DNA of 64,000 bases from Candidatus Bathyarchaeia archaeon. Lineage in GTDB: Archaea; Thermoproteota; CALKCG01; B24. The first letter of the stretch is position 1, and each line of letters begins with the position of its first letter. This document shows positions 1 through 64,000 of the stretch, in pieces. Location of the stretch: NCBI GenBank assembly GCA_038870975.1, contig JAVZJD010000001.1, positions 384,001 to 448,000 on the forward strand. Direction: 5' to 3'. The notes beneath the pieces were generated by a model. That model searched no databases and was not told the DNA's origin. It saw only the letters and a program-made list of their open reading frames with translations. Position numbers and translations under genes: made by a program.

Positions 1-5
1 GGCAA

Positions 6-1886
6 TTGCTTATAGGTAGTTTCCCCTACTGGATTACCAGTGCATTAGGCGAGTCTGTCTGCCATATAGGGTTAACTACAGCGCCATTCCTAATGCTTCT
101 GTTAACCGCCCCACTTTATAAATTTAAATCTCTAAGGGACAGGTTAGGTGTTAAAACCTTGGCATACCTATACATAAGCTCTTTAGCAACATCGTACTTC
201 ATACACTATCCATGGGCGCTGTGTACACACTATATGTATGCTCTAAGAATTACATTACGCGAGCTGGCAGACATGGTTATACCGACTTTTATGGCCCCTC
301 CGTATGAAGTGGCCATTCTCCTATCAGAGGGTGGACCAATAGACTGGGGTGCTTGGGCAACTCCAATTACCTGGTATTGGCTTCTAAACGTAACCGTAAG
401 CTTTTTCATGCTGTCACTGGCTACTCTATTTAGAAGACTCTGGATAGATATAGAAAAGGTGCCATTTCCACACGGTTTGATTGCATATGAATTGGCCGAA
501 AACATCTCTAGGGAAAAGGGTTGGAGTAGGTTTTTCTTAATAGGAGTACTACTAGGACTTATTTTCCAAATTCCAGTAACTCTCACTGGAATATTCCCAT
601 GGTTTCCAGACGTATACGGCGTCAACTACAGATCTTGCCCCATGCTAACGCGATGGTTTGGAGGGGATGAGCCTTTAGGTACCATACCGGGTATGATGAG
701 TATGACGTACAGTCCTACTGCGGTGGCCGTAGCTTACATGGCTCCTCTGCACATACAGTTTAGCACATGGTTTTTCGCTTTAGTATACATAATAGCCGTT
801 CAAATATCTTACTACATGGGCTATTACACCGGAATAACAGGCATAGGTACATGTGGTAGATATTGGTGTAGCCCATCTCCATCTACAGACCCACCTCTTA
901 AATTTATGGCTGTAGCAGTAGGTGCTTTAATAGCATTTGGCATTATGCATTTAATACTTAATAGAAGATATATAATTGAAACCTTTAAAGAAGCATCTAA
1001 AAGCTCTAGCGAGTTTAAAGAAGAAGTTATGACCTACAGAACGTGTTACATAATGCTGGCTATTTCTCTCGTAGCTTCCACGCTGTTCTGGATGTGGTCT
1101 ACCATGACGCTTTTAGATGCATTAATCATGGCTTTAACTGCTTTTTGCATATGGTATCCCATGAGCAGGCTTTTTGGATTAGCCGGAGCATACTGGAGAA
1201 GTGTAGACAAGGGCTTCGTTTTCTTCAGATTACTCTATCCGACTTGTCATGACCCGCCAACGACTAGAGAATTCCTAGTGTTTAGGATGTCCACTTTCTT
1301 GTCGGATACACCATCTTACCCGTGGGGTGGAGCCGCCGTCTCATCATTTACATCCTATAAATTTGCCAGTCTTGCTGGTCTAAGCGCAAAAGATGCATTT
1401 AAAACACTAGCCACAGCTTTTCTGATAGCGCCTCTCGTATCGAATATCGCCCTCATATGGCTCCTACATGCAGTAGGCGGTAGACGTATAGGAATATGGT
1501 CAAGTTGGTACTTGGGAGGAACCTGGGCGCTAACTGGTGTACCTACAAGCTGGGTTACACTACCAGCTCGCGAGCCTTGGGTTGAATATAGCATAATTGG
1601 AGCTATAATAGCTATTGCGCTCAGCTTACTTCACGCCAGGTTCGTATGGTTCCCACTTGAACCCATAGGTTACATATTAGGTACTACATGCGCTTCGGCT
1701 CTCTTCGGATTATGGTCTGCTTTTCTTGTTGCATGGGTGCTTAAAATGCTGACTTTGAGAATTGGAGGCGCTAAACTCTATGAGGAGAGCGGTATTCCAA
1801 TAGCCTCTGGAGCAGTAACAGGATGTATGATAGGGATGATATTAGGCGGAATAATATGGATAATAAGGTTCTTCATACCGTTTTAA
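6..1886 (+). CDS. OPT-superfamily-like polytopic membrane protein (DUF6785/DUF6784 type), putative transporter; probably starts upstream of the window
   Basis: Many hydrophobic segments; 'RRLWIDIEKVPFPH' and 'ARFVWFPLEPIG...LRIGG' motifs; full-length paralogue of 44182..46185, which is about 20 aa longer at the N-terminus. Confidence 0.8.
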   Translation: MLIGSFPYWITSALGESVCHIGLTTAPFLMLLLTAPLYKFKSLRDRLGVKTLAYLYISSLATSYFIHYPWALCTHYMYALRITLRELADMVIPTFMAPPYEVAILLSEGGPIDWGAWATPITWYWLLNVTVSFFMLSLATLFRRLWIDIEKVPFPHGLIAYELAENISREKGWSRFFLIGVLLGLIFQIPVTLTGIFPWFPDVYGVNYRSCPMLTRWFGGDEPLGTIPGMMSMTYSPTAVAVAYMAPLHIQFSTWFFALVYIIAVQISYYMGYYTGITGIGTCGRYWCSPSPSTDPPLKFMAVAVGALIAFGIMHLILNRRYIIETFKEASKSSSEFKEEVMTYRTCYIMLAISLVASTLFWMWSTMTLLDALIMALTAFCIWYPMSRLFGLAGAYWRSVDKGFVFFRLLYPTCHDPPTTREFLVFRMSTFLSDTPSYPWGGAAVSSFTSYKFASLAGLSAKDAFKTLATAFLIAPLVSNIALIWLLHAVGGRRIGIWSSWYLGGTWALTGVPTSWVTLPAREPWVEYSIIGAIIAIALSLLHARFVWFPLEPIGYILGTTCASALFGLWSAFLVAWVLKMLTLRIGGAKLYEESGIPIASGAVTGCMIGMILGGIIWIIRFFIPF

Positions 1887-1890
1887 ACAA

Positions 1891-1904
1891 TCCATTATTT
1901 TTTT
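1891..1904 (+). terminator. Oligo-T archaeal terminator candidate
   Basis: TCCATTATTTTTTT just after the stop codon; similar CCA..ATTTTT tracts follow the paralogues at 4950 and 46185. Confidence 0.5.
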
Positions 1905-1972
1905 AGACGTTTTCTATGCAAGTCTGTGGGAAAACCTTTTAACGTTCTTACATCGATTTTTCAAATCAAACT

Positions 1973-2550
1973 TGACCACTTAAAGTTTTAACAGTGAAAA
2001 TGATGAGGGCGCTGGGGGAATACGAAAGGACTCTAAACATTCCATGCAATACGTCTTCGAGCATATGGAAGGCTACTACGGATACCGGGAGAACTACGTT
2101 GACTTGCTTATGGATGAGGAGTTACGCTCTTTAAGAACTGTATGCTTGAAGATACTGAAAAATGCTTCATAGAAGCTACGAACTATTCTAAAAACCTCTG
2201 CGTAGGCGTAACTGCATCCAGAATATAGGCAAGATTTAATACGACTTTACTATACTCGCTTGACATACGAAAATTTGTAGAATTTTCCATATAGCACAAA
2301 GAATATGGTCTGAAGCCCTTAAACAGGTTGAGAGAGCTGAGCTTATGCTTAGAGAATTATTAGGAAAATTGATTGATGAAACTAAGTTTGAATCGAATAA
2401 GCTGTCTAAGGAATTCGAAGATGTAAAATGGTTTCTTAGCACGCATACATGGAGCCGATGTTTCATTTGCAAACTTACACTATGTGCTAAGAGTTGGAAT
2501 ATATCGATTAATGAATTGTGAAAGGTGGGTTGAAGAGATAAATAAATTTG
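1973..2550 (+). pseudogene. Internally deleted, frameshifted copy of the DUF5107-TPR gene (5029..8226)
   Basis: 1983-2005 matches 5046-5068 (21/23), then the match jumps to about 7566-8150; exact 20-mers AAAATGCTTCATAGAAGCTA (2159/7716) and GTTTCATTTGCAAACTTACA (2460/8062); multiple stops and frameshifts. Confidence 0.9.
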
Positions 2551-2923
2551 TGGCATCTTTATATTATAAGTTTTTACTTGCTTTCTTGAAAAATCTCGCA
2601 GGAATACAGTTCTATATCGTATTGATTAAATGTCTCTGCATAGTTTAAGATATCAATCCAACTCTTTAATTCAGTTGTATGTAAGCGAACTTGTATAATC
2701 GCTCGACTAGAAACATTCAAGTTTTTCTCCATCAAACTTACATAGCTTTTTATGGATTTTCAAGTAAACTTCTCCACCTACTTTGAGGTGTCTTCTCTTC
2801 AAACTCTTAAAATTGTTTTTCAATGTTTTGACGTTAATAATTTAAGATGGATAATGTTTACTGTACCTACGTGCCCTTGAGGAATTCGAATTCTATAAAG
2901 TAGAGAGAATATGTGGTAGAAAC

Positions 2924-3379
2924 CTAAGAGCCATCAGAAGGTTTACAAGTAGAAGTTGTTTTAGTATTCAGCCAAATCCTCCTTATTCCAGGTATTTTAT
3001 CAAATTCTCCGTCTTCTGAAACTATCTGTTTAATTCCAGCTTTGGTCATGGAGGATACGTGAAGTGCATCTGAAGGTTTTAATCCATGATTGACCATAGT
3101 CTTCTTCATGGCATTATAGTCTGTGTAATCTATTGGGATAACGTCTAGGAGAGGCATCAACCTATCGATCAGCTCAAACACTTCAACCAGTGCAATCTTA
3201 TATTTTCTGGTTAAAATCCATAAGACCTCATCTATAACAACCATGTTGATGAATAAACGGTCTCTACGTTTAACGGCTTCCTTCAAAAAGTTCGTTACGT
3301 AGTTGAAGATTTCATCGCTCTCAGAGTATCTCAAGTATATCAGATAAGATGAGTCAAGGAAAATTTTCAAGGGCTTCAT
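2924..3379 (-). CDS. vapC: PIN-domain VapC toxin
   Basis: IFLDSS...VIDEV...LKPSDALH...IVSEDGEFD acidic PIN motifs; overlaps the upstream AbrB gene. Confidence 0.9.
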   Translation of the reverse strand: MKPLKIFLDSSYLIYLRYSESDEIFNYVTNFLKEAVKRRDRLFINMVVIDEVLWILTRKYKIALVEVFELIDRLMPLLDVIPIDYTDYNAMKKTMVNHGLKPSDALHVSSMTKAGIKQIVSEDGEFDKIPGIRRIWLNTKTTSTCKPSDGS

Positions 3380-3599
3380 CCTCTAAGCTGATCTTAGAGA
3401 CGAGTTTTGCTATCGGTTTTCTATATTCTCTTAACCAGTTTAGAAGCTCTTCAATATCCAACCCCTTCTGTAAGGAGATCTCGTTTTCCTTGACGTCTGC
3501 AATTACGTAGCTATAGGGCTTAATCCCAAGCTTATCCCTAAAAATCTTGGGAAGCACTATCTGCCCTTTAGGTCCAACTTTCAATTTAAGTTTAACCAT
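3354..3599 (-). CDS. AbrB/MazE/SpoVT-family antitoxin (VapB)
   Basis: KVGPKGQIVLPKIFRDKLGI AbrB signature; start taken at MVKLK (ORF extends to 3608). Confidence 0.88.
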   Translation of the reverse strand: MVKLKLKVGPKGQIVLPKIFRDKLGIKPYSYVIADVKENEISLQKGLDIEELLNWLREYRKPIAKLVSKISLEDEALENFP

Positions 3600-3634
3600 A
3601 AGTATCATAAAGTATTACTATAAGTTTAACCATA
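3587..3634 (-). promoter_or_regulatory. 14-bp direct repeat, putative antitoxin autoregulatory operator
   Basis: TAAGTTTAACCATA at 3587-3600 and 3621-3634; one copy covers the antitoxin start codon, the other abuts the TATA-like TTTATA. Confidence 0.6.
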
Positions 3635-3718
3635 TAAATCTTCTTATGTTAAATACGCATGGATTTGATAACGTTGCTCACAATATTTGGGAAGGTTTTC
3701 AATCTATTAAAAAACTAT

Positions 3719-3738
3719 CATTTAAACCGGTTTAAATG
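3719..3738. promoter_or_regulatory. Perfect 20-bp palindrome, operator candidate over the GH4 start codon
   Basis: CATTTAAACC|GGTTTAAATG; includes ATG 3736; AT-rich TATA-like TATTAAAA at about 3705-3712. Confidence 0.55.
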
Positions 3739-4700
3739 GGCTCTCAATAAAAGATAACACTTCTTGGAGAGGAATCTCCTTCGTCCTATCCATGATTTAC
3801 GTGATGCTTGAGAATAAAGAGGTTCTTGAGGGTAGCGAAATATGTCTTATGGATATAGATCCTATGCGTCTCCTACTGCTAATAAGACTAGGTGAAAAAC
3901 TCTCTAGAAGAGCGAATGTTAAAATGAGGTTTACTTGGATTACAGACCCTAGGGAGGCTCTTGAAGGAGCTATGTTTGTTATGCCTGGTTATAGAATAGG
4001 TGGTGTGAAACATATGATGTTTGACTTCGAAATACCGATGAAGTATGGTATATGCGGCGGTGAAACTGCTGGTCCTGAGGCACGTTTATGGCTCAATGTA
4101 CTATTCCATCTACTCTCAACTAATGTAAGATGATAGAGGATTTATGTCCAGATGCTTGGGTTATAAGCTACGTTAATCCTACGAATTTTGTAGTAGATGC
4201 TGTTCGAAGAGTAACGAAGGTGAAGTTTATCGCTATTTGCGATACTTCATCGGGTTGCTATGAGAACTCTCCCACTGTGGTTAAATATACCTCCGTTCGA
4301 GAGGAGATACTGTGTTAATGAAGACATAAGACCGCAGGAGATAGGCGTTAATCATAATACTTGGCTTGTAGACCCTCTGGTTAATGGGGAAGACGCTATC
4401 CTCTACTTAGGATTATACTTAGAAAATATAAGGAAGATGAAGAGAAGTGTGTTCCAACGTTTTTCCGGGACCAGATGAGTTTACTATGCATCTCTTCGAG
4501 GTATACGGCTATGTAAACATCTGTGCATACTACTGTCACATGTACTGGGAGCACAATAAGGTTATGGAAATTGGGAAGAGAATACCTGAGGCGTCTATAT
4601 TAGGGTGGTCTAAGTCGGCTTGGGACTTCGTCAACGAAATGCTTGCCAGTGCTGACTACGACCCTAACAGCTCAGAATATTGCTTCCACTTACATCGCTC
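3736..4700 (+). pseudogene. GH4 (NAD+/Mn2+-dependent alpha-galactosidase/glucosidase family) pseudogene
   Basis: Fragments KITLLG, LMDID, REALEGA, GETAGP, CPDAWVISYVNP, GVNH spread over several frames; stop at codon 5; C-terminal part deleted. Confidence 0.88.
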
Positions 4701-4701
4701 T

Positions 4702-4950
4702 AGGTTCGTATGGTTTCCACTTGAACCCATAGGTTACACACTTGGTACTACAGGTGCTTCAGCCTTGTTCGGGTTATGGTCTGCGTTCCTCGTTACGTGG
4801 GTGCTTGAAATGTTAACTCTTAGAATTGGAGGAACTAAACTCTACGAAGGTTGTGGAGTTCCAATAACCTCTGGAGCCATAACAGGATGCATGATAGGAA
4901 TGATACTAGGCGGAATAATGTGGATAATAAGGTTCTTCATACCATTCTAA
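4702..4950 (+). pseudogene. 3' remnant of an OPT-like (DUF6784-type) membrane protein gene, fused in frame to the GH4 remnant
   Basis: Colinear near-identical copy of 1638-1886 (offset 3064), RFVWFPLEPIG...IIRFFIPF*. Confidence 0.9.
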
Positions 4951-5028
4951 ATAAACCCCACCATTTTTCAGATGATTTTCAATGCAAATTCGTACAAAAT
5001 TTTAAAACTCTTACGTTAAATCCTTAAA

Positions 5029-8000
5029 TTGATGTTGCCCATTCGAAGTTTTAACTCTGAAAATGATGGAGCCGTGAAGGTTTGGGAAGGATATGTCGTC
5101 AAGCCCACTTACAGGATATTGAGAGAGGATAATCTTCCGTATTTTATGAGTAAATACTACCCTTATACTAGGTTAGACTTCTTCGATTATTCAGAACCCA
5201 CTCCAGTCAAGTATAAGGAACTCGTCGTGGAGAATGAATACCTTAAAATATCCGTTAGACCGGAGTTTGGCGCCCGCCTGTTCTCAGCGTTTGATAAAAT
5301 ATCTGAGAATCAAGTATTCCACTATGTTGACACAATCAAACCCTTCTTAATAGCTCAAAGGGGAGCATGGATTGCAGGGGGATTAGAGTTTAACTTATGC
5401 CAACATCCGAGCCATACGGCGGACAATTTTTCACCCGTCGATTACACGTATGTTAAGAATGAAGATGGAAGCGCCTCGATATTGATAGGTAACCTCATAC
5501 TGTATACTAACGTAAGATATTTAGTTGAGATTGCTTTAAGACCTAAGACTGCCAGGATAGATGTTCGCGTGAAAATCTTCAATACAGACCTCATTCCTCA
5601 GAGGTACTACTTCTGGTCTAATGCCGCCGTATCTGCAAGTGAAAACCTCCGTTTCTTCTACCCTGGTTCTCTCTCAAACATAGGTAAATTTCCAGTGAAT
5701 GAAGAAGGTATCGACTTAAGCTGGTATGTAAATTACGATAGACCATTGAGCATATTCATTCTAGATTCCGAAGAAGACTTTTTTGCCGCGTACGACTATA
5801 AGTCTTCCAAAGGACTTGTTCACTATGCAGATCACAACATCATTCCTGGGAAGAAGATATTCAGCTGGGGGCTATCTGAGGACGGCTTATTCTGGAAAGA
5901 CCTCCTATCAGATAAAGGCATACCTTACGTAGAAATTCAAAGTGGGCGTTTTCTAACTCAGGGGATAGTTGAGCTTATAGACCCGTTGAATTTTGAGTCT
6001 TGGGAAGAATACTGGTATCCAGTTCGAGATATGGATGGTATAACATATGCTAACGAAAAGGTAGCCATTTACATAAACGAGGAAAATAAAGCTGAGCGTA
6101 AACTTCAGATCAATGTATGTTCAGCCATATCGTGTAAAGCTAGGCTCATACTATACGCAGAGGGTGAAAAATTCCACGAGGAACTGATAGAGCTTTTACC
6201 TGAGAAGACACTTAAGAGAGAGGTTAGAGCACCGCTTGGAAAACTATTGCTTAAAATAATCGATGTAAATGGAGGGGAAATAATTTCATGGGATTTTCGA
6301 AGTTATAGAACAAAACCGCATGAAGCCCCCTCATGGATTGGAGAGGTCCCAAATTGGAACTGGGGTGATACTGCTGAAGAGCTTTGGTTGAAGGGAGTTG
6401 ATTCTCTAAAGAGGGAGACTTTTCTTAAAGCTGAAAGATACTTCACAGCTTCTTTGGAGAAGGATGGGGCCTTCTCTAAAAGTCTATGCGCTCTAGGACT
6501 CCTATATTATAGATCAGGTCTGTACGATAAAGCCGTATCCTTCTTTCAGAGGGCATTGATGAGAAATCCATATGATGAAGAAGCACGTTACTACCTTGGT
6601 TTAACAATGCTCGTTTTAAACAATCTCGAGGAAGCTGAGAGAGAACTCTGGAAGGTTTCCTCAAAAATAGGCTACAGACCGTTAGCACTATACCTCCTAG
6701 GTATTATAAGGATGAGGTTGAACGCGTATCGTGATGCTGAAGATATGTTGCAAAGAGCAATAAAAGAGTACAGTTACAATTTGAAAGCCTTATGCACTCT
6801 CTCCATGGCTCTTAGAAAGCAGGGGAAGCGTGAGGAGGCATGGAGGATTTTAGAGGAAGCACATCGTATAATGCCTCTCGATTACCTAGTGCTTGCGGAG
6901 AGGTATCTTCTATCTTCAGATGAGGAGTTTAAAAGAGTGGTCTTTACAAGCTTCCAGAAGGTTTTGGAGGCGTCAAAAGATTACATATTTGCAGGTCTAT
7001 TTGATGATTCATTGGCGATATTAAAAGCCGCATTGGAGCATGGTATACGTAATCCGCTAATCTACTATTACATTGGGTACTCCTACAAGAAGATGGGTAG
7101 ATTTAACGATGCAATAGACTACTACAAATATGGAGGTAGGGAAAGCATCGATTATGTTTTTCCGCATAGGTTAGAGGATTTAGAGGTTCTTAAAGACGTC
7201 GTTAGCAGTCTCCCATTAGATCCAACACCGCATTATTTACTCGGCAACGTCTTATTCTATCTGGGACGGTTTAAGGAGGGTCTTGAGGAATGGGAGAAGG
7301 CTTATATGCTTGGGTTGAGAAACGCTGTGCTTTGCCGCAATATTGCACATGCTCACGCTCTCTTAACATTTGACTACGATAGAGCTATTAACATGTACTT
7401 AGAGGCCATAAGACTTGAACCTGAAAATCATAAACTCTACGTGGAACTGGATGATATTTACTCAAAGACTGGCGACCATACTGAACGTGTTAAATTGCTG
7501 GAGAATATACCTCGGAAAGCTAAGCATAGTGCATTACTCGCTAGGCTTGCTTCAGCATACGTTGATACTGGGGAGTATGAGAAGGCTCTAAATATTCTAT
7601 GTAACACGTTTTTCGAGCCTATGGAGGGTTACTACGGGTTTTGGGAAATTTACGTTGATGCTCTTATGGCTAAAGGATTTACACTTTTCAAGAGCTGTAT
7701 GTTTGAAGATGCTGCAAAATGCTTCATAGAAGCTATGAGTTATCCTAAAAACCTCGGTGTAGGTGCACCGCATCCAAAATATAGGCGAGATCTAATGCAA
7801 CTTTACTATGCTGGTTTATCATATGAAAAGCTCGGAGAACTTTCTACTGCGCAGAGGATATGGTCTGCTGCTCTCCAACGGATTTCTGAGAATCCTGAGA
7901 ATCACGTATTTAAAGCTTTGATTTTACGAAAACTGGGAAGAGTTGAAGAATCCAGGCTTATGCTTAGAAAAGTCGTTGAGGAAGCCAAGTTAGAATTGAA

Positions 8001-8226
8001 TAGACTGTCTAAGGAATTCGGGGATGAAGATAGTTACTTAGCATCTATACATGGAACTGACGTTTCATTTGCAAACTTACATTATGTATTGGGGCTTGGG
8101 TACATCGCCCAGGGAATGATAGAGGCTGGAATTGAAGAAGTAGATAAATCGTTAAAATTGACCAAAGTTGTTAGACACGCGCGATGGATTAAAGATGGAA
8201 CAATTCCAATACCGTCGCTCCTCTAG
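5029..8226 (+). CDS. DUF5107-domain + multiple TPR repeat protein (YphG-like)
   Basis: N-terminal ENEYLKISVRPEFGARL...WIAGGLEFN...YYFWSNAA...PGKKIFSWG...YVEIQSG; C-terminal ~600 aa of TPR-like helices. Confidence 0.85.
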   Translation: MMLPIRSFNSENDGAVKVWEGYVVKPTYRILREDNLPYFMSKYYPYTRLDFFDYSEPTPVKYKELVVENEYLKISVRPEFGARLFSAFDKISENQVFHYVDTIKPFLIAQRGAWIAGGLEFNLCQHPSHTADNFSPVDYTYVKNEDGSASILIGNLILYTNVRYLVEIALRPKTARIDVRVKIFNTDLIPQRYYFWSNAAVSASENLRFFYPGSLSNIGKFPVNEEGIDLSWYVNYDRPLSIFILDSEEDFFAAYDYKSSKGLVHYADHNIIPGKKIFSWGLSEDGLFWKDLLSDKGIPYVEIQSGRFLTQGIVELIDPLNFESWEEYWYPVRDMDGITYANEKVAIYINEENKAERKLQINVCSAISCKARLILYAEGEKFHEELIELLPEKTLKREVRAPLGKLLLKIIDVNGGEIISWDFRSYRTKPHEAPSWIGEVPNWNWGDTAEELWLKGVDSLKRETFLKAERYFTASLEKDGAFSKSLCALGLLYYRSGLYDKAVSFFQRALMRNPYDEEARYYLGLTMLVLNNLEEAERELWKVSSKIGYRPLALYLLGIIRMRLNAYRDAEDMLQRAIKEYSYNLKALCTLSMALRKQGKREEAWRILEEAHRIMPLDYLVLAERYLLSSDEEFKRVVFTSFQKVLEASKDYIFAGLFDDSLAILKAALEHGIRNPLIYYYIGYSYKKMGRFNDAIDYYKYGGRESIDYVFPHRLEDLEVLKDVVSSLPLDPTPHYLLGNVLFYLGRFKEGLEEWEKAYMLGLRNAVLCRNIAHAHALLTFDYDRAINMYLEAIRLEPENHKLYVELDDIYSKTGDHTERVKLLENIPRKAKHSALLARLASAYVDTGEYEKALNILCNTFFEPMEGYYGFWEIYVDALMAKGFTLFKSCMFEDAAKCFIEAMSYPKNLGVGAPHPKYRRDLMQLYYAGLSYEKLGELSTAQRIWSAALQRISENPENHVFKALILRKLGRVEESRLMLRKVVEEAKLELNRLSKEFGDEDSYLASIHGTDVSFANLHYVLGLGYIAQGMIEAGIEEVDKSLKLTKVVRHARWIKDGTIPIPSLL

Positions 8227-8280
8227 GATTGTGGATTTCAAGTATTCGTTTAACAATTTTATAATCTCCTAAATATCATT

Positions 8281-8577
8281 TTAACCGCGTTTAAACTGTA
8301 GGTTTATCGGTTTTCCCTCTGATAGAATCTTCTCAGGTATTTTGTTTTTCCACTTTTCAAGAAACTCTAAGTCTTCTCTTAAATTTCTAAGCTCGTCTGG
8401 AAGCATTTCGGGAATTTCATCACGTATTGGATAAAATCTATTGCATTTAGAACACCAAATAAGGCCTTCAACTACTTCACCATCTTCTTTCTCTTCAAAT
8501 ATGAAGAGATCAAGAGGATAATGCTTATCGATGGGACATGCTAATATATCCATCAATCTCCTCTTCAACCATTTCAC
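8281..8577 (-). CDS. trm112: Trm112-family methyltransferase activator
   Basis: LMDILACPIDK...CSKCNRFYPIRDEIPEMLPDELR. Confidence 0.9.
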   Translation of the reverse strand: MKWLKRRLMDILACPIDKHYPLDLFIFEEKEDGEVVEGLIWCSKCNRFYPIRDEIPEMLPDELRNLREDLEFLEKWKNKIPEKILSEGKPINLQFKRG

Positions 8578-9518
8578 CCCAAATAAACTTTTTCACCTTT
8601 ATAACTAGATTTAAGTATTGCTTCACATATTTTAAGTGCTTCTACTCCATCATTGGCCGTTAGAATTGGGGCTTCCTCACCCAGAATAGTGTTGATGAAG
8701 TGTCTAAGCTCTCTCATTAAGGGTTCTTCCCATTTAACAGTCGGCTGGAGAACCTTTTCAGAATCCTCTATTGAAACTTCTTGAGTTATATAGTCTAATG
8801 ACACAACAGCTTCACTTCCAGTAATTATCAAAGACCTAATCCTACGGGGTGTGAGCCAATTAGCTTCTATAAATCCTGTAACTCCACTTTTAAAGTGGAG
8901 AATGGCTTCAACATAGTCTTCAAACCTATGCCCAAGACTGCCGACTTTAGCATAAACACTTTCAACATCGCCAACGAGGAAACGCATCACATCTAAATCA
9001 TGTATAGCAGAATCTTTAACAACGCCAACATCTCCTACACGTTCAGGCCACCTTGAAACTCTCCTTGCAGTTATGAGTATAATTCGACCAAGTTCTCCAC
9101 CGTCTATTAATGTTTTGACTTTCCTCACGGCTGGGTTGAAACGCTCTATATGACCTGGCATGAGTCTAAGTCCTAGACTGCACGCCAAATCTCGAAGTTT
9201 CTCAGCATCCTCTAAAGTACTGCATAAAGGCTTTTCTGTTAAACTGTGGATCCCACGGTTTAGAACTTCAGATGTAATATCGAAGTGTGTAGTCGTCGGT
9301 GTACATATACTTACAGCATCTGGCTTTTCAACGAGGAGCATTTCCCGGAAATCGGTATATGCTCTGCAACCGTACCTTTTAGCTATACTTTTAGACTTTT
9401 CACGGTCTATGTCACATACTGCGACGAGTTCAACATCCTCTATTTCACTATAGACCCTGGCGTGGTTTCTACCCCAGAAGCCTACACCTATAACTGCTAC
9501 TTTAATCAGTGGAATCAA
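8574..9518 (-). CDS. Gfo/Idh/MocA oxidoreductase (WbpB-like nucleotide-sugar 3-dehydrogenase)
   Basis: GVGFWG Rossmann motif, EKP, GHIERFNPA, DSAIHDLD. Confidence 0.85.
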   Translation of the reverse strand: MIPLIKVAVIGVGFWGRNHARVYSEIEDVELVAVCDIDREKSKSIAKRYGCRAYTDFREMLLVEKPDAVSICTPTTTHFDITSEVLNRGIHSLTEKPLCSTLEDAEKLRDLACSLGLRLMPGHIERFNPAVRKVKTLIDGGELGRIILITARRVSRWPERVGDVGVVKDSAIHDLDVMRFLVGDVESVYAKVGSLGHRFEDYVEAILHFKSGVTGFIEANWLTPRRIRSLIITGSEAVVSLDYITQEVSIEDSEKVLQPTVKWEEPLMRELRHFINTILGEEAPILTANDGVEALKICEAILKSSYKGEKVYLG

Positions 9519-10887
9519 CCCCTATACCTACATATATAAGATTGGCTTTTTCAGCCTCTTCACGGTCGAATATTCTACCAAAGTCTACTATGGCTATAGG
9601 TTTACCGTTAAGCCTCCTAAGGTTGTTTAAGCTTATATTCTTAAATTCATCGTGTGGCGTAGCTACGATTACGCAATCAATGTCTCTGACAATCCTTTTA
9701 AGACTTGAAGATGTTTTAAATCCCATTCTTTTAATTTCTTCGATCGTAAAATAAGGATCATACACTATCACTTCAGCTCCTTTTTTTAGAAGTTCATTTG
9801 CTAATTTAACACTGTAGGAGTTTCTGGCATTTTTAACGTTTGGTTTAAAACTCAATCCAAGTATAAGTATTCTAGAACGTCTAAGAGGCTTTCCAAGTCT
9901 TCTTAAAGCTTTCATCACAAGCCCATAATCGTGTTTTAGGAGGGACTCGTTTACTCTTAACGCCATTCTAACCATACGTAAATTGAAATTAACGTTTTCA
10001 GCTGAATTCTGCAAGAGTTGAGCATCCTTAGGTAAATGCCCTCCTACACCTATGCTAGGTTTGAGAAGATGACAGAAGGGTTGAGTTGTAGCAGCATTCA
10101 AAACATCAATATAGTCTACACCCATCTTTTCACACAGCATTGCAAGCTCATGGCTAACAATTAATGTGATAAAACGGTAAAAGTTTTCAAAAAGTTTCGC
10201 AGCCTCAGCTGTTTTAATATCTCTAACTTTAAAAATCCCTCCTTTAACAACGGTCTTCAAAACAGCCTCGCTGGCTTCAAGGCTTCTAGGTCCAACTGCC
10301 CCGACTACTCTTGGGTAGCTTACAAGGTCTCTCAATAGCGACCCTTCGGATCCTCTGAGGGGGCTGTATGCGAAGCCGAAATCCTGTTCCGCCTTTAAAT
10401 TGGATAGTGTCTCGATTCTCTCTTTAACTACTTCTTCGGTTATACCAGGACCAGTTGTACTACTTTGAATTATAAGACTGCCTCTTCTTACGCATGTTCC
10501 TAAGTCCTCTGCAACTTTACGGAGGGGGGTATAATCTGGAATACCAGCTTGGTTGACAGATACTGATATAACTACCATAATTACATCGGAATCTCTAACA
10601 GCAGATTTAAAATCCGTGGTTGGGTGGAATTTTTCCATTCTGAGTACTTTTTGAAGAAGTTCTTGGAGTCCCGGTTCAGGGTTTGAAATTATACCACGTT
10701 TAAGTTTGTCGATGAGTTCTACGCTTGTATCTACTCCATAAACTTCAGCCCCACTATCGGCATAAAGACACGCCAGCGGCAAACCCATAACTCCACAGCC
10801 TATTACACTCAGTTTAAGTAATCCTTTAGTAAGCATCCCTGGGATTTCATCAGGGTTTAAATCCATTATATTAGTCATTGGAGACAA
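9502..10887 (-). CDS. UDP-glucose/GDP-mannose dehydrogenase family protein (WecC/WbpA-like) with an atypical active site
   Basis: GCGVMGLP, AKLFEN, GLSFKPNV, VYDP; catalytic loop reads GVGGHLPKD with no Cys. Confidence 0.85.
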   Translation of the reverse strand: MSPMTNIMDLNPDEIPGMLTKGLLKLSVIGCGVMGLPLACLYADSGAEVYGVDTSVELIDKLKRGIISNPEPGLQELLQKVLRMEKFHPTTDFKSAVRDSDVIMVVISVSVNQAGIPDYTPLRKVAEDLGTCVRRGSLIIQSSTTGPGITEEVVKERIETLSNLKAEQDFGFAYSPLRGSEGSLLRDLVSYPRVVGAVGPRSLEASEAVLKTVVKGGIFKVRDIKTAEAAKLFENFYRFITLIVSHELAMLCEKMGVDYIDVLNAATTQPFCHLLKPSIGVGGHLPKDAQLLQNSAENVNFNLRMVRMALRVNESLLKHDYGLVMKALRRLGKPLRRSRILILGLSFKPNVKNARNSYSVKLANELLKKGAEVIVYDPYFTIEEIKRMGFKTSSSLKRIVRDIDCVIVATPHDEFKNISLNNLRRLNGKPIAIVDFGRIFDREEAEKANLIYVGIGVDSTD

Positions 10888-10990
10888 ACCTCTATATACG
10901 CTTCAGTATTTAAAATTCTGGCTGAGAGAATTTAAATTATACCTTCTTAAAATTATCAACCCTTTGATAAAACTTTAATTCATTCTACTA

Positions 10991-12079
10991 ATGTTTAAGT
11001 GTCTGATGAGAATTTTACTCGATATTTTAACGCCGAAGCAATGTAGGTTTTTCTCAGTTTTAGGACGAAAACTAGAAGGTAAAGGTTTCGAAGTCTACAA
11101 AACAGCTAGAATATTCAGAGAAGTTGTTGAGCTTTTAGAACTATTAGGTGAAGAAGCCCATCTAACGGGCAGATACGGCGGGGCGACGCTTGAAGGGAAA
11201 CTTGAGGCTAGTTTAGAGCGGATGATAGAACTTAAAAAGGTTTTCCAAAAGATCAAACCTGATTTAGTCATATCATTTTCTTCTCCAGAGGCCTCTAGAG
11301 TAGCCTTTGGATTAAACATCCCTCACGTGGCTGTAAGCGATAGCCCCCATTCAACCGCCGTTTCAAAACTTTCCATTCCATTGTCTAGAATATTATTCAC
11401 ACCTTGGATTATACCCAAATCTGCTTGGACAATATATGGCATAGAACGCTCTAAAATCTTTAAATACAGGGCTTTAGACCCGGCTGCATGGCTTAAAGAT
11501 TTTAGACCAAACTTAGATATTGTTGCGTCACTAGGGCTATCTAAGGAAAAACCAATAGTAGTATTCAGGCTTGAAGAAAGCCAGGCATCGTATATACTCG
11601 GCATGGGTGGACTTGTCGAACAAACAGCCTTAAAAGCCATCCAGATGTTTGATATCCAAGCAGTTATAATGCCTAGATATGAGGAGCAAATGCGGAAAAT
11701 CTTAGAAAAATTCGGTGGGAAATCTTTAGTACTGGAAAAAACTATTGATGCCGTAAATCTATTGTATCACGCTGCGGTTTTCGTAGGGGGTGGTGGAACT
11801 ATGAACTCTGAAGCTGCCTTGCTAGGTGTTCCAACGATTTCGTGCTATCCGGGTGAAGATACATATGTTGAAAAATACCTTATGAGTAGGGGTCTCCTAC
11901 GTAAAGTTCATGACTCAGAGGAGGCTTTAAAATTCATACAAACTTTTCTAGAGTCTCGTGTAAGAGCCAATTTTAAAAGAAAAGCGAAAGAGATTTTAGC
12001 CTCCATGATAAATCCGGCAGAATTTATAGCGGAGAAAATCACCGAAATATTTTCCCGAGGAACTTCTTTTCAAGTTTAG
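10991..12079 (+). CDS. DUF354-family protein (GT-B fold, putative glycosyltransferase/epimerase)
   Basis: DILTPKQ, SFSSPEA, SDSPH, GGGGTMNSEAALLGVP. Confidence 0.8.
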   Translation: MFKCLMRILLDILTPKQCRFFSVLGRKLEGKGFEVYKTARIFREVVELLELLGEEAHLTGRYGGATLEGKLEASLERMIELKKVFQKIKPDLVISFSSPEASRVAFGLNIPHVAVSDSPHSTAVSKLSIPLSRILFTPWIIPKSAWTIYGIERSKIFKYRALDPAAWLKDFRPNLDIVASLGLSKEKPIVVFRLEESQASYILGMGGLVEQTALKAIQMFDIQAVIMPRYEEQMRKILEKFGGKSLVLEKTIDAVNLLYHAAVFVGGGGTMNSEAALLGVPTISCYPGEDTYVEKYLMSRGLLRKVHDSEEALKFIQTFLESRVRANFKRKAKEILASMINPAEFIAEKITEIFSRGTSFQV

Positions 12080-12686
12080 CTTTTAAGCCACTCGGTTTTC
12101 CATAAACTTCTGTCAACCCCCTCCTGATGGATTCTAAGATGTCTTCTATGCAAGTTGAAGGAGTTTCAACGATCGTGTATGCATATCCTATCGTTCTAAG
12201 TATATGGGAATCGCTTCCAGCAGTCATAGGTATGTTGAACTTAAGAGATATTTTCATGTTAACTCTAGAGGACAATGGGTAGAAAATGGTGCCTGAATTT
12301 AGGACTTCTATAGCGTCTAAACCTAATCGTCTAGCTTTGAGTATAAGCGAAGGTATTAACGTTCTGGGGAAAGGATGCGCTAAAACCGCAACCGCCTCAA
12401 ATCTCTTCGCCTCTTCTAAAACTACGCATATTGGTTTTAGTCCGGGTTTAAGCCTCCACTGGTCTAACCCTAAAACTAACACATGACCTATTGATGTCTG
12501 CGTCTCTAAACCTGGTATGACAAGGATGTTATTAATAAGACCCTTAACTTTTGAAGGCTTTTCATGTTCAGTTAGGGCTAGACCATTTAAGCCTTTAACC
12601 CTAGCCTCGACTAAAGCTTCATCGAGTCTAATTAAGGAATCTCCAGAAACGTTAGTATGCACGTGAAGATCAAGTTTTAACTTCAT
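12039..12686 (-). CDS. PHP-domain metal-dependent phosphoesterase
   Basis: DLHVHT, TEH, AHP, GSDSH. Confidence 0.85.
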   Translation of the reverse strand: MKLKLDLHVHTNVSGDSLIRLDEALVEARVKGLNGLALTEHEKPSKVKGLINNILVIPGLETQTSIGHVLVLGLDQWRLKPGLKPICVVLEEAKRFEAVAVLAHPFPRTLIPSLILKARRLGLDAIEVLNSGTIFYPLSSRVNMKISLKFNIPMTAGSDSHILRTIGYAYTIVETPSTCIEDILESIRRGLTEVYGKPSGLKAKLEKKFLGKIFR

Positions 12687-14361
12687 GTTTAATCCTCAAC
12701 TTTTCAAGTTTCTCTATTTCAGGTATAATATCTTCATCTTTGATCTTCTTGAATAAAGGCCTAGGTTTGGAAACGATATGTCCAGTTTTAAGTCCCTCTT
12801 TAAGAGAATTCCATCGTATAGAGTTTAAGTCGTCGGATAGGTTAAGCATACGCCTTATTTCAATTGCCGTAAAAGGCAGGTAGGGTATTAAGAGTATTGA
12901 AATTGTATAGACTATTTGAGAAGCCACATAAAGCGTTGATGATGCGGCTTCAATATTACTCCAAGGCTTCTTAGTATTTAAATAACTGTTTCCGATTGAT
13001 GAAAGCCTCATAATCTCTCTAAGGCCTTTCTTAAACTCAAAACGCTCAATTTCCATCATAACTCTATCGGCAGTCTTATCTATTTCACTAAGTATCTTCT
13101 TATCGTACTCATCTAATTTACCTGGCTCCGGGATAACTCCATTTGAAAGTTTATGAATGAGAGTTAAAACCCTATTTACGAAATTCGCAAGATTTGCAAT
13201 AAGTTCATTGTTTATTTTGGCTTGAAAATCTCTCCATTTAAAATCTGTGTCTCTATGTTCTGGGGCTATTACTACGGCATAATATCTTACCATGTCTGGG
13301 TGGAATTTTTCAAGCATTTCATGAAGCCATATCACCCATCCTCTACTTGTGGAAAGTTTTTCACCTTCAAGGTTGACAAATTCACTTACTACAACGTTTT
13401 CAGGTAGGACGAAATCTCCATAGGCGATTAAAAGGGCAGGAAAGAGAATTGTGTGAAAGAATAGGTTGTCTTTACCTATGAAACAGTAGATTTCAGTATC
13501 TCTCTTCTTCCAGTAGCTGATCCACATCTCAGGCTTATCATGTTCAATAGCCCAATGTTTTGTTGCAGATATATAGCCTATGAGGTTTTCAGCCCAATTG
13601 TATATTACTTGACCTTTAGCCTTTGGAAATGGTGCGGGTGGACCCCATTCGTAGTCTCTAGTTATATCTTTATCCTTTAAACCCTCTTTCATAAGCCAAG
13701 ATAAAGTCTTATTTAACGTAGCTTTTCTCCAATTTGAGCCTTTAAGCTTCACATACTGTAAAACCTTATCCGTAAGTGCCGATAGTTTGAGAAAATAGTG
13801 AAGACTTTCTCTTAAAACTGGTTTGGCACCGCAGATGACACATTTAGGTTCTATAAGCTCACAAGCATCATACCATCTCCCACATTTTTCACAGACATCA
13901 CCATACTGATCTGTGGCTCCACAATATGCACATATACCCTTGACAAATCTATCCGGTAGGAAAATATTACATTCTGGGCAGAAAAGTTGTCTAATTGTTT
14001 TTTCATATATGAAACCTTTCGCATAAAGAGTTTTATAGAATTCTTCGACTGTTTCAAAGTGTATAGGTAAAGATGTTCTAGAATATATGTCGAAGCTTAT
14101 TCCAAGTTTTTCGAAAACAGTTTTCTGAATGACGTAGTTTCTGTCACATAGTTCTTTAGGTGAAACTTTAAGTCGCATTGCTTCAAGGATAACTGATGTC
14201 GCGTTTTCATCAGTACCACATATGTATATTGCGTCATCTCCTTTAAGCCTTCTATACCTAACATATATATCTGCGGGTAAATACGCTCCAGCTAAATGTC
14301 CAAAGTGTCTCGGGGCGTAAACGTACGGTAAAGCCGCTGTTACTAGAACTCTTTTAGCCAT
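12670..14361 (-). CDS. metG: Methionyl-tRNA synthetase (short form, no C-terminal Trbp111 domain)
   Basis: TAALPY, HFGH (HIGH), Zn-knuckle cysteines, IGKDNLFFH, KLSTS (KMSKS). Confidence 0.97.
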   Translation of the reverse strand: MAKRVLVTAALPYVYAPRHFGHLAGAYLPADIYVRYRRLKGDDAIYICGTDENATSVILEAMRLKVSPKELCDRNYVIQKTVFEKLGISFDIYSRTSLPIHFETVEEFYKTLYAKGFIYEKTIRQLFCPECNIFLPDRFVKGICAYCGATDQYGDVCEKCGRWYDACELIEPKCVICGAKPVLRESLHYFLKLSALTDKVLQYVKLKGSNWRKATLNKTLSWLMKEGLKDKDITRDYEWGPPAPFPKAKGQVIYNWAENLIGYISATKHWAIEHDKPEMWISYWKKRDTEIYCFIGKDNLFFHTILFPALLIAYGDFVLPENVVVSEFVNLEGEKLSTSRGWVIWLHEMLEKFHPDMVRYYAVVIAPEHRDTDFKWRDFQAKINNELIANLANFVNRVLTLIHKLSNGVIPEPGKLDEYDKKILSEIDKTADRVMMEIERFEFKKGLREIMRLSSIGNSYLNTKKPWSNIEAASSTLYVASQIVYTISILLIPYLPFTAIEIRRMLNLSDDLNSIRWNSLKEGLKTGHIVSKPRPLFKKIKDEDIIPEIEKLEKLRIKHEVKT

Positions 14362-14521
14362 GTTTGTTAATCTAAAAGATGGTGGCCTCCTTAAAAGAGT
14401 TACTTTTAAGTGCTCTCATTTTGTGTAGAATATTCCTTAGAAAAGCTGTTCGCTTGTTATTCGTGGAATTTTCCACATAAAGATTAAAGTAGTGGTTAAG
14501 CGCTTATCTTTCCTTGGTATT

Positions 14522-14935
14522 ATGGCTTCAGTAGACTACGAAGATATGCTTAAAAGGGCTTTATCATCTTTGCCTAAGAAGCCTCTACAATCCGAAAGAT
14601 TGAAAATTCCATCAGCCGACGTTATTGTAGTGGGAAATAGGACTATAGTTCGGAATTTTAGAGAAATTGCATCAGTCATAAATAGGGACCCTGAGCATCT
14701 GTTAAAATTCCTCTGTAAGGAGGCTGGTTCAGCTGGAACTTTAAAAGACGATATGGCTGAAATACACGGAAAATTCGACAGAGCTACACTAAACAAACTC
14801 ATAGAAAGATACGTGCAAAATTTTGTATTATGTAAGGTATGTATGAGACCTGACACGCATCTCAAAAAATACGGGCGTTTTCTTTATATAGAGTGTGACG
14901 CGTGTGGAGCCTCATCTCCAGTAATAGCGAGGTGA
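14522..14935 (+). CDS. eif2b: Translation initiation factor 2 subunit beta
   Basis: GNRTIVRNF...RDPEHL, C-terminal CxxC...CDACGA zinc ribbon. Confidence 0.95.
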   Translation: MASVDYEDMLKRALSSLPKKPLQSERLKIPSADVIVVGNRTIVRNFREIASVINRDPEHLLKFLCKEAGSAGTLKDDMAEIHGKFDRATLNKLIERYVQNFVLCKVCMRPDTHLKKYGRFLYIECDACGASSPVIAR

Positions 14936-14940
14936 ATTAT

Positions 14941-15240
14941 ATGTGCAACGTCTATGTTAAAGTTCATAGATTTCAAGGCTATGTTCTTGTAGCTGTATGC
15001 GACGAAGAACTCCTCGGGAAAGTTCTAAACGAGAATGACATATGCTTCAACGTTAGCGAAAAATTTTTTAAAGGGTTTAAAATGGCCGTAGAGGAAGCCA
15101 TTGACCTTATACGAAATGCGGATACTGCTAATCTAATAGGTGCTGTAATTGTAAGCAGAGCTATGAAAGAAAGACTTGTACATCCAGAGGCCATTACGAA
15201 TATAGCGGGTGTTCCTCATGCTCAAATAGTTAAGCTTTAA
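14941..15240 (+). CDS. DUF424-family protein
   Basis: LVAVCDEELLGK...FFKG...ANLIG...GVPHAQ; commonly adjacent to aIF2-beta. Confidence 0.85.
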   Translation: MCNVYVKVHRFQGYVLVAVCDEELLGKVLNENDICFNVSEKFFKGFKMAVEEAIDLIRNADTANLIGAVIVSRAMKERLVHPEAITNIAGVPHAQIVKL

Positions 15241-15254
15241 TCTAGGGGGCTTTT

Positions 15255-16091
15255 ATGAAGAGTTGTTCGAGCGTAATTCTGAAGCCATTTTTCCCGGAGC
15301 CAGCGCTTCTGATTCAACATGGAGATTACAAAGTTTTAACTGTAGCTGATCTTCACATAGGTTGGGAAAGTTCCCTATTTGAACATGGAATATATATCCC
15401 GTCTCAGACTAAAAGGCTCTTAAAAAAACTAATAGAATTGTTGACGACGACCGAACCCCGAATACTTATACTCTTGGGCGATGTTAAACATTCTATTGCA
15501 AAGTTTGAGAAGACTGAGTGGGTGGATGTTCCTGAGTTTTTCAAGACCATTAAAAATTTAGTTGAAAGAGTTGTTGTCGTTCCTGGTAATCATGATGGAG
15601 ATTTGGAAACATTAATACCAGATGGTATTGAAATAGGAGAGTCTGGTGGATTAGCTCTCTGGGATGAGGTGGGGCTTTTCCATGGTCATTCTTGGCCTAA
15701 ACTTGAGCTTTTCAAATGTCATACCCTCGTTATGGGCCATATACATCCAGCTGTAGCCTTTAAGGATAGATTTAACAGTAGATTCTTAAAAAGAGTCTGG
15801 ATTAAAGCTGATATAGAGCCTAAACTTTTGAAACATCACTTAAAAAGAATTAAAACTGGTGATTTTGAAATCCGTTTTAAGAGGTTAATAATAATGCCTA
15901 GTTTTAACGATTTCATGAAGGGGAGGGCTGTAAACGAAGACGATTTTGAGGAGACGGCTATTGGAGCTATAAGCCCCATATTAAGAACTGGTTGTATAGA
16001 CGTGGAAAAATCGGAGGTCTATCTTTTAGACGGTGTATACCTAGGCTCATTTAAGGAAATTAAAGATATCACCCGTATACCATTACTTTAA
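15255..16091 (+). CDS. Calcineurin-like metallophosphoesterase
   Basis: ADLHIG, LGDVKH, GNHD, HGH, GHIHP. Confidence 0.9.
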   Translation: MKSCSSVILKPFFPEPALLIQHGDYKVLTVADLHIGWESSLFEHGIYIPSQTKRLLKKLIELLTTTEPRILILLGDVKHSIAKFEKTEWVDVPEFFKTIKNLVERVVVVPGNHDGDLETLIPDGIEIGESGGLALWDEVGLFHGHSWPKLELFKCHTLVMGHIHPAVAFKDRFNSRFLKRVWIKADIEPKLLKHHLKRIKTGDFEIRFKRLIIMPSFNDFMKGRAVNEDDFEETAIGAISPILRTGCIDVEKSEVYLLDGVYLGSFKEIKDITRIPLL

Positions 16092-16103
16092 AAAATGAAG
16101 AGT

Positions 16104-16961
16104 TTATGGTAAATATTGAGACAAGGTTTTTTTACCTATTAAGAGACCTTTGCGGAATCCCTCAGCACCTTCAAAGAACGGGTCCTCGTGCTCTATGCTC
16201 AATACATAGTCATATCCTATCTCCATTAGAGTCGATATGAATCGACGCCAGTCTATATCCCCTAAACCCGGAATTCGAAACCTCCACCATCCACTACCTG
16301 TATATCCTACGTAGGCAAGTCTACTTTTAATCACCTCAGTGTCTTTACAATGGGTGTGATATACTCTTCCACCGAACTTCTTTAATACTGATATATAGTC
16401 TATAAATTGGAAGACGAGGTGTGAAGGGTCGAACTCAAGTCCAAAATACTTGGATTGAACTATTTTAAACATTTCATCCCATATGTCTGGTCTATAAGCG
16501 ATGTTCGCCATACAATTCTCTATAGCAATCTTAACGTCATGCTTTTCAGCGTATTCTACAAGACTTGGAAAAACCTCGGCGAATGCTTTAATGTTCGTAT
16601 CTATTCCCCCTGGAATCATACCAACCCAAGTAGCCACTACAGGTATCTCAAGTTTGTTAGCTATTTCTATCATCTTCTTTAAATGCTCATTTCGAGCCTT
16701 TCTAGCTTGAATGTTTAAATCTATATGATTGACACACCACGTTAAACAAGATACTATAACGCTTGCCTCTTTCAATGTCTTCTTAACTTCGGCAACATAG
16801 TTAGAGTCGTCAATCTTAGCAGGGTCTATAAGAGGACTCCCCGGCTGTGATGAAACCTCGATTGCTCCAAAACCGTTTTCTTCAGCCCATTTAAGGGTTT
16901 GAACTAGATTTCCAAGTTGTCCACCCGTCAGGAAACCTACCCTCATAAGTATCACCAACAA
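16104..16961 (-). CDS. Sugar phosphate isomerase/epimerase (xylose-isomerase-like TIM barrel)
   Basis: IAIENC, FDPSHL, HCKD, PGLGDIDW, IEHED. Confidence 0.88.
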   Translation of the reverse strand: MLVILMRVGFLTGGQLGNLVQTLKWAEENGFGAIEVSSQPGSPLIDPAKIDDSNYVAEVKKTLKEASVIVSCLTWCVNHIDLNIQARKARNEHLKKMIEIANKLEIPVVATWVGMIPGGIDTNIKAFAEVFPSLVEYAEKHDVKIAIENCMANIAYRPDIWDEMFKIVQSKYFGLEFDPSHLVFQFIDYISVLKKFGGRVYHTHCKDTEVIKSRLAYVGYTGSGWWRFRIPGLGDIDWRRFISTLMEIGYDYVLSIEHEDPFFEGAEGFRKGLLIGKKTLSQYLP

Positions 16962-17028
16962 CGTTTGTTAACTCTCTTCTCTTATTTCAGTCTTTTCAGT
17001 TAAACGTTCAGAAGGAAATATGCAATAT

Positions 17029-18486
17029 TCACTTTGTGCGAATGGTTGCCGGTTTAATAGTCCACGTTTGAAGTTTAGCCAACTCTACTAGATTCCAAGC
17101 TTTAAACCCTTCGGGGAAGATTATCCAGTTCCAACAGTCTTTAGCGCCTTCAATACTCACGTATTTATTTGGCTCAAAGTTCCCCTTAACCAGCTTAACA
17201 TCCTCTATTTTCTCTCCACCATGAAGTTTTATGTATAGTTCTGCTTCAGAAGCTAAAAAGTCGACGGGGCTCACTCTTACACCTTCAATTTCGATAAAGT
17301 CTGGGATCCTATTGTTTAACTCTATAAAAATCTTAGTATCATAGGAAGCTTTTAGAAATTCTTCCAGCTTAAAATCCTTTAGTAATTCCGTCTCGAAGGA
17401 CCTATAGGGTCCAAGGGGGTAAGCATTTCTTATTTTACCTGGTAATACTCTACTTACTTTATACTCCGCAAGGCTTGCGGTTATTAACCAAAAAACTTCA
17501 GATGCTGAAACATATATATCGCCCAATTTTTTAAACGAAATACTCGTAAGACTAGATGCTAAATAAGCTATTTCATTTTCACTAAAGTCTCTGTTTAATG
17601 CGCTGTCTCTAAATAGAGACTGTAGGTCATTAGCTGTGACTACTTCCACAAATGGCTTTGATTTTACATGCTTCACGAACTTATCAAAATCCACATAGCC
17701 TGCTTCAACCCAATTTTTAGGCTTTAATTCGGCTGGTTTAAGCATATCCATAGGTGTATTCAATCCTCTTGAAAAGTTCACGGCATCCCAGAATTCTTTA
17801 GTTACTAAAGTACATGGATGATTAAATATGCTTATAATGCCCCAACCTTGACCATTTAATATCCTCTGGTAGATTTTATCAAACTCGTAGATGGCTTTCT
17901 CTATGAAACCTGGAGTGCCGAGCTCAAAGTTCAAACCTATTATGCCTCCATTAGAGCCAGTTAGATTAAGAATATTCAATATACCACAGTACCAGAATGG
18001 TCTTCCATCGAGGTCTATGAAATCTGTAACGTCTAGGTATGTTGAAATCCCAAGGAGTTTTAAAGCTAGATAGACATGAGGAGCCCATGCTCCACCGGGC
18101 TGACCATAACATGAAGGTGTCACATTAAAAATGCGTCTAATATCTTCTACGCCTTTCCCCTCCCGTTTTATGAATTCTAAAGCGCCCTCTTCAAAATCCA
18201 TATATTTAAGGTACTCAGCGACCGTTGGGTGGACTGAATGGTAGTCCGTATGGTAACCTATTTCATGGCATTTAAGAGCCTCTATAACATCAAATCTTTT
18301 TCTTTTCTCAAGAACTCTGAGTTTTTCACCTACAAGTTTGAAAACCCCTCTTACATTATTTGCTTTAAGTATCTCTGCAAGCCTTTTAAGGGCATTATCA
18401 CTCTCAGGTGTAACAAAATCCTCACAGTCAAACCAGAAAATGACAAACACTCTATTTGAATATTCTCCTTCCATCAAGATTAACAT
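17029..18486 (-). CDS. Hypothetical protein with a polysaccharide-deacetylase-like N-terminal barrel
   Basis: FDCED, EIGYHTDYHSVHP, FNHP metal-ligand-like motifs. Confidence 0.55.
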   Translation of the reverse strand: MLILMEGEYSNRVFVIFWFDCEDFVTPESDNALKRLAEILKANNVRGVFKLVGEKLRVLEKRKRFDVIEALKCHEIGYHTDYHSVHPTVAEYLKYMDFEEGALEFIKREGKGVEDIRRIFNVTPSCYGQPGGAWAPHVYLALKLLGISTYLDVTDFIDLDGRPFWYCGILNILNLTGSNGGIIGLNFELGTPGFIEKAIYEFDKIYQRILNGQGWGIISIFNHPCTLVTKEFWDAVNFSRGLNTPMDMLKPAELKPKNWVEAGYVDFDKFVKHVKSKPFVEVVTANDLQSLFRDSALNRDFSENEIAYLASSLTSISFKKLGDIYVSASEVFWLITASLAEYKVSRVLPGKIRNAYPLGPYRSFETELLKDFKLEEFLKASYDTKIFIELNNRIPDFIEIEGVRVSPVDFLASEAELYIKLHGGEKIEDVKLVKGNFEPNKYVSIEGAKDCWNWIIFPEGFKAWNLVELAKLQTWTIKPATIRTK

Positions 18487-18535
18487 ATTGATTTATAAGC
18501 AAATTATTAAATATTCTCATTTTACCTAGAAGTGG

Positions 18536-19186
18536 GTGGCCATAATGAATACTACTCTATCCGTCGAAGAGATTAAGGCAAAGATACGAAAAAGCCTGAG
18601 TAGAACAATTTGGTACATACTTATTTGTGCTTTACTACTATTGGCTTCGAATCTACTGTTTAAAACGGTAATAGGAAAACTTTCTCCAATACTTCTAGAG
18701 TATGAAGTATATGTCACCGTTATAATAGTACTCGGTTTAGGATATCTCATAGTAAATTCCATGTCGAACTTCATCTATTGGACTATAAGAAGAAGACTTG
18801 ACCACGCCACAGCAACACTATTCAGAACAATCACGCGAATAGTGGGCATAGCAACGTTACTAGCAGTATTAACGTCAGTTTTCAATATAAATCCAGCGGC
18901 TGCACTAACCATAGGGTCATTCGCAGGTATGGTAGTTGGTTTTGCAACACAAACAGTCTTAGGACAGGCAGTAGCGGGAATGTTCCTCGTCCTATTGAGG
19001 CCTTTTAAACCAGGAGATATAATAACAGTTGCTGGACAGACAGGCGTTGTCAAAGATATAGGAATCATGCATACGATACTAATATCTGAAGATGGTTCAA
19101 AGGAGATATTAATACCTAGTAACAGCGTGGTTACAGCAATAATAGTAAAGGTTAGAAAGTCTAAAACCGAGGATGATTTTGGCTAA
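18536..19186 (+). CDS. mscS: Small-conductance mechanosensitive channel
   Basis: GMVVGFATQ...RPFKPGDII...GVVKDIG...IPSN. Confidence 0.88.
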   Translation: MAIMNTTLSVEEIKAKIRKSLSRTIWYILICALLLLASNLLFKTVIGKLSPILLEYEVYVTVIIVLGLGYLIVNSMSNFIYWTIRRRLDHATATLFRTITRIVGIATLLAVLTSVFNINPAAALTIGSFAGMVVGFATQTVLGQAVAGMFLVLLRPFKPGDIITVAGQTGVVKDIGIMHTILISEDGSKEILIPSNSVVTAIIVKVRKSKTEDDFG

Positions 19187-19221
19187 TAGTATCATAGTGT
19201 TAAGGAAGACGCATCTAACGG

Positions 19222-21006
19222 TTAAAAATCCATAGCATTGTAAATCTTCTCTGGAAGACCTGGAGCTTGTTGATCTAAGTAGTACTTACTCTTAATAATC
19301 ATAGCTTTTAAAAGTTCTCTCATTTCATCCATGCTACGGTAGGTAAATGGGTCTAATTCGTTAAGCCTTTCTTGGGAGATACCCTCAACGTAAACTGGCA
19401 CGAGAACTTTTCCACCCCAAATGGGATGATGTTTATACTCAACTCCACCTCTAACTGCTTGAAGTAGGAACAACTCTGTCTCCTCAATTGTCGGGGATGT
19501 ACCTCCGATGGGTTTTGGAATACCGTCAGAATCTCTTATGAGTTTCGTTTGAGGCATTAGATACTCTTTATCTCCGAGCTTCTCCTTAACCCACTCATAT
19601 TCTGCACCTATCTTACCAGTTGTATTAATCAGATAAACTTCCACTGGCTGTCCTTTACACTTCAATTTCTCTAAAATCTCATAAAACCTAACTATATGCA
19701 TCGTATTGGATACACCCATGGTAAAGGGTAAGCAGTATCTACTCTCATATATCTCCTTGCCAATAACTGATATAGATTGTGCGGGGTGACCTACCGTTCT
19801 TCCATCAGCTAGGACTTTGGCAGCAAAAGCCGTATCTTCTATTCGACACCATGCATAATCAGTCAAATTTCCTGGACTTATAAAAACTGCTACGTTTAAA
19901 GGACCACTAGAATCTATATCGCCATTAAAATACCCAGTATCTTCTAAGTAAAATACACTCCTTGCGTTTTTATTAGGTAAGCCACAGTATTGGAATAGTT
20001 CTCCCTTAAAACTTGGGTTTCCATTAAAGTCGAATTCCGTATTCTCATGTAAAGCCCTTGGAGAGTTTGCAGCCCTCCATACTGTAAATTGAGTTTCATC
20101 AATATCTTCAGTCTTCGTCCAAGAACCCCTTTCAGAACCATAGACACGGTCTTCGAAAATAGCAACAATATCGTCGTTTCTTATCACTTGGTCGAAGACG
20201 TATTCAGTTGGATCTACTCCAAACTTCTTTATGAATATTTGCCTATTATGTTCGCCAAAGACGTACATGCTATGTGTAGATTTTCCAGTTCCGCTCAACC
20301 CCCAAATACACATTACAACTCTTTTTAGTGCTCCATCCACTTTTCTGACGGTAAACTCTTTCAGTGAAGCATGCTCACCACATCCACCTTTTTTATAAAC
20401 ATGATAGATCCAATGCGAAAGTACTCCTTTTTTCACCTCTCCCTGGTATGAACTACACGTAATGATAGTGTAGTTATGAAGGGGAAAACGGAGCACTCTG
20501 AGCATTTGATCGCTACCTGGTACATTTGGATTTCCAAGATAGTGTGGAATTGTTATAACCATAACGTCAGGCTCCTCATTAGAAGGGGCTGGGAAGTTTA
20601 ACTGAGACCATCTATATGCTATGTCTGGAAACTGAGGGTCACAGTAGAGCCTTGCATGCATTCTGGCTGGTGATTTTTCTGAACCGATGTAGCAATCTAC
20701 CTGAATTAAGGGTCCCTGTGCTAGAACATGTTCAAGGACTCTCATCATGAGAAACTTATGTTCATTTTTCAATTCTCCGTCGTTCATTATTACTACGCTT
20801 CCCGCGGCAGACCTGTGCCAAATGTTTGAAGCCCAACCCCATGAACCATTTTTAAACTGTACACCGTATAGTTTAGCCCTCTCAAAGAGATCGGGTGGAT
20901 TATTTAAAACGGCTTTAATACCAGCCTTCTCCTTAAGTTCTAGAATTTTCTTAAATGTCTGCTTAAAACCTTCAATTGTAATATCTTCCATTCTGATGAG
21001 CATCAC
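19222..21006 (-). CDS. pckA: Phosphoenolpyruvate carboxykinase (ATP-type family, divergent)
   Basis: YQGEVKK, GEHAS, GLSGTGKST P-loop, NDD, ENT, NAR, YLINT. Confidence 0.8.
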   Translation of the reverse strand: MMLIRMEDITIEGFKQTFKKILELKEKAGIKAVLNNPPDLFERAKLYGVQFKNGSWGWASNIWHRSAAGSVVIMNDGELKNEHKFLMMRVLEHVLAQGPLIQVDCYIGSEKSPARMHARLYCDPQFPDIAYRWSQLNFPAPSNEEPDVMVITIPHYLGNPNVPGSDQMLRVLRFPLHNYTIITCSSYQGEVKKGVLSHWIYHVYKKGGCGEHASLKEFTVRKVDGALKRVVMCIWGLSGTGKSTHSMYVFGEHNRQIFIKKFGVDPTEYVFDQVIRNDDIVAIFEDRVYGSERGSWTKTEDIDETQFTVWRAANSPRALHENTEFDFNGNPSFKGELFQYCGLPNKNARSVFYLEDTGYFNGDIDSSGPLNVAVFISPGNLTDYAWCRIEDTAFAAKVLADGRTVGHPAQSISVIGKEIYESRYCLPFTMGVSNTMHIVRFYEILEKLKCKGQPVEVYLINTTGKIGAEYEWVKEKLGDKEYLMPQTKLIRDSDGIPKPIGGTSPTIEETELFLLQAVRGGVEYKHHPIWGGKVLVPVYVEGISQERLNELDPFTYRSMDEMRELLKAMIIKSKYYLDQQAPGLPEKIYNAMDF

Positions 21007-21258
21007 AATCCCCTCGTAGCATATTCTTGGAAAACTGTGAAAGTTGAGCTTCGAGCGAACATAGATGGATAGAGAGCACTAAACTTATCCATGGGAATCA
21101 ATACGTATTCTATGGAATTAGCCAGCAGGATAACCCTGAGTTTGATTCAAACACTAAAAGCAATATTTAAACTTTTTGATATTACTGAGAATAATATTAT
21201 TCCATGCGTATAAAAAATAAAAAAGTTTCAGCATAGATATATATAATGCTGAGTATTT

Positions 21259-22170
21259 TTAAATGAAATCCTTGAGATATTTTAAAGATTCTTTAAGGTT
21301 TTCAAGCACTCTATCGTCTTCTTCTTCAAAAGGCGGTATATATTCGAGCATAAGGTAGGTTTCCAATGCTCCTGAACTCTCAATAGCTTCAATAACTTTC
21401 TTAGGATCTACGATACCAATTTTATTGTACTTTTCCGTGAAGGGCCAATGTCTATCTCCTTTTCCATCAGTCTGTTGCATGTGGATAACAGGTGAGAAGG
21501 CGCCTAATTCTCTCAGCCAACTATATGGATCTGCATTTTTTTCAGACACATGGACTGTACATTGATGACCGAGGTCTATTGTAAGTCTAACTAGTGCCCC
21601 TCCTTCATCTTTTACCGCTTCGAGTATATGTTTCGCATCTTCTATCGTCGCGGGAGGTTCTCTTAAAACAGGCATAGGCTCCCAAAGCAACATTTTAAGA
21701 CCCATGGATTTAGCGTAGACTGAAAGATACTTCACAGAATCTATTAGAATTGACTCTATGAATTTTCTACGTTTGGGGTTCTTAAAATCGTTATAACTCT
21801 GAGCTGCAATATGTCCGCCAGTTGCATCTACACCCATAAGCGATGTAACCTCTATAGCTTTCCTATACCAGTCTAATGCATCGACGCGCATACCAGCATC
21901 TGGATGTGTTAGAAGGTTCATCGAGTATGCCGCTAAACCGGTAAAAGTTGAATGTATTTTAACACCATATTTAGAAGCTGCATCCTTAATTCTACAGATC
22001 ATGTTCGATAAAGCGTGTTCAGAAGTCCTAGGGTCTAGTAGATCAAATGAAAACTGAACGTATTCGACGTTCATCTGTCTGCATATTTCAATCCATTCTT
22101 CTGGAAGAGGCCACCTTTTTACAGCCCAACAATTGTTCCAACCTAAATATACATTTACCATTTCAATCAC
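21259..22170 (-). CDS. TIM-barrel sugar-phosphate epimerase, EryC (erythrulose-phosphate 3-epimerase)-like
   Basis: LGWNNCWAVKRWP, STFTG, WEPM, IDLGH, HMQQTDG..DRHWPFT; downstream of an FGGY kinase. Confidence 0.7.
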   Translation of the reverse strand: MIEMVNVYLGWNNCWAVKRWPLPEEWIEICRQMNVEYVQFSFDLLDPRTSEHALSNMICRIKDAASKYGVKIHSTFTGLAAYSMNLLTHPDAGMRVDALDWYRKAIEVTSLMGVDATGGHIAAQSYNDFKNPKRRKFIESILIDSVKYLSVYAKSMGLKMLLWEPMPVLREPPATIEDAKHILEAVKDEGGALVRLTIDLGHQCTVHVSEKNADPYSWLRELGAFSPVIHMQQTDGKGDRHWPFTEKYNKIGIVDPKKVIEAIESSGALETYLMLEYIPPFEEEDDRVLENLKESLKYLKDFI

Positions 22171-22176
22171 CCAATA

Positions 22177-23706
22177 TTAAGAGCTAAAGCCTTTAAAAAC
22201 ATCTGTCAACCTGCTAAGTGCTTCAAGATAAGCCCTATAAAGTCTACCATAGACTTCCCTATTTTTCGGGTTCGGTTTAACTACTTCCGATGACTTAACC
22301 CATTCACGAACCACGTCATAGTCTTTAAATAAGTTTACCCCTACACCAGCTAAAACAACATCGCCTAAGGGTGCTCCCGGGTTTTCAGCAATATAATCCA
22401 TGGTTAGACCTGATACGTCAGCTAAAATAGTCCTCCAAAGTTCTGACCTAGCTCCACCGTCAACTAGTATAGCCCTTCTAATAGGCATACCCGCTTCAAT
22501 TGCCACATCAACACTATATTTAAGACCGTAGGCGACACCCTCTAGAAAAGCTCGGAATATATGAGCTTTAGTGTGATAAAGCGTTAGACCTAGTAGACAC
22601 CCCCTAATATACTCATTCCAGTATGGCGCCCTATCGCCGATCATCATATGTGGCATGAATATTAGCCCGTCTGACCCTGGTGGTACTTTTATTGCCTCCA
22701 TATCTAAAAGCGTGTAAGCTGAGAGTTTAAGCTTAGAAGCCGCTTCAACTTCGGTCTGTCCAAGCTGGTCTCTAAACCACCTTATACAGTAGCCAGCTGT
22801 AGACACGCCTGCGAAACTGTATAAAAGCTCCCTATCTCTAGCGACATATGGATAATTTATGAGTTTTATCGAAATCCTTGGTTTATGGCTTATGAAGCCA
22901 CAACACATACTTGTGCCTAACATGAGAGCAAGGTCTCCATCATCTAAAGCCCCTACAGCTAGTGCGCTCACAGGCGCATCTATTCCTCCCGCACATATGG
23001 GCGTTCCCGTCTTCAAACCTGTGCGTTCTGAGGCCTCTCTATGAACTTCACCAACTACTTGCTTAGATTCTACAAGCTTCTCTGGGAAGAATCTTCTCTC
23101 TATTCCGAGTTCTTCCATAAGCTGTTCAGCAAAACTCCTCTTATTTATATCTAATATTCCACCGTAGTTTCCAGCGCTTGAAAAATCTAAAGCTACCGAA
23201 CCTGTCAACTTGTATATGCAGTATCCGTTTGGAGTGAGTATTTGATAGATTTTCGACCAGATGTTTGGCTCATTAAACTTTATCCATAACATTTTAGTAT
23301 AACCGTAGTATGGGTCTATCGTATTACCTGTGACTTTAAATACTCTATCTTCTCCTATATTTGCCCTAATCCATTTACACTCTTCTGTAGCCCTTCTATC
23401 AGCCCATATTATACAAGGTCTAAGGGGCTTCATTTCTTTATCGCATGGAATACCGCTCCCACCATATAAACCGCTTATACTCACAGCCGCAACCTCTTTC
23501 GGGTCTACTTTGGAGGCTTCTAAGACCTCTTTTATGGTGTCACATAAAGCATTAAACCATACATCAGGCCACTGCTCTGCCCAACCTGGTTTAGGTGTTA
23601 AAACCCCATACTCTCTAAAGGATGATGCGAGTATTCTTCCTTCACAATCGGTTAGAATAGTCTTAGTGCCTAGGGTTCCTATGTCTGAACCTATTAGTAG
23701 ACTCAA
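22177..23706 (-). CDS. FGGY-family carbohydrate kinase
   Basis: GSDIGT, IWADRR, GGIDA, LGTS, EGVAY, DGGARS. Confidence 0.92.
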   Translation of the reverse strand: MSLLIGSDIGTLGTKTILTDCEGRILASSFREYGVLTPKPGWAEQWPDVWFNALCDTIKEVLEASKVDPKEVAAVSISGLYGGSGIPCDKEMKPLRPCIIWADRRATEECKWIRANIGEDRVFKVTGNTIDPYYGYTKMLWIKFNEPNIWSKIYQILTPNGYCIYKLTGSVALDFSSAGNYGGILDINKRSFAEQLMEELGIERRFFPEKLVESKQVVGEVHREASERTGLKTGTPICAGGIDAPVSALAVGALDDGDLALMLGTSMCCGFISHKPRISIKLINYPYVARDRELLYSFAGVSTAGYCIRWFRDQLGQTEVEAASKLKLSAYTLLDMEAIKVPPGSDGLIFMPHMMIGDRAPYWNEYIRGCLLGLTLYHTKAHIFRAFLEGVAYGLKYSVDVAIEAGMPIRRAILVDGGARSELWRTILADVSGLTMDYIAENPGAPLGDVVLAGVGVNLFKDYDVVREWVKSSEVVKPNPKNREVYGRLYRAYLEALSRLTDVFKGFSS

Positions 23707-24036
23707 TCGAACACCTGATTAATATTCTATCAAATAACTTCTAAAATTTTTCTCATATTACGAAAACTTTTCTTACATCTTTTAAACATCATAAGCAATC
23801 TCCTCTAGCTCTAGATTTCATTTACACAGCTAAAATTCTAAAGCATCAGTTCAGTTTAGAAACTTAAAATTCAATTAATAAACTTTTCAAATTGAAGGTC
23901 TTCTAAGAAGAAGACCGATATGCTTTTCTAAGTCTGCTCACACTATTCTTACCATCTTCTTAAGTGATTGATAACCGCCGATAATCTAAGCACTATCAGT
24001 TAAGTTTAACTGTGAATCTCGCAAATATTGTATTAG

Positions 24037-24624
24037 ATGGAGTCAGATGAATCTGAGGAAGTTAAACAATTAGCCGAACTAAAAGTTAAACTGCAGAAGA
24101 AGCTTGAAACAATCAAAGAAGAGGCTAAAATTTTAGAGTCTCTAATATCTATCGTGGATTCACTTCTAGTATCTAAAAGCTTTAGGAGGATTGAGGTACC
24201 TCAACCGCAACAGGTTCAACCCGCCCAAGTAGAAGCGAGCCCAACTCCAAAAGCACCTGAAGAATTGGCTCAAGAAACAATTCTCTTGGAAGCATCAGAC
24301 GGGACTCTCCTAGCCAAAATGTACGTCGCAGATAGAGATGCCCAAGTGGTTGTTGAACCTGGTTTAAACCTATACGTGTCGACTCCACCATTCCAATCTT
24401 TCCTAGTAAGCAGAGTACTCGACTCTATGAAAACTAAGGACTTAGAACTTGTTAGAGAAGGGAAGTTAAACCCTGATAGAGTTTTCGACTATGAGTTGAA
24501 AATAGAGGGAGATGCTATTAAAGAAATTAAGATAAAAAACTATGGAGATAGACGCAGGCTTAGAGAGCTTAGAACATCCATTCGTTGGACGCTTGAAAAA
24601 ATGTACGAAAAACTGAAAGCTTGA
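24037..24624 (+). CDS. Conserved hypothetical archaeal protein with an N-terminal coiled coil
   Basis: Long ORF with heptad-like N-terminus, Pro/Gln linker and C-terminal RWTLEKMYEK. Confidence 0.7.
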   Translation: MESDESEEVKQLAELKVKLQKKLETIKEEAKILESLISIVDSLLVSKSFRRIEVPQPQQVQPAQVEASPTPKAPEELAQETILLEASDGTLLAKMYVADRDAQVVVEPGLNLYVSTPPFQSFLVSRVLDSMKTKDLELVREGKLNPDRVFDYELKIEGDAIKEIKIKNYGDRRRLRELRTSIRWTLEKMYEKLKA

Positions 24625-24666
24625 TGGAAGTTTTCAGATTTGAACCGCCTTGGATAGTTCGCATGA

Positions 24667-25341
24667 TTAATGGGAGGCTCCCTCAAACCTTACATATATG
24701 TTCCGCCTAGTCATAGATTCTATGTTTATCATGAGTACCCCTAGTGCCTCTAGGAGAATAGCGTTCGATAGAGGCCCACAATCTACTGGTTCACCACCCA
24801 TTTCGTTTATAAGATTTGCAACCTTCTTCTTAGCTTCCATAGAATCCCCACAAAGTAGTATACTGGGCTTTAGCGTATAATCCATGCTGTTAATAACGTG
24901 TTGAGATATATTTTTGAACGAAGCTACTAGACTAACGTTCTCAGGTATAATCTTTCGAAGCCTTTCAGTAGCCGACCCTTCCTTTAAACGTATGAGGCTA
25001 AAAAATCCATCTTCAGACCGCTTAATTGGGATCGTAACATCTATGAGGATAGAATTTGGTTTAAAGAAATCTCTAATATCTTCTGCAATCTCCACTTGCG
25101 CTTTAAAAGGCACGGTTAGAATGACTATTTCAGCTTTAGATACAGCGTCGTAATTTACAGCCCCCTCTACGTGCACCCCCCTAAGCATATTCTCTATGTT
25201 TTTAGCAACTTCCTCCGCTTTCCACCGAAATCTTGAACCTATAACAACGTTTTTCCCTATTTTCGCCAACCTTACAGCTATGGAATATCCTATGCCAGCT
25301 GTTCCTCCAATAATTGCGATACGTTCCTCCATCTTAATCAC
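24667..25341 (-). CDS. npdG: NADPH-dependent F420 reductase (F420H2:NADP+ oxidoreductase family)
   Basis: IIGGTAGIG, IGSR, LTVP, FKNIS, DCGPL. Confidence 0.8.
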   Translation of the reverse strand: MIKMEERIAIIGGTAGIGYSIAVRLAKIGKNVVIGSRFRWKAEEVAKNIENMLRGVHVEGAVNYDAVSKAEIVILTVPFKAQVEIAEDIRDFFKPNSILIDVTIPIKRSEDGFFSLIRLKEGSATERLRKIIPENVSLVASFKNISQHVINSMDYTLKPSILLCGDSMEAKKKVANLINEMGGEPVDCGPLSNAILLEALGVLMINIESMTRRNIYVRFEGASH

Positions 25342-25492
25342 CAGATACGTTACAGAGACACGTTCTAAATATGGAAAGCTTTAACCAACTACTTAACATT
25401 TTATCCCTCTCTCCTTAAACAGAAGAACGCTTGATCTCCTCAGAATCCATGGATTGTATCAATTGAAAATTTTTAATGCTTCATAGAAAAGT

Positions 25493-27247
25493 TCAGAAAT
25501 CAATATTACTATTATGTATTTTAGCTATTTGCTTAGGATCCACCTTCCACTTCCTATTGTAAGTCATATATCCGTTTAATTCACCTTCTATATCATAGAG
25601 TTGAGTGTAGCAAAAGCCTGCTAAAAATTCGCATTCATAAATGGCTCTTATGTTCTCCCTATACCTTGTTAGAAATTCATACTCATCTGTAACGGGAGGA
25701 CCGTAAACCATAATCTCACGGTCTACGATAGGTCTAAATCCTTTAATTCCCCATCCTCCCCATTCGCTTAAAACTATGGGTTGATTATCATATTTAAAGT
25801 CTTCAACGGCTATTCTAAACTCTCTAGGTTCTCCCGTTTTCAAAGATTGAACCCGCTTCAAAAGAATCTCTTTAAAGTACTTTCGCCCCCTCCAACCGCT
25901 GTAGTCATGAATATCGACTATATCTGTAGGTCCCACATGAATATAACCACTATTATCCACGAGAAGCCTTGTTGGATCTAAACTTTTAATCCTCATGCAG
26001 ACTTCTTCTACAAACCTACGGTGTTCAATGCTACTTTTTACAGTCTCCCTCTCATTAAATGGGACCCATGCTATTATCGACGGATGGTTGAAGTCTCTGA
26101 GTATCACAGATTCTACCTCTCCCCAGAAGCTATCAAGGTTTTTATATTCAAGGCTCATACCCCAATCTGGCATTTCCTCCCAAACTAGAACCCCGAGTTT
26201 ATCACACCAGTAGAAGTATCTAGGGTCTTCAGGCTTTTGATGCTTCCTAACACCGTTCAATCCAAGTTTTTTAACGGCTTCGACGTCTCTTTTTAAGGCT
26301 TCAATATTGGGAGCTGCATATAATCCATCCGGGAAAAAGCCCTGATCCAATGCAAATTTGAGATAGATTGGTTTATTGTTCAACGCTATTTTTCCATTTA
26401 TAACATTTATCTTCCTTAAGCCAAAGTATCCTCTAACACTATCTAAAACTACGTCGTTCTTCTCGATCATGAGTTCAATTGTGTATAAGTCGGGTTCCTC
26501 GATAGACCATAGACATACCTCTTGAAGTTCTAGTGAAATACGCAGGGGATTTTCTTTCACTTCTTGAGTTAGATTGATGAGTTCAGACTCGGCTAGAAGA
26601 ACCCTCAATTTAAGCTTTAAATTATTAAGCTGTCCGTTTACGTATACATACAGTTGAAATCCATTATGTTCAACATCTGGAAAAATCTGAAACCTATCTA
26701 TCCAAGCGCTTCCACACGATTCTATCCAAACTGGTTGCCATATCCCAGTAACTCTCATATACGTGCATCCAGAAGGTTTAAGTCTTGGGTCCTGCTTGCC
26801 CCTAGCCTGGTCTCCATGGAAATCTTCCACTCTTAAGACAAGAACGTTTTCGTAGTCGACATAGTCTGTTATATCAAAGCTAAAAGGTGAAAATCCTCCC
26901 TTATGTTCACCTAAGTATTTCCCATTAAGCCACACAGTGGTTTTATAATCTACAGCTCCAAATTTGAGTAAAACTTTAGCCTGTCTGAAATTTTCGCTGA
27001 GTTTAAACGTTTTACAATACCATACAACATTGTGTATTGATTCATCCCCTATCCCACTTAATTTGCTTTGAAACGGATATGGAACTCTTATCTTTACAGG
27101 TTCAGGCAATCCATTTAAAAACCATTTTTCATTCAATCCTACGTCGTTATCGTCAAAGCTAAAATCCCATAGTCCCTCAAGGCTCATCCAAAGGCTTCTA
27201 ATGAAATCTGGTCTAGGTGTATTCACATCATAAACCATAGTTATCAC
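25493..27247 (-). CDS. GH2 glycoside hydrolase (beta-galactosidase/glucuronidase family)
   Basis: FGAVDY, HKGG, RGKQ, TGIWQPV, RKHQK, NHPSIIAWVPFNE, SEWGG, YTQLYDIEGE. Confidence 0.92.
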   Translation of the reverse strand: MITMVYDVNTPRPDFIRSLWMSLEGLWDFSFDDNDVGLNEKWFLNGLPEPVKIRVPYPFQSKLSGIGDESIHNVVWYCKTFKLSENFRQAKVLLKFGAVDYKTTVWLNGKYLGEHKGGFSPFSFDITDYVDYENVLVLRVEDFHGDQARGKQDPRLKPSGCTYMRVTGIWQPVWIESCGSAWIDRFQIFPDVEHNGFQLYVYVNGQLNNLKLKLRVLLAESELINLTQEVKENPLRISLELQEVCLWSIEEPDLYTIELMIEKNDVVLDSVRGYFGLRKINVINGKIALNNKPIYLKFALDQGFFPDGLYAAPNIEALKRDVEAVKKLGLNGVRKHQKPEDPRYFYWCDKLGVLVWEEMPDWGMSLEYKNLDSFWGEVESVILRDFNHPSIIAWVPFNERETVKSSIEHRRFVEEVCMRIKSLDPTRLLVDNSGYIHVGPTDIVDIHDYSGWRGRKYFKEILLKRVQSLKTGEPREFRIAVEDFKYDNQPIVLSEWGGWGIKGFRPIVDREIMVYGPPVTDEYEFLTRYRENIRAIYECEFLAGFCYTQLYDIEGELNGYMTYNRKWKVDPKQIAKIHNSNIDF

Positions 27248-27307
27248 AGTAAAAGTGGCTTCTTCAAACTTAAAGTTTTAAAGCCTCTCTTGTACTACTA
27301 AAGTAGA

Positions 27308-29998
27308 ATGCTTATGGAAGTTTCATGGCATGCTTTAACGATCGAAGAAGTTTATGCAAAATTAAACTCGAGTACCCGTGGCCTGAGCTCAGAAGAAGCA
27401 TCGGCTCGCCTTGCTAAATATGGATTCAACGAACTCATCGAAGTTAAGCCAGTGTCCGCTTTAAAGATACTCGTAAATCAGTTTAAATCGATCTTCGTTT
27501 TAATGTTAATTGCGGCAGCTTTAATATCCATTATAATATCTGTACAGCATGGGCTTGAAGAGCTAGCCGACTCCGCTGTCATAATAGCGATAGTTGTAAT
27601 AAATGCTGTAATAGGTTTCATTCAAGAATATAAATCTGAGAAAACTTTGGAAGCCATGCGAAAGCTTACGGCTCCTAAAGCTAAGGTTTTAAGAGATGGA
27701 GAAATTAAGACGTTGGAAGCTAGACTCCTAGTACCAGGAGACATAGTTTTCCTAGAAGAAGGAGATAGAATTCCAGCAGATTGTCGGCTCATAGAAGCAC
27801 ATGAACTTAGAACCGATGAAGCTATTTTAACGGGAGAATCTACACCAGTTGAGAAAACGATTACTCATCTAGCTTTTGATACACCGATACACGATAGAAA
27901 AAACATGGCGTTTATGGCGACGCATGTAGTATCCGGTAGAGGAAAGGCTATAGTTGTCGCTACTGGTATGCGTACAGAATTCGGTAGAATAGCTGAACAG
28001 GTTCAAATGATAGAGGCTGAAGAGCCCCCTCTTAAAATTAAACTCGACAAATTCGCTAAGAAAATGGCTTACCTTATAATGGCATTGTGTATAGCTATTT
28101 TCGGACTTGAAGCATTTAGAGGAGACCCTTTACTCGAAAGCTTTATGGTAGCTGTTGCGTTAGCGGTTTCAGCTGTTCCTGAGGGATTGCCCGCTATAAC
28201 CACTGTAACGTTAGCCTTAGGTGCGAGAAATATGGCTAAGAAAAATGCCATCGTAAGAAGGTTGGCATCGGTTGAGACGCTCGGCTCAGCTACGTTTATA
28301 TGCTCTGATAAAACTGGCACACTGACTAAGGGAGAGATGACTGTTAGACAAATATACATCGGGTCGAAGCATATAGAGGTTACTGGGGTTGGCTATGAGC
28401 CTAAGGGTACATTCTTGCTGAATGGAGAACAATATGAGCTAGATGACGGTCTTAAGCTAATTTTGACCGCTGGAGCCTTATGTTCAAACGCCGAACTTAA
28501 GCAGGTAGAGAATAGATGGACTATATATGGGGATCCAACTGAAGCTGCACTTTTAACTGTAGCCGCTAAAGCCGGGCTATGGAAGACTGACCTTGAATCT
28601 AAAATGCCTAGGGTTAGAGAAATCCCCTTCAGTTCGGAGCGTAAACGTATGACAACCGTTCACAAGAATTACGATGGAAGATACATAGTGTTTATGAAAG
28701 GGGCGCCTGAAGTTGTTCTACAATTATGTTCTCAAAGATTTTCAGATGGTTTGGTTTTACCTCTAACAGATGAAGTTAAGAGTAAAATTTTAAAGGTTAA
28801 TGATGAAATGGCTTCATCTGGTCTTCGAGTACTCGCTTTAGCTTACAAATACATTGCAGATCCATACACTACTCAGAATATTGAGCATAATATGATATTT
28901 ATGGGGCTTGTCGGCATGATCGACCCGCCTAGGGAAGAAGCTATAAATGCGTATAAGCTCTGCGAAAAAGCTGGCATAAAAGTTGCCATGATTACTGGAG
29001 ACCATAAGCTTACCGCGATATCTGTTGCTAAGGAAATAGGTATGTGGAAGGCAAACAGTATAGCTTTGAGTGGTAGTGATCTCGACAGGATGAGCGATGA
29101 TGAACTTGAGAGAATCGTTGAAAATGTAACAGTTTACGCTAGAGTTTCTCCCGCACATAAATCTAGAATTGTTAAAGCTTTGAAGAAGAAAGGACACATC
29201 GTAGCTATGACAGGTGATGGCGTTAATGATGCACCAGCTTTAAAGCTATCAGACATAGGTATTGCAATGGGTATAACTGGTACAGATGTAACTAAGGAAG
29301 CGTCTGACATAATTCTCGCAGACGATAATTTCGCAACAATAGTAGAAGCAATTCGAAGCGGTAGAATAATATACGACAATATAAGGAAGTTCATCCGCTT
29401 CTTACTTGCATGTAATTTCGACGAATTATTCGTCATAACGGTAGCCACATTACTTAATCTACCGATACCTCTGACCCCGGCCATGCTACTATGGATAAAT
29501 CTACTTACAGATGGACCTCCTGCTGTGGCTTTAGGTATTGACCCGCCAGATGAAGATGTCATGGTTAGGAAACCTAGAGACCCGAAAACCGGCATCTTCC
29601 ACGGTATGCTCCTATTCGTTATAGCTTCGTTCGTTCTTCAAGCAATTGGAACACTGGGCTCTTTTCTGATTTCCTTTCTCATTTGGGGAGAACATTTGAA
29701 TGAAGCTAGAACCCTAGCTTTCATACAAGCGACGTTTTTTGAGCTTATAGTTATATGGAACTGCCGTTCAGAACGCAACTGTTTCTTAAAAGTTAAACCG
29801 TGGTCCAATAAATACTTACTGATATCCGTCCTAGCTTGCATGGTTATAAATGCAATTCTGCCATACATAGAGATTGCCGATATTTTATTCGACCTAGAAC
29901 CTTTAACTCTTCAAGACTGGGCTCTCACGTTAGGATTTTCATCTCTGGGATTTCTCGTACTTCCAGAAGTTTTTATGAGACAAGTCGATAAGAGTTAA
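27308..29998 (+). CDS. P-type ATPase, type IIA (Ca2+-transporting-like)
   Basis: TGES, VPEGL, DKTGTLT, KGAPE, TGDGVND. Confidence 0.95.
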   Translation: MLMEVSWHALTIEEVYAKLNSSTRGLSSEEASARLAKYGFNELIEVKPVSALKILVNQFKSIFVLMLIAAALISIIISVQHGLEELADSAVIIAIVVINAVIGFIQEYKSEKTLEAMRKLTAPKAKVLRDGEIKTLEARLLVPGDIVFLEEGDRIPADCRLIEAHELRTDEAILTGESTPVEKTITHLAFDTPIHDRKNMAFMATHVVSGRGKAIVVATGMRTEFGRIAEQVQMIEAEEPPLKIKLDKFAKKMAYLIMALCIAIFGLEAFRGDPLLESFMVAVALAVSAVPEGLPAITTVTLALGARNMAKKNAIVRRLASVETLGSATFICSDKTGTLTKGEMTVRQIYIGSKHIEVTGVGYEPKGTFLLNGEQYELDDGLKLILTAGALCSNAELKQVENRWTIYGDPTEAALLTVAAKAGLWKTDLESKMPRVREIPFSSERKRMTTVHKNYDGRYIVFMKGAPEVVLQLCSQRFSDGLVLPLTDEVKSKILKVNDEMASSGLRVLALAYKYIADPYTTQNIEHNMIFMGLVGMIDPPREEAINAYKLCEKAGIKVAMITGDHKLTAISVAKEIGMWKANSIALSGSDLDRMSDDELERIVENVTVYARVSPAHKSRIVKALKKKGHIVAMTGDGVNDAPALKLSDIGIAMGITGTDVTKEASDIILADDNFATIVEAIRSGRIIYDNIRKFIRFLLACNFDELFVITVATLLNLPIPLTPAMLLWINLLTDGPPAVALGIDPPDEDVMVRKPRDPKTGIFHGMLLFVIASFVLQAIGTLGSFLISFLIWGEHLNEARTLAFIQATFFELIVIWNCRSERNCFLKVKPWSNKYLLISVLACMVINAILPYIEIADILFDLEPLTLQDWALTLGFSSLGFLVLPEVFMRQVDKS

Positions 29999-30065
29999 TC
30001 TAGCTTTTAACACATTTACGCATCTTATTTCTGAAGAAAATCTAATTTTAGATAGGTTTAAAACC

Positions 30066-31046
30066 TTGATCAATTATCACTTTTACTGTGAGATTTTGGA
30101 TTGGTCTTATGAACCAGAAGAGAGAATTAAACGTGTTCGTTCAATCGGCATTTGGAAAATCATAGCAGTTTTAACGGTTATACTCTTAGCATCTGCCCTC
30201 CTAATAGCGATATGTATAACCAGTTTAAGCCCTGGTGAAGTTGCCGTTACATACGATCCACTCTTTAAAAGCTACAGTGGTCCTTATATTGGCCCTACTA
30301 TCTTCCTAAGGGCACCATGGCAGGGTTTAATCAAAGACTTTTATACGATTGACTATATCGATATGACTACTGAAAGAATAGCGGACTATCCTCCTATTAC
30401 AGCTTTAACTAAGGATGGGGTTGAAATAACGATAGAAGAATCGTTCACATACTCCATAGATCCAAACCTCTTTCTAGACTTAGTTAAGAGTTATCCCAGG
30501 GTTGATTATGAAGAACAGGTTTTAGTTCCAATAATGCGTCAAATAGTTAGAGATGTTACCTCTACGTATACTATTGAAGAGGTGATCTCCAATAGGGAAG
30601 AGCTTGCCGTGAAAATAGAGGAGACGTATAGACGCAGAATAGAAGATGATCCTACGCTTAAAGCTATAAGACTTCACGATGTCATGCTTAGAGGTATAAA
30701 GCTTCCAGACCGTATTAAAGAAGCCATAGAAGCCAAAATAGCTGCGTATCAGCAGAAAATAGCTGCAGAGTATGAGCGTGAGAGGATTTTAACCCTTGCA
30801 AATGCTACAGCTATGGAAAGGATAATAATGGCTGAGGGGGAAGCCAGAGCAATTATACTTAGGGCTGAAGCCGTTAAAACGGCTCTTGTGAGGATATATA
30901 ATGCCACCGGAGATATTGAGGTTTTGAGAATATACGCCCTCTTAGAGCAGCTTCAGAGAGTTGAAAGACCGATTCTAATAATCGGCGGTGGAGCTATACC
31001 ACTTATAACAGTCCCTCAGAGTGATGACAATAGGACTGGAAGTTGA
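30066..31046 (+). CDS. SPFH/prohibitin (band 7) membrane protein
   Basis: N-terminal TM segment, ALTKDG, LPDRIKEAIEAK, AEGEARA; true start may lie downstream. Confidence 0.85.
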   Translation: MINYHFYCEILDWSYEPEERIKRVRSIGIWKIIAVLTVILLASALLIAICITSLSPGEVAVTYDPLFKSYSGPYIGPTIFLRAPWQGLIKDFYTIDYIDMTTERIADYPPITALTKDGVEITIEESFTYSIDPNLFLDLVKSYPRVDYEEQVLVPIMRQIVRDVTSTYTIEEVISNREELAVKIEETYRRRIEDDPTLKAIRLHDVMLRGIKLPDRIKEAIEAKIAAYQQKIAAEYERERILTLANATAMERIIMAEGEARAIILRAEAVKTALVRIYNATGDIEVLRIYALLEQLQRVERPILIIGGGAIPLITVPQSDDNRTGS

Positions 31047-31501
31047 AGAAGATGTTTCTATTACACTTTTTACAAGCTTATAGTATTCCATGCCCCCAGT
31101 AGATGGAGAAAACCTGCTATTTTTCCTCCACCAATTCAATTTTTAGACTATACATCTATATTTCAACTTCAACTTATCATCTAGAAAACCGTTACGTATG
31201 TCAGTAGTAGGTTGATATCTACAAGGCGAATGATGCTTCCCACGATATTGAAGACATTTAGAAAATTATGAAGGGTTCATAGTGGTGTACCTGTCTAAAG
31301 CTTCATTTAGTTGTTATGTTGCTGTGGGAAAACGTAGCCATACTTTTAGTACCTTACCTTTTGTCGGATGTTGGAGTTCAATAACAACCACCGAGTGTAA
31401 ATATTATAAAACGCTCTTTTCCAACACCTTCTAGCAGTATAATGCGTTTCAGGAAACGAAAGTAAAAATATTAAGTATCACTAGAAGATACTGAGTATCT
31501 A

Positions 31502-33178
31502 ATGCTTGTTGTCACAGAAAAAGGCTCAGTGGCGGTTGCAATAAGTAAAGCTATCTCACCGCCCCCTAGGGCTTTTGCGTTAAAAGGGCATATCCTTGAT
31601 TTAGATTTTCCAGAGGAGTATAATAATTGGAGAGCAGTAAATCCTAAGGAACTGTTTAAAGCTCCAGTTAAATGGGTTGTTCGCGATTTTAAAACGTATA
31701 AGAGCCTTAAGGAGCATTTGAAAAGCTTAAACGGTCCGTTGATCCTCGCCACAGATAATGACCATGAGGGGGAGCTCATAGCCTATGAAGTCCTTCAAAT
31801 AGCTAAGAGTATTCGTAGTCAGGTTAAATACATGCGTATGAGGTTCAATTCAACGGCATTTAATGAGCTTAGAGAAGCTTGGACGAAGCTTGAACCCGAC
31901 TTAAACTGGGGTTGGGTTTGGAAAGCATACTTCCGCTCAAAATTCGATCTTATAACCGGTGCAACCTATACTAGGCTTCTTACGCTATCAGCACGTAAGA
32001 ATAAGTATCCCTATAAGCTTTTATCATGGGGGTCTTGTCAGATACCTACACTCTGGTTTATATACAAACGTGAAATGGAAATTAGAAACTTTAAACCTGA
32101 AACATACTATGAATTGAAAGCAATCTTAGATGTTAAAGGCGTCAAAGTAGAAGTCTTTTCAAAACCCGTGAAGGATAGATCTCAAGCATTGGCGCTCTAC
32201 GATAAAGTTAAAGATGTTAAAGAGTCTACCGTTTCTTCTTTTGAATCTGAACTTTTCTCAGAGCATAGACCACTGCCTACCGATACTGATGTTATGCTCC
32301 AGGAACTTACTAGAATACTTGGAATCAGCAGTGCTAAAATAATGGCTCTCGCAGAAGAATTGTATGCAGACGGCTTTATAAGCTATCCTAGGACTCAGAC
32401 AAACATGTGGATTAGAATGGATCATAGATACGTCCTAGATATGCTTTCAAACACCTCCCTTGGTGAATATGTTAGAGGCGGGATTTTCCAGCCTAAGGAT
32501 GGCAGGAAAAACGATAATGCTCACCCTCCAATATATCCGATAAAACCCTATCCATATAATGATATCAAAGGCAAAATATGGTCGTATATAGCTAGGAGAT
32601 ACATTGCCAATGTAGCTTCTAAAGATGCGATGTTGAAACGTTGGAGGTTAGACGTACTTCTGAAAGAAGTAGCTATGAATACTGCGGGCAAGTACATAAT
32701 CGACAGTGGTTTCTACGAGGTCTTTCCCTTCTTTAAACCCAAAGACCTCAGTCGAATTCCTGAAGTTAAACCTGGAGAGGTTCTACCAGTGTTAAAGGTT
32801 GAGCTTTTGGAGAAGAAGACCAAACCCCCACCTAGGTTGACTGAATCCGAACTTCTAAAGTTAATGGAGAAAAACGGAATTGGTACTGATGCAACAAGAC
32901 ACGAATATCCTTCAAAAATAATAAGTCGTGGATATGCAGATAAGAAGAGTAAAACTTTCGTCATTACACAATTGGGTGAGAGATTAATCCGACTGTTGGA
33001 AAATGTAAATGCGCAGTTAGTGACGCCCGACACTAGACGTTTTGTTGAACAGATTATGGGTGAAGTTGAGCTTGGAAAAAGAACAGTAGATGAAGCTTTA
33101 AACTATGCTTTAAGTATTTACAGCAGCCTATATGAAAAGTTGGAGGCTTACATAGAGAGTACAAAGCTAATACTCTGA
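31502..33178 (+). CDS. topA: Type IA DNA topoisomerase (compact, no C-terminal zinc ribbons)
   Basis: TEK, GHI, ATDNDHEGE, catalytic ISYPRT, AHPPIYP, GIGTDATR. Confidence 0.92.
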   Translation: MLVVTEKGSVAVAISKAISPPPRAFALKGHILDLDFPEEYNNWRAVNPKELFKAPVKWVVRDFKTYKSLKEHLKSLNGPLILATDNDHEGELIAYEVLQIAKSIRSQVKYMRMRFNSTAFNELREAWTKLEPDLNWGWVWKAYFRSKFDLITGATYTRLLTLSARKNKYPYKLLSWGSCQIPTLWFIYKREMEIRNFKPETYYELKAILDVKGVKVEVFSKPVKDRSQALALYDKVKDVKESTVSSFESELFSEHRPLPTDTDVMLQELTRILGISSAKIMALAEELYADGFISYPRTQTNMWIRMDHRYVLDMLSNTSLGEYVRGGIFQPKDGRKNDNAHPPIYPIKPYPYNDIKGKIWSYIARRYIANVASKDAMLKRWRLDVLLKEVAMNTAGKYIIDSGFYEVFPFFKPKDLSRIPEVKPGEVLPVLKVELLEKKTKPPPRLTESELLKLMEKNGIGTDATRHEYPSKIISRGYADKKSKTFVITQLGERLIRLLENVNAQLVTPDTRRFVEQIMGEVELGKRTVDEALNYALSIYSSLYEKLEAYIESTKLIL

Positions 33179-33306
33179 TATAAACGGTGAATTGTAACCA
33201 AGTAAATTTGGACAATGGACTTACCCAATAGTTTCCCAGAAATGCTTACACTCCCAAGAAATATTACAATTCTCAATACGCGAGCTAGGTTGAGCACCTC
33301 CTACGG

Positions 33307-34668
33307 TCACGGAATTTCATACTTACCTTGTATCCCCTTAATGGTGCGTTGTTCAATCCTCCGGAAAATGCCTCCAAAAGCCTTGGCCAGTCTCTTCGCC
33401 TCCTCAGGATATTCATCTATTAGATTTCTACTCTCTCTAGGATCATCTTTAATATTGTATAACTCATCTGGTTGCCCCTCAGGTCTTTGAATTAAAGACC
33501 ACTCTTCATCCCTTATACATCTGTCTACACCCTCATAGTATCCAGATATTGCATAATGTCTATGGTCGTTTAATTCGCCCATTAAAACAGGTAGAAAACT
33601 TCTTCCGTGCATGGGGAACATATCCCATTTAAAGTCTAGTAAGTCTAAAAGTGTTGGTAATAAGTCTGGGAATTGAATTATGGCATTCGTCCTTTTAGCT
33701 TTTTCACCACCCGGTAGTCTGATCATAAATGGAATCTTAAGAAGCTCGTTATATAATCTATCTACACCTTTGAGAAATTTCCCATGATCTGCAAGTGGAT
33801 GCCCATGATCGGCTGTAAGAACGATAACTGAATCGTCATAGTATCCTAAATCCTCGAGCTCTTTAAAGAGATACCCAAGCCAATAGTCTACAAATGTTAC
33901 TTCCCCTGCGTATAGACCTCTTATGTAACGTATCTCCTCGGATGTTGCCCATTCAGAAGCATAGCCTCCCATTGGCAGTATGAGTCTAGCCCCCTTATAG
34001 TCGGGGTCGGTGTAAGTGTCAAATCTTGGAGGCGGGTCCCAAGGCTCATGTGGGTCGAAGCAGTCTATCCAAAGGAAAATCTTGTTATATCTAGCGGCTC
34101 TAGCCCTCCTAAGCCATTTTAAAGACTCCATAACAACTTTAGCGGGAAACCAATCTTCTTCTCTTGAAAAGTCTTCGGTATTAGCTAGAAACCTTGCCAC
34201 TAGATTCTTCCATTTATCTGTGTAATTTTTGTTTACGTAATCTTCCACCCTCTTCTTGAGGGGTGGTGGAGGAATGTAGGAATCGTATTCTTGACCTCTA
34301 ATCCAGATGAAGCTGTGAAAGCTCTTATGGAAATTCATACCTGGTCTAGCAAGGTGATACGTATCTGAAATCAAACCGCATACATATCCCTCTCTAGTTA
34401 AAATATCGGCTAGTGTTATATCTTCACTTTCCATTGGACTCCAAGGTCTGTAAGGCAACGTATAATGCCCAGTCATAAGCTCCGTTCTCACAGGTATTGT
34501 CGGTAAACCACATGGATAAGCGTTTTCAAAAACCACACATTCATCTGCAAACTTATCTATATGGGGCGTCTTACAGGCTGGAACTTTTTCGAAAACAGGT
34601 CTCCCCCTATTGTAGAAGCTCACATGATCTTGCCTTAAACTATCTACAACTATTACTATGATATTCAA
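33307..34668 (-). CDS. Sulfatase-like / alkaline-phosphatase-superfamily hydrolase
   Basis: VDSLRQD, TPHID, TIPVRTELMTG, DPHEPW, ADHG, ELYN. Confidence 0.85.
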   Translation of the reverse strand: MNIIVIVVDSLRQDHVSFYNRGRPVFEKVPACKTPHIDKFADECVVFENAYPCGLPTIPVRTELMTGHYTLPYRPWSPMESEDITLADILTREGYVCGLISDTYHLARPGMNFHKSFHSFIWIRGQEYDSYIPPPPLKKRVEDYVNKNYTDKWKNLVARFLANTEDFSREEDWFPAKVVMESLKWLRRARAARYNKIFLWIDCFDPHEPWDPPPRFDTYTDPDYKGARLILPMGGYASEWATSEEIRYIRGLYAGEVTFVDYWLGYLFKELEDLGYYDDSVIVLTADHGHPLADHGKFLKGVDRLYNELLKIPFMIRLPGGEKAKRTNAIIQFPDLLPTLLDLLDFKWDMFPMHGRSFLPVLMGELNDHRHYAISGYYEGVDRCIRDEEWSLIQRPEGQPDELYNIKDDPRESRNLIDEYPEEAKRLAKAFGGIFRRIEQRTIKGIQGKYEIP

Positions 34669-34815
34669 CTGAACACACTCCTTTAAACTGTTTAACAGCT
34701 TCAGCGTTTAATCTTTAAAAGAATTACCACGTGGATGGTAGGAGTCAAATACATGACAGCTTCCAATGTAGCAATACTCTTCAGAAAGAGGTAGATTAAG
34801 GCTTTAGAATATGAA

Positions 34816-35991
34816 TTATACAGTTTTAAGACTCAAGGTCTTATATTTTTCAAAGAGGTTTTTAACGCCTCTATCTTGAACCACTACAACATCTTCCAAC
34901 CTTATTCCGAAATTATCTTTGTAAACTCCAGGTTCAACAGTATGAGTAGTGTTTCTTCTAATGATATCTCTTGACGCTGGATGTAGAGCTGGTGGTTCAT
35001 GTATCCTCAAACCAATTCCATGGCCTAACCTATGTGGGAAAAATTTAGAAAACCCCCTCCTAGCTATAAGGCTTCTAGCAACTCCATCAACACTAGAAGC
35101 TTCTACTCCATCGTATTCAAACTTGTAGACTTCCTCTTGCGCTTCTAATAACGTATAGTAGATGGTCTCCTGCTCGCTTGAAGGTCTACCTAGAACCCAC
35201 GTTCTAGTGACGTCTATCCAATATCCATCGGCACACACGTTAAGTTCTAAAAGTATGACATCACCTCTTCTAATTCTTCTGTCGGTTGAAATATTAAACG
35301 GATACCACGCTTTCGAAGTATTTTCGCCAGACATTACAAATGCAAAACCTCTAGCTCTTCTAACCTTGTTTTCAAATCCAACTCCTTCGCTATACACTGT
35401 TGCTTCAACAATTGAGGCGAGTGTGCTCTCCTTAATCCCCTCCGAAATACTTTTAAGGAGTTTTTCAACGGCTAGGGATGCAAGTTTAACTGAAAGTCTC
35501 ATCTTTTCGATTTCATACTCTGATTTAACAGACCTGAGCTTTGCAATAACTCTAGAGGCATCAACTAACTCCGCTTCGAATACCTTTTGAAGCATTTTAA
35601 AGGTCGGAATACTAGCATAGTTCACCTCACCTACAATACTATTAGTGGCAACTGTTTCAAAGTTAAGCTCACAACCAATTTTAACATATCTACGATGTTT
35701 AAGCTCTTCCAAAATTTTAGAGATGATCTTATATGGATTCCAAACTTCATTTAAACCCTCAACCTCGTATGTTCTTATATCCTTAATCCATCCATCTTTA
35801 GCATACTCAAACTCGGAAACTGGAACTATTAAAACTGGCTCCCCCTCCAATGGTAGAACCACTAAAGACCATCCTGTAATAGGCCAATAGCCCGACAAAT
35901 ATAGAACATTTTCAGGGTTTCTACATATAAGAAGCTCCAGCCCCTCCTTCTCCATGGCTTGTTTAATATTAGTCAATCTAGTTAAATCCAT
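34816..35991 (-). CDS. M24 Xaa-Pro aminopeptidase/prolidase
   Basis: DGYWIDVTRT, HRLGHGIG, HEPP, VEPG, RLED. Confidence 0.9.
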   Translation of the reverse strand: MDLTRLTNIKQAMEKEGLELLICRNPENVLYLSGYWPITGWSLVVLPLEGEPVLIVPVSEFEYAKDGWIKDIRTYEVEGLNEVWNPYKIISKILEELKHRRYVKIGCELNFETVATNSIVGEVNYASIPTFKMLQKVFEAELVDASRVIAKLRSVKSEYEIEKMRLSVKLASLAVEKLLKSISEGIKESTLASIVEATVYSEGVGFENKVRRARGFAFVMSGENTSKAWYPFNISTDRRIRRGDVILLELNVCADGYWIDVTRTWVLGRPSSEQETIYYTLLEAQEEVYKFEYDGVEASSVDGVARSLIARRGFSKFFPHRLGHGIGLRIHEPPALHPASRDIIRRNTTHTVEPGVYKDNFGIRLEDVVVVQDRGVKNLFEKYKTLSLKTV

Positions 35992-36103
35992 GTTCTAATT
36001 TAAAATTCGCTGCACCCTTATATATTGTTTTTAAAATTTTAACAAGCCTATAGTTCAGCTACCCTAGTTGCAACGACTACATTAGATAAAAAGTTGAGGA
36101 GAC

Positions 36104-36901
36104 TTAGTATCCTTTTGCTTCGCCAGCAATCTTCCTTCCAAATTTACTTAGAAGTTCACTGAACCCAGACATTAGAATCTTCATATCGCTCATTAAAGCT
36201 ACAAATCTGAAACCATCTTTTATCATTCTCTCAGCCATTTCAATGCTGAATGTATGAATACCTGGGACTACGTCATACTTTTCACAAGCCTCTTTAACCT
36301 TCCTCAGAGCATCCTTAAACTTTGGATGATCATATCCAGTAGGTATGCCTAGGTTTACGGAAAGATCCATGGGGCCTACATAAGCTACATCTATTCCATC
36401 AACTGAAAGTATCTCTTCCAAGTTTTCAAGAGATTTCGCTGTTTCAATCTGAACTATAACTACAAGTTCTTCCACCTCAAATTTCTCATAATACTCTATA
36501 AAATCCCGTCTGCCGAATCTAATACATCTTCTAGGTCCAACCCCTCTAATCCCCCTAGGAGGGTATCTAGAGGCTACTACAGCCGCCTCGGCTTCAGCTC
36601 TACTATTAACCCACGGTATTAAAACACCCTGCATACCGACGTCTAAAACCCGTTTAACCATGACAAGGTCATTCCATGGAACTCTTGCAAGTGGAGCGAT
36701 ATTAACCCCTCTTAGAGGCATTGCAAGGAGTTCAAGGTCTCTAACATCTATGGGTGCATGTTCCATGTCGAAGACAAACCAATCGAAAGGCAGTTCAGAT
36801 AGAGCATCTACAACATCTGGATGATTTATAGTGATCCATGTTCCAAGTGCTACATTCCCGTCTTTAAGAAGTTTTTTTAAACCACTCATAACAGGCACCA
36901 A
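36104..36901 (-). CDS. HpcH/HpaI class II aldolase (2-keto-3-deoxy sugar acid aldolase)
   Basis: DMEH, RVP, YPPRGIRG, QIET, GPMDLS. Confidence 0.9.
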   Translation of the reverse strand: MVPVMSGLKKLLKDGNVALGTWITINHPDVVDALSELPFDWFVFDMEHAPIDVRDLELLAMPLRGVNIAPLARVPWNDLVMVKRVLDVGMQGVLIPWVNSRAEAEAAVVASRYPPRGIRGVGPRRCIRFGRRDFIEYYEKFEVEELVVIVQIETAKSLENLEEILSVDGIDVAYVGPMDLSVNLGIPTGYDHPKFKDALRKVKEACEKYDVVPGIHTFSIEMAERMIKDGFRFVALMSDMKILMSGFSELLSKFGRKIAGEAKGY

Positions 36902-36987
36902 CGGGAGTAATACGTTATAGTATGATTTAAGTTAAACTATTTCCCAGAGAGACTTTAGCCTTTTAAATACCTTTACGTTAACCATAA

Positions 36988-38091
36988 GTGGTGGTCTTTC
37001 TGAAGACTCTCCTATATAAGGAAGACTGGGAAAGAGTTTCTGAAACCTATGAAGCTTGGTGGGAAGGTGAGCTGACCAGACCAATCATATTTTTGACACA
37101 TGTATCGCCTAATGTAGACGTTATCGACTACTCTTTAACTTTGAGCTGGGCTTTTATGAGATTTCATCCAGAGAAGGCTCTAGAAGCCCTCTTTGAGTGT
37201 TTCTCTAAAACAGTATTCATGTGTGAAGCCTATCCTAACGTTTTTGTAAACATCGGTCCTGGTGCATTATCGGCTTTTCTAGGTGCGGATATAGATTTCA
37301 ATCTGAAGGCAGGAACATCTTGGTTTAAGGGATCTTTTTCTTTAGACGACCTTCTTAGTGTTGAATTAAACCCTGAGAATAAGTGGTGGCGTTATGTGAT
37401 CGAATGCACTAGAAAAGCTTCAGCCATGTGTAAGAATAAAGCTATAGTCGCTTTCACAGACATTTTAGACGTAGCTACAAGTTTAGTGCATCTTAGAGGT
37501 GGAGCGTCAAAATTGGTTAAAGACGTATTTCTTGAACCCATCAAACTGAAGAAGGTTTTAAATAATCTACATCAAATCTGGTTCTACTGTTTTGAGAAAA
37601 TCTCAGAAGTAATCGATACGAGTATTTACGGTTTTTCAAATTGGGCCACACTATGGAGCAAGCGGAAATCTTTCATACTTCAATGCGACTTCAGCGTATA
37701 TCTTTCCCCTAGATTATTCGAAGAATTCATACTTCCCCTTGTAGTTGAAGAGTGTAAATTCTTTGAGAGAAGTTTCTGGCATTTAGATGGCCCTCTCGAA
37801 ATCCCCCACCTTGACAAACTCTTAAACATAAGTGAACTTAACGGTATACAGTGGATCCCTGGGGCTGGAAATCCAGATCCAGGTGATAGCTGTTGGATTC
37901 CACTGTATAGGAAAATACAGAGTGCTGGGAAGCTCCTCCAACTTCCTGGGATTCCCATATCTAAAGTAATTCCAGTTTTAGATCAAATATCACCTAAAGG
38001 CGTTTTCATTCAAACTTCAACCTTAAATCTTGAGAACGCTGAAGCTTTCTGCAGAAAAATGTCTGAGAAATACGGTGTTCAACTTAAGTGA
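36988..38091 (+). CDS. Uroporphyrinogen-decarboxylase-fold protein (methyltransferase-like)
   Basis: LRGG, QCDFS...SP..FEEFILP, HLDGP, IQWIPGAG. Confidence 0.65.
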   Translation: MVVFLKTLLYKEDWERVSETYEAWWEGELTRPIIFLTHVSPNVDVIDYSLTLSWAFMRFHPEKALEALFECFSKTVFMCEAYPNVFVNIGPGALSAFLGADIDFNLKAGTSWFKGSFSLDDLLSVELNPENKWWRYVIECTRKASAMCKNKAIVAFTDILDVATSLVHLRGGASKLVKDVFLEPIKLKKVLNNLHQIWFYCFEKISEVIDTSIYGFSNWATLWSKRKSFILQCDFSVYLSPRLFEEFILPLVVEECKFFERSFWHLDGPLEIPHLDKLLNISELNGIQWIPGAGNPDPGDSCWIPLYRKIQSAGKLLQLPGIPISKVIPVLDQISPKGVFIQTSTLNLENAEAFCRKMSEKYGVQLK

Positions 38092-38165
38092 CGATGACAT
38101 CATACTTTCAAACTTCTAAAGATTTCATACCTTTATCTATGAATAGCCCTTAAAGTATGTCGTGA

Positions 38166-38951
38166 TTAAACTACCAGGCTAAGCCAATTTAACGTCTTGT
38201 TTATAACCTCCAGCGTATGTTCTCTCTTGGAAAACGTATGATCTCCACCTTTAACTATGTAGAGCTCATTTTTATCGTTTAAACCTCTAATAATCTCATA
38301 TCCCTTTTCAGCTTCTTCTAAAGGTACGAGAAGATCCCGATCTCCATGTATGATCAACACCGGGATTTTAATCTTACCCATAACTTCGAAGGGGACCACA
38401 TAGTCAACTGTATCAAAGAAACTTTTCCTTAAATACCAGCCATCTGAAACTTCAATTGCTTCACCAGCATTAAGCCTCTCCAATGCATCCTTACTCATAT
38501 GGCTGAGGAGCCTATCCCGCAGAGGGCCAAGAGCCGCTGAGTACAATATTGCAAATTTTACACGTTCGTCTTTCGACGCCAGTATGGTTGCAACCCTTCC
38601 ACCCATACTTAAACCTATGACTCCAACCCTTCTTTTATCGACCCTCCTTTGCTTTATTAGAAAAGTTAAAGCAGCTTCTGCATCATCTACTTCGCCAGGC
38701 AAAGTCATATCTTCAAACTCACCATCGCTATCACCTGACCCTCTAAAGTCAAACCTGAAAACTGTGAAACCTGATTTGCAAAGTTTTCTCGCTACTTGGA
38801 CAAAAAGTCTATGAGCCTCCGTTTTGTTTCCAGTAAAACCGTGGAACATGACTACTCCCGGGGTTTTTTCCTCTGGTTTCAAATCATCAGGTAAATGGAG
38901 TATTCCAACTAATTCTTGGTTTTGGTTTTTAAAAACCACAGGTTTAATCAT
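38166..38951 (-). CDS. Alpha/beta-hydrolase (esterase/peptidase S9-like)
   Basis: HGFTG, FDFRGSG, GLSMGG nucleophile elbow, HGDRD, GDH. Confidence 0.9.
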   Translation of the reverse strand: MIKPVVFKNQNQELVGILHLPDDLKPEEKTPGVVMFHGFTGNKTEAHRLFVQVARKLCKSGFTVFRFDFRGSGDSDGEFEDMTLPGEVDDAEAALTFLIKQRRVDKRRVGVIGLSMGGRVATILASKDERVKFAILYSAALGPLRDRLLSHMSKDALERLNAGEAIEVSDGWYLRKSFFDTVDYVVPFEVMGKIKIPVLIIHGDRDLLVPLEEAEKGYEIIRGLNDKNELYIVKGGDHTFSKREHTLEVINKTLNWLSLVV

Positions 38952-39114
38952 TTTTAATAACCTCCAACGTATAGACTCAAGGTTATAGGTAATAAGCTTT
39001 AGTCTTCTGTACGTGTTTCATGGTTAATGTAGCTCCATACAATGACATTCTAAATAGCATCGATTTAAAGATAAGTATAGACGAAGTAGCATAAGGTATT
39101 ACTTAGAGGTATGG

Positions 39115-39239
39115 ATGACTGGCAAGAAAGTAAGTGTAAGCCTTCTAGAAGAACTTCTAAAAAGCATAGACGAGTTATCTCGAAAGCTAATGTGGTAAGA
39201 AGTGAATTTATAGCTAGAATACTAGAGGGGAACCTGTGA
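39115..39239 (+). pseudogene. CopG/ribbon-helix-helix regulator remnant
   Basis: MTGKKVSVSLLEELLKSIDELSRK, then a frameshift to VRSEFIARILE; GAGGT SD-like motif upstream. Confidence 0.6.
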
Positions 39240-39394
39240 ACGTTAACAGTCAGAACTGATCATAAATATCAACGGTACTCTGGAAATTAAGTACAATCGG
39301 TTATCTGAGAATAATCAAAAGATAGCTTTAAATAAATGAATTTTCATAAAAATGAGAGGACATTAATCATTTAATTTAAATTTTATCTCTCAGA

Positions 39395-40702
39395 TCAACA
39401 AGAAAAACCTTTAAGATATTTTTCTTCGGCTTTAAACATTTCATCAACCATGTTTTTTATCTCATCTATAGTAAGTATTGCACTAGTTAATGGATCTACT
39501 AGTACTGCTTGAAATACCAATTCTTTACTCTTCTCTAAGATGGCTTTAGTTGCGAGTTCTTGAACATTTATATTCATTCTATTTAAAGCTGCACACTGCG
39601 GAGGTAGCATACCAACGTAGCAAGGATGTACCCCGGTCTTATCCACAACGCAGGGGACTTCGACGCAGCAACCATATGGAAGATTTGTGATCAGTCCAGT
39701 ATTCCTAACGTTTCCGTAGATTAAACTCGGTATACCTGTTTCCATCGAATGTATTACTGAGGAACAGTATTCTGCACTTCTACGTATAGGTATTTTCTCA
39801 GGGCTCTCGATCAGCTTTCTAAACGCTTCATCCTCTTTACCTCTATCTCCCATAGATTGGATACGCCTTAAAGTCCCAACTAATTTAAACTTCTCCATTA
39901 TATCCTGTCTTTTTCTGAAATAGGGTAGGTACTCGGACAGATGGTGGCTCGACTCACTTGGATAGTAGCCTATAGCTTTGAAAACTTCTATCCTCACGAG
40001 GTCTCTTCCAGCAGGACCTTTGTAGAACTCAGGGTCTTCAATCCTCTTCCTTAAAATGGGATAGGCGTCTTCTTCATGCCATTTAAACTCTAAAAACCAG
40101 GACATGTGATTTATCCCGGCTGAGAGATATGATATTTCCGTTGGAGGAACATTTATGTAGTTTGCGAGGGTATGCGCAGTACTTTGAACACTATGGCATA
40201 ATCCAATCACGTTTACTTTAGTGCCTTCATACACGCTCCAACATACTATAGCCATGGGATTTGTATAGTTCATTAGAAGAGCATCAGGACATAATTCCTC
40301 CATATCATAGCATATGTCTAGTATAGCTGAAGCATTTTTCAAACCGTAGAATACACCTCCAGGTCCAACGGTATCCCCTACAGCCTGATCTACTCCATAT
40401 TTTAGAGGTATCTCTAGGTCAAGCTTAGTAGCTTCAAGACCGCCTGCTCTAATAGATGTTACAACATAATCTGCTCCTTCTAAAGCTTCTCTACGATTAG
40501 CCGTAGCCTCTATCTTAGTTTTAAAACCCCACTGATCTACGAGTTTCCTTGCGAAAGCTTCAGTGAGACTTAGCCTATCTTTATCTATATCTACAAGGCT
40601 AATTGTGCAATCTCTAAGCTCAGGGTAGGATAGTATATCTGTTATGAGATTTTGACCGAACACGTGGCTCCCAGCACCTATGAGAACGACTTTAAACGTC
40701 AT
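39395..40702 (-). CDS. melA: GH4 alpha-galactosidase
   Basis: IGAGS, GDTVGPGG, NYTNPM, GLCHSVQ, AGINH, ESSHHLSEY, VEVP; start at MTFKVV (ORF extends to 40795). Confidence 0.9.
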   Translation of the reverse strand: MTFKVVLIGAGSHVFGQNLITDILSYPELRDCTISLVDIDKDRLSLTEAFARKLVDQWGFKTKIEATANRREALEGADYVVTSIRAGGLEATKLDLEIPLKYGVDQAVGDTVGPGGVFYGLKNASAILDICYDMEELCPDALLMNYTNPMAIVCWSVYEGTKVNVIGLCHSVQSTAHTLANYINVPPTEISYLSAGINHMSWFLEFKWHEEDAYPILRKRIEDPEFYKGPAGRDLVRIEVFKAIGYYPSESSHHLSEYLPYFRKRQDIMEKFKLVGTLRRIQSMGDRGKEDEAFRKLIESPEKIPIRRSAEYCSSVIHSMETGIPSLIYGNVRNTGLITNLPYGCCVEVPCVVDKTGVHPCYVGMLPPQCAALNRMNINVQELATKAILEKSKELVFQAVLVDPLTSAILTIDEIKNMVDEMFKAEEKYLKGFSC

Positions 40703-40782
40703 GTCAACCCCATTAGATATGTGAAGGGCTTTAGATATAAATACTTGGACTGTAATTGTATCGGTCTGGAGGTGTTGATTGA

Positions 40783-42150
40783 TTGGAGAGTACAATATGG
40801 CGGGTTTTGAATGAGATCCCGGACTTCAAAGAGTTTATGACTGTTGATGAACTTAACATGAGCACCAGAGAACTAGCGTTTAAATATCCAGATAGAGTTT
40901 CCATGTTTGAGATAGGCGAGGCGAGGAATGGAGAACCGATCAATTGTCTTAGAATAGGGTCTGGGAAGTTGACGGCTCTGCTCTTCGCTTTTCCACATCC
41001 CAATGAGCCAATTGGAAGTATGACGTTGGAGTATCTTTCTTGGAAGTTGTGTATGGATGATGCTTTTAGAAGTATGATGAATACGACGTGGTATATTGTA
41101 AAGTGCGCAGACCCTTTTGGAGCTAGATTAAACGAGGGTTGGTTCAAAGGAGACTGGTCTCCAAGAAAGTATGCTTTAAACTACTATAGGCCTCCTGGAT
41201 ATAAACAGATTGAATGGACTTTTCCAATAGAATATAAAACATTGAAGTTTAATAAGCCTACTCCTGAGACCCGTGCTTTAATGAATTTAATCGAAGAGAT
41301 TAAGCCTGACTATGTGAGTTCTCTTCATAACGCTGGTTTCTGCGGAGCTTATTTCTATCTTTCAGATCCAATTCCAAATGTATACGATAAACTCCATATG
41401 GTTGCATCTAAGTTTAATATCCCGCTTCATCTAGGTGAGCCTGAAGTACCTTATGCCAGTAAGTTTGCCGACGCTATCTTCAAAATGCCGACAGTAGTTG
41501 AGGAATATGAGTATTTAGCTACACATCTTAAGAAAGACCCATCTGAAGTGATAAGAAACGGTGCTAGTAGCGATGAGTACGTGAAGAGAGTTAACAAAGA
41601 TGCTTTAACACTGGTATGCGAGGTCCCCTACATATATGATGAGAGGATCGCTAATACTACACCAGTTGGTGTAAAACGTAGAGATGTCATACTTTTAGAA
41701 GCTGAAAAAACCAGACGGCAACTTGTAGAGCTTAAAAAGAGACTAGGAATTATCGAGCATTACGTTAATGAATCTTCTCCATTCTACGAGGCTTTATCGG
41801 AGTTTATAAGGATAGGACTTGAATCTGTAAAGGCTAGGAAGAACTGGGCGAAGAGAGACCCATCTACTGCTCGTCAGGCTACGGTTTCAGAGCTATTCGA
41901 TAATATGGTTGCTAGGGTCTATTTCTATGGAATTCTTAGGCTCGGATTATTCTATAGATTAACATGCGAAAAACCTGAGGAGCCCGCACTCAAGAAGCAT
42001 ACCGAGTGGAGCCTTAAAAAGATAGAGTATATGTGTAAAGAGTTTATGAATCTATCGAATTACTCAGTGATACCCATTAGAAACTTAGTAGGTGTTCAAT
42101 TAGGGTCAATACTCTATACATTAACAGCTAAATTATCATCTCTCAATTGA
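40783..42150 (+). CDS. M14 zinc carboxypeptidase-family protein
   Basis: PHPNEPIG (HxxE), DP.G..LN, SLHNAG, CEVPY. Confidence 0.8.
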   Translation: MESTIWRVLNEIPDFKEFMTVDELNMSTRELAFKYPDRVSMFEIGEARNGEPINCLRIGSGKLTALLFAFPHPNEPIGSMTLEYLSWKLCMDDAFRSMMNTTWYIVKCADPFGARLNEGWFKGDWSPRKYALNYYRPPGYKQIEWTFPIEYKTLKFNKPTPETRALMNLIEEIKPDYVSSLHNAGFCGAYFYLSDPIPNVYDKLHMVASKFNIPLHLGEPEVPYASKFADAIFKMPTVVEEYEYLATHLKKDPSEVIRNGASSDEYVKRVNKDALTLVCEVPYIYDERIANTTPVGVKRRDVILLEAEKTRRQLVELKKRLGIIEHYVNESSPFYEALSEFIRIGLESVKARKNWAKRDPSTARQATVSELFDNMVARVYFYGILRLGLFYRLTCEKPEEPALKKHTEWSLKKIEYMCKEFMNLSNYSVIPIRNLVGVQLGSILYTLTAKLSSLN

Positions 42151-42152
42151 CT

Positions 42153-44099
42153 TCAATCTTCAATTTTAAATGCATCTTCTGCACCTAGTACATCATATAC
42201 TTTGATTGTAAAATCGAAAAGCTTTCTCGCATTGTCAGCGTTTAATATGACGCCAGAACTATCAACTGGTCTTTTAATCCGCATCTTCCTAGGCGCTACG
42301 AGGGCGGCAACTTCAGGTATATCAGCGTAGAGTAGTATCCATGGTGGATATAGGCTTGGAGGCTGAGCTAGAGACTTCTCTATTCTATATGATGCTAAAA
42401 GCCTTTCGACTTCTAGTTCATCTATTCTACTGTCTAAAGCCGTTGCAAATAACGCTATTAACCCGGCGTCTGAGAAGCCATGGACTACAAGCTTCTTACG
42501 TAGGAACCCCCTAAATGCTAAATAATCTACAGTCCTTAAGACGTCGAACACCCTCATCCCAAGTATGTGTCTTCCTAAGACTAGACTATTCTTGGCTGCC
42601 ACACTTTCATCGTAATCGGTTTCCCCAACACCTCTGTAGTCGATTAAAACGGCAAGTCCCTTGTTTTCAACGACTTCTCTAACTCTTATATCGGCGAATA
42701 TCGAGGATTTACCTGAAGGTGTCAAGAAGATATGTGCTTCTTCAAACTCCCCCCTTCTTAAGAGGATAGTGGGGATCACTATATCCCATTCGCTTCTAAA
42801 GCTTGCATATTCCACTTCTATACCATCTATATATTCAACTCTATAGGTCCTAGCGTCTAAATCCGCCCTCCTTGGAAAACCTCCAAAGACATCATCAGTT
42901 ATGTGTTTCTTAAGCTCCTCTCTACGCTTGAGATATTCCTCTGGATTTAACTTTGCAAACCTGTTTAAAGAATCATACTTCGCATTATAAATTGAAAAGA
43001 TTGTTTCAGCTTTCTCTGGGATAATATTACAAAAGCATTTAAGCACGTTTGAATCAGGCGGCTCAACCACTATGACAGGTTCATGATAGTCTCTTTCAAC
43101 TCCCATAAGCCACCTATCAAACCAGCGATATACAATTTCTCTCATATCCTTATTATATCCGTGTGGTGCATAACTCTCATACATCGCTATTTTATCTTCA
43201 CAACCCATAAGACCGTATATGCTTTTTACGCGTGAGAAGGCTTTTCTCGCCGATGTTATTGGGAAAGTATCATCCAATACGCCGCTAACGATCAGTAGTG
43301 GACGTGGAGCTATACATGCCAATATATCGGGTATATTAGCAAATTTAAGCATACCAGGAATGCACTCGCAGAAGCATCTACCGGATGCAACTTGGTCTTC
43401 AAAAACCTCAGCTGAACATACTGGAGCTGCGACTTTAACTCTTTCATCTAACGCAGCTAGATACATTGTTTGATTTCCGCCTCCAGAGGCGCCAGTTACA
43501 CCTATGCGTTCTGGATCAACCTCCCTTCTAGATTGGAGATAGTCTATGGCACACATATTGTCGAAGACTTCAATGGCCTGTAGGGTTAAACCTACAGTGG
43601 GGAGTATGTAGCCTTCCCAATGGCCTTGATACCTTCTTTCACCATAACCTACTTTATCAATAGCCAGAGCTACATAACCTCTTAAGGCGAAGCCTATGCA
43701 ACTAGCCTGTATAGCATCTTGATGTTTAGCGTGAGGCCAGTGGCCATGTACTCTGAGAACGGCTGGTACTGGTTTTTCAAGCTTTGAAGGTATATATAGG
43801 TTGGCTGAAACGTAGAAACCCGGTATCGTCTCAAGAATAATCTTTTCTAAGACGTAGCCTTTCTTCTCAACTCTACCGACTAGATTAGCCTTAACGCTTC
43901 TCTCCGGTAGATTATCAACTCCCATAGCTTTCCTTAACATCGTCAAAATTCTGCTCCTCATTTCAAGCCAACTCGAATAATCGCTAGGTTTACACCTACT
44001 TCTTTCAAGTTCGTCACAAAGTCTTGCAAAATGTTCTCTAAGCATAGAACCATATCCATTGTAGAAAACGTTTAGATCACCCCATACATCTCTACTCAT
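42153..44099 (-). CDS. Two-domain alpha/beta-hydrolase (acetylxylan/glucuronoyl-esterase-like)
   Basis: VHGHW, GYGER, TGASGGG, APRP, PHGY; the second domain is degenerate. Confidence 0.75.
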   Translation of the reverse strand: MSRDVWGDLNVFYNGYGSMLREHFARLCDELERSRCKPSDYSSWLEMRSRILTMLRKAMGVDNLPERSVKANLVGRVEKKGYVLEKIILETIPGFYVSANLYIPSKLEKPVPAVLRVHGHWPHAKHQDAIQASCIGFALRGYVALAIDKVGYGERRYQGHWEGYILPTVGLTLQAIEVFDNMCAIDYLQSRREVDPERIGVTGASGGGNQTMYLAALDERVKVAAPVCSAEVFEDQVASGRCFCECIPGMLKFANIPDILACIAPRPLLIVSGVLDDTFPITSARKAFSRVKSIYGLMGCEDKIAMYESYAPHGYNKDMREIVYRWFDRWLMGVERDYHEPVIVVEPPDSNVLKCFCNIIPEKAETIFSIYNAKYDSLNRFAKLNPEEYLKRREELKKHITDDVFGGFPRRADLDARTYRVEYIDGIEVEYASFRSEWDIVIPTILLRRGEFEEAHIFLTPSGKSSIFADIRVREVVENKGLAVLIDYRGVGETDYDESVAAKNSLVLGRHILGMRVFDVLRTVDYLAFRGFLRKKLVVHGFSDAGLIALFATALDSRIDELEVERLLASYRIEKSLAQPPSLYPPWILLYADIPEVAALVAPRKMRIKRPVDSSGVILNADNARKLFDFTIKVYDVLGAEDAFKIED

Positions 44100-44123
44100 A
44101 CTCACGCCCCCTACTTTAACCAA

Positions 44124-44165
44124 TTCTCTTAAAATACTTATATAATACTTGGTTTTTTAAGAGAA
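44124..44165. promoter_or_regulatory. Inverted repeat flanking a shared TATA box of divergent genes
   Basis: TTCTCTTAAAA (44124-44134) / TTTTAAGAGAA (44155-44165); the 20-nt spacer contains TTATATAA. Confidence 0.55.
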
Positions 44166-44181
44166 ATTTGAGGCGAGGGAG

Positions 44182-46185
44182 ATGTCTGAGGGAAGCCAAG
44201 AGCGAATGCCATGGGCTCTCGTGATAGTTCTAACGGTTTTACTAGGCTCTATTGGAACGCTTTGGATTTCTACTCTTCCAGGAAGCCTTATCTCGGCATA
44301 CGACCTTGGGATAGTCGTCTGCGGCATGGAGTTAACATCAGCCCCCTTCATATTGGTGCTGATTACTGGCTTAGGTAGATTCTTTAAAGGGTTTAGAGCG
44401 AAAATAAACTCTACTGTTCTAACCTACGTATATACTGTAGCGATAGTAAGTTCTTACTTCATTTCAACCCACTGGCCGTGGAATATACCTATGCGCTTCT
44501 GGCTAGATAGATTTATGTATCCTGAAGATTCACAGGCCTTCGTACCATCATTTATGGCTCCCCCGGCTGAAATAACAAGACAATTGACTTTTGGAAAAGT
44601 ACCATTTCCAATGGTCGAGTGGCTTCCATCACTACTCTACTGGTGGCTTTGTCAAGTGTTATTCGGTTTATTTATGTTATCCATCGCCAATATATTACGT
44701 AGGCGATATATAGACATTGAAAAAGTGCCGTTTCCACACGCTATGGCTACCTATGAGTCAATAAGACACGTTTCCACGGATATTAAAGTTCCCGAGAAAA
44801 TTGTCAAATTTTTCCTGATAGGTTTGATCGTCGGCATTGGTCTTCAACTGCCTATATATTTGCAGGCTGCCTTTCCGTGGTTTCCAGACATATTCTCCTG
44901 GCGTGTTAACACATGCCCATCTGGTCAACAGTACGTGGGTTGGGGTGAAACAATACTTGGCTTGGTCTCTTTAACGGCTTGGAATAAACAACCTTTAGCA
45001 TACGCCATAGCTTACATGATGCCACTATCAGTTTTATTTAACGGCTGGTTCTGGTACGTCGTCCTCCTACTATTAACACAGGTAGCATATACCGCTGGAT
45101 ATTACACGGGTATACAAAACATAGGTGGATGCGGTAGGGCATGGTGTCATCCATCGCCGTTAAACGACCCACCTTTTAAATTCCACGTAATGACTTTTGT
45201 TGGGGGAAACCTTGGAATAGCAGTCTTGTATCTCTACCTAAGCAGAGACTATATAGTTGAAACGTTAAGAGCAGCGTTCAGTTCGAGAAGTAGCTCCTTT
45301 AAAGGTGTTGAAGCCACTGAGCCAACATCATACAAAACATCGTGGCTGATGCTCCTAGTGTCCTTGATACTCTGCATAGTATTCCTGCTGGTAACGGGGT
45401 TGAGTTTGACATCATCTCTAATATTCATGTTTACGATATTCATATTTTGGATCGCTTTTTCCAGAGTTTTCGGTCTAGCTGGACTACATACTAGAAGCGA
45501 TAGCTACGGTATGATCTTCTGGAAACCCATATGGCCTGTGGTTCCTGAAACTAGGACGAAGGATTTTGTCCTCTCAGTATGCTTAGTGAGGACGATGGGT
45601 ATTGATACACCATCATACGGATGGGGTGGAACACTTTTCGGAGCCTTCTGTAGTTATAGAGTTGCCAGTTTAACGGGTGTAAGTAGTAAGAATATATTCA
45701 AGACGTTGATTGTTACGATAGTATTGCTACCAATCGTGACACTTTCTACAGTGCTAACCATGAGTTATACGGTTGGCCTTAGCAGGTTTACTACGTACAA
45801 CTGGGGTTACGGTGATGGAATAATTCACCATCTAGCGAGCGAGTGGTATTACAATGAACAGCCTGCCGCCGGGTCGATGTTTGAATATATTCTAGTAGGA
45901 TTTATAATAGCAGGAGTTCTTTCAGCGCTTCACGCAAGGTTTATATGGTTCCCGTTTGAACCTATTGGATGGATTGTAGGCTGGAGCTATCTATCGATTC
46001 TATGGGGATTCTGGCTTCCATTCTTAGTAGCTTGGGTTCTAAAGTTCATAACCCTGAGGATAGGCGGAAGCAAGGGATATGAAGAAGTCGGTCTACCATT
46101 CTTCGGTGGAGTTGCCGCTGGATGTATGTTAGCAATATTCATAGGGGGATTGATAAGCATTATAAGGTTTTTCGTGCCATTTTAA
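44182..46185 (+). CDS. OPT-superfamily-like polytopic membrane protein (DUF6785/DUF6784 type)
   Basis: Paralogue of 6..1886: IDIEKVPFPH, FPWFPD, CGRxWCxPSP, DTPSY.WGG, ARFIWFPFEPIG. Confidence 0.8.
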   Translation: MSEGSQERMPWALVIVLTVLLGSIGTLWISTLPGSLISAYDLGIVVCGMELTSAPFILVLITGLGRFFKGFRAKINSTVLTYVYTVAIVSSYFISTHWPWNIPMRFWLDRFMYPEDSQAFVPSFMAPPAEITRQLTFGKVPFPMVEWLPSLLYWWLCQVLFGLFMLSIANILRRRYIDIEKVPFPHAMATYESIRHVSTDIKVPEKIVKFFLIGLIVGIGLQLPIYLQAAFPWFPDIFSWRVNTCPSGQQYVGWGETILGLVSLTAWNKQPLAYAIAYMMPLSVLFNGWFWYVVLLLLTQVAYTAGYYTGIQNIGGCGRAWCHPSPLNDPPFKFHVMTFVGGNLGIAVLYLYLSRDYIVETLRAAFSSRSSSFKGVEATEPTSYKTSWLMLLVSLILCIVFLLVTGLSLTSSLIFMFTIFIFWIAFSRVFGLAGLHTRSDSYGMIFWKPIWPVVPETRTKDFVLSVCLVRTMGIDTPSYGWGGTLFGAFCSYRVASLTGVSSKNIFKTLIVTIVLLPIVTLSTVLTMSYTVGLSRFTTYNWGYGDGIIHHLASEWYYNEQPAAGSMFEYILVGFIIAGVLSALHARFIWFPFEPIGWIVGWSYLSILWGFWLPFLVAWVLKFITLRIGGSKGYEEVGLPFFGGVAAGCMLAIFIGGLISIIRFFVPF

Positions 46186-46241
46186 ATCCCCATATTTTTT
46201 ATAAGGTAAAAATGCGTTAAATAGATTCGGGATTTTACGCC

Positions 46242-47069
46242 ATGAATATTGGTAAGAGGTTAAGGTTTAGGAGGCTATTCACCCATGGGAGAAGCGTGAT
46301 AGTTGCAATAGACCACGGATCCTACTGGGGTTATATAACTGGGCTTGAGAATCCGAAACGTGTAGTTGAAAAATTGAGTGAAACCTGTGCTGATGCTATA
46401 GCTGCAACACCCTTTACGTTGGAGAGGGTGTGTAGTTCTATGGGAAATCTAGCGGCTGTAGCTAGAATTGATAGTAGCGTTACCGTGTACGATGATATGG
46501 AGAACGATATGCCGATTACAACCGTAGAGCATTTAGTAGCTATGGGGGCTGATGCTGCTATGACCATGTGCTATTTCGGAGGAGCAAGGTCATCCGAGCA
46601 GCAGAGGAAGCTAGGTATGCTTGCAACGGAATGTGAAAAACTCGGTCTTCCGCTGATAGTTGAAGCTCTTCCAGCTAAATTGATCGATTACCATTTCAGT
46701 CGGGAAAAAGCCCGTGGAAAAGCTTTAACAGATTTCATAGCCATCGAAGATCTACTCGTTGTAAGTAGAGTTAGCGCAGAACTTGGAGCGGATGCTATTA
46801 AAACATACTACCTGGGATCTGTAGAGGAGTATAAGAAGGTTGTTGAAAATGCTAATGTACCCATATTAGTTCTTGGAGGACCTAAAGTTAAAACCTTTGA
46901 AGAATACTTAGGACTTGTTAAAAACGCTATGGATGCTGGAGCTAAGGGAGTTGTAGTCGGTAGAAACGTATGGCAGAGGGAAGATATTAAAAGCACTATG
47001 AAGGCTATATGTGCAATAGTGCATGAAGATAAGGATGTTGAATATGCTCGAAGATTTCTAGTGTTGTAA
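46242..47069 (+). CDS. Class I aldolase, DhnA/LsrF family
   Basis: AIDHG, ELGADAIKT (Schiff-base Lys), LGGPK, GRNVWQ. Confidence 0.88.
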   Translation: MNIGKRLRFRRLFTHGRSVIVAIDHGSYWGYITGLENPKRVVEKLSETCADAIAATPFTLERVCSSMGNLAAVARIDSSVTVYDDMENDMPITTVEHLVAMGADAAMTMCYFGGARSSEQQRKLGMLATECEKLGLPLIVEALPAKLIDYHFSREKARGKALTDFIAIEDLLVVSRVSAELGADAIKTYYLGSVEEYKKVVENANVPILVLGGPKVKTFEEYLGLVKNAMDAGAKGVVVGRNVWQREDIKSTMKAICAIVHEDKDVEYARRFLVL

Positions 47070-47093
47070 TAGTCATCCCACTTCTTTTACATT

Positions 47094-47807
47094 CTACTCA
47101 AAAATCATAGCTAAAGCCCTACATGGACCGCCGTCGGCATCTTTAAAAGCTACTGGTGCATAGATAAAGTAAGCCCTTCGGTGTTTCCTGCCATCAAGGA
47201 CTAAGTCGAGATTTCTTAGGGACTCTATTAGGATTATACCTGCACCGAGTAGAATACGATGAGTTCTGGCCGGCGACCCCTTAGCTGTGACTGGCCCATG
47301 TCCAGGCAACTGTCCATCCCAGCCACCAACGCTTAATGTATCAACCCCAAGGGCTTTTATCTTTTTCTCGACCAAGTACTCAGCAGTTTCTTCGATTACA
47401 TACGGCCATTCGAAAAGGTACTCTGGGTTAAACCCAAACTTCTTATCCCAGCCAGTGTAGAGCATTAAGACATCTCCAGGCTTAATTTCATTCTCATAGA
47501 CTTTAAGATCATCAATAGTGATGGCTTCTCTAGGCTTTTTATACGAAAGGTCCACCGTTAAGCCTTCGCCAACGAAATTATCTATTGGCAATTGATCGAC
47601 AGACTTCCCATCAACGATAAAGTGTAGCGGTACGTCGACGTGCGTACCACTGTGCGTAGTCATCTGTCGAATTATATGCATAGTACTTCCATCGCGTGGA
47701 ACATTGCTCAACATTTCATACAGGAGATTCGGTTGAGTGGGCCATAAAGGCATACAATTATACAACACTTGGCTTAAATCAACTATTTTAACTGGCCTCA
47801 TATACAC
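47094..47807 (-). CDS. Cyclase family metal hydrolase (kynurenine formamidase-like)
   Basis: HSGTHVDVPLH, GVDTLS, IESL. Confidence 0.88.
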   Translation of the reverse strand: MYMRPVKIVDLSQVLYNCMPLWPTQPNLLYEMLSNVPRDGSTMHIIRQMTTHSGTHVDVPLHFIVDGKSVDQLPIDNFVGEGLTVDLSYKKPREAITIDDLKVYENEIKPGDVLMLYTGWDKKFGFNPEYLFEWPYVIEETAEYLVEKKIKALGVDTLSVGGWDGQLPGHGPVTAKGSPARTHRILLGAGIILIESLRNLDLVLDGRKHRRAYFIYAPVAFKDADGGPCRALAMIFE

Positions 47808-48231
47808 CTCTTAAATAGTCTCAATCAAACCAAATTATACTTTTCCGCGGACAGATGATTTAATAAGCTGAAGACAATAAGAACGGCTGAACTAACGACT
47901 GAGACATCCCATCTGGTCTTCCACCTTCATCATTAAAGATGCTCAAATCCATAAGTCCGAATTACGACTATGTTCTAGAGATAAACAATTGGCTTGTAAG
48001 AGTTTTAAAAACGCCTACCTTTTCGAGAAGGAATTCATCAAAAAGTATGGGAAGAAGCGCGTCTCCCTAGCGGAGGCCTGGATTGAAGGCCTCAACTACT
48101 CGCTACGTTCACTAATACTAAAGGCAGAAGAGCTACTACAGCTCATACGGAATATGAAATCTATGACACAAAGCATTTAGAGGCTTAACATAGCAACTAC
48201 GTTAGCTTAGTAGAATAAGCGACTCTAATTT

Positions 48232-48900
48232 TCATGTAAGTCCACTTCTTGATAAAGCCTCAAGTAGATATTTCAAGTTCTCCACAATCATGTCAGGACG
48301 CGAATTCTCAAGTTTCTCTCTAGATGCAGCCCCTGTTAAAACGGCGACTGTGAATACACCAGCAGCTTTACCAGCTTCAACGTCGTAGATAGTATCACCT
48401 ACATATATCGCTTCGAAGGGCTTTACACCTAGCCTTTTAACCGCTTCTTCTATTATATCTGGATGTGGCTTTCCCCTCTTAACATCCTCAGCGCCTATTA
48501 CAACGTCTACGTAATTGAGTAATCCAGTTAAGTCCAAGACCCTAATTATAAGCTTCCTTGGGTTTGAAGAAGCCACAGCGGTCTTCAAATTCATCGCCTT
48601 GAATCCTTTGATGGCATCCGCAACTCCCATGATCGGTTTAACCAAGTTTAAACAACTCTCCATAAATATCTCATCTTTAAGCTCGGCAAATCGAATGAAA
48701 TCTCCAACTCTATTGTAAGGTAAGAAAGCCTTAGCCATATCGTAACTCGACTTGCCGAATTCGGATCTTATTTTGTCTTCTGAGATATACACGCCTAATA
48801 TCTCAGCCGCTTTAGACCAAGCTTTTAAATGTGCCTCTGAAGAATCTACGAGCGTGCCATCCATATCTAACACTACAGCCTTAAACTTCAAGGTCGACAT
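48232..48900 (-). CDS. HAD-superfamily phosphatase
   Basis: DMDGTLVDS, GKPHPD, VGD...D. Confidence 0.9.
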   Translation of the reverse strand: MSTLKFKAVVLDMDGTLVDSSEAHLKAWSKAAEILGVYISEDKIRSEFGKSSYDMAKAFLPYNRVGDFIRFAELKDEIFMESCLNLVKPIMGVADAIKGFKAMNLKTAVASSNPRKLIIRVLDLTGLLNYVDVVIGAEDVKRGKPHPDIIEEAVKRLGVKPFEAIYVGDTIYDVEAGKAAGVFTVAVLTGAASREKLENSRPDMIVENLKYLLEALSRSGLT

Positions 48901-49177
48901 CCAAATCATATAGACAGTATAAATGCTGATATAAAAATCCATTGGAATCAATAATTTAAAAATACTTATGTGTAAATGTGAGATAAAACTGAAGTGAACT
49001 TAGACTTTAACATCACTTAGATGTATAATTTACTATAGACCTGAGATTGAAGTCAGAAGGATATTGATTTAAACCATGAGAGATGGATAAGGCTTAGAGA
49101 TAATTGTAATCGATGTAGCGTAGATTTTAGGGGGTAAATCTTTCTCAGAGAAAAAAGATTATATAGGCGTCTTCTGG

Positions 49178-49675
49178 ATGAAACTTTTCGATTTAGCTTT
49201 GATTCCAAAAAGATTCTTTGTGACGACTGGCAGAGGTTTAAGCAGAGTCTCGAAGCTTAATGCTTTCGATAGGGCTTTAATAGATGCAGGTATTGGGAAT
49301 TGTAACCTAGTGCCTGTAAGCTCTATCCTACCAAGTGGAGCCGAAGAATGTGAATTATGTGACATCCCAGCTGGTTCTATAGTTTTCGTCGTTATGGCTA
49401 GAATGGACGGATCAGAGGGTGAAACACTAGGTGCTGGCATAGCGTGGGCTTGGGAGGAAAACGGTAAGTTTGGCGTGGTTGTTGAAGCACACGACAACAT
49501 GGACCATGAGAAGCTTAAAATGACTTTAAACGATAGGCTTAATGAAATGGCTATTATGAGGAGTATTAAGCTTAAAAACATTAAGTATAGGGTTGAAAGT
49601 CTAAGCGTCCCCAAGGGTTTTTACGGCTCGGTTATAGCAGCTTTAGTTTTCCTTCCACAGAATATGGAATATTAG
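49178..49675 (+). CDS. pdaD: Pyruvoyl-dependent arginine decarboxylase
   Basis: AFDRAL..AGIGNCNLVPVSSILP (Ser-Ser self-cleavage site). Confidence 0.9.
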   Translation: MKLFDLALIPKRFFVTTGRGLSRVSKLNAFDRALIDAGIGNCNLVPVSSILPSGAEECELCDIPAGSIVFVVMARMDGSEGETLGAGIAWAWEENGKFGVVVEAHDNMDHEKLKMTLNDRLNEMAIMRSIKLKNIKYRVESLSVPKGFYGSVIAALVFLPQNMEY

Positions 49676-49733
49676 ACCTGGAAGCAGGAGTAAAACCTAT
49701 TTTACCCCTGTTATTTTGAAGGTTTAACGTTAA

Positions 49734-50816
49734 ATGAGTTTTATGTTTAAATGGAGAGTCTTAGCGTTTATACTTATAGCGGTATTGATTGTAGTTTTAA
49801 TGATGATCGTCATGCTTCTAAGAGACCCATTTATACTGCATCCTGAGCTTAGAAACGTTAAAAAGCCTACGTTAAAGCTGGATGAGCTCCCAAAGTACGT
49901 ATTGGCATTTTATTATCCATGGTATGGCACTCCTGAAGGGCCTACAGGTTTTTGGAGGCATTGGGATGAGGGGGGACATAATCCCGACGTATTTATCGAT
50001 TGTAGGAGAGATTTAGGTACGACAGATTACCCTGTTAATGGGCCTTACGATTCTAAAGACGAAGATGTTATAGCTTGGCATTTCAAACTTGCTGAAGAAG
50101 CATGTATAGATGGCTTCATAGTTAGCTGGTGGGGTTTTGAAACGTTTGAAGATGAGGTTTTCCGTTTGATGTTGAAAGTTGCTGAAGAAGTAAACACTTC
50201 TATAAAGCTATCCGTGTACTATGAAGTTATCCACGGAGGAAGAGATGAAGCCGTTAAAGATATTGAGCGGATTCTTAGAGACTACGGAGGTCAAAAGGCT
50301 TTCCTTAAAGTACAAGGGTATCCAGTCATCTTCATATATTCGAGAGCCCTACATCAGCTTGACTATAGGGATTGGGATTACGTGATCAGGAAGATACGCT
50401 ACGATGGTTTTAAAGTCCTACTAATAGCCGACGGCTTTGACGAACGCGTAGCTGAGATATTCGACGGGTTGCACACTTATAACCCGGTTGGAATACTGCA
50501 TGAGGGCAGAGACTTGAAGGGCGTCTACGCTAACGTTAAGAGAATAGCTGAAGATCATGGTGTCATATTCTCAGCTACAGTACTACCCGGTTATGATGAT
50601 ACACATATAAGAGAGCCTGGACTCACCTATCCTCGGAAAAATGGAGATACCTACAGAGAAGCTTGGAAGGCCGCTTATGAGTCTCGTGCAGACTGGGTGT
50701 TGATATGTTCGTGGAACGAGTGGCATGAGGGTAGTGAAATAGAGCCTAGCTTAGAGTATGGAAGCTTATACTTGAAAATTACGGCTGAAAATGCGGAGAG
50801 GTTTAAAGGCTCCTGA
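49734..50816 (+). CDS. Membrane-anchored GH99-like glycoside hydrolase (endo-alpha-mannosidase-like)
   Basis: N-terminal TM segment; AFYYPWYG, GPYDS, SWWG, PGYDD, SWNEWHEGSEIEPS. Confidence 0.85.
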   Translation: MSFMFKWRVLAFILIAVLIVVLMMIVMLLRDPFILHPELRNVKKPTLKLDELPKYVLAFYYPWYGTPEGPTGFWRHWDEGGHNPDVFIDCRRDLGTTDYPVNGPYDSKDEDVIAWHFKLAEEACIDGFIVSWWGFETFEDEVFRLMLKVAEEVNTSIKLSVYYEVIHGGRDEAVKDIERILRDYGGQKAFLKVQGYPVIFIYSRALHQLDYRDWDYVIRKIRYDGFKVLLIADGFDERVAEIFDGLHTYNPVGILHEGRDLKGVYANVKRIAEDHGVIFSATVLPGYDDTHIREPGLTYPRKNGDTYREAWKAAYESRADWVLICSWNEWHEGSEIEPSLEYGSLYLKITAENAERFKGS

Positions 50817-50818
50817 AG

Positions 50819-51592
50819 CTAGCTTATGTATGTTATGCTCTCTCCCTTCATCCTCTCTATCGTCTTCTCAAGACTCTTCATCTCAGCTTCCACTTCTGAA
50901 ATAACTTCACCTATTTCTTTAAGAATATCCCTCTTAAGACCTTCCAATGGTATTTCCACGTTGAGAAGCCTACTTAAAACTTTAAGAACTTCACCAGTAG
51001 ATTTGGTATCTACCACATATCCAGACGTCTCTCCGAGGAGACATATACCTTTTAAATCGTAGAATTCAGCTAAACCGACGATTATCCCGGCTAATCCAAC
51101 TATCGGATTCCCCCATCCACCTACTTTAGCGCCTACGGTTTTAAGCTGTTCAAGTATTTCACGGTCTGTTGAAGCACCTATAACCATGGGAGTCGGGTTT
51201 TTAGAGAAACTCTGATAGCCTCCTAAGGCTATGACTACGTCAACACCCTTCTCTTTAACGTAGTTTAAAAGCTCGGAGACTATCACATAACCGCCTTCGA
51301 CACTCTGAGGCTGAGCATCACCAGTTAAAAGTATAAGGTCTCTACCTTTTTCATCCGGGTTGTCCCAGTAGTATATTTCAAGTCTTAGAAGTCTAACAAT
51401 ACCATTCTCATCAGACAGAACATGGTATGGGAAGTATGGTGAATATACTTCTGCGATTTTCTCAGCCCTCAAAACGTTAACCATGTGCATAACAGCTAGT
51501 TTGCCTATATAACCTAAACCTGGAAAACCAGCTATAAGCACTGGTTTTCTAGGCTTTATTTGTCTAAATTCTCTGATTTCAACGTTTTTCAA
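50819..51592 (-). CDS. PAC2-family proteasome assembly chaperone
   Basis: GFPGLGYIGKL, GDAQP, LGG, CLLGET; downstream of nop10. Confidence 0.9.
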   Translation of the reverse strand: MKNVEIREFRQIKPRKPVLIAGFPGLGYIGKLAVMHMVNVLRAEKIAEVYSPYFPYHVLSDENGIVRLLRLEIYYWDNPDEKGRDLILLTGDAQPQSVEGGYVIVSELLNYVKEKGVDVVIALGGYQSFSKNPTPMVIGASTDREILEQLKTVGAKVGGWGNPIVGLAGIIVGLAEFYDLKGICLLGETSGYVVDTKSTGEVLKVLSRLLNVEIPLEGLKRDILKEIGEVISEVEAEMKSLEKTIERMKGESITYIS

Positions 51593-51750
51593 GATGATCT
51601 CCTAGCCTTTATCCTGTAAACTTCAAACTTATTTTGAAGTGAAAATTTTGCAGGATGGGGGACTCTAACTTCTCCTCCACAGTATGGGCAGGCATCCTGC
51701 CTAAGAGTGTAAGAAGAACATTTTACACATTTCCTTAGAAGCCAAACCAT
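51589..51750 (-). CDS. nop10: H/ACA RNP protein Nop10 (53 aa, absent from the ORF track)
   Basis: [37 protein letters not shown]...; canonical position between aIF2-alpha and PAC2. Confidence 0.95.
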   Translation of the reverse strand: MVWLLRKCVKCSSYTLRQDACPYCGGEVRVPHPAKFSLQNKFEVYRIKARRSS

Positions 51751-52535
51751 TAATGCTCCTCCTTAAATGAAACGGTTCCGCCTCTACTTTTCATAGTTTT
51801 CTCTATCAACTCAAATGCTTCTCTAAGAGTGCTTTGTGCTTTCTTATAGTTTCCAGCTGAAATTTCAATTGCGTATCTAGGGGCTCCTATAGAATATGCT
51901 TCAACTGTAACTTCTTCATTGCTCAACCTCTCAGCTTTCATCAAAGCCTCTTTGATATCTTCTATTCCATCAGGCTTAAGAGTGGTTATTTCAACTGTTC
52001 CTCGGATTTTAACCGGTTTTTGTTTGATTTTTTCAGTAGCGACTTCGTAAAAGACTTGAGCTAAATCTTCAGGAATTCCAATAGTTGTCAGAATCTTCGG
52101 CCCTCTTGTGGAAAGTCTATGGAAAACCTCGTATAAATCTCCGAAATGCGCCTCAAGTCTTCTACCGTAGTTGGCGTAAAGTTCATCATATGTTTTGCCG
52201 ATCCTATCCGCTACAAGTTTAAGCATGCTCCTGCCCTTAACCCTTCTCTTCCAATAGTATAGCTCTTCTTCCTTCTCTTTCTCTGAAACCCTCCTAAGGG
52301 ATAGATCTATCAGATTTTTAGATGGGTTGACTCTAAGCACCCTTAAGACGAGCTTCATGTCTTCCTTTATATGTTCTCTGATGTTTCTAACCCAACTTGA
52401 AGATATTTCAGATACGTGTAAAAATCCTTTTTTACCGCCATACTCATCTAGCCTAACATATGCCCCATACTCGGTGATTGTTTCAACTGTGCCTATTACT
52501 AGTTCATTTAATCCAGGCCACTCTTCTTCACTCAA
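51750..52535 (-). CDS. eif2a: Translation initiation factor 2 subunit alpha
   Basis: S1 domain [30 protein letters not shown]. Confidence 0.97.
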
Positions 52536-52729
52536 CCTAGAACCTCCAATATTTCGCAGTTAAACTTACCCTTACCACCTGTGGGTTCAACTAAGACTTC
52601 GCCACATATGTGACATTTCACCTGCGTCCCAGGATGACTAAAGACAACTTGCTCATCACCACATGATGGACATTTAACTCTAATGAAGGCGCTTCTAGGC
52701 TGTGGAATGAGCTCTTTTTTCCTTTTCAA
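52532..52729 (-). CDS. rps27e: 30S ribosomal protein S27e
   Basis: [17 protein letters not shown]...CHICG..L.EPTGGK. Confidence 0.97.
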
Positions 52730-52783
52730 TGAGTCCCTCCCTCCTCTACGTAGAGGGGTATTCTACTGCTTTTAACTTTTCGG

Positions 52784-53590
52784 TTAAAGCCTTAAAAGCT
52801 CCAATATTTCAAATGCTAGTTCCACCGTGGAGGTAGCTATTAGAGCTAACCTCGTGTCGACTGCCAGTTTGAAGCTCAATTCTCCTCCAAATTCGTCGGT
52901 TATAACCCCTCCAGCCTCTCTAACAATCAGTACTCCGGCTGAAGCATCTACCGCTCTTAAGACCCCTCTCAAATCTATGAATACGTCGAAGACTCCGGAA
53001 GCAACCATACAGAAGTGTAGAGCATTGGAGCCTAAAGACCTTACACTGTATGCTCTCTCTACGACCGGTAAAAGTAGGGATAGGTATTTAAAAGCTCTAC
53101 CTTTAGCACTAACATCTAGCGATATGATACTCTCACTGAGGCTTTTGACTTTCGAAACCGTTATCCGCCTGTCGTTTAAAAACGCACCTACTCCTCTGGC
53201 CGCGTAGTAAATAGCTCCTCTAGAGAAGTCTACAACCCCTCCGACAACTATATCACTTGAACTGTATCCTTCGGCTAAGGCAAGCGATGTTGAGAATATT
53301 GGAAAACCCCTTGAGGCATTGGTAGAGCCGTCTATCGGGTCTAGTACGGCTATTATACCACCTCCTCCATGTACTTTCACAACGCCAGCATCTTCAGAGA
53401 CTAGTGTAAACCCTCCGATCTTCTCCGAAAGCGCATCAACTACTATTTTCTCAGCCAACTTATCTATGAGCAGAGTCCTCCCAGAGACTGGTTTAAAGGC
53501 CTCTGGGCTTTCAAGAGCTTTAACTATTCTAGACTTCGATTCCTCTAAAACTTCCTTTAAGACCTTTAAGTAGTCCATTGGACTGCTCAT
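52784..53590 (-). CDS. Inositol monophosphatase / bifunctional FBPase family
   Basis: SED, LDPIDGSTN, RSLGS, D..AG..IVREAGG. Confidence 0.9.
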   Translation of the reverse strand: MSSPMDYLKVLKEVLEESKSRIVKALESPEAFKPVSGRTLLIDKLAEKIVVDALSEKIGGFTLVSEDAGVVKVHGGGGIIAVLDPIDGSTNASRGFPIFSTSLALAEGYSSSDIVVGGVVDFSRGAIYYAARGVGAFLNDRRITVSKVKSLSESIISLDVSAKGRAFKYLSLLLPVVERAYSVRSLGSNALHFCMVASGVFDVFIDLRGVLRAVDASAGVLIVREAGGVITDEFGGELSFKLAVDTRLALIATSTVELAFEILELLRL

Positions 53591-53952
53591 CCTCTACGGC
53601 TTTTAAGGATCACTAGTGCACTTGCAAGGTTTCCACCGGATTCTTCTAAGGCCTTCCTAGCCTCTTCAACCGTTACACCCGTTTGAGAAGCTAGAAGCAT
53701 TACATCGTCTTCGGATATCTCAGGTTTTTCTACAACCTCTTCAGTCTTCTCGACAGCCTTCTCAGAAATTCTCCCAGTTATTTGGAAGACTTTCTGACCT
53801 CCAACCTCCATAACCATTACATTGGGTTCTTCAATTAGAAGCTCCTTCTCATCCATATATATGACTACTCTCTCAACACCGTCGAGAGCCTCCATTTTAA
53901 CACCCATACGGCTCATAAGTCTCCTAGCTTCCCTAGGGCTTATCTTCCTCAA
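53587..53952 (-). CDS. nac: Nascent polypeptide-associated complex protein
   Basis: SPREARRLMSRMG, C-terminal UBA-like DVMLLASQTGV...GGNLA. Confidence 0.93.
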   Translation of the reverse strand: MRKISPREARRLMSRMGVKMEALDGVERVVIYMDEKELLIEEPNVMVMEVGGQKVFQITGRISEKAVEKTEEVVEKPEISEDDVMLLASQTGVTVEEARKALEESGGNLASALVILKSRRG

Positions 53953-54330
53953 CTAGGTCTCCACATAACTTTCACACTTGGACGTTTAAAACCGTTACTA
54001 ATGACTCCGTCACAATCTCTCCCACTTCTGAAGAAGGTAGGTCTCCTCACGACAGATTAGTGAATTTCTCTGAATTTAAAGAAGCCCAGTAGTAGTCCTA
54101 TATAGACATGCGTTAAACTCTTAGGGGATACCTTCTGTCTTAGAAAACCCGAGTTGTAAAGAACCCCCTGGTTAAGATTATTAGTATAAATGGTAAAAAG
54201 TCATCCAATGATGGATTTAAACTGCTACTTCCTTTGACATTTCTTCTACCTGAGAAATATTTCCCAAAAAGGCATGTAACTTTTTGCGGTAAAATTTCCA
54301 TTAAGCTAAAATTCCTCTTCTGATTAGGCT

Positions 54331-55821
54331 CTACCTGTAGTAGTTTTTCAAAGCGTTTAAGGCTTTGATGTATTGCTCATAAAGGTTTATGTAGATTTCC
54401 CTGTTTTGGCTTGGGATGTATGTTTCACTTATACGTACTGACGATAGGGCTTCTTCAAAGCTACTGTAGACACCTATTCCTTTAAAGGCTGTTAAAGCGG
54501 CTCCGAATACCGTGGCTTCCCTTATGGTGTTTACGTAGATGGGCATAGCCGTTACGTCTGCTCTCAACTGATTCCAAAGTTTGTTCTTGGACCCCCCGCC
54601 TACAACTCTGACAGCGTTTATCTGGAAGCTTATAGATTTGATTAGAGCATTTACAGCGAGTTTAAGCTGGTAGCTTAAACCCTCAAGCGCAGCTCGATAT
54701 ACGTGGGCTCTAGAAGTCCCAAGCGTTAAACCGAGCAGTGTACCCTCTGTTTTAAATCTTCTAGTTGGACCAGAGTCTTTAACGAAGCTTGGTATGAATA
54801 GTAATCCTCCTGAACCGGGTGGTATGTCAGAGGCTTCTTTAACCAACGCATTGTAATCGCCTTCCGAAAGCTCAGGGTATAGCTTCTCCCTAACCCATTC
54901 CAAAACTGCTGAAGCTATCATCAGAAGCTGAGGATTCCAAAGGCCTGGCTCAACGTCAGCCTCGGTTATAACACCCCATTCAAACCCCTCCCTAGAAGGG
55001 TTAAAAACACTACTTCTAACCGCCAGGATTTCCCAAGTGCCACTTGACAGTACAGCCTCACCGTGTTTAACACCAGCTCCCAATATTGCGAATTGAGTAT
55101 CATGGCCGCCTACGACAACAGGAGTACCCTCGGCTAAGCCGGTTTCCTCAGAAGCTTTAGCCGTAACGTAGCCTACTATTTCGCCAGGTTCAAACCAGTC
55201 AGGGAAGAACCCCGCGTCTAACTTGGCCAGTTTAAGCATATCAGGAGACCAATCCCTCTTGGCGAGGTCCATAGCCATCATAGTGGAGGCGCTGGTAGGT
55301 TCTACGTGGAATACGTTTGTAAGCCTATGCGTTATTAAACCAGGCATCATAAGCCATGTATAGGCTTCATCCAAAGCCTTAGGCTCATTCTCCCTAAGCC
55401 AGATGAGCTTCAAAAGCGTATTGAAGGATATTATCTGGTAGCCTGTTATTCTGTATATCTCCCAAGGGTCCATAATCGATGGTAATTGCTCAGCGAGCCG
55501 AATAGTCCTGGGGCATTGCCAACATATGGGTGGATAGGTCAATTCACCGTTTCTCTTAACTGGAGCACCATCAGCCCCCCAAGTGGTAACGATCACAGCG
55601 TCAACTCTACTGACCTTGGATAATACGCTTCTAAGAACAACACGTATCCTATTCCACAGTTCATCCATATCCCATATGAGCCAACCAGTTCTACCGGGTT
55701 GAGGCGAAGGCCTATTCGACACGGTAGATTGAGCTGTAAAAGCACCGTTTGAATCTACAATAACAGCTCTAACATTCGTAGAGCCGCAGTCTATAACTGC
55801 CACACGCCTATCAGTCTTCAT
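54331..55821 (-). CDS. fucK: L-fuculokinase-like FGGY kinase
   Basis: DCGSTNVRA, TTWGADGAP, YPPICWQCPRT, GHDTQFA, LSSGTWEIL; these match my recollection of bacterial FucK. Confidence 0.8.
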   Translation of the reverse strand: MKTDRRVAVIDCGSTNVRAVIVDSNGAFTAQSTVSNRPSPQPGRTGWLIWDMDELWNRIRVVLRSVLSKVSRVDAVIVTTWGADGAPVKRNGELTYPPICWQCPRTIRLAEQLPSIMDPWEIYRITGYQIISFNTLLKLIWLRENEPKALDEAYTWLMMPGLITHRLTNVFHVEPTSASTMMAMDLAKRDWSPDMLKLAKLDAGFFPDWFEPGEIVGYVTAKASEETGLAEGTPVVVGGHDTQFAILGAGVKHGEAVLSSGTWEILAVRSSVFNPSREGFEWGVITEADVEPGLWNPQLLMIASAVLEWVREKLYPELSEGDYNALVKEASDIPPGSGGLLFIPSFVKDSGPTRRFKTEGTLLGLTLGTSRAHVYRAALEGLSYQLKLAVNALIKSISFQINAVRVVGGGSKNKLWNQLRADVTAMPIYVNTIREATVFGAALTAFKGIGVYSSFEEALSSVRISETYIPSQNREIYINLYEQYIKALNALKNYYR

Positions 55822-55843
55822 ACAAAGAAGACTACTATCGCTG

Positions 55844-55933
55844 GAAACTTAAGTTTTCAGATATTATATTCTATATAAAGAGTAAGTATAGGGAGTGATG
55901 GATGATTTAAAACCATCTTAAAACTTAAGTTTC
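55844..55933. promoter_or_regulatory. Mirror-image promoter elements of the divergent fucK and amidohydrolase genes
   Basis: AAAACTTAAGTTTC on each strand (55844-55857 minus; 55920-55933 plus), each exactly 22 nt before its start codon. Confidence 0.6.
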
Positions 55934-55955
55934 AAGAGCGGAGTAGTAAGCTTCG

Positions 55956-56723
55956 GTGGTTATTCTGAAGGTTGTAGATGCACATGTCCATCCTCCAACT
56001 GATGGAAACATTAGAAAGTTTGTAGAAACGTGTGAAAAAGCTGGAATTGTGAAAAGCTTTATATGCGGCCTTCCAGAGGGTTTTGGAAAAATGGGCAATG
56101 ATGCCGTTGAGAAGGCTTTCAGAGAATACCCAGATTTGATTAAAGGATTTGGATACGTAGACTTGGGGAGAGACAGTATTCAAGTAGTAGACAATTTATA
56201 CGCTAGAGGGTTCACAGGGCTTAAGTTTATAGGTCCCCCGAAGCCCTACGACGTAGACGAATATTTCCCATACTATGAACGCGCAGAACAATATGGCATG
56301 ATTACGCTGTTCCACACAGGTATAGTAGCTAGAAGCGAAACCGACAAGATTAGAAGAGTTTCATCTAGAAACATGCGCCCAGTCTACTTGGAGACTATAG
56401 CTAGAAGCTTTCCAAAGCTTAAAATAATTGGAGCCCACCTTGGCCACCCATGGTGTGAAGAAGCCACAGTAGTATCGTTTCATAATCCGAACGTCTACTT
56501 CGACGTTTCAGGAGGACATACGTTTTACATAGCCTTAACTCTTAGAAGCCGCCTATTCTTTGATATTAAGACTTCTAAGCTCCTCTTTGGTTCAGACTCA
56601 CAGCCGGAGGAATTTCAAAAATACATACACTTCTGGCTGACTGTACTCCCCCAGCTTGGAGCTACTAGAGAACAAATAGAGGAGATATTCTATAAGAACG
56701 CTGAATCTCTCCTTAAGAGATGA
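55956..56723 (+). CDS. Amidohydrolase-2 family metal hydrolase
   Basis: DAHVH, FHTG, AHLG, LFGSD. Confidence 0.88.
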   Translation: MVILKVVDAHVHPPTDGNIRKFVETCEKAGIVKSFICGLPEGFGKMGNDAVEKAFREYPDLIKGFGYVDLGRDSIQVVDNLYARGFTGLKFIGPPKPYDVDEYFPYYERAEQYGMITLFHTGIVARSETDKIRRVSSRNMRPVYLETIARSFPKLKIIGAHLGHPWCEEATVVSFHNPNVYFDVSGGHTFYIALTLRSRLFFDIKTSKLLFGSDSQPEEFQKYIHFWLTVLPQLGATREQIEEIFYKNAESLLKR

Positions 56724-58033
56724 GTTTTATGTTGGATTTTAAGGTTGAAATGCCGATGTTGAAGACACCAATATCGCTTATAGTAGACGACCCTGCGCCG
56801 TATGTAAACCACTTATACTATCTCAAGAAATTCCTAAATCCCAACTACCCAGAATACTATGAGGAATTTAAAACAATTCCGAACGAATTCTTGGAAAGCT
56901 TCATAGCAGTCGTAAAGAGGCAAAATATCAAGGGAAAGTTTAGCGTTATTCCAAACCCAGCAGGCCAAGGGTACATAGATAGTGGAGTCGAAGGGTACCC
57001 GAAGGAGGGGGTGGAGTGGTGGATTAGAAAGGTTAGAGAAGATGTAGCCCCTCTATTCGACATAACACCTGAGATGCTAACCCATACGAATGCTCTAGAT
57101 CTTAAAACAGGTAAACTCCTACCTATGCATGAGCAGACCTGGGCCAGTAGTCAAACAGTTGAAACTTTGACAGACTACATAGCTAAAGCCTTGGAGACCC
57201 TGAAGAACGTAGGCTTTGAAACGAACGGTGTAACATCCCCAGGGGCCTTCGGCATAGACGTAGAGTCTAAGTATGCGAAGGCTGTTTTAAACGCCGTTAA
57301 GAGGGTTTACGGAGTTAAATTGGCATGGTACTTTCTTAAAGTCGATCCAAGATCATACGTGGTCTATCCAAAGCTTGCCTACCTTGATAAATACGATGGG
57401 GAAGCCGTGGTAAGCATTGTAAGCGGCAATGATGATGTAATATGGGAAACTATGACGCCTGAGAGTAGGAGGACGTGGTGTAGAGGTAGAGCATTAGAGT
57501 ATGCAGACTACTACATAACCAGCGACGGTAAAAGGGGGAGGCTAGTGGAACTGTTAAACTCTGGAAGCTACGTAATCTTCCATACGCATTGGAATAGCCT
57601 ATGGTCTAACGGTGCTGAGCATGGTTTAGAGGTTATGGATGAAGTCTTTGAAAGGTTGAACAGTCTACTTAAAGATAGAATAATATGGATGAAGCTTAGT
57701 GAAATAGCATCACATTACGCCGCTTCGAAGACGCTGGACATTCATGTGGATAGGAGGAGTAGATTTTTAAGGTTACTTGTTGAGAATATGTTTCCATGCA
57801 GGGATTTAACGGTGAGTTTTAGAGTAGACTTTAAAGTTGGGAAAGTTCAACTGGCTAGAGGCCAGTATAGAAGCGGATGGGATGAAGCAAAGGTTTCCGA
57901 GACTGTGGCAGAGTTAAATAGATGCGAAAATGAATTGCAGTCTAACGGTTGGATTCAGAAGCAGGATAAAATATACGTATGCTTCGACAACACTATTGGA
58001 AACGTGCTAGAGCTAACGGAGGCATCTACTTGA
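56720..58033 (+). CDS. Hypothetical protein, possible deacetylase/GH-like barrel
   Basis: 437-aa ORF overlapping the amidohydrolase stop (ATGA); IVDD, KGKFS, PEMLTH, GVTSPG, HTHW. Confidence 0.6.
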   Translation: MSFMLDFKVEMPMLKTPISLIVDDPAPYVNHLYYLKKFLNPNYPEYYEEFKTIPNEFLESFIAVVKRQNIKGKFSVIPNPAGQGYIDSGVEGYPKEGVEWWIRKVREDVAPLFDITPEMLTHTNALDLKTGKLLPMHEQTWASSQTVETLTDYIAKALETLKNVGFETNGVTSPGAFGIDVESKYAKAVLNAVKRVYGVKLAWYFLKVDPRSYVVYPKLAYLDKYDGEAVVSIVSGNDDVIWETMTPESRRTWCRGRALEYADYYITSDGKRGRLVELLNSGSYVIFHTHWNSLWSNGAEHGLEVMDEVFERLNSLLKDRIIWMKLSEIASHYAASKTLDIHVDRRSRFLRLLVENMFPCRDLTVSFRVDFKVGKVQLARGQYRSGWDEAKVSETVAELNRCENELQSNGWIQKQDKIYVCFDNTIGNVLELTEAST

Positions 58034-58367
58034 GGTCTATTGAAACTTCTCCACGCCTTACTACAACCGTAACCTCGTCGCCTATATCAGGCTTAAACTC
58101 GAGCGAATCCCACTCTCTCTTAGTCAGCCAAAGCGTAAACCTAGGTGTTCTAACCATGCCCCTCTGAGTGAAAGGCATACTTTGAATAACCTGTTGAATT
58201 ATTGGAGCAACTTCTCTAACTATCCCGGATTCATCGGTCGAAGTTATTATTGGAGGAGGGATAGGCTTATACTCTGAGAAATCCAATTTGACGCATTCGC
58301 CTTCAACAGGATCCTGCGTAAGAACCTTACTCGTAAGAACGGCTTTAAAAACTATATCCGCTTTCAT
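58026..58367 (-). CDS. Arcadin-1 homologue
   Basis: 113 aa; SK....DP......K.D..E....P.P...REV.P...Q...S.PF......PR.TLWLT..E......D.GD pattern recalled from Pyrobaculum arcadin-1. Confidence 0.8.
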   Translation of the reverse strand: MKADIVFKAVLTSKVLTQDPVEGECVKLDFSEYKPIPPPIITSTDESGIVREVAPIIQQVIQSMPFTQRGMVRTPRFTLWLTKREWDSLEFKPDIGDEVTVVVRRGEVSIDLK

Positions 58368-58914
58368 TTAGAGACCAAGTAAATTTAAGCATAGACTCTG
58401 CTTTAAAGTCTTTGTTTTAACGTGTAGACTTTACTTTCACACTAACGTATCATTCAGAACCTAAAGCTTTTTCAAGCTAACTCTCTTTAAAGGCTGAGGA
58501 CAACTTTTCAAGTTAAAAATAAGCCGTATAGAGACAGCCATTGAAGAGCTTGAACATGCAAGAGTTGAAAGAGAGGCTCTAGGCAAATCCATACTACTAA
58601 AGTCGAAAGCCTAAGCTTAACGCTAATATTCGAAGGAATATTGACGACTAGAAAAAAGCTCATACGAAATAGAAGTAGACGACGGATTAATATTAGTGGA
58701 CTATATAAATGGCGAGCCCCTGTTCAGACTTACACATGAGCACGCTACAACCTCCCAAAGTCTACAAGGTAGCACTCTAACTGGGGAAGAGAAGATAGAG
58801 AATAATGAGAGGGTTTAAACCATATGTAAAAATTAAGCTATTGGATATCATAGAGTTATCAATGTGAAAGCCGATACTATTATACACGTCCTCGGTAAGT
58901 TCGGCGGGTAAACT

Positions 58915-58936
58915 TTATTAAGGTAAACCTTAATAA
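58915..58936. promoter_or_regulatory. Palindromic operator upstream of the TA operon
   Basis: TTATTAAGGT-AA-ACCTTAATAA, 17 nt upstream of the antitoxin ATG, overlapping a TATA-like sequence. Confidence 0.65.
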
Positions 58937-58953
58937 GGAGACGTAGAGGTTCC

Positions 58954-59181
58954 ATGAGTGGATATGTCGTAGTGGCTGCAAAAGTCCCTAAGAAGGTTAA
59001 GGAGCTGATGGATACTCTAGGGATAAAACCAGGTCCTGTTATAAGAAAGGCTTTGGAGGAGGAGATTAAGAGGGTTCTTCTTGAGAAGTTGGAGGATGAC
59101 GCTAAAAGGCTTAGCTTAAAGCTTAAAGATATAACTGACGATGAGATTGCCGAGTTGATTAGAGAGGATCGGGAGCGTTGA
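58954..59181 (+). CDS. RHH-type antitoxin (VapB-like)
   Basis: VVVAAKVPKKVKE...IRKALEEE...IREDRER; stop overlaps the PIN gene start. Confidence 0.85.
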   Translation: MSGYVVVAAKVPKKVKELMDTLGIKPGPVIRKALEEEIKRVLLEKLEDDAKRLSLKLKDITDDEIAELIREDRER

Positions 59182-59570
59182 AGTATCTTTTAGACGCTAG
59201 TGCCTTAGTGAATATCGTCAAAAGAGGAGAGCTATTTAAGCTGTATGATGCTGTAACCCTCGACTTAGCCTTGTATGAAGCTTTAAATGCTATTTGGAAG
59301 GAGCATTTTCAACTTAGAAAGATAGATAGGGACACAGCTATAGAGTTTATTACGATTTTCCAGAGAATTTTTAATGTAATAGATAAGATATCGATAGAGG
59401 GGTTGGAGAGGGAAGTGTTTGAAACTTCATGTAAATATGGACTAACAATTTACGATGCTTCATATATAACCATTGCCATGAAAAATGACTATATTCTAAT
59501 TACCGATGACGAAAAGCTTACAGGAAAGATTGGCGGAGTGCTAAAAGTGAAATCTAGTAGAGAAATATGA
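59178..59570 (+). CDS. vapC: PIN-domain VapC toxin
   Basis: YLLDASA, YEALNAIWK, LTIYDASY, LITDDEKL. Confidence 0.9.
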   Translation: MKYLLDASALVNIVKRGELFKLYDAVTLDLALYEALNAIWKEHFQLRKIDRDTAIEFITIFQRIFNVIDKISIEGLEREVFETSCKYGLTIYDASYITIAMKNDYILITDDEKLTGKIGGVLKVKSSREI

Positions 59571-59579
59571 CCATGCTCA

Positions 59580-59870
59580 ACCATAAGTGGTCTACTATGT
59601 GTAAAATCCACGATTATTAAGGGATGGACGTCGAGACTGCTCAGAGTCCTTTTGACTGCCTCGTAAATTCCATTACGAGTACTTTCTCATAATCTAGTGT
59701 TTCACCCTCCACGGTCATCTCCCTGACTATAGCCACCTCATCCTTAAGCCTATGTCCAGTGGCACTCGTAAGAAAACTCTCCCTACCCGTGTACATAACG
59801 TCCAATACTTCGCCAAGCTTTTGTCAATAACGGTCATGGTAGCTCCAGTATCAACTAAAGCCTTACAATT
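59580..59870 (-). pseudogene. Clan AA (retropepsin-like) aspartic protease remnant
   Basis: KALVDTGATMTVIDKSLA followed by frameshifted SATGHRL...VEGE / LDYEKVLV / LDVHPLII; no intact 5' end. Confidence 0.7.
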
Positions 59871-60070
59871 TAGTAAAGAGCAAGTGAATAGACAAGTTTG
59901 TAGAACAATAATTTTATATGATTATGAGCACCCATAAACATCTATGATTGAAACAGCTAGAGAATAATAGTATCGACCCATATTTCGTGGAGAGCCTATG
60001 TAAATTCTCCGTAGAGAAATCGTAGTAAAGGTAGATGGGAGAAGGTCTGCCATACTGGGTATTTTTGACT

Positions 60071-60772
60071 TTAGATTACGTATGCTTCTACGTATTTATC
60101 GAAACCACGTTTTTCACAGACGTTAAGAAAGCTTTTCACATCGTCATATGATTTCTCATATATATGGGCTGAGTTTGAAAAATCGACGTAAGGTCCCGGT
60201 TCAACACCTATAGTTGACGCCACGGTTTTCATAAGCTCTGTTAAAGCTAGCATATTCATATGGGCTGCTCTAAATAGGTCGCGACTTCTCCACTCACTCT
60301 GCATGACAAGTTTACCGTTGTATATCTTAAACCAGAGCCTTTGAAGACATGGTGGAGAATCTAAATTCACATCTTTAACCGGTATCCATGTTATGGCTTG
60401 AGCTCTACGTGTATAGGGGATGTTTTTAAGTTTCCTAATTACGTAGTCCATCTGATTAAAGCCATCAACGCCGTATTTGAAAAGCCTCTCGTGGTAAGTA
60501 TAGGGGAGTTTACCTTCTTGAACAAGCCTATCTTTAGAGCCGTTTAAAACCTCTTCCATGTAATTCTTCAAGCCAACTACTGCTAAGACGTCCCCCCTGT
60601 GAACCCTAGGCTCTTTAAACGGATCCTCAACAACCATTAGAAGTGTGGCTTCTTTAGCCTTTTCACCATACTCTGTTGGGACTTCAACACCGTGTCTCCA
60701 AACCTCTAAAACTGCGTGCTCCCAGACCGAGGCTATTGAAGAGCCTCTAACAACTACTATTGGTGCTCTCAT
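60071..60772 (-). CDS. thyA: Thymidylate synthase, archaeal ThyA type
   Basis: YTYHERL, TRRAQA, PPCLQ (catalytic Cys), RSRD, SAHIY. Confidence 0.88.
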   Translation of the reverse strand: MRAPIVVVRGSSIASVWEHAVLEVWRHGVEVPTEYGEKAKEATLLMVVEDPFKEPRVHRGDVLAVVGLKNYMEEVLNGSKDRLVQEGKLPYTYHERLFKYGVDGFNQMDYVIRKLKNIPYTRRAQAITWIPVKDVNLDSPPCLQRLWFKIYNGKLVMQSEWRSRDLFRAAHMNMLALTELMKTVASTIGVEPGPYVDFSNSAHIYEKSYDDVKSFLNVCEKRGFDKYVEAYVI

Positions 60773-60936
60773 GCCAAATAATAGTTTGGCTAAAAACTTC
60801 AATAAGTGTTTTTAACAGAGTTCAAACAATCGTCCACTATATGGAGGAGTCTAATACTGCTAATGTTAACATTTTCATGTAGACTAAACATGGAGAGTTA
60901 GCTTTATATTGGTTTTTACGAATTTAACATCAGCTA

Positions 60937-61581
60937 ATGGATAAAAACTGGGGTTTAAACGTTTTAAATGCTTTAACAGCTTTCTTCGGACCGGTTGAAC
61001 TAATCGAAAGAAGCCCTTTCAAAGTCCTCATAGCAACTATATTATCTCAGCATACTACAGACGTTAAAGCATATGAAGCCTACATCCGTCTGAATGAAAA
61101 GTTCAAAATTACTCCTGAGGCTTTAGCTTCAGCATCGCCTAGAGAAGTAGCAGAAGCCATAAGAATTGCAGGGCTTCAATGGAATAGAGCCAAGAAGATG
61201 ATTGAACTTTCAAAGTTTCTAACGGGAAGACCGGAGTTTTTCAAAGAAATTGGAAGACTAGATGTAGATGAGGCTAGGAGGAGGCTTATGGAACTGCCGG
61301 GTGTAGGAGAGAAGACTGCGGATATTGTACTATTATTCAGCTATGGTAAGCCTACATTTCCAATAGATACGCACATATTTAGAGTTTCAAAGAGGATGGG
61401 TCTTAGAAGCGATAGAAACGGCTATGAGAAGCTTAGGAAGCGCCTCTTAGAGGTCTTTCCTGAAGACCGCTATTTTGAAGCACATATACTTCTGATAAGA
61501 CTTGGCAGAGGATTCTGTAAGCCTAAAAAACCAAAGTGTGGAGAATGCCCAGTAAACACCCTATGCCCTAAAATCGTTTAG
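60937..61581 (+). CDS. nth: Endonuclease III
   Basis: ILSQ, HhH LPGVGEKTA, DTH, CxxxxxxCxxCxxxxxC 4Fe-4S motif. Confidence 0.95.
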   Translation: MDKNWGLNVLNALTAFFGPVELIERSPFKVLIATILSQHTTDVKAYEAYIRLNEKFKITPEALASASPREVAEAIRIAGLQWNRAKKMIELSKFLTGRPEFFKEIGRLDVDEARRRLMELPGVGEKTADIVLLFSYGKPTFPIDTHIFRVSKRMGLRSDRNGYEKLRKRLLEVFPEDRYFEAHILLIRLGRGFCKPKKPKCGECPVNTLCPKIV

Positions 61582-61591
61582 AGTGTTGATT

Positions 61592-63331
61592 TTAGTATTG
61601 TATACGTTGACCACAGTATGGGCAGTATACCGCGCCCCTGGGTAGTCGACCCCCACAGTATGGACAGAAGAGTAACTCAGGCTTTGCAGGCTTGGGTTTA
61701 ATCTTCCGTTTATAGGCTAGTCTAACTACGAGGAAGACTATGAATCCATATGTGATTACGCATAGTATTGGTGCATTTGTAGCAACGGTCGTAGCGCTAT
61801 TTGCATACAATATAGCTCTTGAATAGTAGCCTTTACTATAGGCTTCTACAGCCATAGATATTAGGATTTGAGCTATAAGTTTGAAAGGCTGTAGAAGTAT
61901 ACTCAGATTTTCTACAGCCTTCTTAGCATTTTCAACTATTATAGCGATCTCTTCAATAGCCGAGATACCTGTAAAGCCCCATTTCCTAAATGTTTCAAAA
62001 ACCTCTACGATATTGTCAGCGGCTCGTCCTAGGGCTGTTATTATCGACGAGTCGTCGTTTACGGAACCCATATCTTTGACTATTTTGAAGAAGCGTTTAT
62101 AGTATTCAAACCCCCCATATTTATCGCCAAGTGTCTTGAAGATTTTGTAAGACGCTGCATAGTATGCTATTACATTCGATGGGATTGAGCCCATAGACCA
62201 CGACTGTACAAATCCATACCTATCGCCTACAGCTGTGAGAACACTTTCAATTTCACTTCTATGCGTAGAAACAGCCTCCTGATAACCCAAGATCCAACCT
62301 ATCTCCATGCTGAAGTACTCAGCCATACCTTCATGAACCCAGAGTCTTGAAGGGCCTACACCTGCGTACCAGACCATGTGGTGAGTAAGCTCATGTAGCG
62401 CTATCAATTCTATGGAGCCGCTTATCGTCCTCATGTAGAATATGTTTAAGTGTATGTCTCCAGGTTGTCCTCCAGTGAAGGGAACGTATCCTCCTAAGCC
62501 TGATAGAAGCTCATTCCTACTTGGTAGGAAGAACGTCACGTGTATATCGTCGACATTTACACCGAAGACATCTAGAAAAATCGGTAGACTTCTATTGTAG
62601 AGGTTTAGAATTCTTCTAGCGTACTCTGCATATCTTGATGGCGCGTGGAAGGTGAAAATCCCCAATCTATATTCCTCCTCTTTAAGAGGCGTATTCCTAA
62701 GGGTGAAGTAAACCATGATGCGGCTGTTTGACTCTGTTGAACAGCTTATTAAAACGCGATTTTTTGGGAAACGTGTTATTAGGAGGTTTGACGGCTTTTT
62801 AATCGTAGAGCCTGCTATGATGCTTACGTCTTCTGAATTCACTGTCGAATTGGGTGGAAGTATTATCTCGGCTTTCCCCTCCAGATTTCCATCATATTCT
62901 ATATGAGATGAGTAGAATAGCCCATTAGGCTCGAATATGAAGGTGTAAAGCGGAACATCGTAGGTTATAGTTAGATTTGCGAATTTAGAGGTTGAAGTGA
63001 AACTGAAGGTGAAGTTTTCCCAGAATGGGTCTTTAGACTCGCCTCGAAAAATACTTTTGACGTTTACATTATTTAAAACGGCATCTGAGACAACGTAGCT
63101 CCAGTTCAAATAAGATGGAACTGTTACCCATGATGAGCCATGAGATAAACCACTGTATATCAAGTTGATGGATATGAACGTGTTTCCATTCTCATCTATA
63201 TCATACAGGTATAGTATTTGACCGCGAACGGCTGGAGCCGCTTGAACGCCCTCGGCGTATAGAAAGAAGTTTATGAAGACTGTTAAGATCAGAATAGACA
63301 GTATGAGTTTAGCGTTTAATTTGATTTTCAC
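61592..63331 (-). CDS. Secreted/membrane-anchored gluzincin metallopeptidase with a C-terminal TM segment and zinc ribbon
   Basis: Signal peptide, HELTH...HEGMAEY, TM segment, CPYCG...CPYCG. Confidence 0.8.
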   Translation of the reverse strand: MKIKLNAKLILSILILTVFINFFLYAEGVQAAPAVRGQILYLYDIDENGNTFISINLIYSGLSHGSSWVTVPSYLNWSYVVSDAVLNNVNVKSIFRGESKDPFWENFTFSFTSTSKFANLTITYDVPLYTFIFEPNGLFYSSHIEYDGNLEGKAEIILPPNSTVNSEDVSIIAGSTIKKPSNLLITRFPKNRVLISCSTESNSRIMVYFTLRNTPLKEEEYRLGIFTFHAPSRYAEYARRILNLYNRSLPIFLDVFGVNVDDIHVTFFLPSRNELLSGLGGYVPFTGGQPGDIHLNIFYMRTISGSIELIALHELTHHMVWYAGVGPSRLWVHEGMAEYFSMEIGWILGYQEAVSTHRSEIESVLTAVGDRYGFVQSWSMGSIPSNVIAYYAASYKIFKTLGDKYGGFEYYKRFFKIVKDMGSVNDDSSIITALGRAADNIVEVFETFRKWGFTGISAIEEIAIIVENAKKAVENLSILLQPFKLIAQILISMAVEAYSKGYYSRAILYANSATTVATNAPILCVITYGFIVFLVVRLAYKRKIKPKPAKPELLFCPYCGGRLPRGAVYCPYCGQRIQY

Positions 63332-63486
63332 GTTAAACCCCGACCTGCTTGTCCGTTTATCGCTTTAAAATGCGAAAATCTACATAGATAAACATATCTT
63401 TTCACGGTTTTTAATGGCAAACGTATTTAAATGAAAAGTTTACGCTTTTTTAAATGATTCACACTCATTAAAACTTTTCCTCTATT

Positions 63487-63672
63487 TTAAGTGACCTTAC
63501 TCTCCCATTTACAGTAGCGTAATTCTAAAAGCCCAAGATGAGTTTCACACAACGCGATTTCGCGCGCATGACGAGGGAGGATTAAACGAAATTTGCCACC
63601 ATACCAACATTCTAAGTATAGTCCTGTACGTCTAAGCCATTTACAGTCAAGACAGGACCTCCTACTACTCAT
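63487..63672 (-). CDS. Small Cys-rich hypothetical protein (61 aa)
   Basis: ATG preceded by GAGGTGGGGG SD-like motif; CxxC plus three more Cys and two His. Confidence 0.5.
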   Translation of the reverse strand: MSSRRSCLDCKWLRRTGLYLECWYGGKFRLILPRHAREIALCETHLGLLELRYCKWESKVT

Positions 63673-64000
63673 ACCCCCACCTCTTAACGGAGAATTCCAA
63701 CACTTTTATTCAAAAGGTTGTATTCCGCTAGAAGGCGGATTTGTTATTATCAAAAAATATAAAATTTCCCCTTAAAAAATTTTAACAAATTAACTTAAAA
63801 ATGTATATCGAGGAAAAGACCATAGGAGAACCACGTCATTAAGCGTCATTGCCCTTAGATGTACGCCTAGCGGAGTGAAGCTCATGACCTTACGTTTACT
63901 ATCAGGTTTTTAATATTCTAATGCCCATGTAGAGTAAAAAATACGTACTGAAGCCCTTGGTCTTGATCGAACTCAAGAGTTTCCAGGGAAACGTTTATTT

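Follow-up and report, generated by a model that had tools for sequence, protein, structure and literature searches.

Expansion of OPT-like DUF6785 transporters in a hot-spring bathyarchaeon and association of a subset with cytoplasmic glycosidases

Few uncultured archaea are as abundant in sediments and hot springs as the Bathyarchaeia, whose uptake of organic carbon has so far been largely inferred. The locus studied here, a stretch of 64,000 nucleotides (C1:384001-448000, hereafter the window) from the 1.85-Mb genome of a hot-spring archaeon, raises the question of what is carried by a family of polytopic membrane proteins encoded there close to GH4 glycosidase genes. A first-pass annotation proposed that the whole family imports glycans, with a DUF5107-TPR protein as partner, in a PUL-like module. 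The reading we favor, with a probability of about 0.6, is that these DUF6785 proteins are a radiated group of OPT-like importers, that a subset of them serves glycosides, and that the DUF5107-TPR protein is no dedicated subunit. One of the observations behind the proposal, the lack of any ABC or MFS transporter in the window, is borne out by profile searches, in which no MFS or ABC permease matches were found there; apart from the DUF6785 proteins, the window encodes just two polytopic proteins, a P-type ATPase and an MscS-like channel.

Family identity was assessed by matches to PF20581 (DUF6785) and PF20580 (DUF6784) above gathering scores. The membrane proteins at 6..1886 (copy 1) and 44182..46185 (copy 3), which had been taken for members of one family, both pass these thresholds, with DUF6785 at 9.5e-33 (113.9 bits) and DUF6784 at 1.9e-15 (57.3 bits) for the former and 2.6e-27 (96.0 bits) and 3.6e-14 (53.2 bits) for the latter, as do all 21 intact paralogues in the genome; we see no difference between the window copies and the Pfam families, to which they belong. 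An AlphaFold model of copy 3 (pLDDT 94.5, pTM 0.94) had as its sole significant PDB matches the structures 7WST and 7WSR of barley Yellow Stripe 1 (HvYS1) (E 1e-8, TM 0.61–0.67), the next being at E > 7e-3 and TM < 0.2. The Pfam OPT profile PF03169 matched the paralogue at C1:540541-542094 with 34 bits (cut-off 25.8) and copy 3 weakly, with 23.4 bits, under that cut-off, so that the fold and a weak direct match uphold the suspected OPT-like nature; some homologues are also named OPT/YSL by NCBI, and several have precomputed PF03169 matches. HvYS1 (PMC9691689), of the OPT/YSL superfamily (TC 2.A.67), resembles copy 3 in overall fold and the DUF6785 proteins in size (~660 aa), but identity is only ~12–13%, and of the conserved NPG and KIPPR motifs that are OPT features (PMC3061005) the first was found in 1/21 paralogues and the second in 0/21. 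Membership and modelled fold thus place the DUF6785+DUF6784 proteins as a very distant prokaryotic branch of OPT/Yellow-Stripe secondary transporters. It is an unstudied branch, and a literature search on DUF6785 found no paper mentioning the family. The substrates known for characterised OPT members are peptides, glutathione, folate or metal chelates (PMC3061005, PMC12687453), whereas the context of DUF6785 genes points to glycosides and other organic compounds, and their copy number is extreme.

With 21 intact genes and four fragments, DUF6785 is the largest among the transporter families counted in this genome, which has about four ABC systems (by BPD_transp_1) and about 13 MFS genes. Binding proteins comprise two of the Opp-type SBP_bac_5 and one weak match each to SBP_bac_1 and SBP_bac_8, and there is therefore no convincing CUT1 sugar binding protein. 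Across related genomes, in a listing that leaves out 46 weak matches, there are 17–37 DUF6785 genes per genome in the genus, 10–13 in the sister genus (10–37 within the family as a whole) and 2–6 in other families; of 121 genomes sampled across the phylum, 34 encode the domain. The paralogues form a deep tree, and the family would have radiated by gene birth and death in a Bathyarchaeia-type lineage.

Table 1. Positions in the window of transporter genes, their remnants and neighboring genes
Feature	Position	Strand	Remarks
DUF6785+DUF6784 transporter, copy 1	1..1886	+	Cut by window edge; Pfam
Decayed DUF5107-TPR fragment, second gene copy	2056..2546	+	Residues ~862-1040
VapBC-type toxin-antitoxin pair	2924..3614	-	PIN 2924-3379, AbrB/MazE-like 3354-3614
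GH4 pseudogene	3777..4496	+	N-terminal ~250 residues (~21-253), frameshifted, internal stops
Transporter C-terminal remnant, second copy	4681..4950	+	DUF6784 part, ~80 residues
Intact DUF5107-TPR, 1065 aa	5029..8226	+	DUF5107 2.3e-56 and TPRs (Pfam)
Intact GH4	39395..40795	-	Pfam Glyco_hydro_4 N-terminal (NAD-binding) and C-terminal domains
M14 zinc-carboxypeptidase-like protein, without signal peptide	40783..42150	+	
Alpha/beta-hydrolase, 656 aa	42153..44123	-	Abhydrolase_7, glucuronyl-esterase and AXE1 (acetyl-xylan esterase) matches
DUF6785+DUF6784 transporter, copy 3, 667 aa	44182..46185	+	Pfam; OPT/YSL fold model
DeoC/LacD-family class I aldolase	46242..47069	+	56 bp 3' of copy 3

The window was thought to hold three transporter copies, of which two are intact and the middle one is a C-terminal remnant (Table 1). 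Copy 1 begins 94 nt before the window (full gene C1:383907-385886, 659 aa) and is orthologous, at ~90% amino acid identity, to the transporter that relatives encode in a GH4-DUF6785(-TPR) operon. The remnant lies in an ORF (4447..4950) with a Pfam match to DUF6784 alone, is 79% identical to copy 1 over window positions 4681-4923, and is preceded by a deletion of ~2.2 kb that took the 3' third of a GH4 gene and the first ~570 transporter codons. GH4 sequence does stand upstream of the remnant, as had been noted, but as a frameshifted pseudogene (Pfam Glyco_hydro_4 fragment at 3792..4133) within a wider block, 3261-4703, of 82–90% DNA identity to the 5' region of GH4 in relatives. Likewise, the remnant is directly upstream of the DUF5107-TPR gene but copy 1 is not, being followed by a decayed DUF5107-TPR fragment (38–41% amino acid identity, with frameshifts and at least five stops), then the VapBC pair, which sits between two decayed operon copies, and then the GH4 pseudogene. 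The left locus thus arose by tandem duplication of the GH4-DUF6785-DUF5107TPR operon and reciprocal decay, in which one copy retained the transporter alone and the other the TPR gene alone, the GH4 having been lost from both. The surroundings described for copy 3, an intact GH4, a divergent esterase-like gene and a downstream class I aldolase, were all recovered by Pfam. This GH4, in which a signal peptide was looked for and none found, passes the NCBIfam alpha-galactosidase subfamily model NF011657 (566.6 bits against a cut-off of 486); the alpha/beta-hydrolase, separated from copy 3 by a 58-bp spacer, has weaker S9/S15 peptidase matches too; and the aldolase is probably co-transcribed with copy 3. 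The neighborhood of copy 3, which also includes M14 and M24 peptidase-like genes, is not conserved around 52%-identical homologues.

The DUF5107-TPR protein, product of the sole DUF5107 gene in the genome, has a galactose-mutarotase-like domain at its N-terminus, together with an Ig-like sandwich and a long TPR solenoid, and no N-terminal hydrophobic segment was seen. Its architecture (PF17128 then TPRs) is that of E. coli YphG and of Parabacteroides distasonis BDI_1685 (5CD6; E 7.6e-52 by sequence and 7.6e-24 by fold); the DUF5107 fold matches the galactose mutarotases 3MWX, 3TY1 and 4BZE at E ~1e-10, with a weak sequence match, and DUF5107 shows invariant polar residues of its own (E120, H129, N185, K276, Y300, E302). 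The placement of yphG in an E. coli sugar-uptake cluster proved correct, with the yphFED ABC genes and the YphB mutarotase gene adjacent. Elsewhere DUF5107-TPR genes occur with GH5 and an Opp-type ABC system, with GH38, and with SusC/SusD and GH36, so that the neighboring transporter is ABC in E. coli, SusCD in a Bacteroidota-type contig and DUF6785 here, and that in part of one genus; other loci have no transporter alongside. DUF5107-TPR adjoins DUF6785 only in three genomes of this genus (G000, G003, G004), and the GH4->DUF6785 pair stands at the same syntenic site without the TPR gene in G006 and G007. At the other readable DUF5107-TPR loci (G007, G001, G002 and five metagenomic; a ninth, in G014, ends at the contig end and is not counted), DUF6785 was absent within 7–10 kb in 8 of 8. 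The TPR protein appears to be a recently attached neighbor rather than a dedicated transporter subunit; it would be cytoplasmic, accompany sugar-uptake loci whose transporters belong to several unrelated classes, and have been added behind the GH4->DUF6785 pair in some members of the genus.

The link between DUF6785 and cytoplasmic glycosidases, GH4 above all, exceeds chance in a subset of the family, and the enrichment is modest. Of the ten GH4 genes in the genome, five have a DUF6785 gene within 6 kb, against 1.5 expected (P ~0.012); at 3 kb the count is 2 against 0.9 expected, which is not significant. A fifth GH4 gene of this genome (C2:550743) abuts an N-terminal DUF6785 fragment. Within family f1, 28/67 GH4 genes are within 6 kb of DUF6785 and at least 17 are directly adjacent, compared with 0/24 within 6 kb in the sister families f2–f4; these figures come from two gene listings cross-referenced by hand, one of them the above without the 46 weak DUF6785 matches, and the genomes are related, so the adjacencies are not independent. 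The f1 pairs show at least four to five arrangements, in different transporter subclades, and the pair of the copy-1 type is genus-wide. GH4s directly adjacent to DUF6785 score 241–344 bits, under the NCBIfam alpha-galactosidase cut-off of 486. Spacings are operon-like at GH29->DUF6785 (31 bp), DUF6785->GH4 (113 bp) and DegT flanks (72–95 bp), and N-terminal hydrophobic segments were absent from GH29, two GH38, GH3, GH4, DUF4838, GH2, esterase and sulfatase proteins. Other paralogues neighbor fucosidase, mannosidase, sugar aminotransferase, methyltransferase and peptidase-like genes, a mixture from which the family is probably multi-substrate. Neighbors in other genera include GFO/IDH/MocA, AP_endonuc_2, GH38, GalK/GalT and DeoC. 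In this genome enrichment was not significant for GFO/IDH/MocA or for URO-D; metagenomic homologues also have mixed contexts (hydrogenase/Hdr, ADH/HAD, MTTB, amidohydrolases).

A role as glycan importer is proposed for the glycosidase-linked subset, with its GH4 pairs, and is not supported for the family as a whole. That the entire family could be dedicated to glycans, with the TPR protein as intracellular binding or processing partner and GH4 completing a PUL-like module, is consistent with the intact GH4->DUF6785->DUF5107-TPR operon in G003 and G004 and its decayed duplicates in the window, with the carbohydrate-type mutarotase fold of DUF5107, and with the transporter and TPR genes being just the two that survive in this genome, but we consider it quite improbable given one DUF5107 gene against 21 transporters, the pairs and loci in which one gene occurs without the other, and non-carbohydrate neighbors at many paralogues. 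The recurrent units are gene pairs alone; Bacteroidota PULs likewise co-locate a transporter gene with glycosidases and esterase-like genes, but here there is no SusC/SusD pair, conserved multi-gene block or dedicated regulator, and the glycosidases are cytoplasmic. Export is very improbable: DegT aminotransferase and UDP-glucose dehydrogenase/GFO genes near some paralogues can serve sugar-nucleotide biosynthesis, as would suit exporters or flippases of glycans or lipid-linked sugars in cell-envelope biogenesis, but the enzymes linked to the family are mostly catabolic hydrolases that lack signal peptides, 21 flippases in a 1.85-Mb genome are implausible, and the sole structural relative, HvYS1, imports.

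Two other readings make the glycosidases incidental. Most paralogues could import oligopeptides or glutathione-like peptides in a protein-degrading archaeon, glycosidases being coincidental in sugar-rich islands; characterised OPT members carry peptides (PMC3061005), and there are M20, M14 and M24 peptidase-like neighbors as well as giant M28-like proteins that share conserved operons with DUF6785. We regard this as unlikely, considering the near absence of the OPT motifs, the recurrence of GH4 adjacency in at least four independent arrangements, operon-like spacing to GH29, GH4 and DegT, and the two Opp-type ABC systems already in the genome. Restriction to non-sugar organics (methylated amines, methoxylated compounds, organic acids), with GH4 proximity reflecting co-located catabolic islands, seems improbable, even though URO-D is the commonest neighbor family (6/115 here, 4/119 in other genera), MTTB neighbors occur, and one operon reads URO-D - DUF6785 - GH4 - MTTB - URO-D (C1:1036417-1043860): with 23 URO-D copies genome-wide the enrichment is not significant (P 0.12–0.4), and the GH29, GH38 and DegT operons are left unexplained.

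Members of the OPT superfamily import small organic molecules by proton coupling, and to our knowledge none that has been characterised transports sugars. Under the favored reading of a radiated, partly glycoside-serving family, DUF6785 proteins are very probably importers, probably driven by proton symport as in their characterised relatives, and each paralogue would take up its own small organic nutrient. The most likely substrates of a sizeable subset are glycosides, oligosaccharides or amino sugars, which would be cleaved or converted by cytoplasmic enzymes after uptake; the copy-1 type would belong to this subset, as would paralogues beside other GH4s, the GH29 fucosidase, GH38 mannosidases and DegT aminotransferases, while others probably take up methylated compounds or peptides. 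It is a tentative further possibility, and a doubtful one, that the branch is the main carbohydrate uptake of this Bathyarchaeia lineage in place of the binding-protein-dependent ABC transporters of other archaea, with paralogues dedicated to separate glycosides (alpha-galactoside-like GH4 substrates, fucosides, mannosides, amino sugars) and small membrane-anchored PA14-like lectin proteins that may capture substrate outside for some of them. If even the GH4-linked members of this largest transporter family of the genome import glycosides, sugars would join the OPT range, the supply of cytoplasmic glycosidases would be explained in a genome that lacks CUT1-type sugar ABC systems, and metabolic reconstructions of Bathyarchaeia would be altered. 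DUF5107/YphG, for its part, can be placed in a mutarotase-like structural class, and its context is consistently that of sugar-uptake loci.

The DUF6785 + DUF6784 proteins are a very distant branch of the OPT superfamily. The AlphaFold model of copy 3, the right-hand copy in the window (70 homologues used; pLDDT 94.5, pTM 0.94), has the fold of barley Yellow Stripe 1, two structures of which were its only significant PDB matches (E 1e-8, TM 0.61–0.67), all others having E > 7e-3 and TM < 0.2. With the Pfam OPT model one paralogue scored above the cut-off, whereas copy 3 fell slightly under it, and a few homologues had PF03169 matches or carried the NCBI name ‘OPT/YSL family transporter’. The OPT motifs NPG and KIPPR are missing from the DUF6785 paralogues, and it is the combination of fold match, OPT model and name matches, and missing motifs that leads to this placement. 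The first-pass annotation had read the family as OPT-like importers, a reading that is well supported. Searching PDB sequences with the transporter profile gave nothing meaningful, NCBIfam had no model for the transporter, and neither DUF6785 nor DUF6784 was found mentioned in any paper in a literature search; prokaryotic OPT homologues have been described as uncharacterised (PMC3061005). The new results are a gradient in copy number, statistics on GH4 linkage, the history of a duplicated operon now decayed, and, for DUF5107, its mutarotase-like nature and its contexts.

The genome is archaeal (1.85 Mb, two contigs, C1 and C2), and its closest homologues in the databases carry the labels Bathyarchaeia, Bathyarchaeota or Thermoproteota. 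Pfam scans agreed with the earlier gene calls, and the absence of ABC or MFS sugar transporters was confirmed, there being no MFS or ABC permease in the window, which spans C1:384001-448000. The remaining window is full of cytoplasmic sugar enzymes, including GH2, a sulfatase, two FGGY kinases, an HpcH aldolase, two xylose-isomerase-like TIM barrels, GFO/IDH/MocA and UDP-glucose dehydrogenase. A GH99-like/WbsX-like protein (window 49734-50816) with a strong N-terminal TM anchor was the sole one predicted to face outward among the glycosidase-like proteins checked.

Features of the window and blocks of the probably duplicated left-hand operon
Feature	Window position	Strand	Source
DUF6785 + DUF6784 (copy 1)	6..1886		Pfam scan
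Glyco_hydro_4 fragment	3792..4133		Pfam scan
DUF6784 only (ORF holding the remnant)	4447..4950		Pfam scan
DUF5107 then TPR repeats	5029..8226		Pfam scan
Complete GH4	39395..40795	(-)	Pfam scan
Alpha/beta-hydrolase, glucuronyl-esterase + acetyl-xylan-esterase matches	42153..44123	(-)	Pfam scan
DUF6785 + DUF6784 (copy 3)	44182..46185		Pfam scan
DeoC-family aldolase	46242..47069		Pfam scan
Operon block 1, transporter	-135..2004		DNA comparison with G003, G004
Operon block 2, diverged piece from 3′ part of TPR gene	2010-2547		DNA comparison
Operon block 3, 5′ two thirds of GH4	3261-4703		DNA comparison
Operon block 4, final ~260 nt of the transporter, contiguous with the intact TPR gene	4689 onward		DNA comparison

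The family is greatly expanded in this genome, with 21 intact DUF6785 genes and four fragments (two C-terminal, two N-terminal). Across 17 genomes of the class, copies per genome numbered 17–37 in the genus, 10–13 in the sister genus and 2–6 in the other three families, and the family was present in 34 of 121 sampled genomes of the phylum. The paralogue tree showed an old radiation with a few recent duplicates. Besides the window's remnant, the fragments lie at C2:552146-552583, C1:954716-955606 and C2:141223-141495, two comprising the N-terminal ~100 residues and one the C-terminal ~90; that at C2:552146-552583 is 24 bp from a GH4 gene (C2:550743-552122). Together the fragments indicate that gene birth and death are still going on in the family. 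Several DUF6785 genes in related drafts contain a single in-frame TGA (G004 C25:8452-9987; G005 C49:7274-8623 and C144:4456-5943), which may reflect an error, a pseudogene or recoding. For comparison, the genome has about 4 ABC systems and about 13 MFS genes, and its binding proteins comprise one weak SBP_bac_1 match, one weak SBP_bac_8 match and two of Opp-type SBP_bac_5; a CUT1-type sugar ABC importer could not be convincingly recognised.

For a subset of the transporters the proposed import of sugars is supported, from genomic context only, by adjacencies to GH4 and other glycosidases that recur independently and by the genome's transporter inventory; other contexts are mixed. In a permutation test on this genome, 5 of 10 GH4 genes had a DUF6785 gene within 6 kb, where 1.5 would be expected (P about 0.012). 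The excess within 3 kb was not significant, and URO-D, GFO/IDH/MocA, MFS and ABC genes beside DUF6785 were not in significant excess. Class-wide, coordinates were cross-referenced by hand, leaving out 46 weak DUF6785 matches. Among the matches listed, 28 of 67 GH4 genes in the genome's own family were within 6 kb of DUF6785, from related and not independent genomes, and at least 17 were directly adjacent; in the three other families the count was 0 of 24 among the matches listed. At least four or five arrangements occur, in different transporter subclades: GH4->DUF6785 of the copy-1 type, DUF6785->GH4 of the C1:1040696 type, the G001/G002 C24/C32 type, that of G002 C38, and divergent pairs in G004, G005 and G006. 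Two GH4s, one of them the intact gene in the window, passed the NCBIfam alpha-galactosidase subfamily cut-off of 486 bits; GH4s directly beside transporters scored 241–344 bits, and their PDB neighbours resolved no specificity.

Within three genes on either side of the 21 DUF6785 genes (115 proteins), the commonest neighbours were URO-D (6), GFO/IDH/MocA (5), and DegT, GH4 and radical SAM (3 each), followed by MTTB, GH38, MFS and M20 (2 each). A GH29 fucosidase precedes one DUF6785 gene by 31 bp, another runs DUF6785 -> GH4 -> MTTB with flanking URO-D genes, GH38 is divergent from a tandem DUF6785 pair, and GH3 and DUF4838 lie near others. None of these linked glycosidases, nor the esterase, begins with a hydrophobic segment, so all are cytoplasmic and in need of imported substrates. 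DegT flanks one paralogue on both sides and is 3′ of another, and other paralogues had thiolase, aconitase, Nre and CTP synthase, or nothing informative, beside them. Around 28 DUF6785 genes of other genera (119 neighbour proteins), GFO/IDH/MocA (5), AP_endonuc_2 (4) and URO-D (4) led, followed by GH38, GalK/GalT, DeoC, DHDPS and M28/FtsX giant proteins. Metagenomic homologues had mixed contexts (amidohydrolase with TIM barrel and 2-hydroxyacid dehydrogenase; hydrogenase/Hdr; ADH/HAD; MTTB with GH5). The same-strand cluster URO-D - DUF6785 - GH4 - MTTB - URO-D (C1:1036417-1043860) couples a glycosidase to components of corrinoid-type methyltransferases; URO-D-family genes number 23 in the genome.

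The left-hand locus is most simply read as a tandem duplication of a three-gene operon followed by reciprocal decay, in which one copy retained the transporter, the other the TPR gene, and neither kept GH4. In the same genus, G003 (locus L038) and G004 (L041) have the intact operon GH4 -> DUF6785 -> DUF5107-TPR. Copy 1 is truncated by the window edge, the full gene being C1:383907-385886 (659 aa), and a trace of about 100 nt of a GH4 3′ end lies immediately 5′ of it. The second copy's remnant aligns with the final ~80 family residues only (79% identity to copy 1), the GH4 piece spans residues ~21–253 with frameshifts and stops, and the TPR gene fragment has at least 5 stops. An alternative, in which remnant and GH4 fragment are exons split by tRNA-type introns, was rejected: 2.2 kb of sequence is absent, and this, together with frameshifts and synteny with relatives, shows deletion. 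A VapBC pair (window 2924-3614), a PIN-domain toxin with an AbrB/MazE-type antitoxin, lies exactly between the two decayed halves; another PIN-domain toxin is at 59178-59570. At the same syntenic site, bounded by a MiaB-like gene on one side and ORF97/GFO/UDP-glucose dehydrogenase on the other, G006 and G007 have GH4 -> DUF6785 (90% identical to copy 1) and lack a TPR gene. What is conserved as a core across the genus is thus GH4 -> DUF6785, and DUF5107-TPR was either added later in three genomes or lost in two. The GH4 of the intact G003 operon (L038:6062-7513) reads as two same-frame ORFs with one stop codon between them at 7049-7051; sequencing error, recoding or the beginnings of a pseudogene could account for this.

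The DUF5107 gene is the only one in the genome, and its product has no N-terminal hydrophobic segment. A model of residues 1–440 (pLDDT 90.1) matched structural-genomics entry 5CD6 (E 7.6e-24) and many galactose mutarotases (E about 1e-10), in agreement with a profile search. Members occur widely in bacteria and archaea and share a conserved architecture of ~1000–1100 aa and an invariant set of polar residues. Its neighbours elsewhere include GH5 with an Opp-type ABC system, GH38, and SusC/SusD with a GH36 alpha-galactosidase; in E. coli it is the first gene of the yphGFEDCB sugar-ABC/mutarotase operon, and one bacterial locus had no sugar genes. These contexts and the fold suggest that DUF5107-TPR is a cytoplasmic protein, binding or converting sugars, that becomes part of uptake loci regardless of which transporter class its host uses. 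This lends indirect support to a sugar role for the transporter of the copy-1 type and argues against a specific transporter-TPR complex. It had been proposed as the transporter's intracellular partner, which is not supported, as no DUF6785 gene was near it at the loci examined outside G000 (the window's genome), G003 and G004, namely in G007, G001, G002, G006 (a pseudogene) and five metagenomic contigs. Nor did a PUL-like module of the two with GH4 find support.

Some DUF6785 genes are accompanied by PA14-like proteins, a narrow family of 195–216 aa. They have a TM helix at the N-terminus, a hydrophobic anchor followed by a basic tail at the C-terminus, and a weak match to the carbohydrate-binding PA14 domain. 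Copies in this genome include C2:745878-746504 (= L027:10979-11605), C1:534760-535353, C1:1001996-1002646 and C1:528178-529445, with further members at L057:9337-9951 and L088:8654-9241. Three of five copies here are 13–111 bp from a DUF6785 gene, one being operonic with L027:8960-10966, and a G001 copy is 233 bp from one. Direct adjacency was seen in 1 of 41 contexts from other genera in a first scan, and three Bathyarchaeota assemblies share a syntenic PA14-DUF6785-DegT locus. It is possible that these are extracellular substrate-capture proteins. Finally, two paralogous three-gene operons (C2:318542-326639 and C1:540508-549297; also G001 L056:212-9035) encode a giant membrane protein of 1421–1566 aa, M28-peptidase-like in one, a 633–650-aa polytopic protein very distantly related to DUF6785 (E 5e-7, paralogue HMM), and a DUF6785 protein. 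This three-gene arrangement is kept in the sister genus, and FtsX matches occur among neighbours in other genera.
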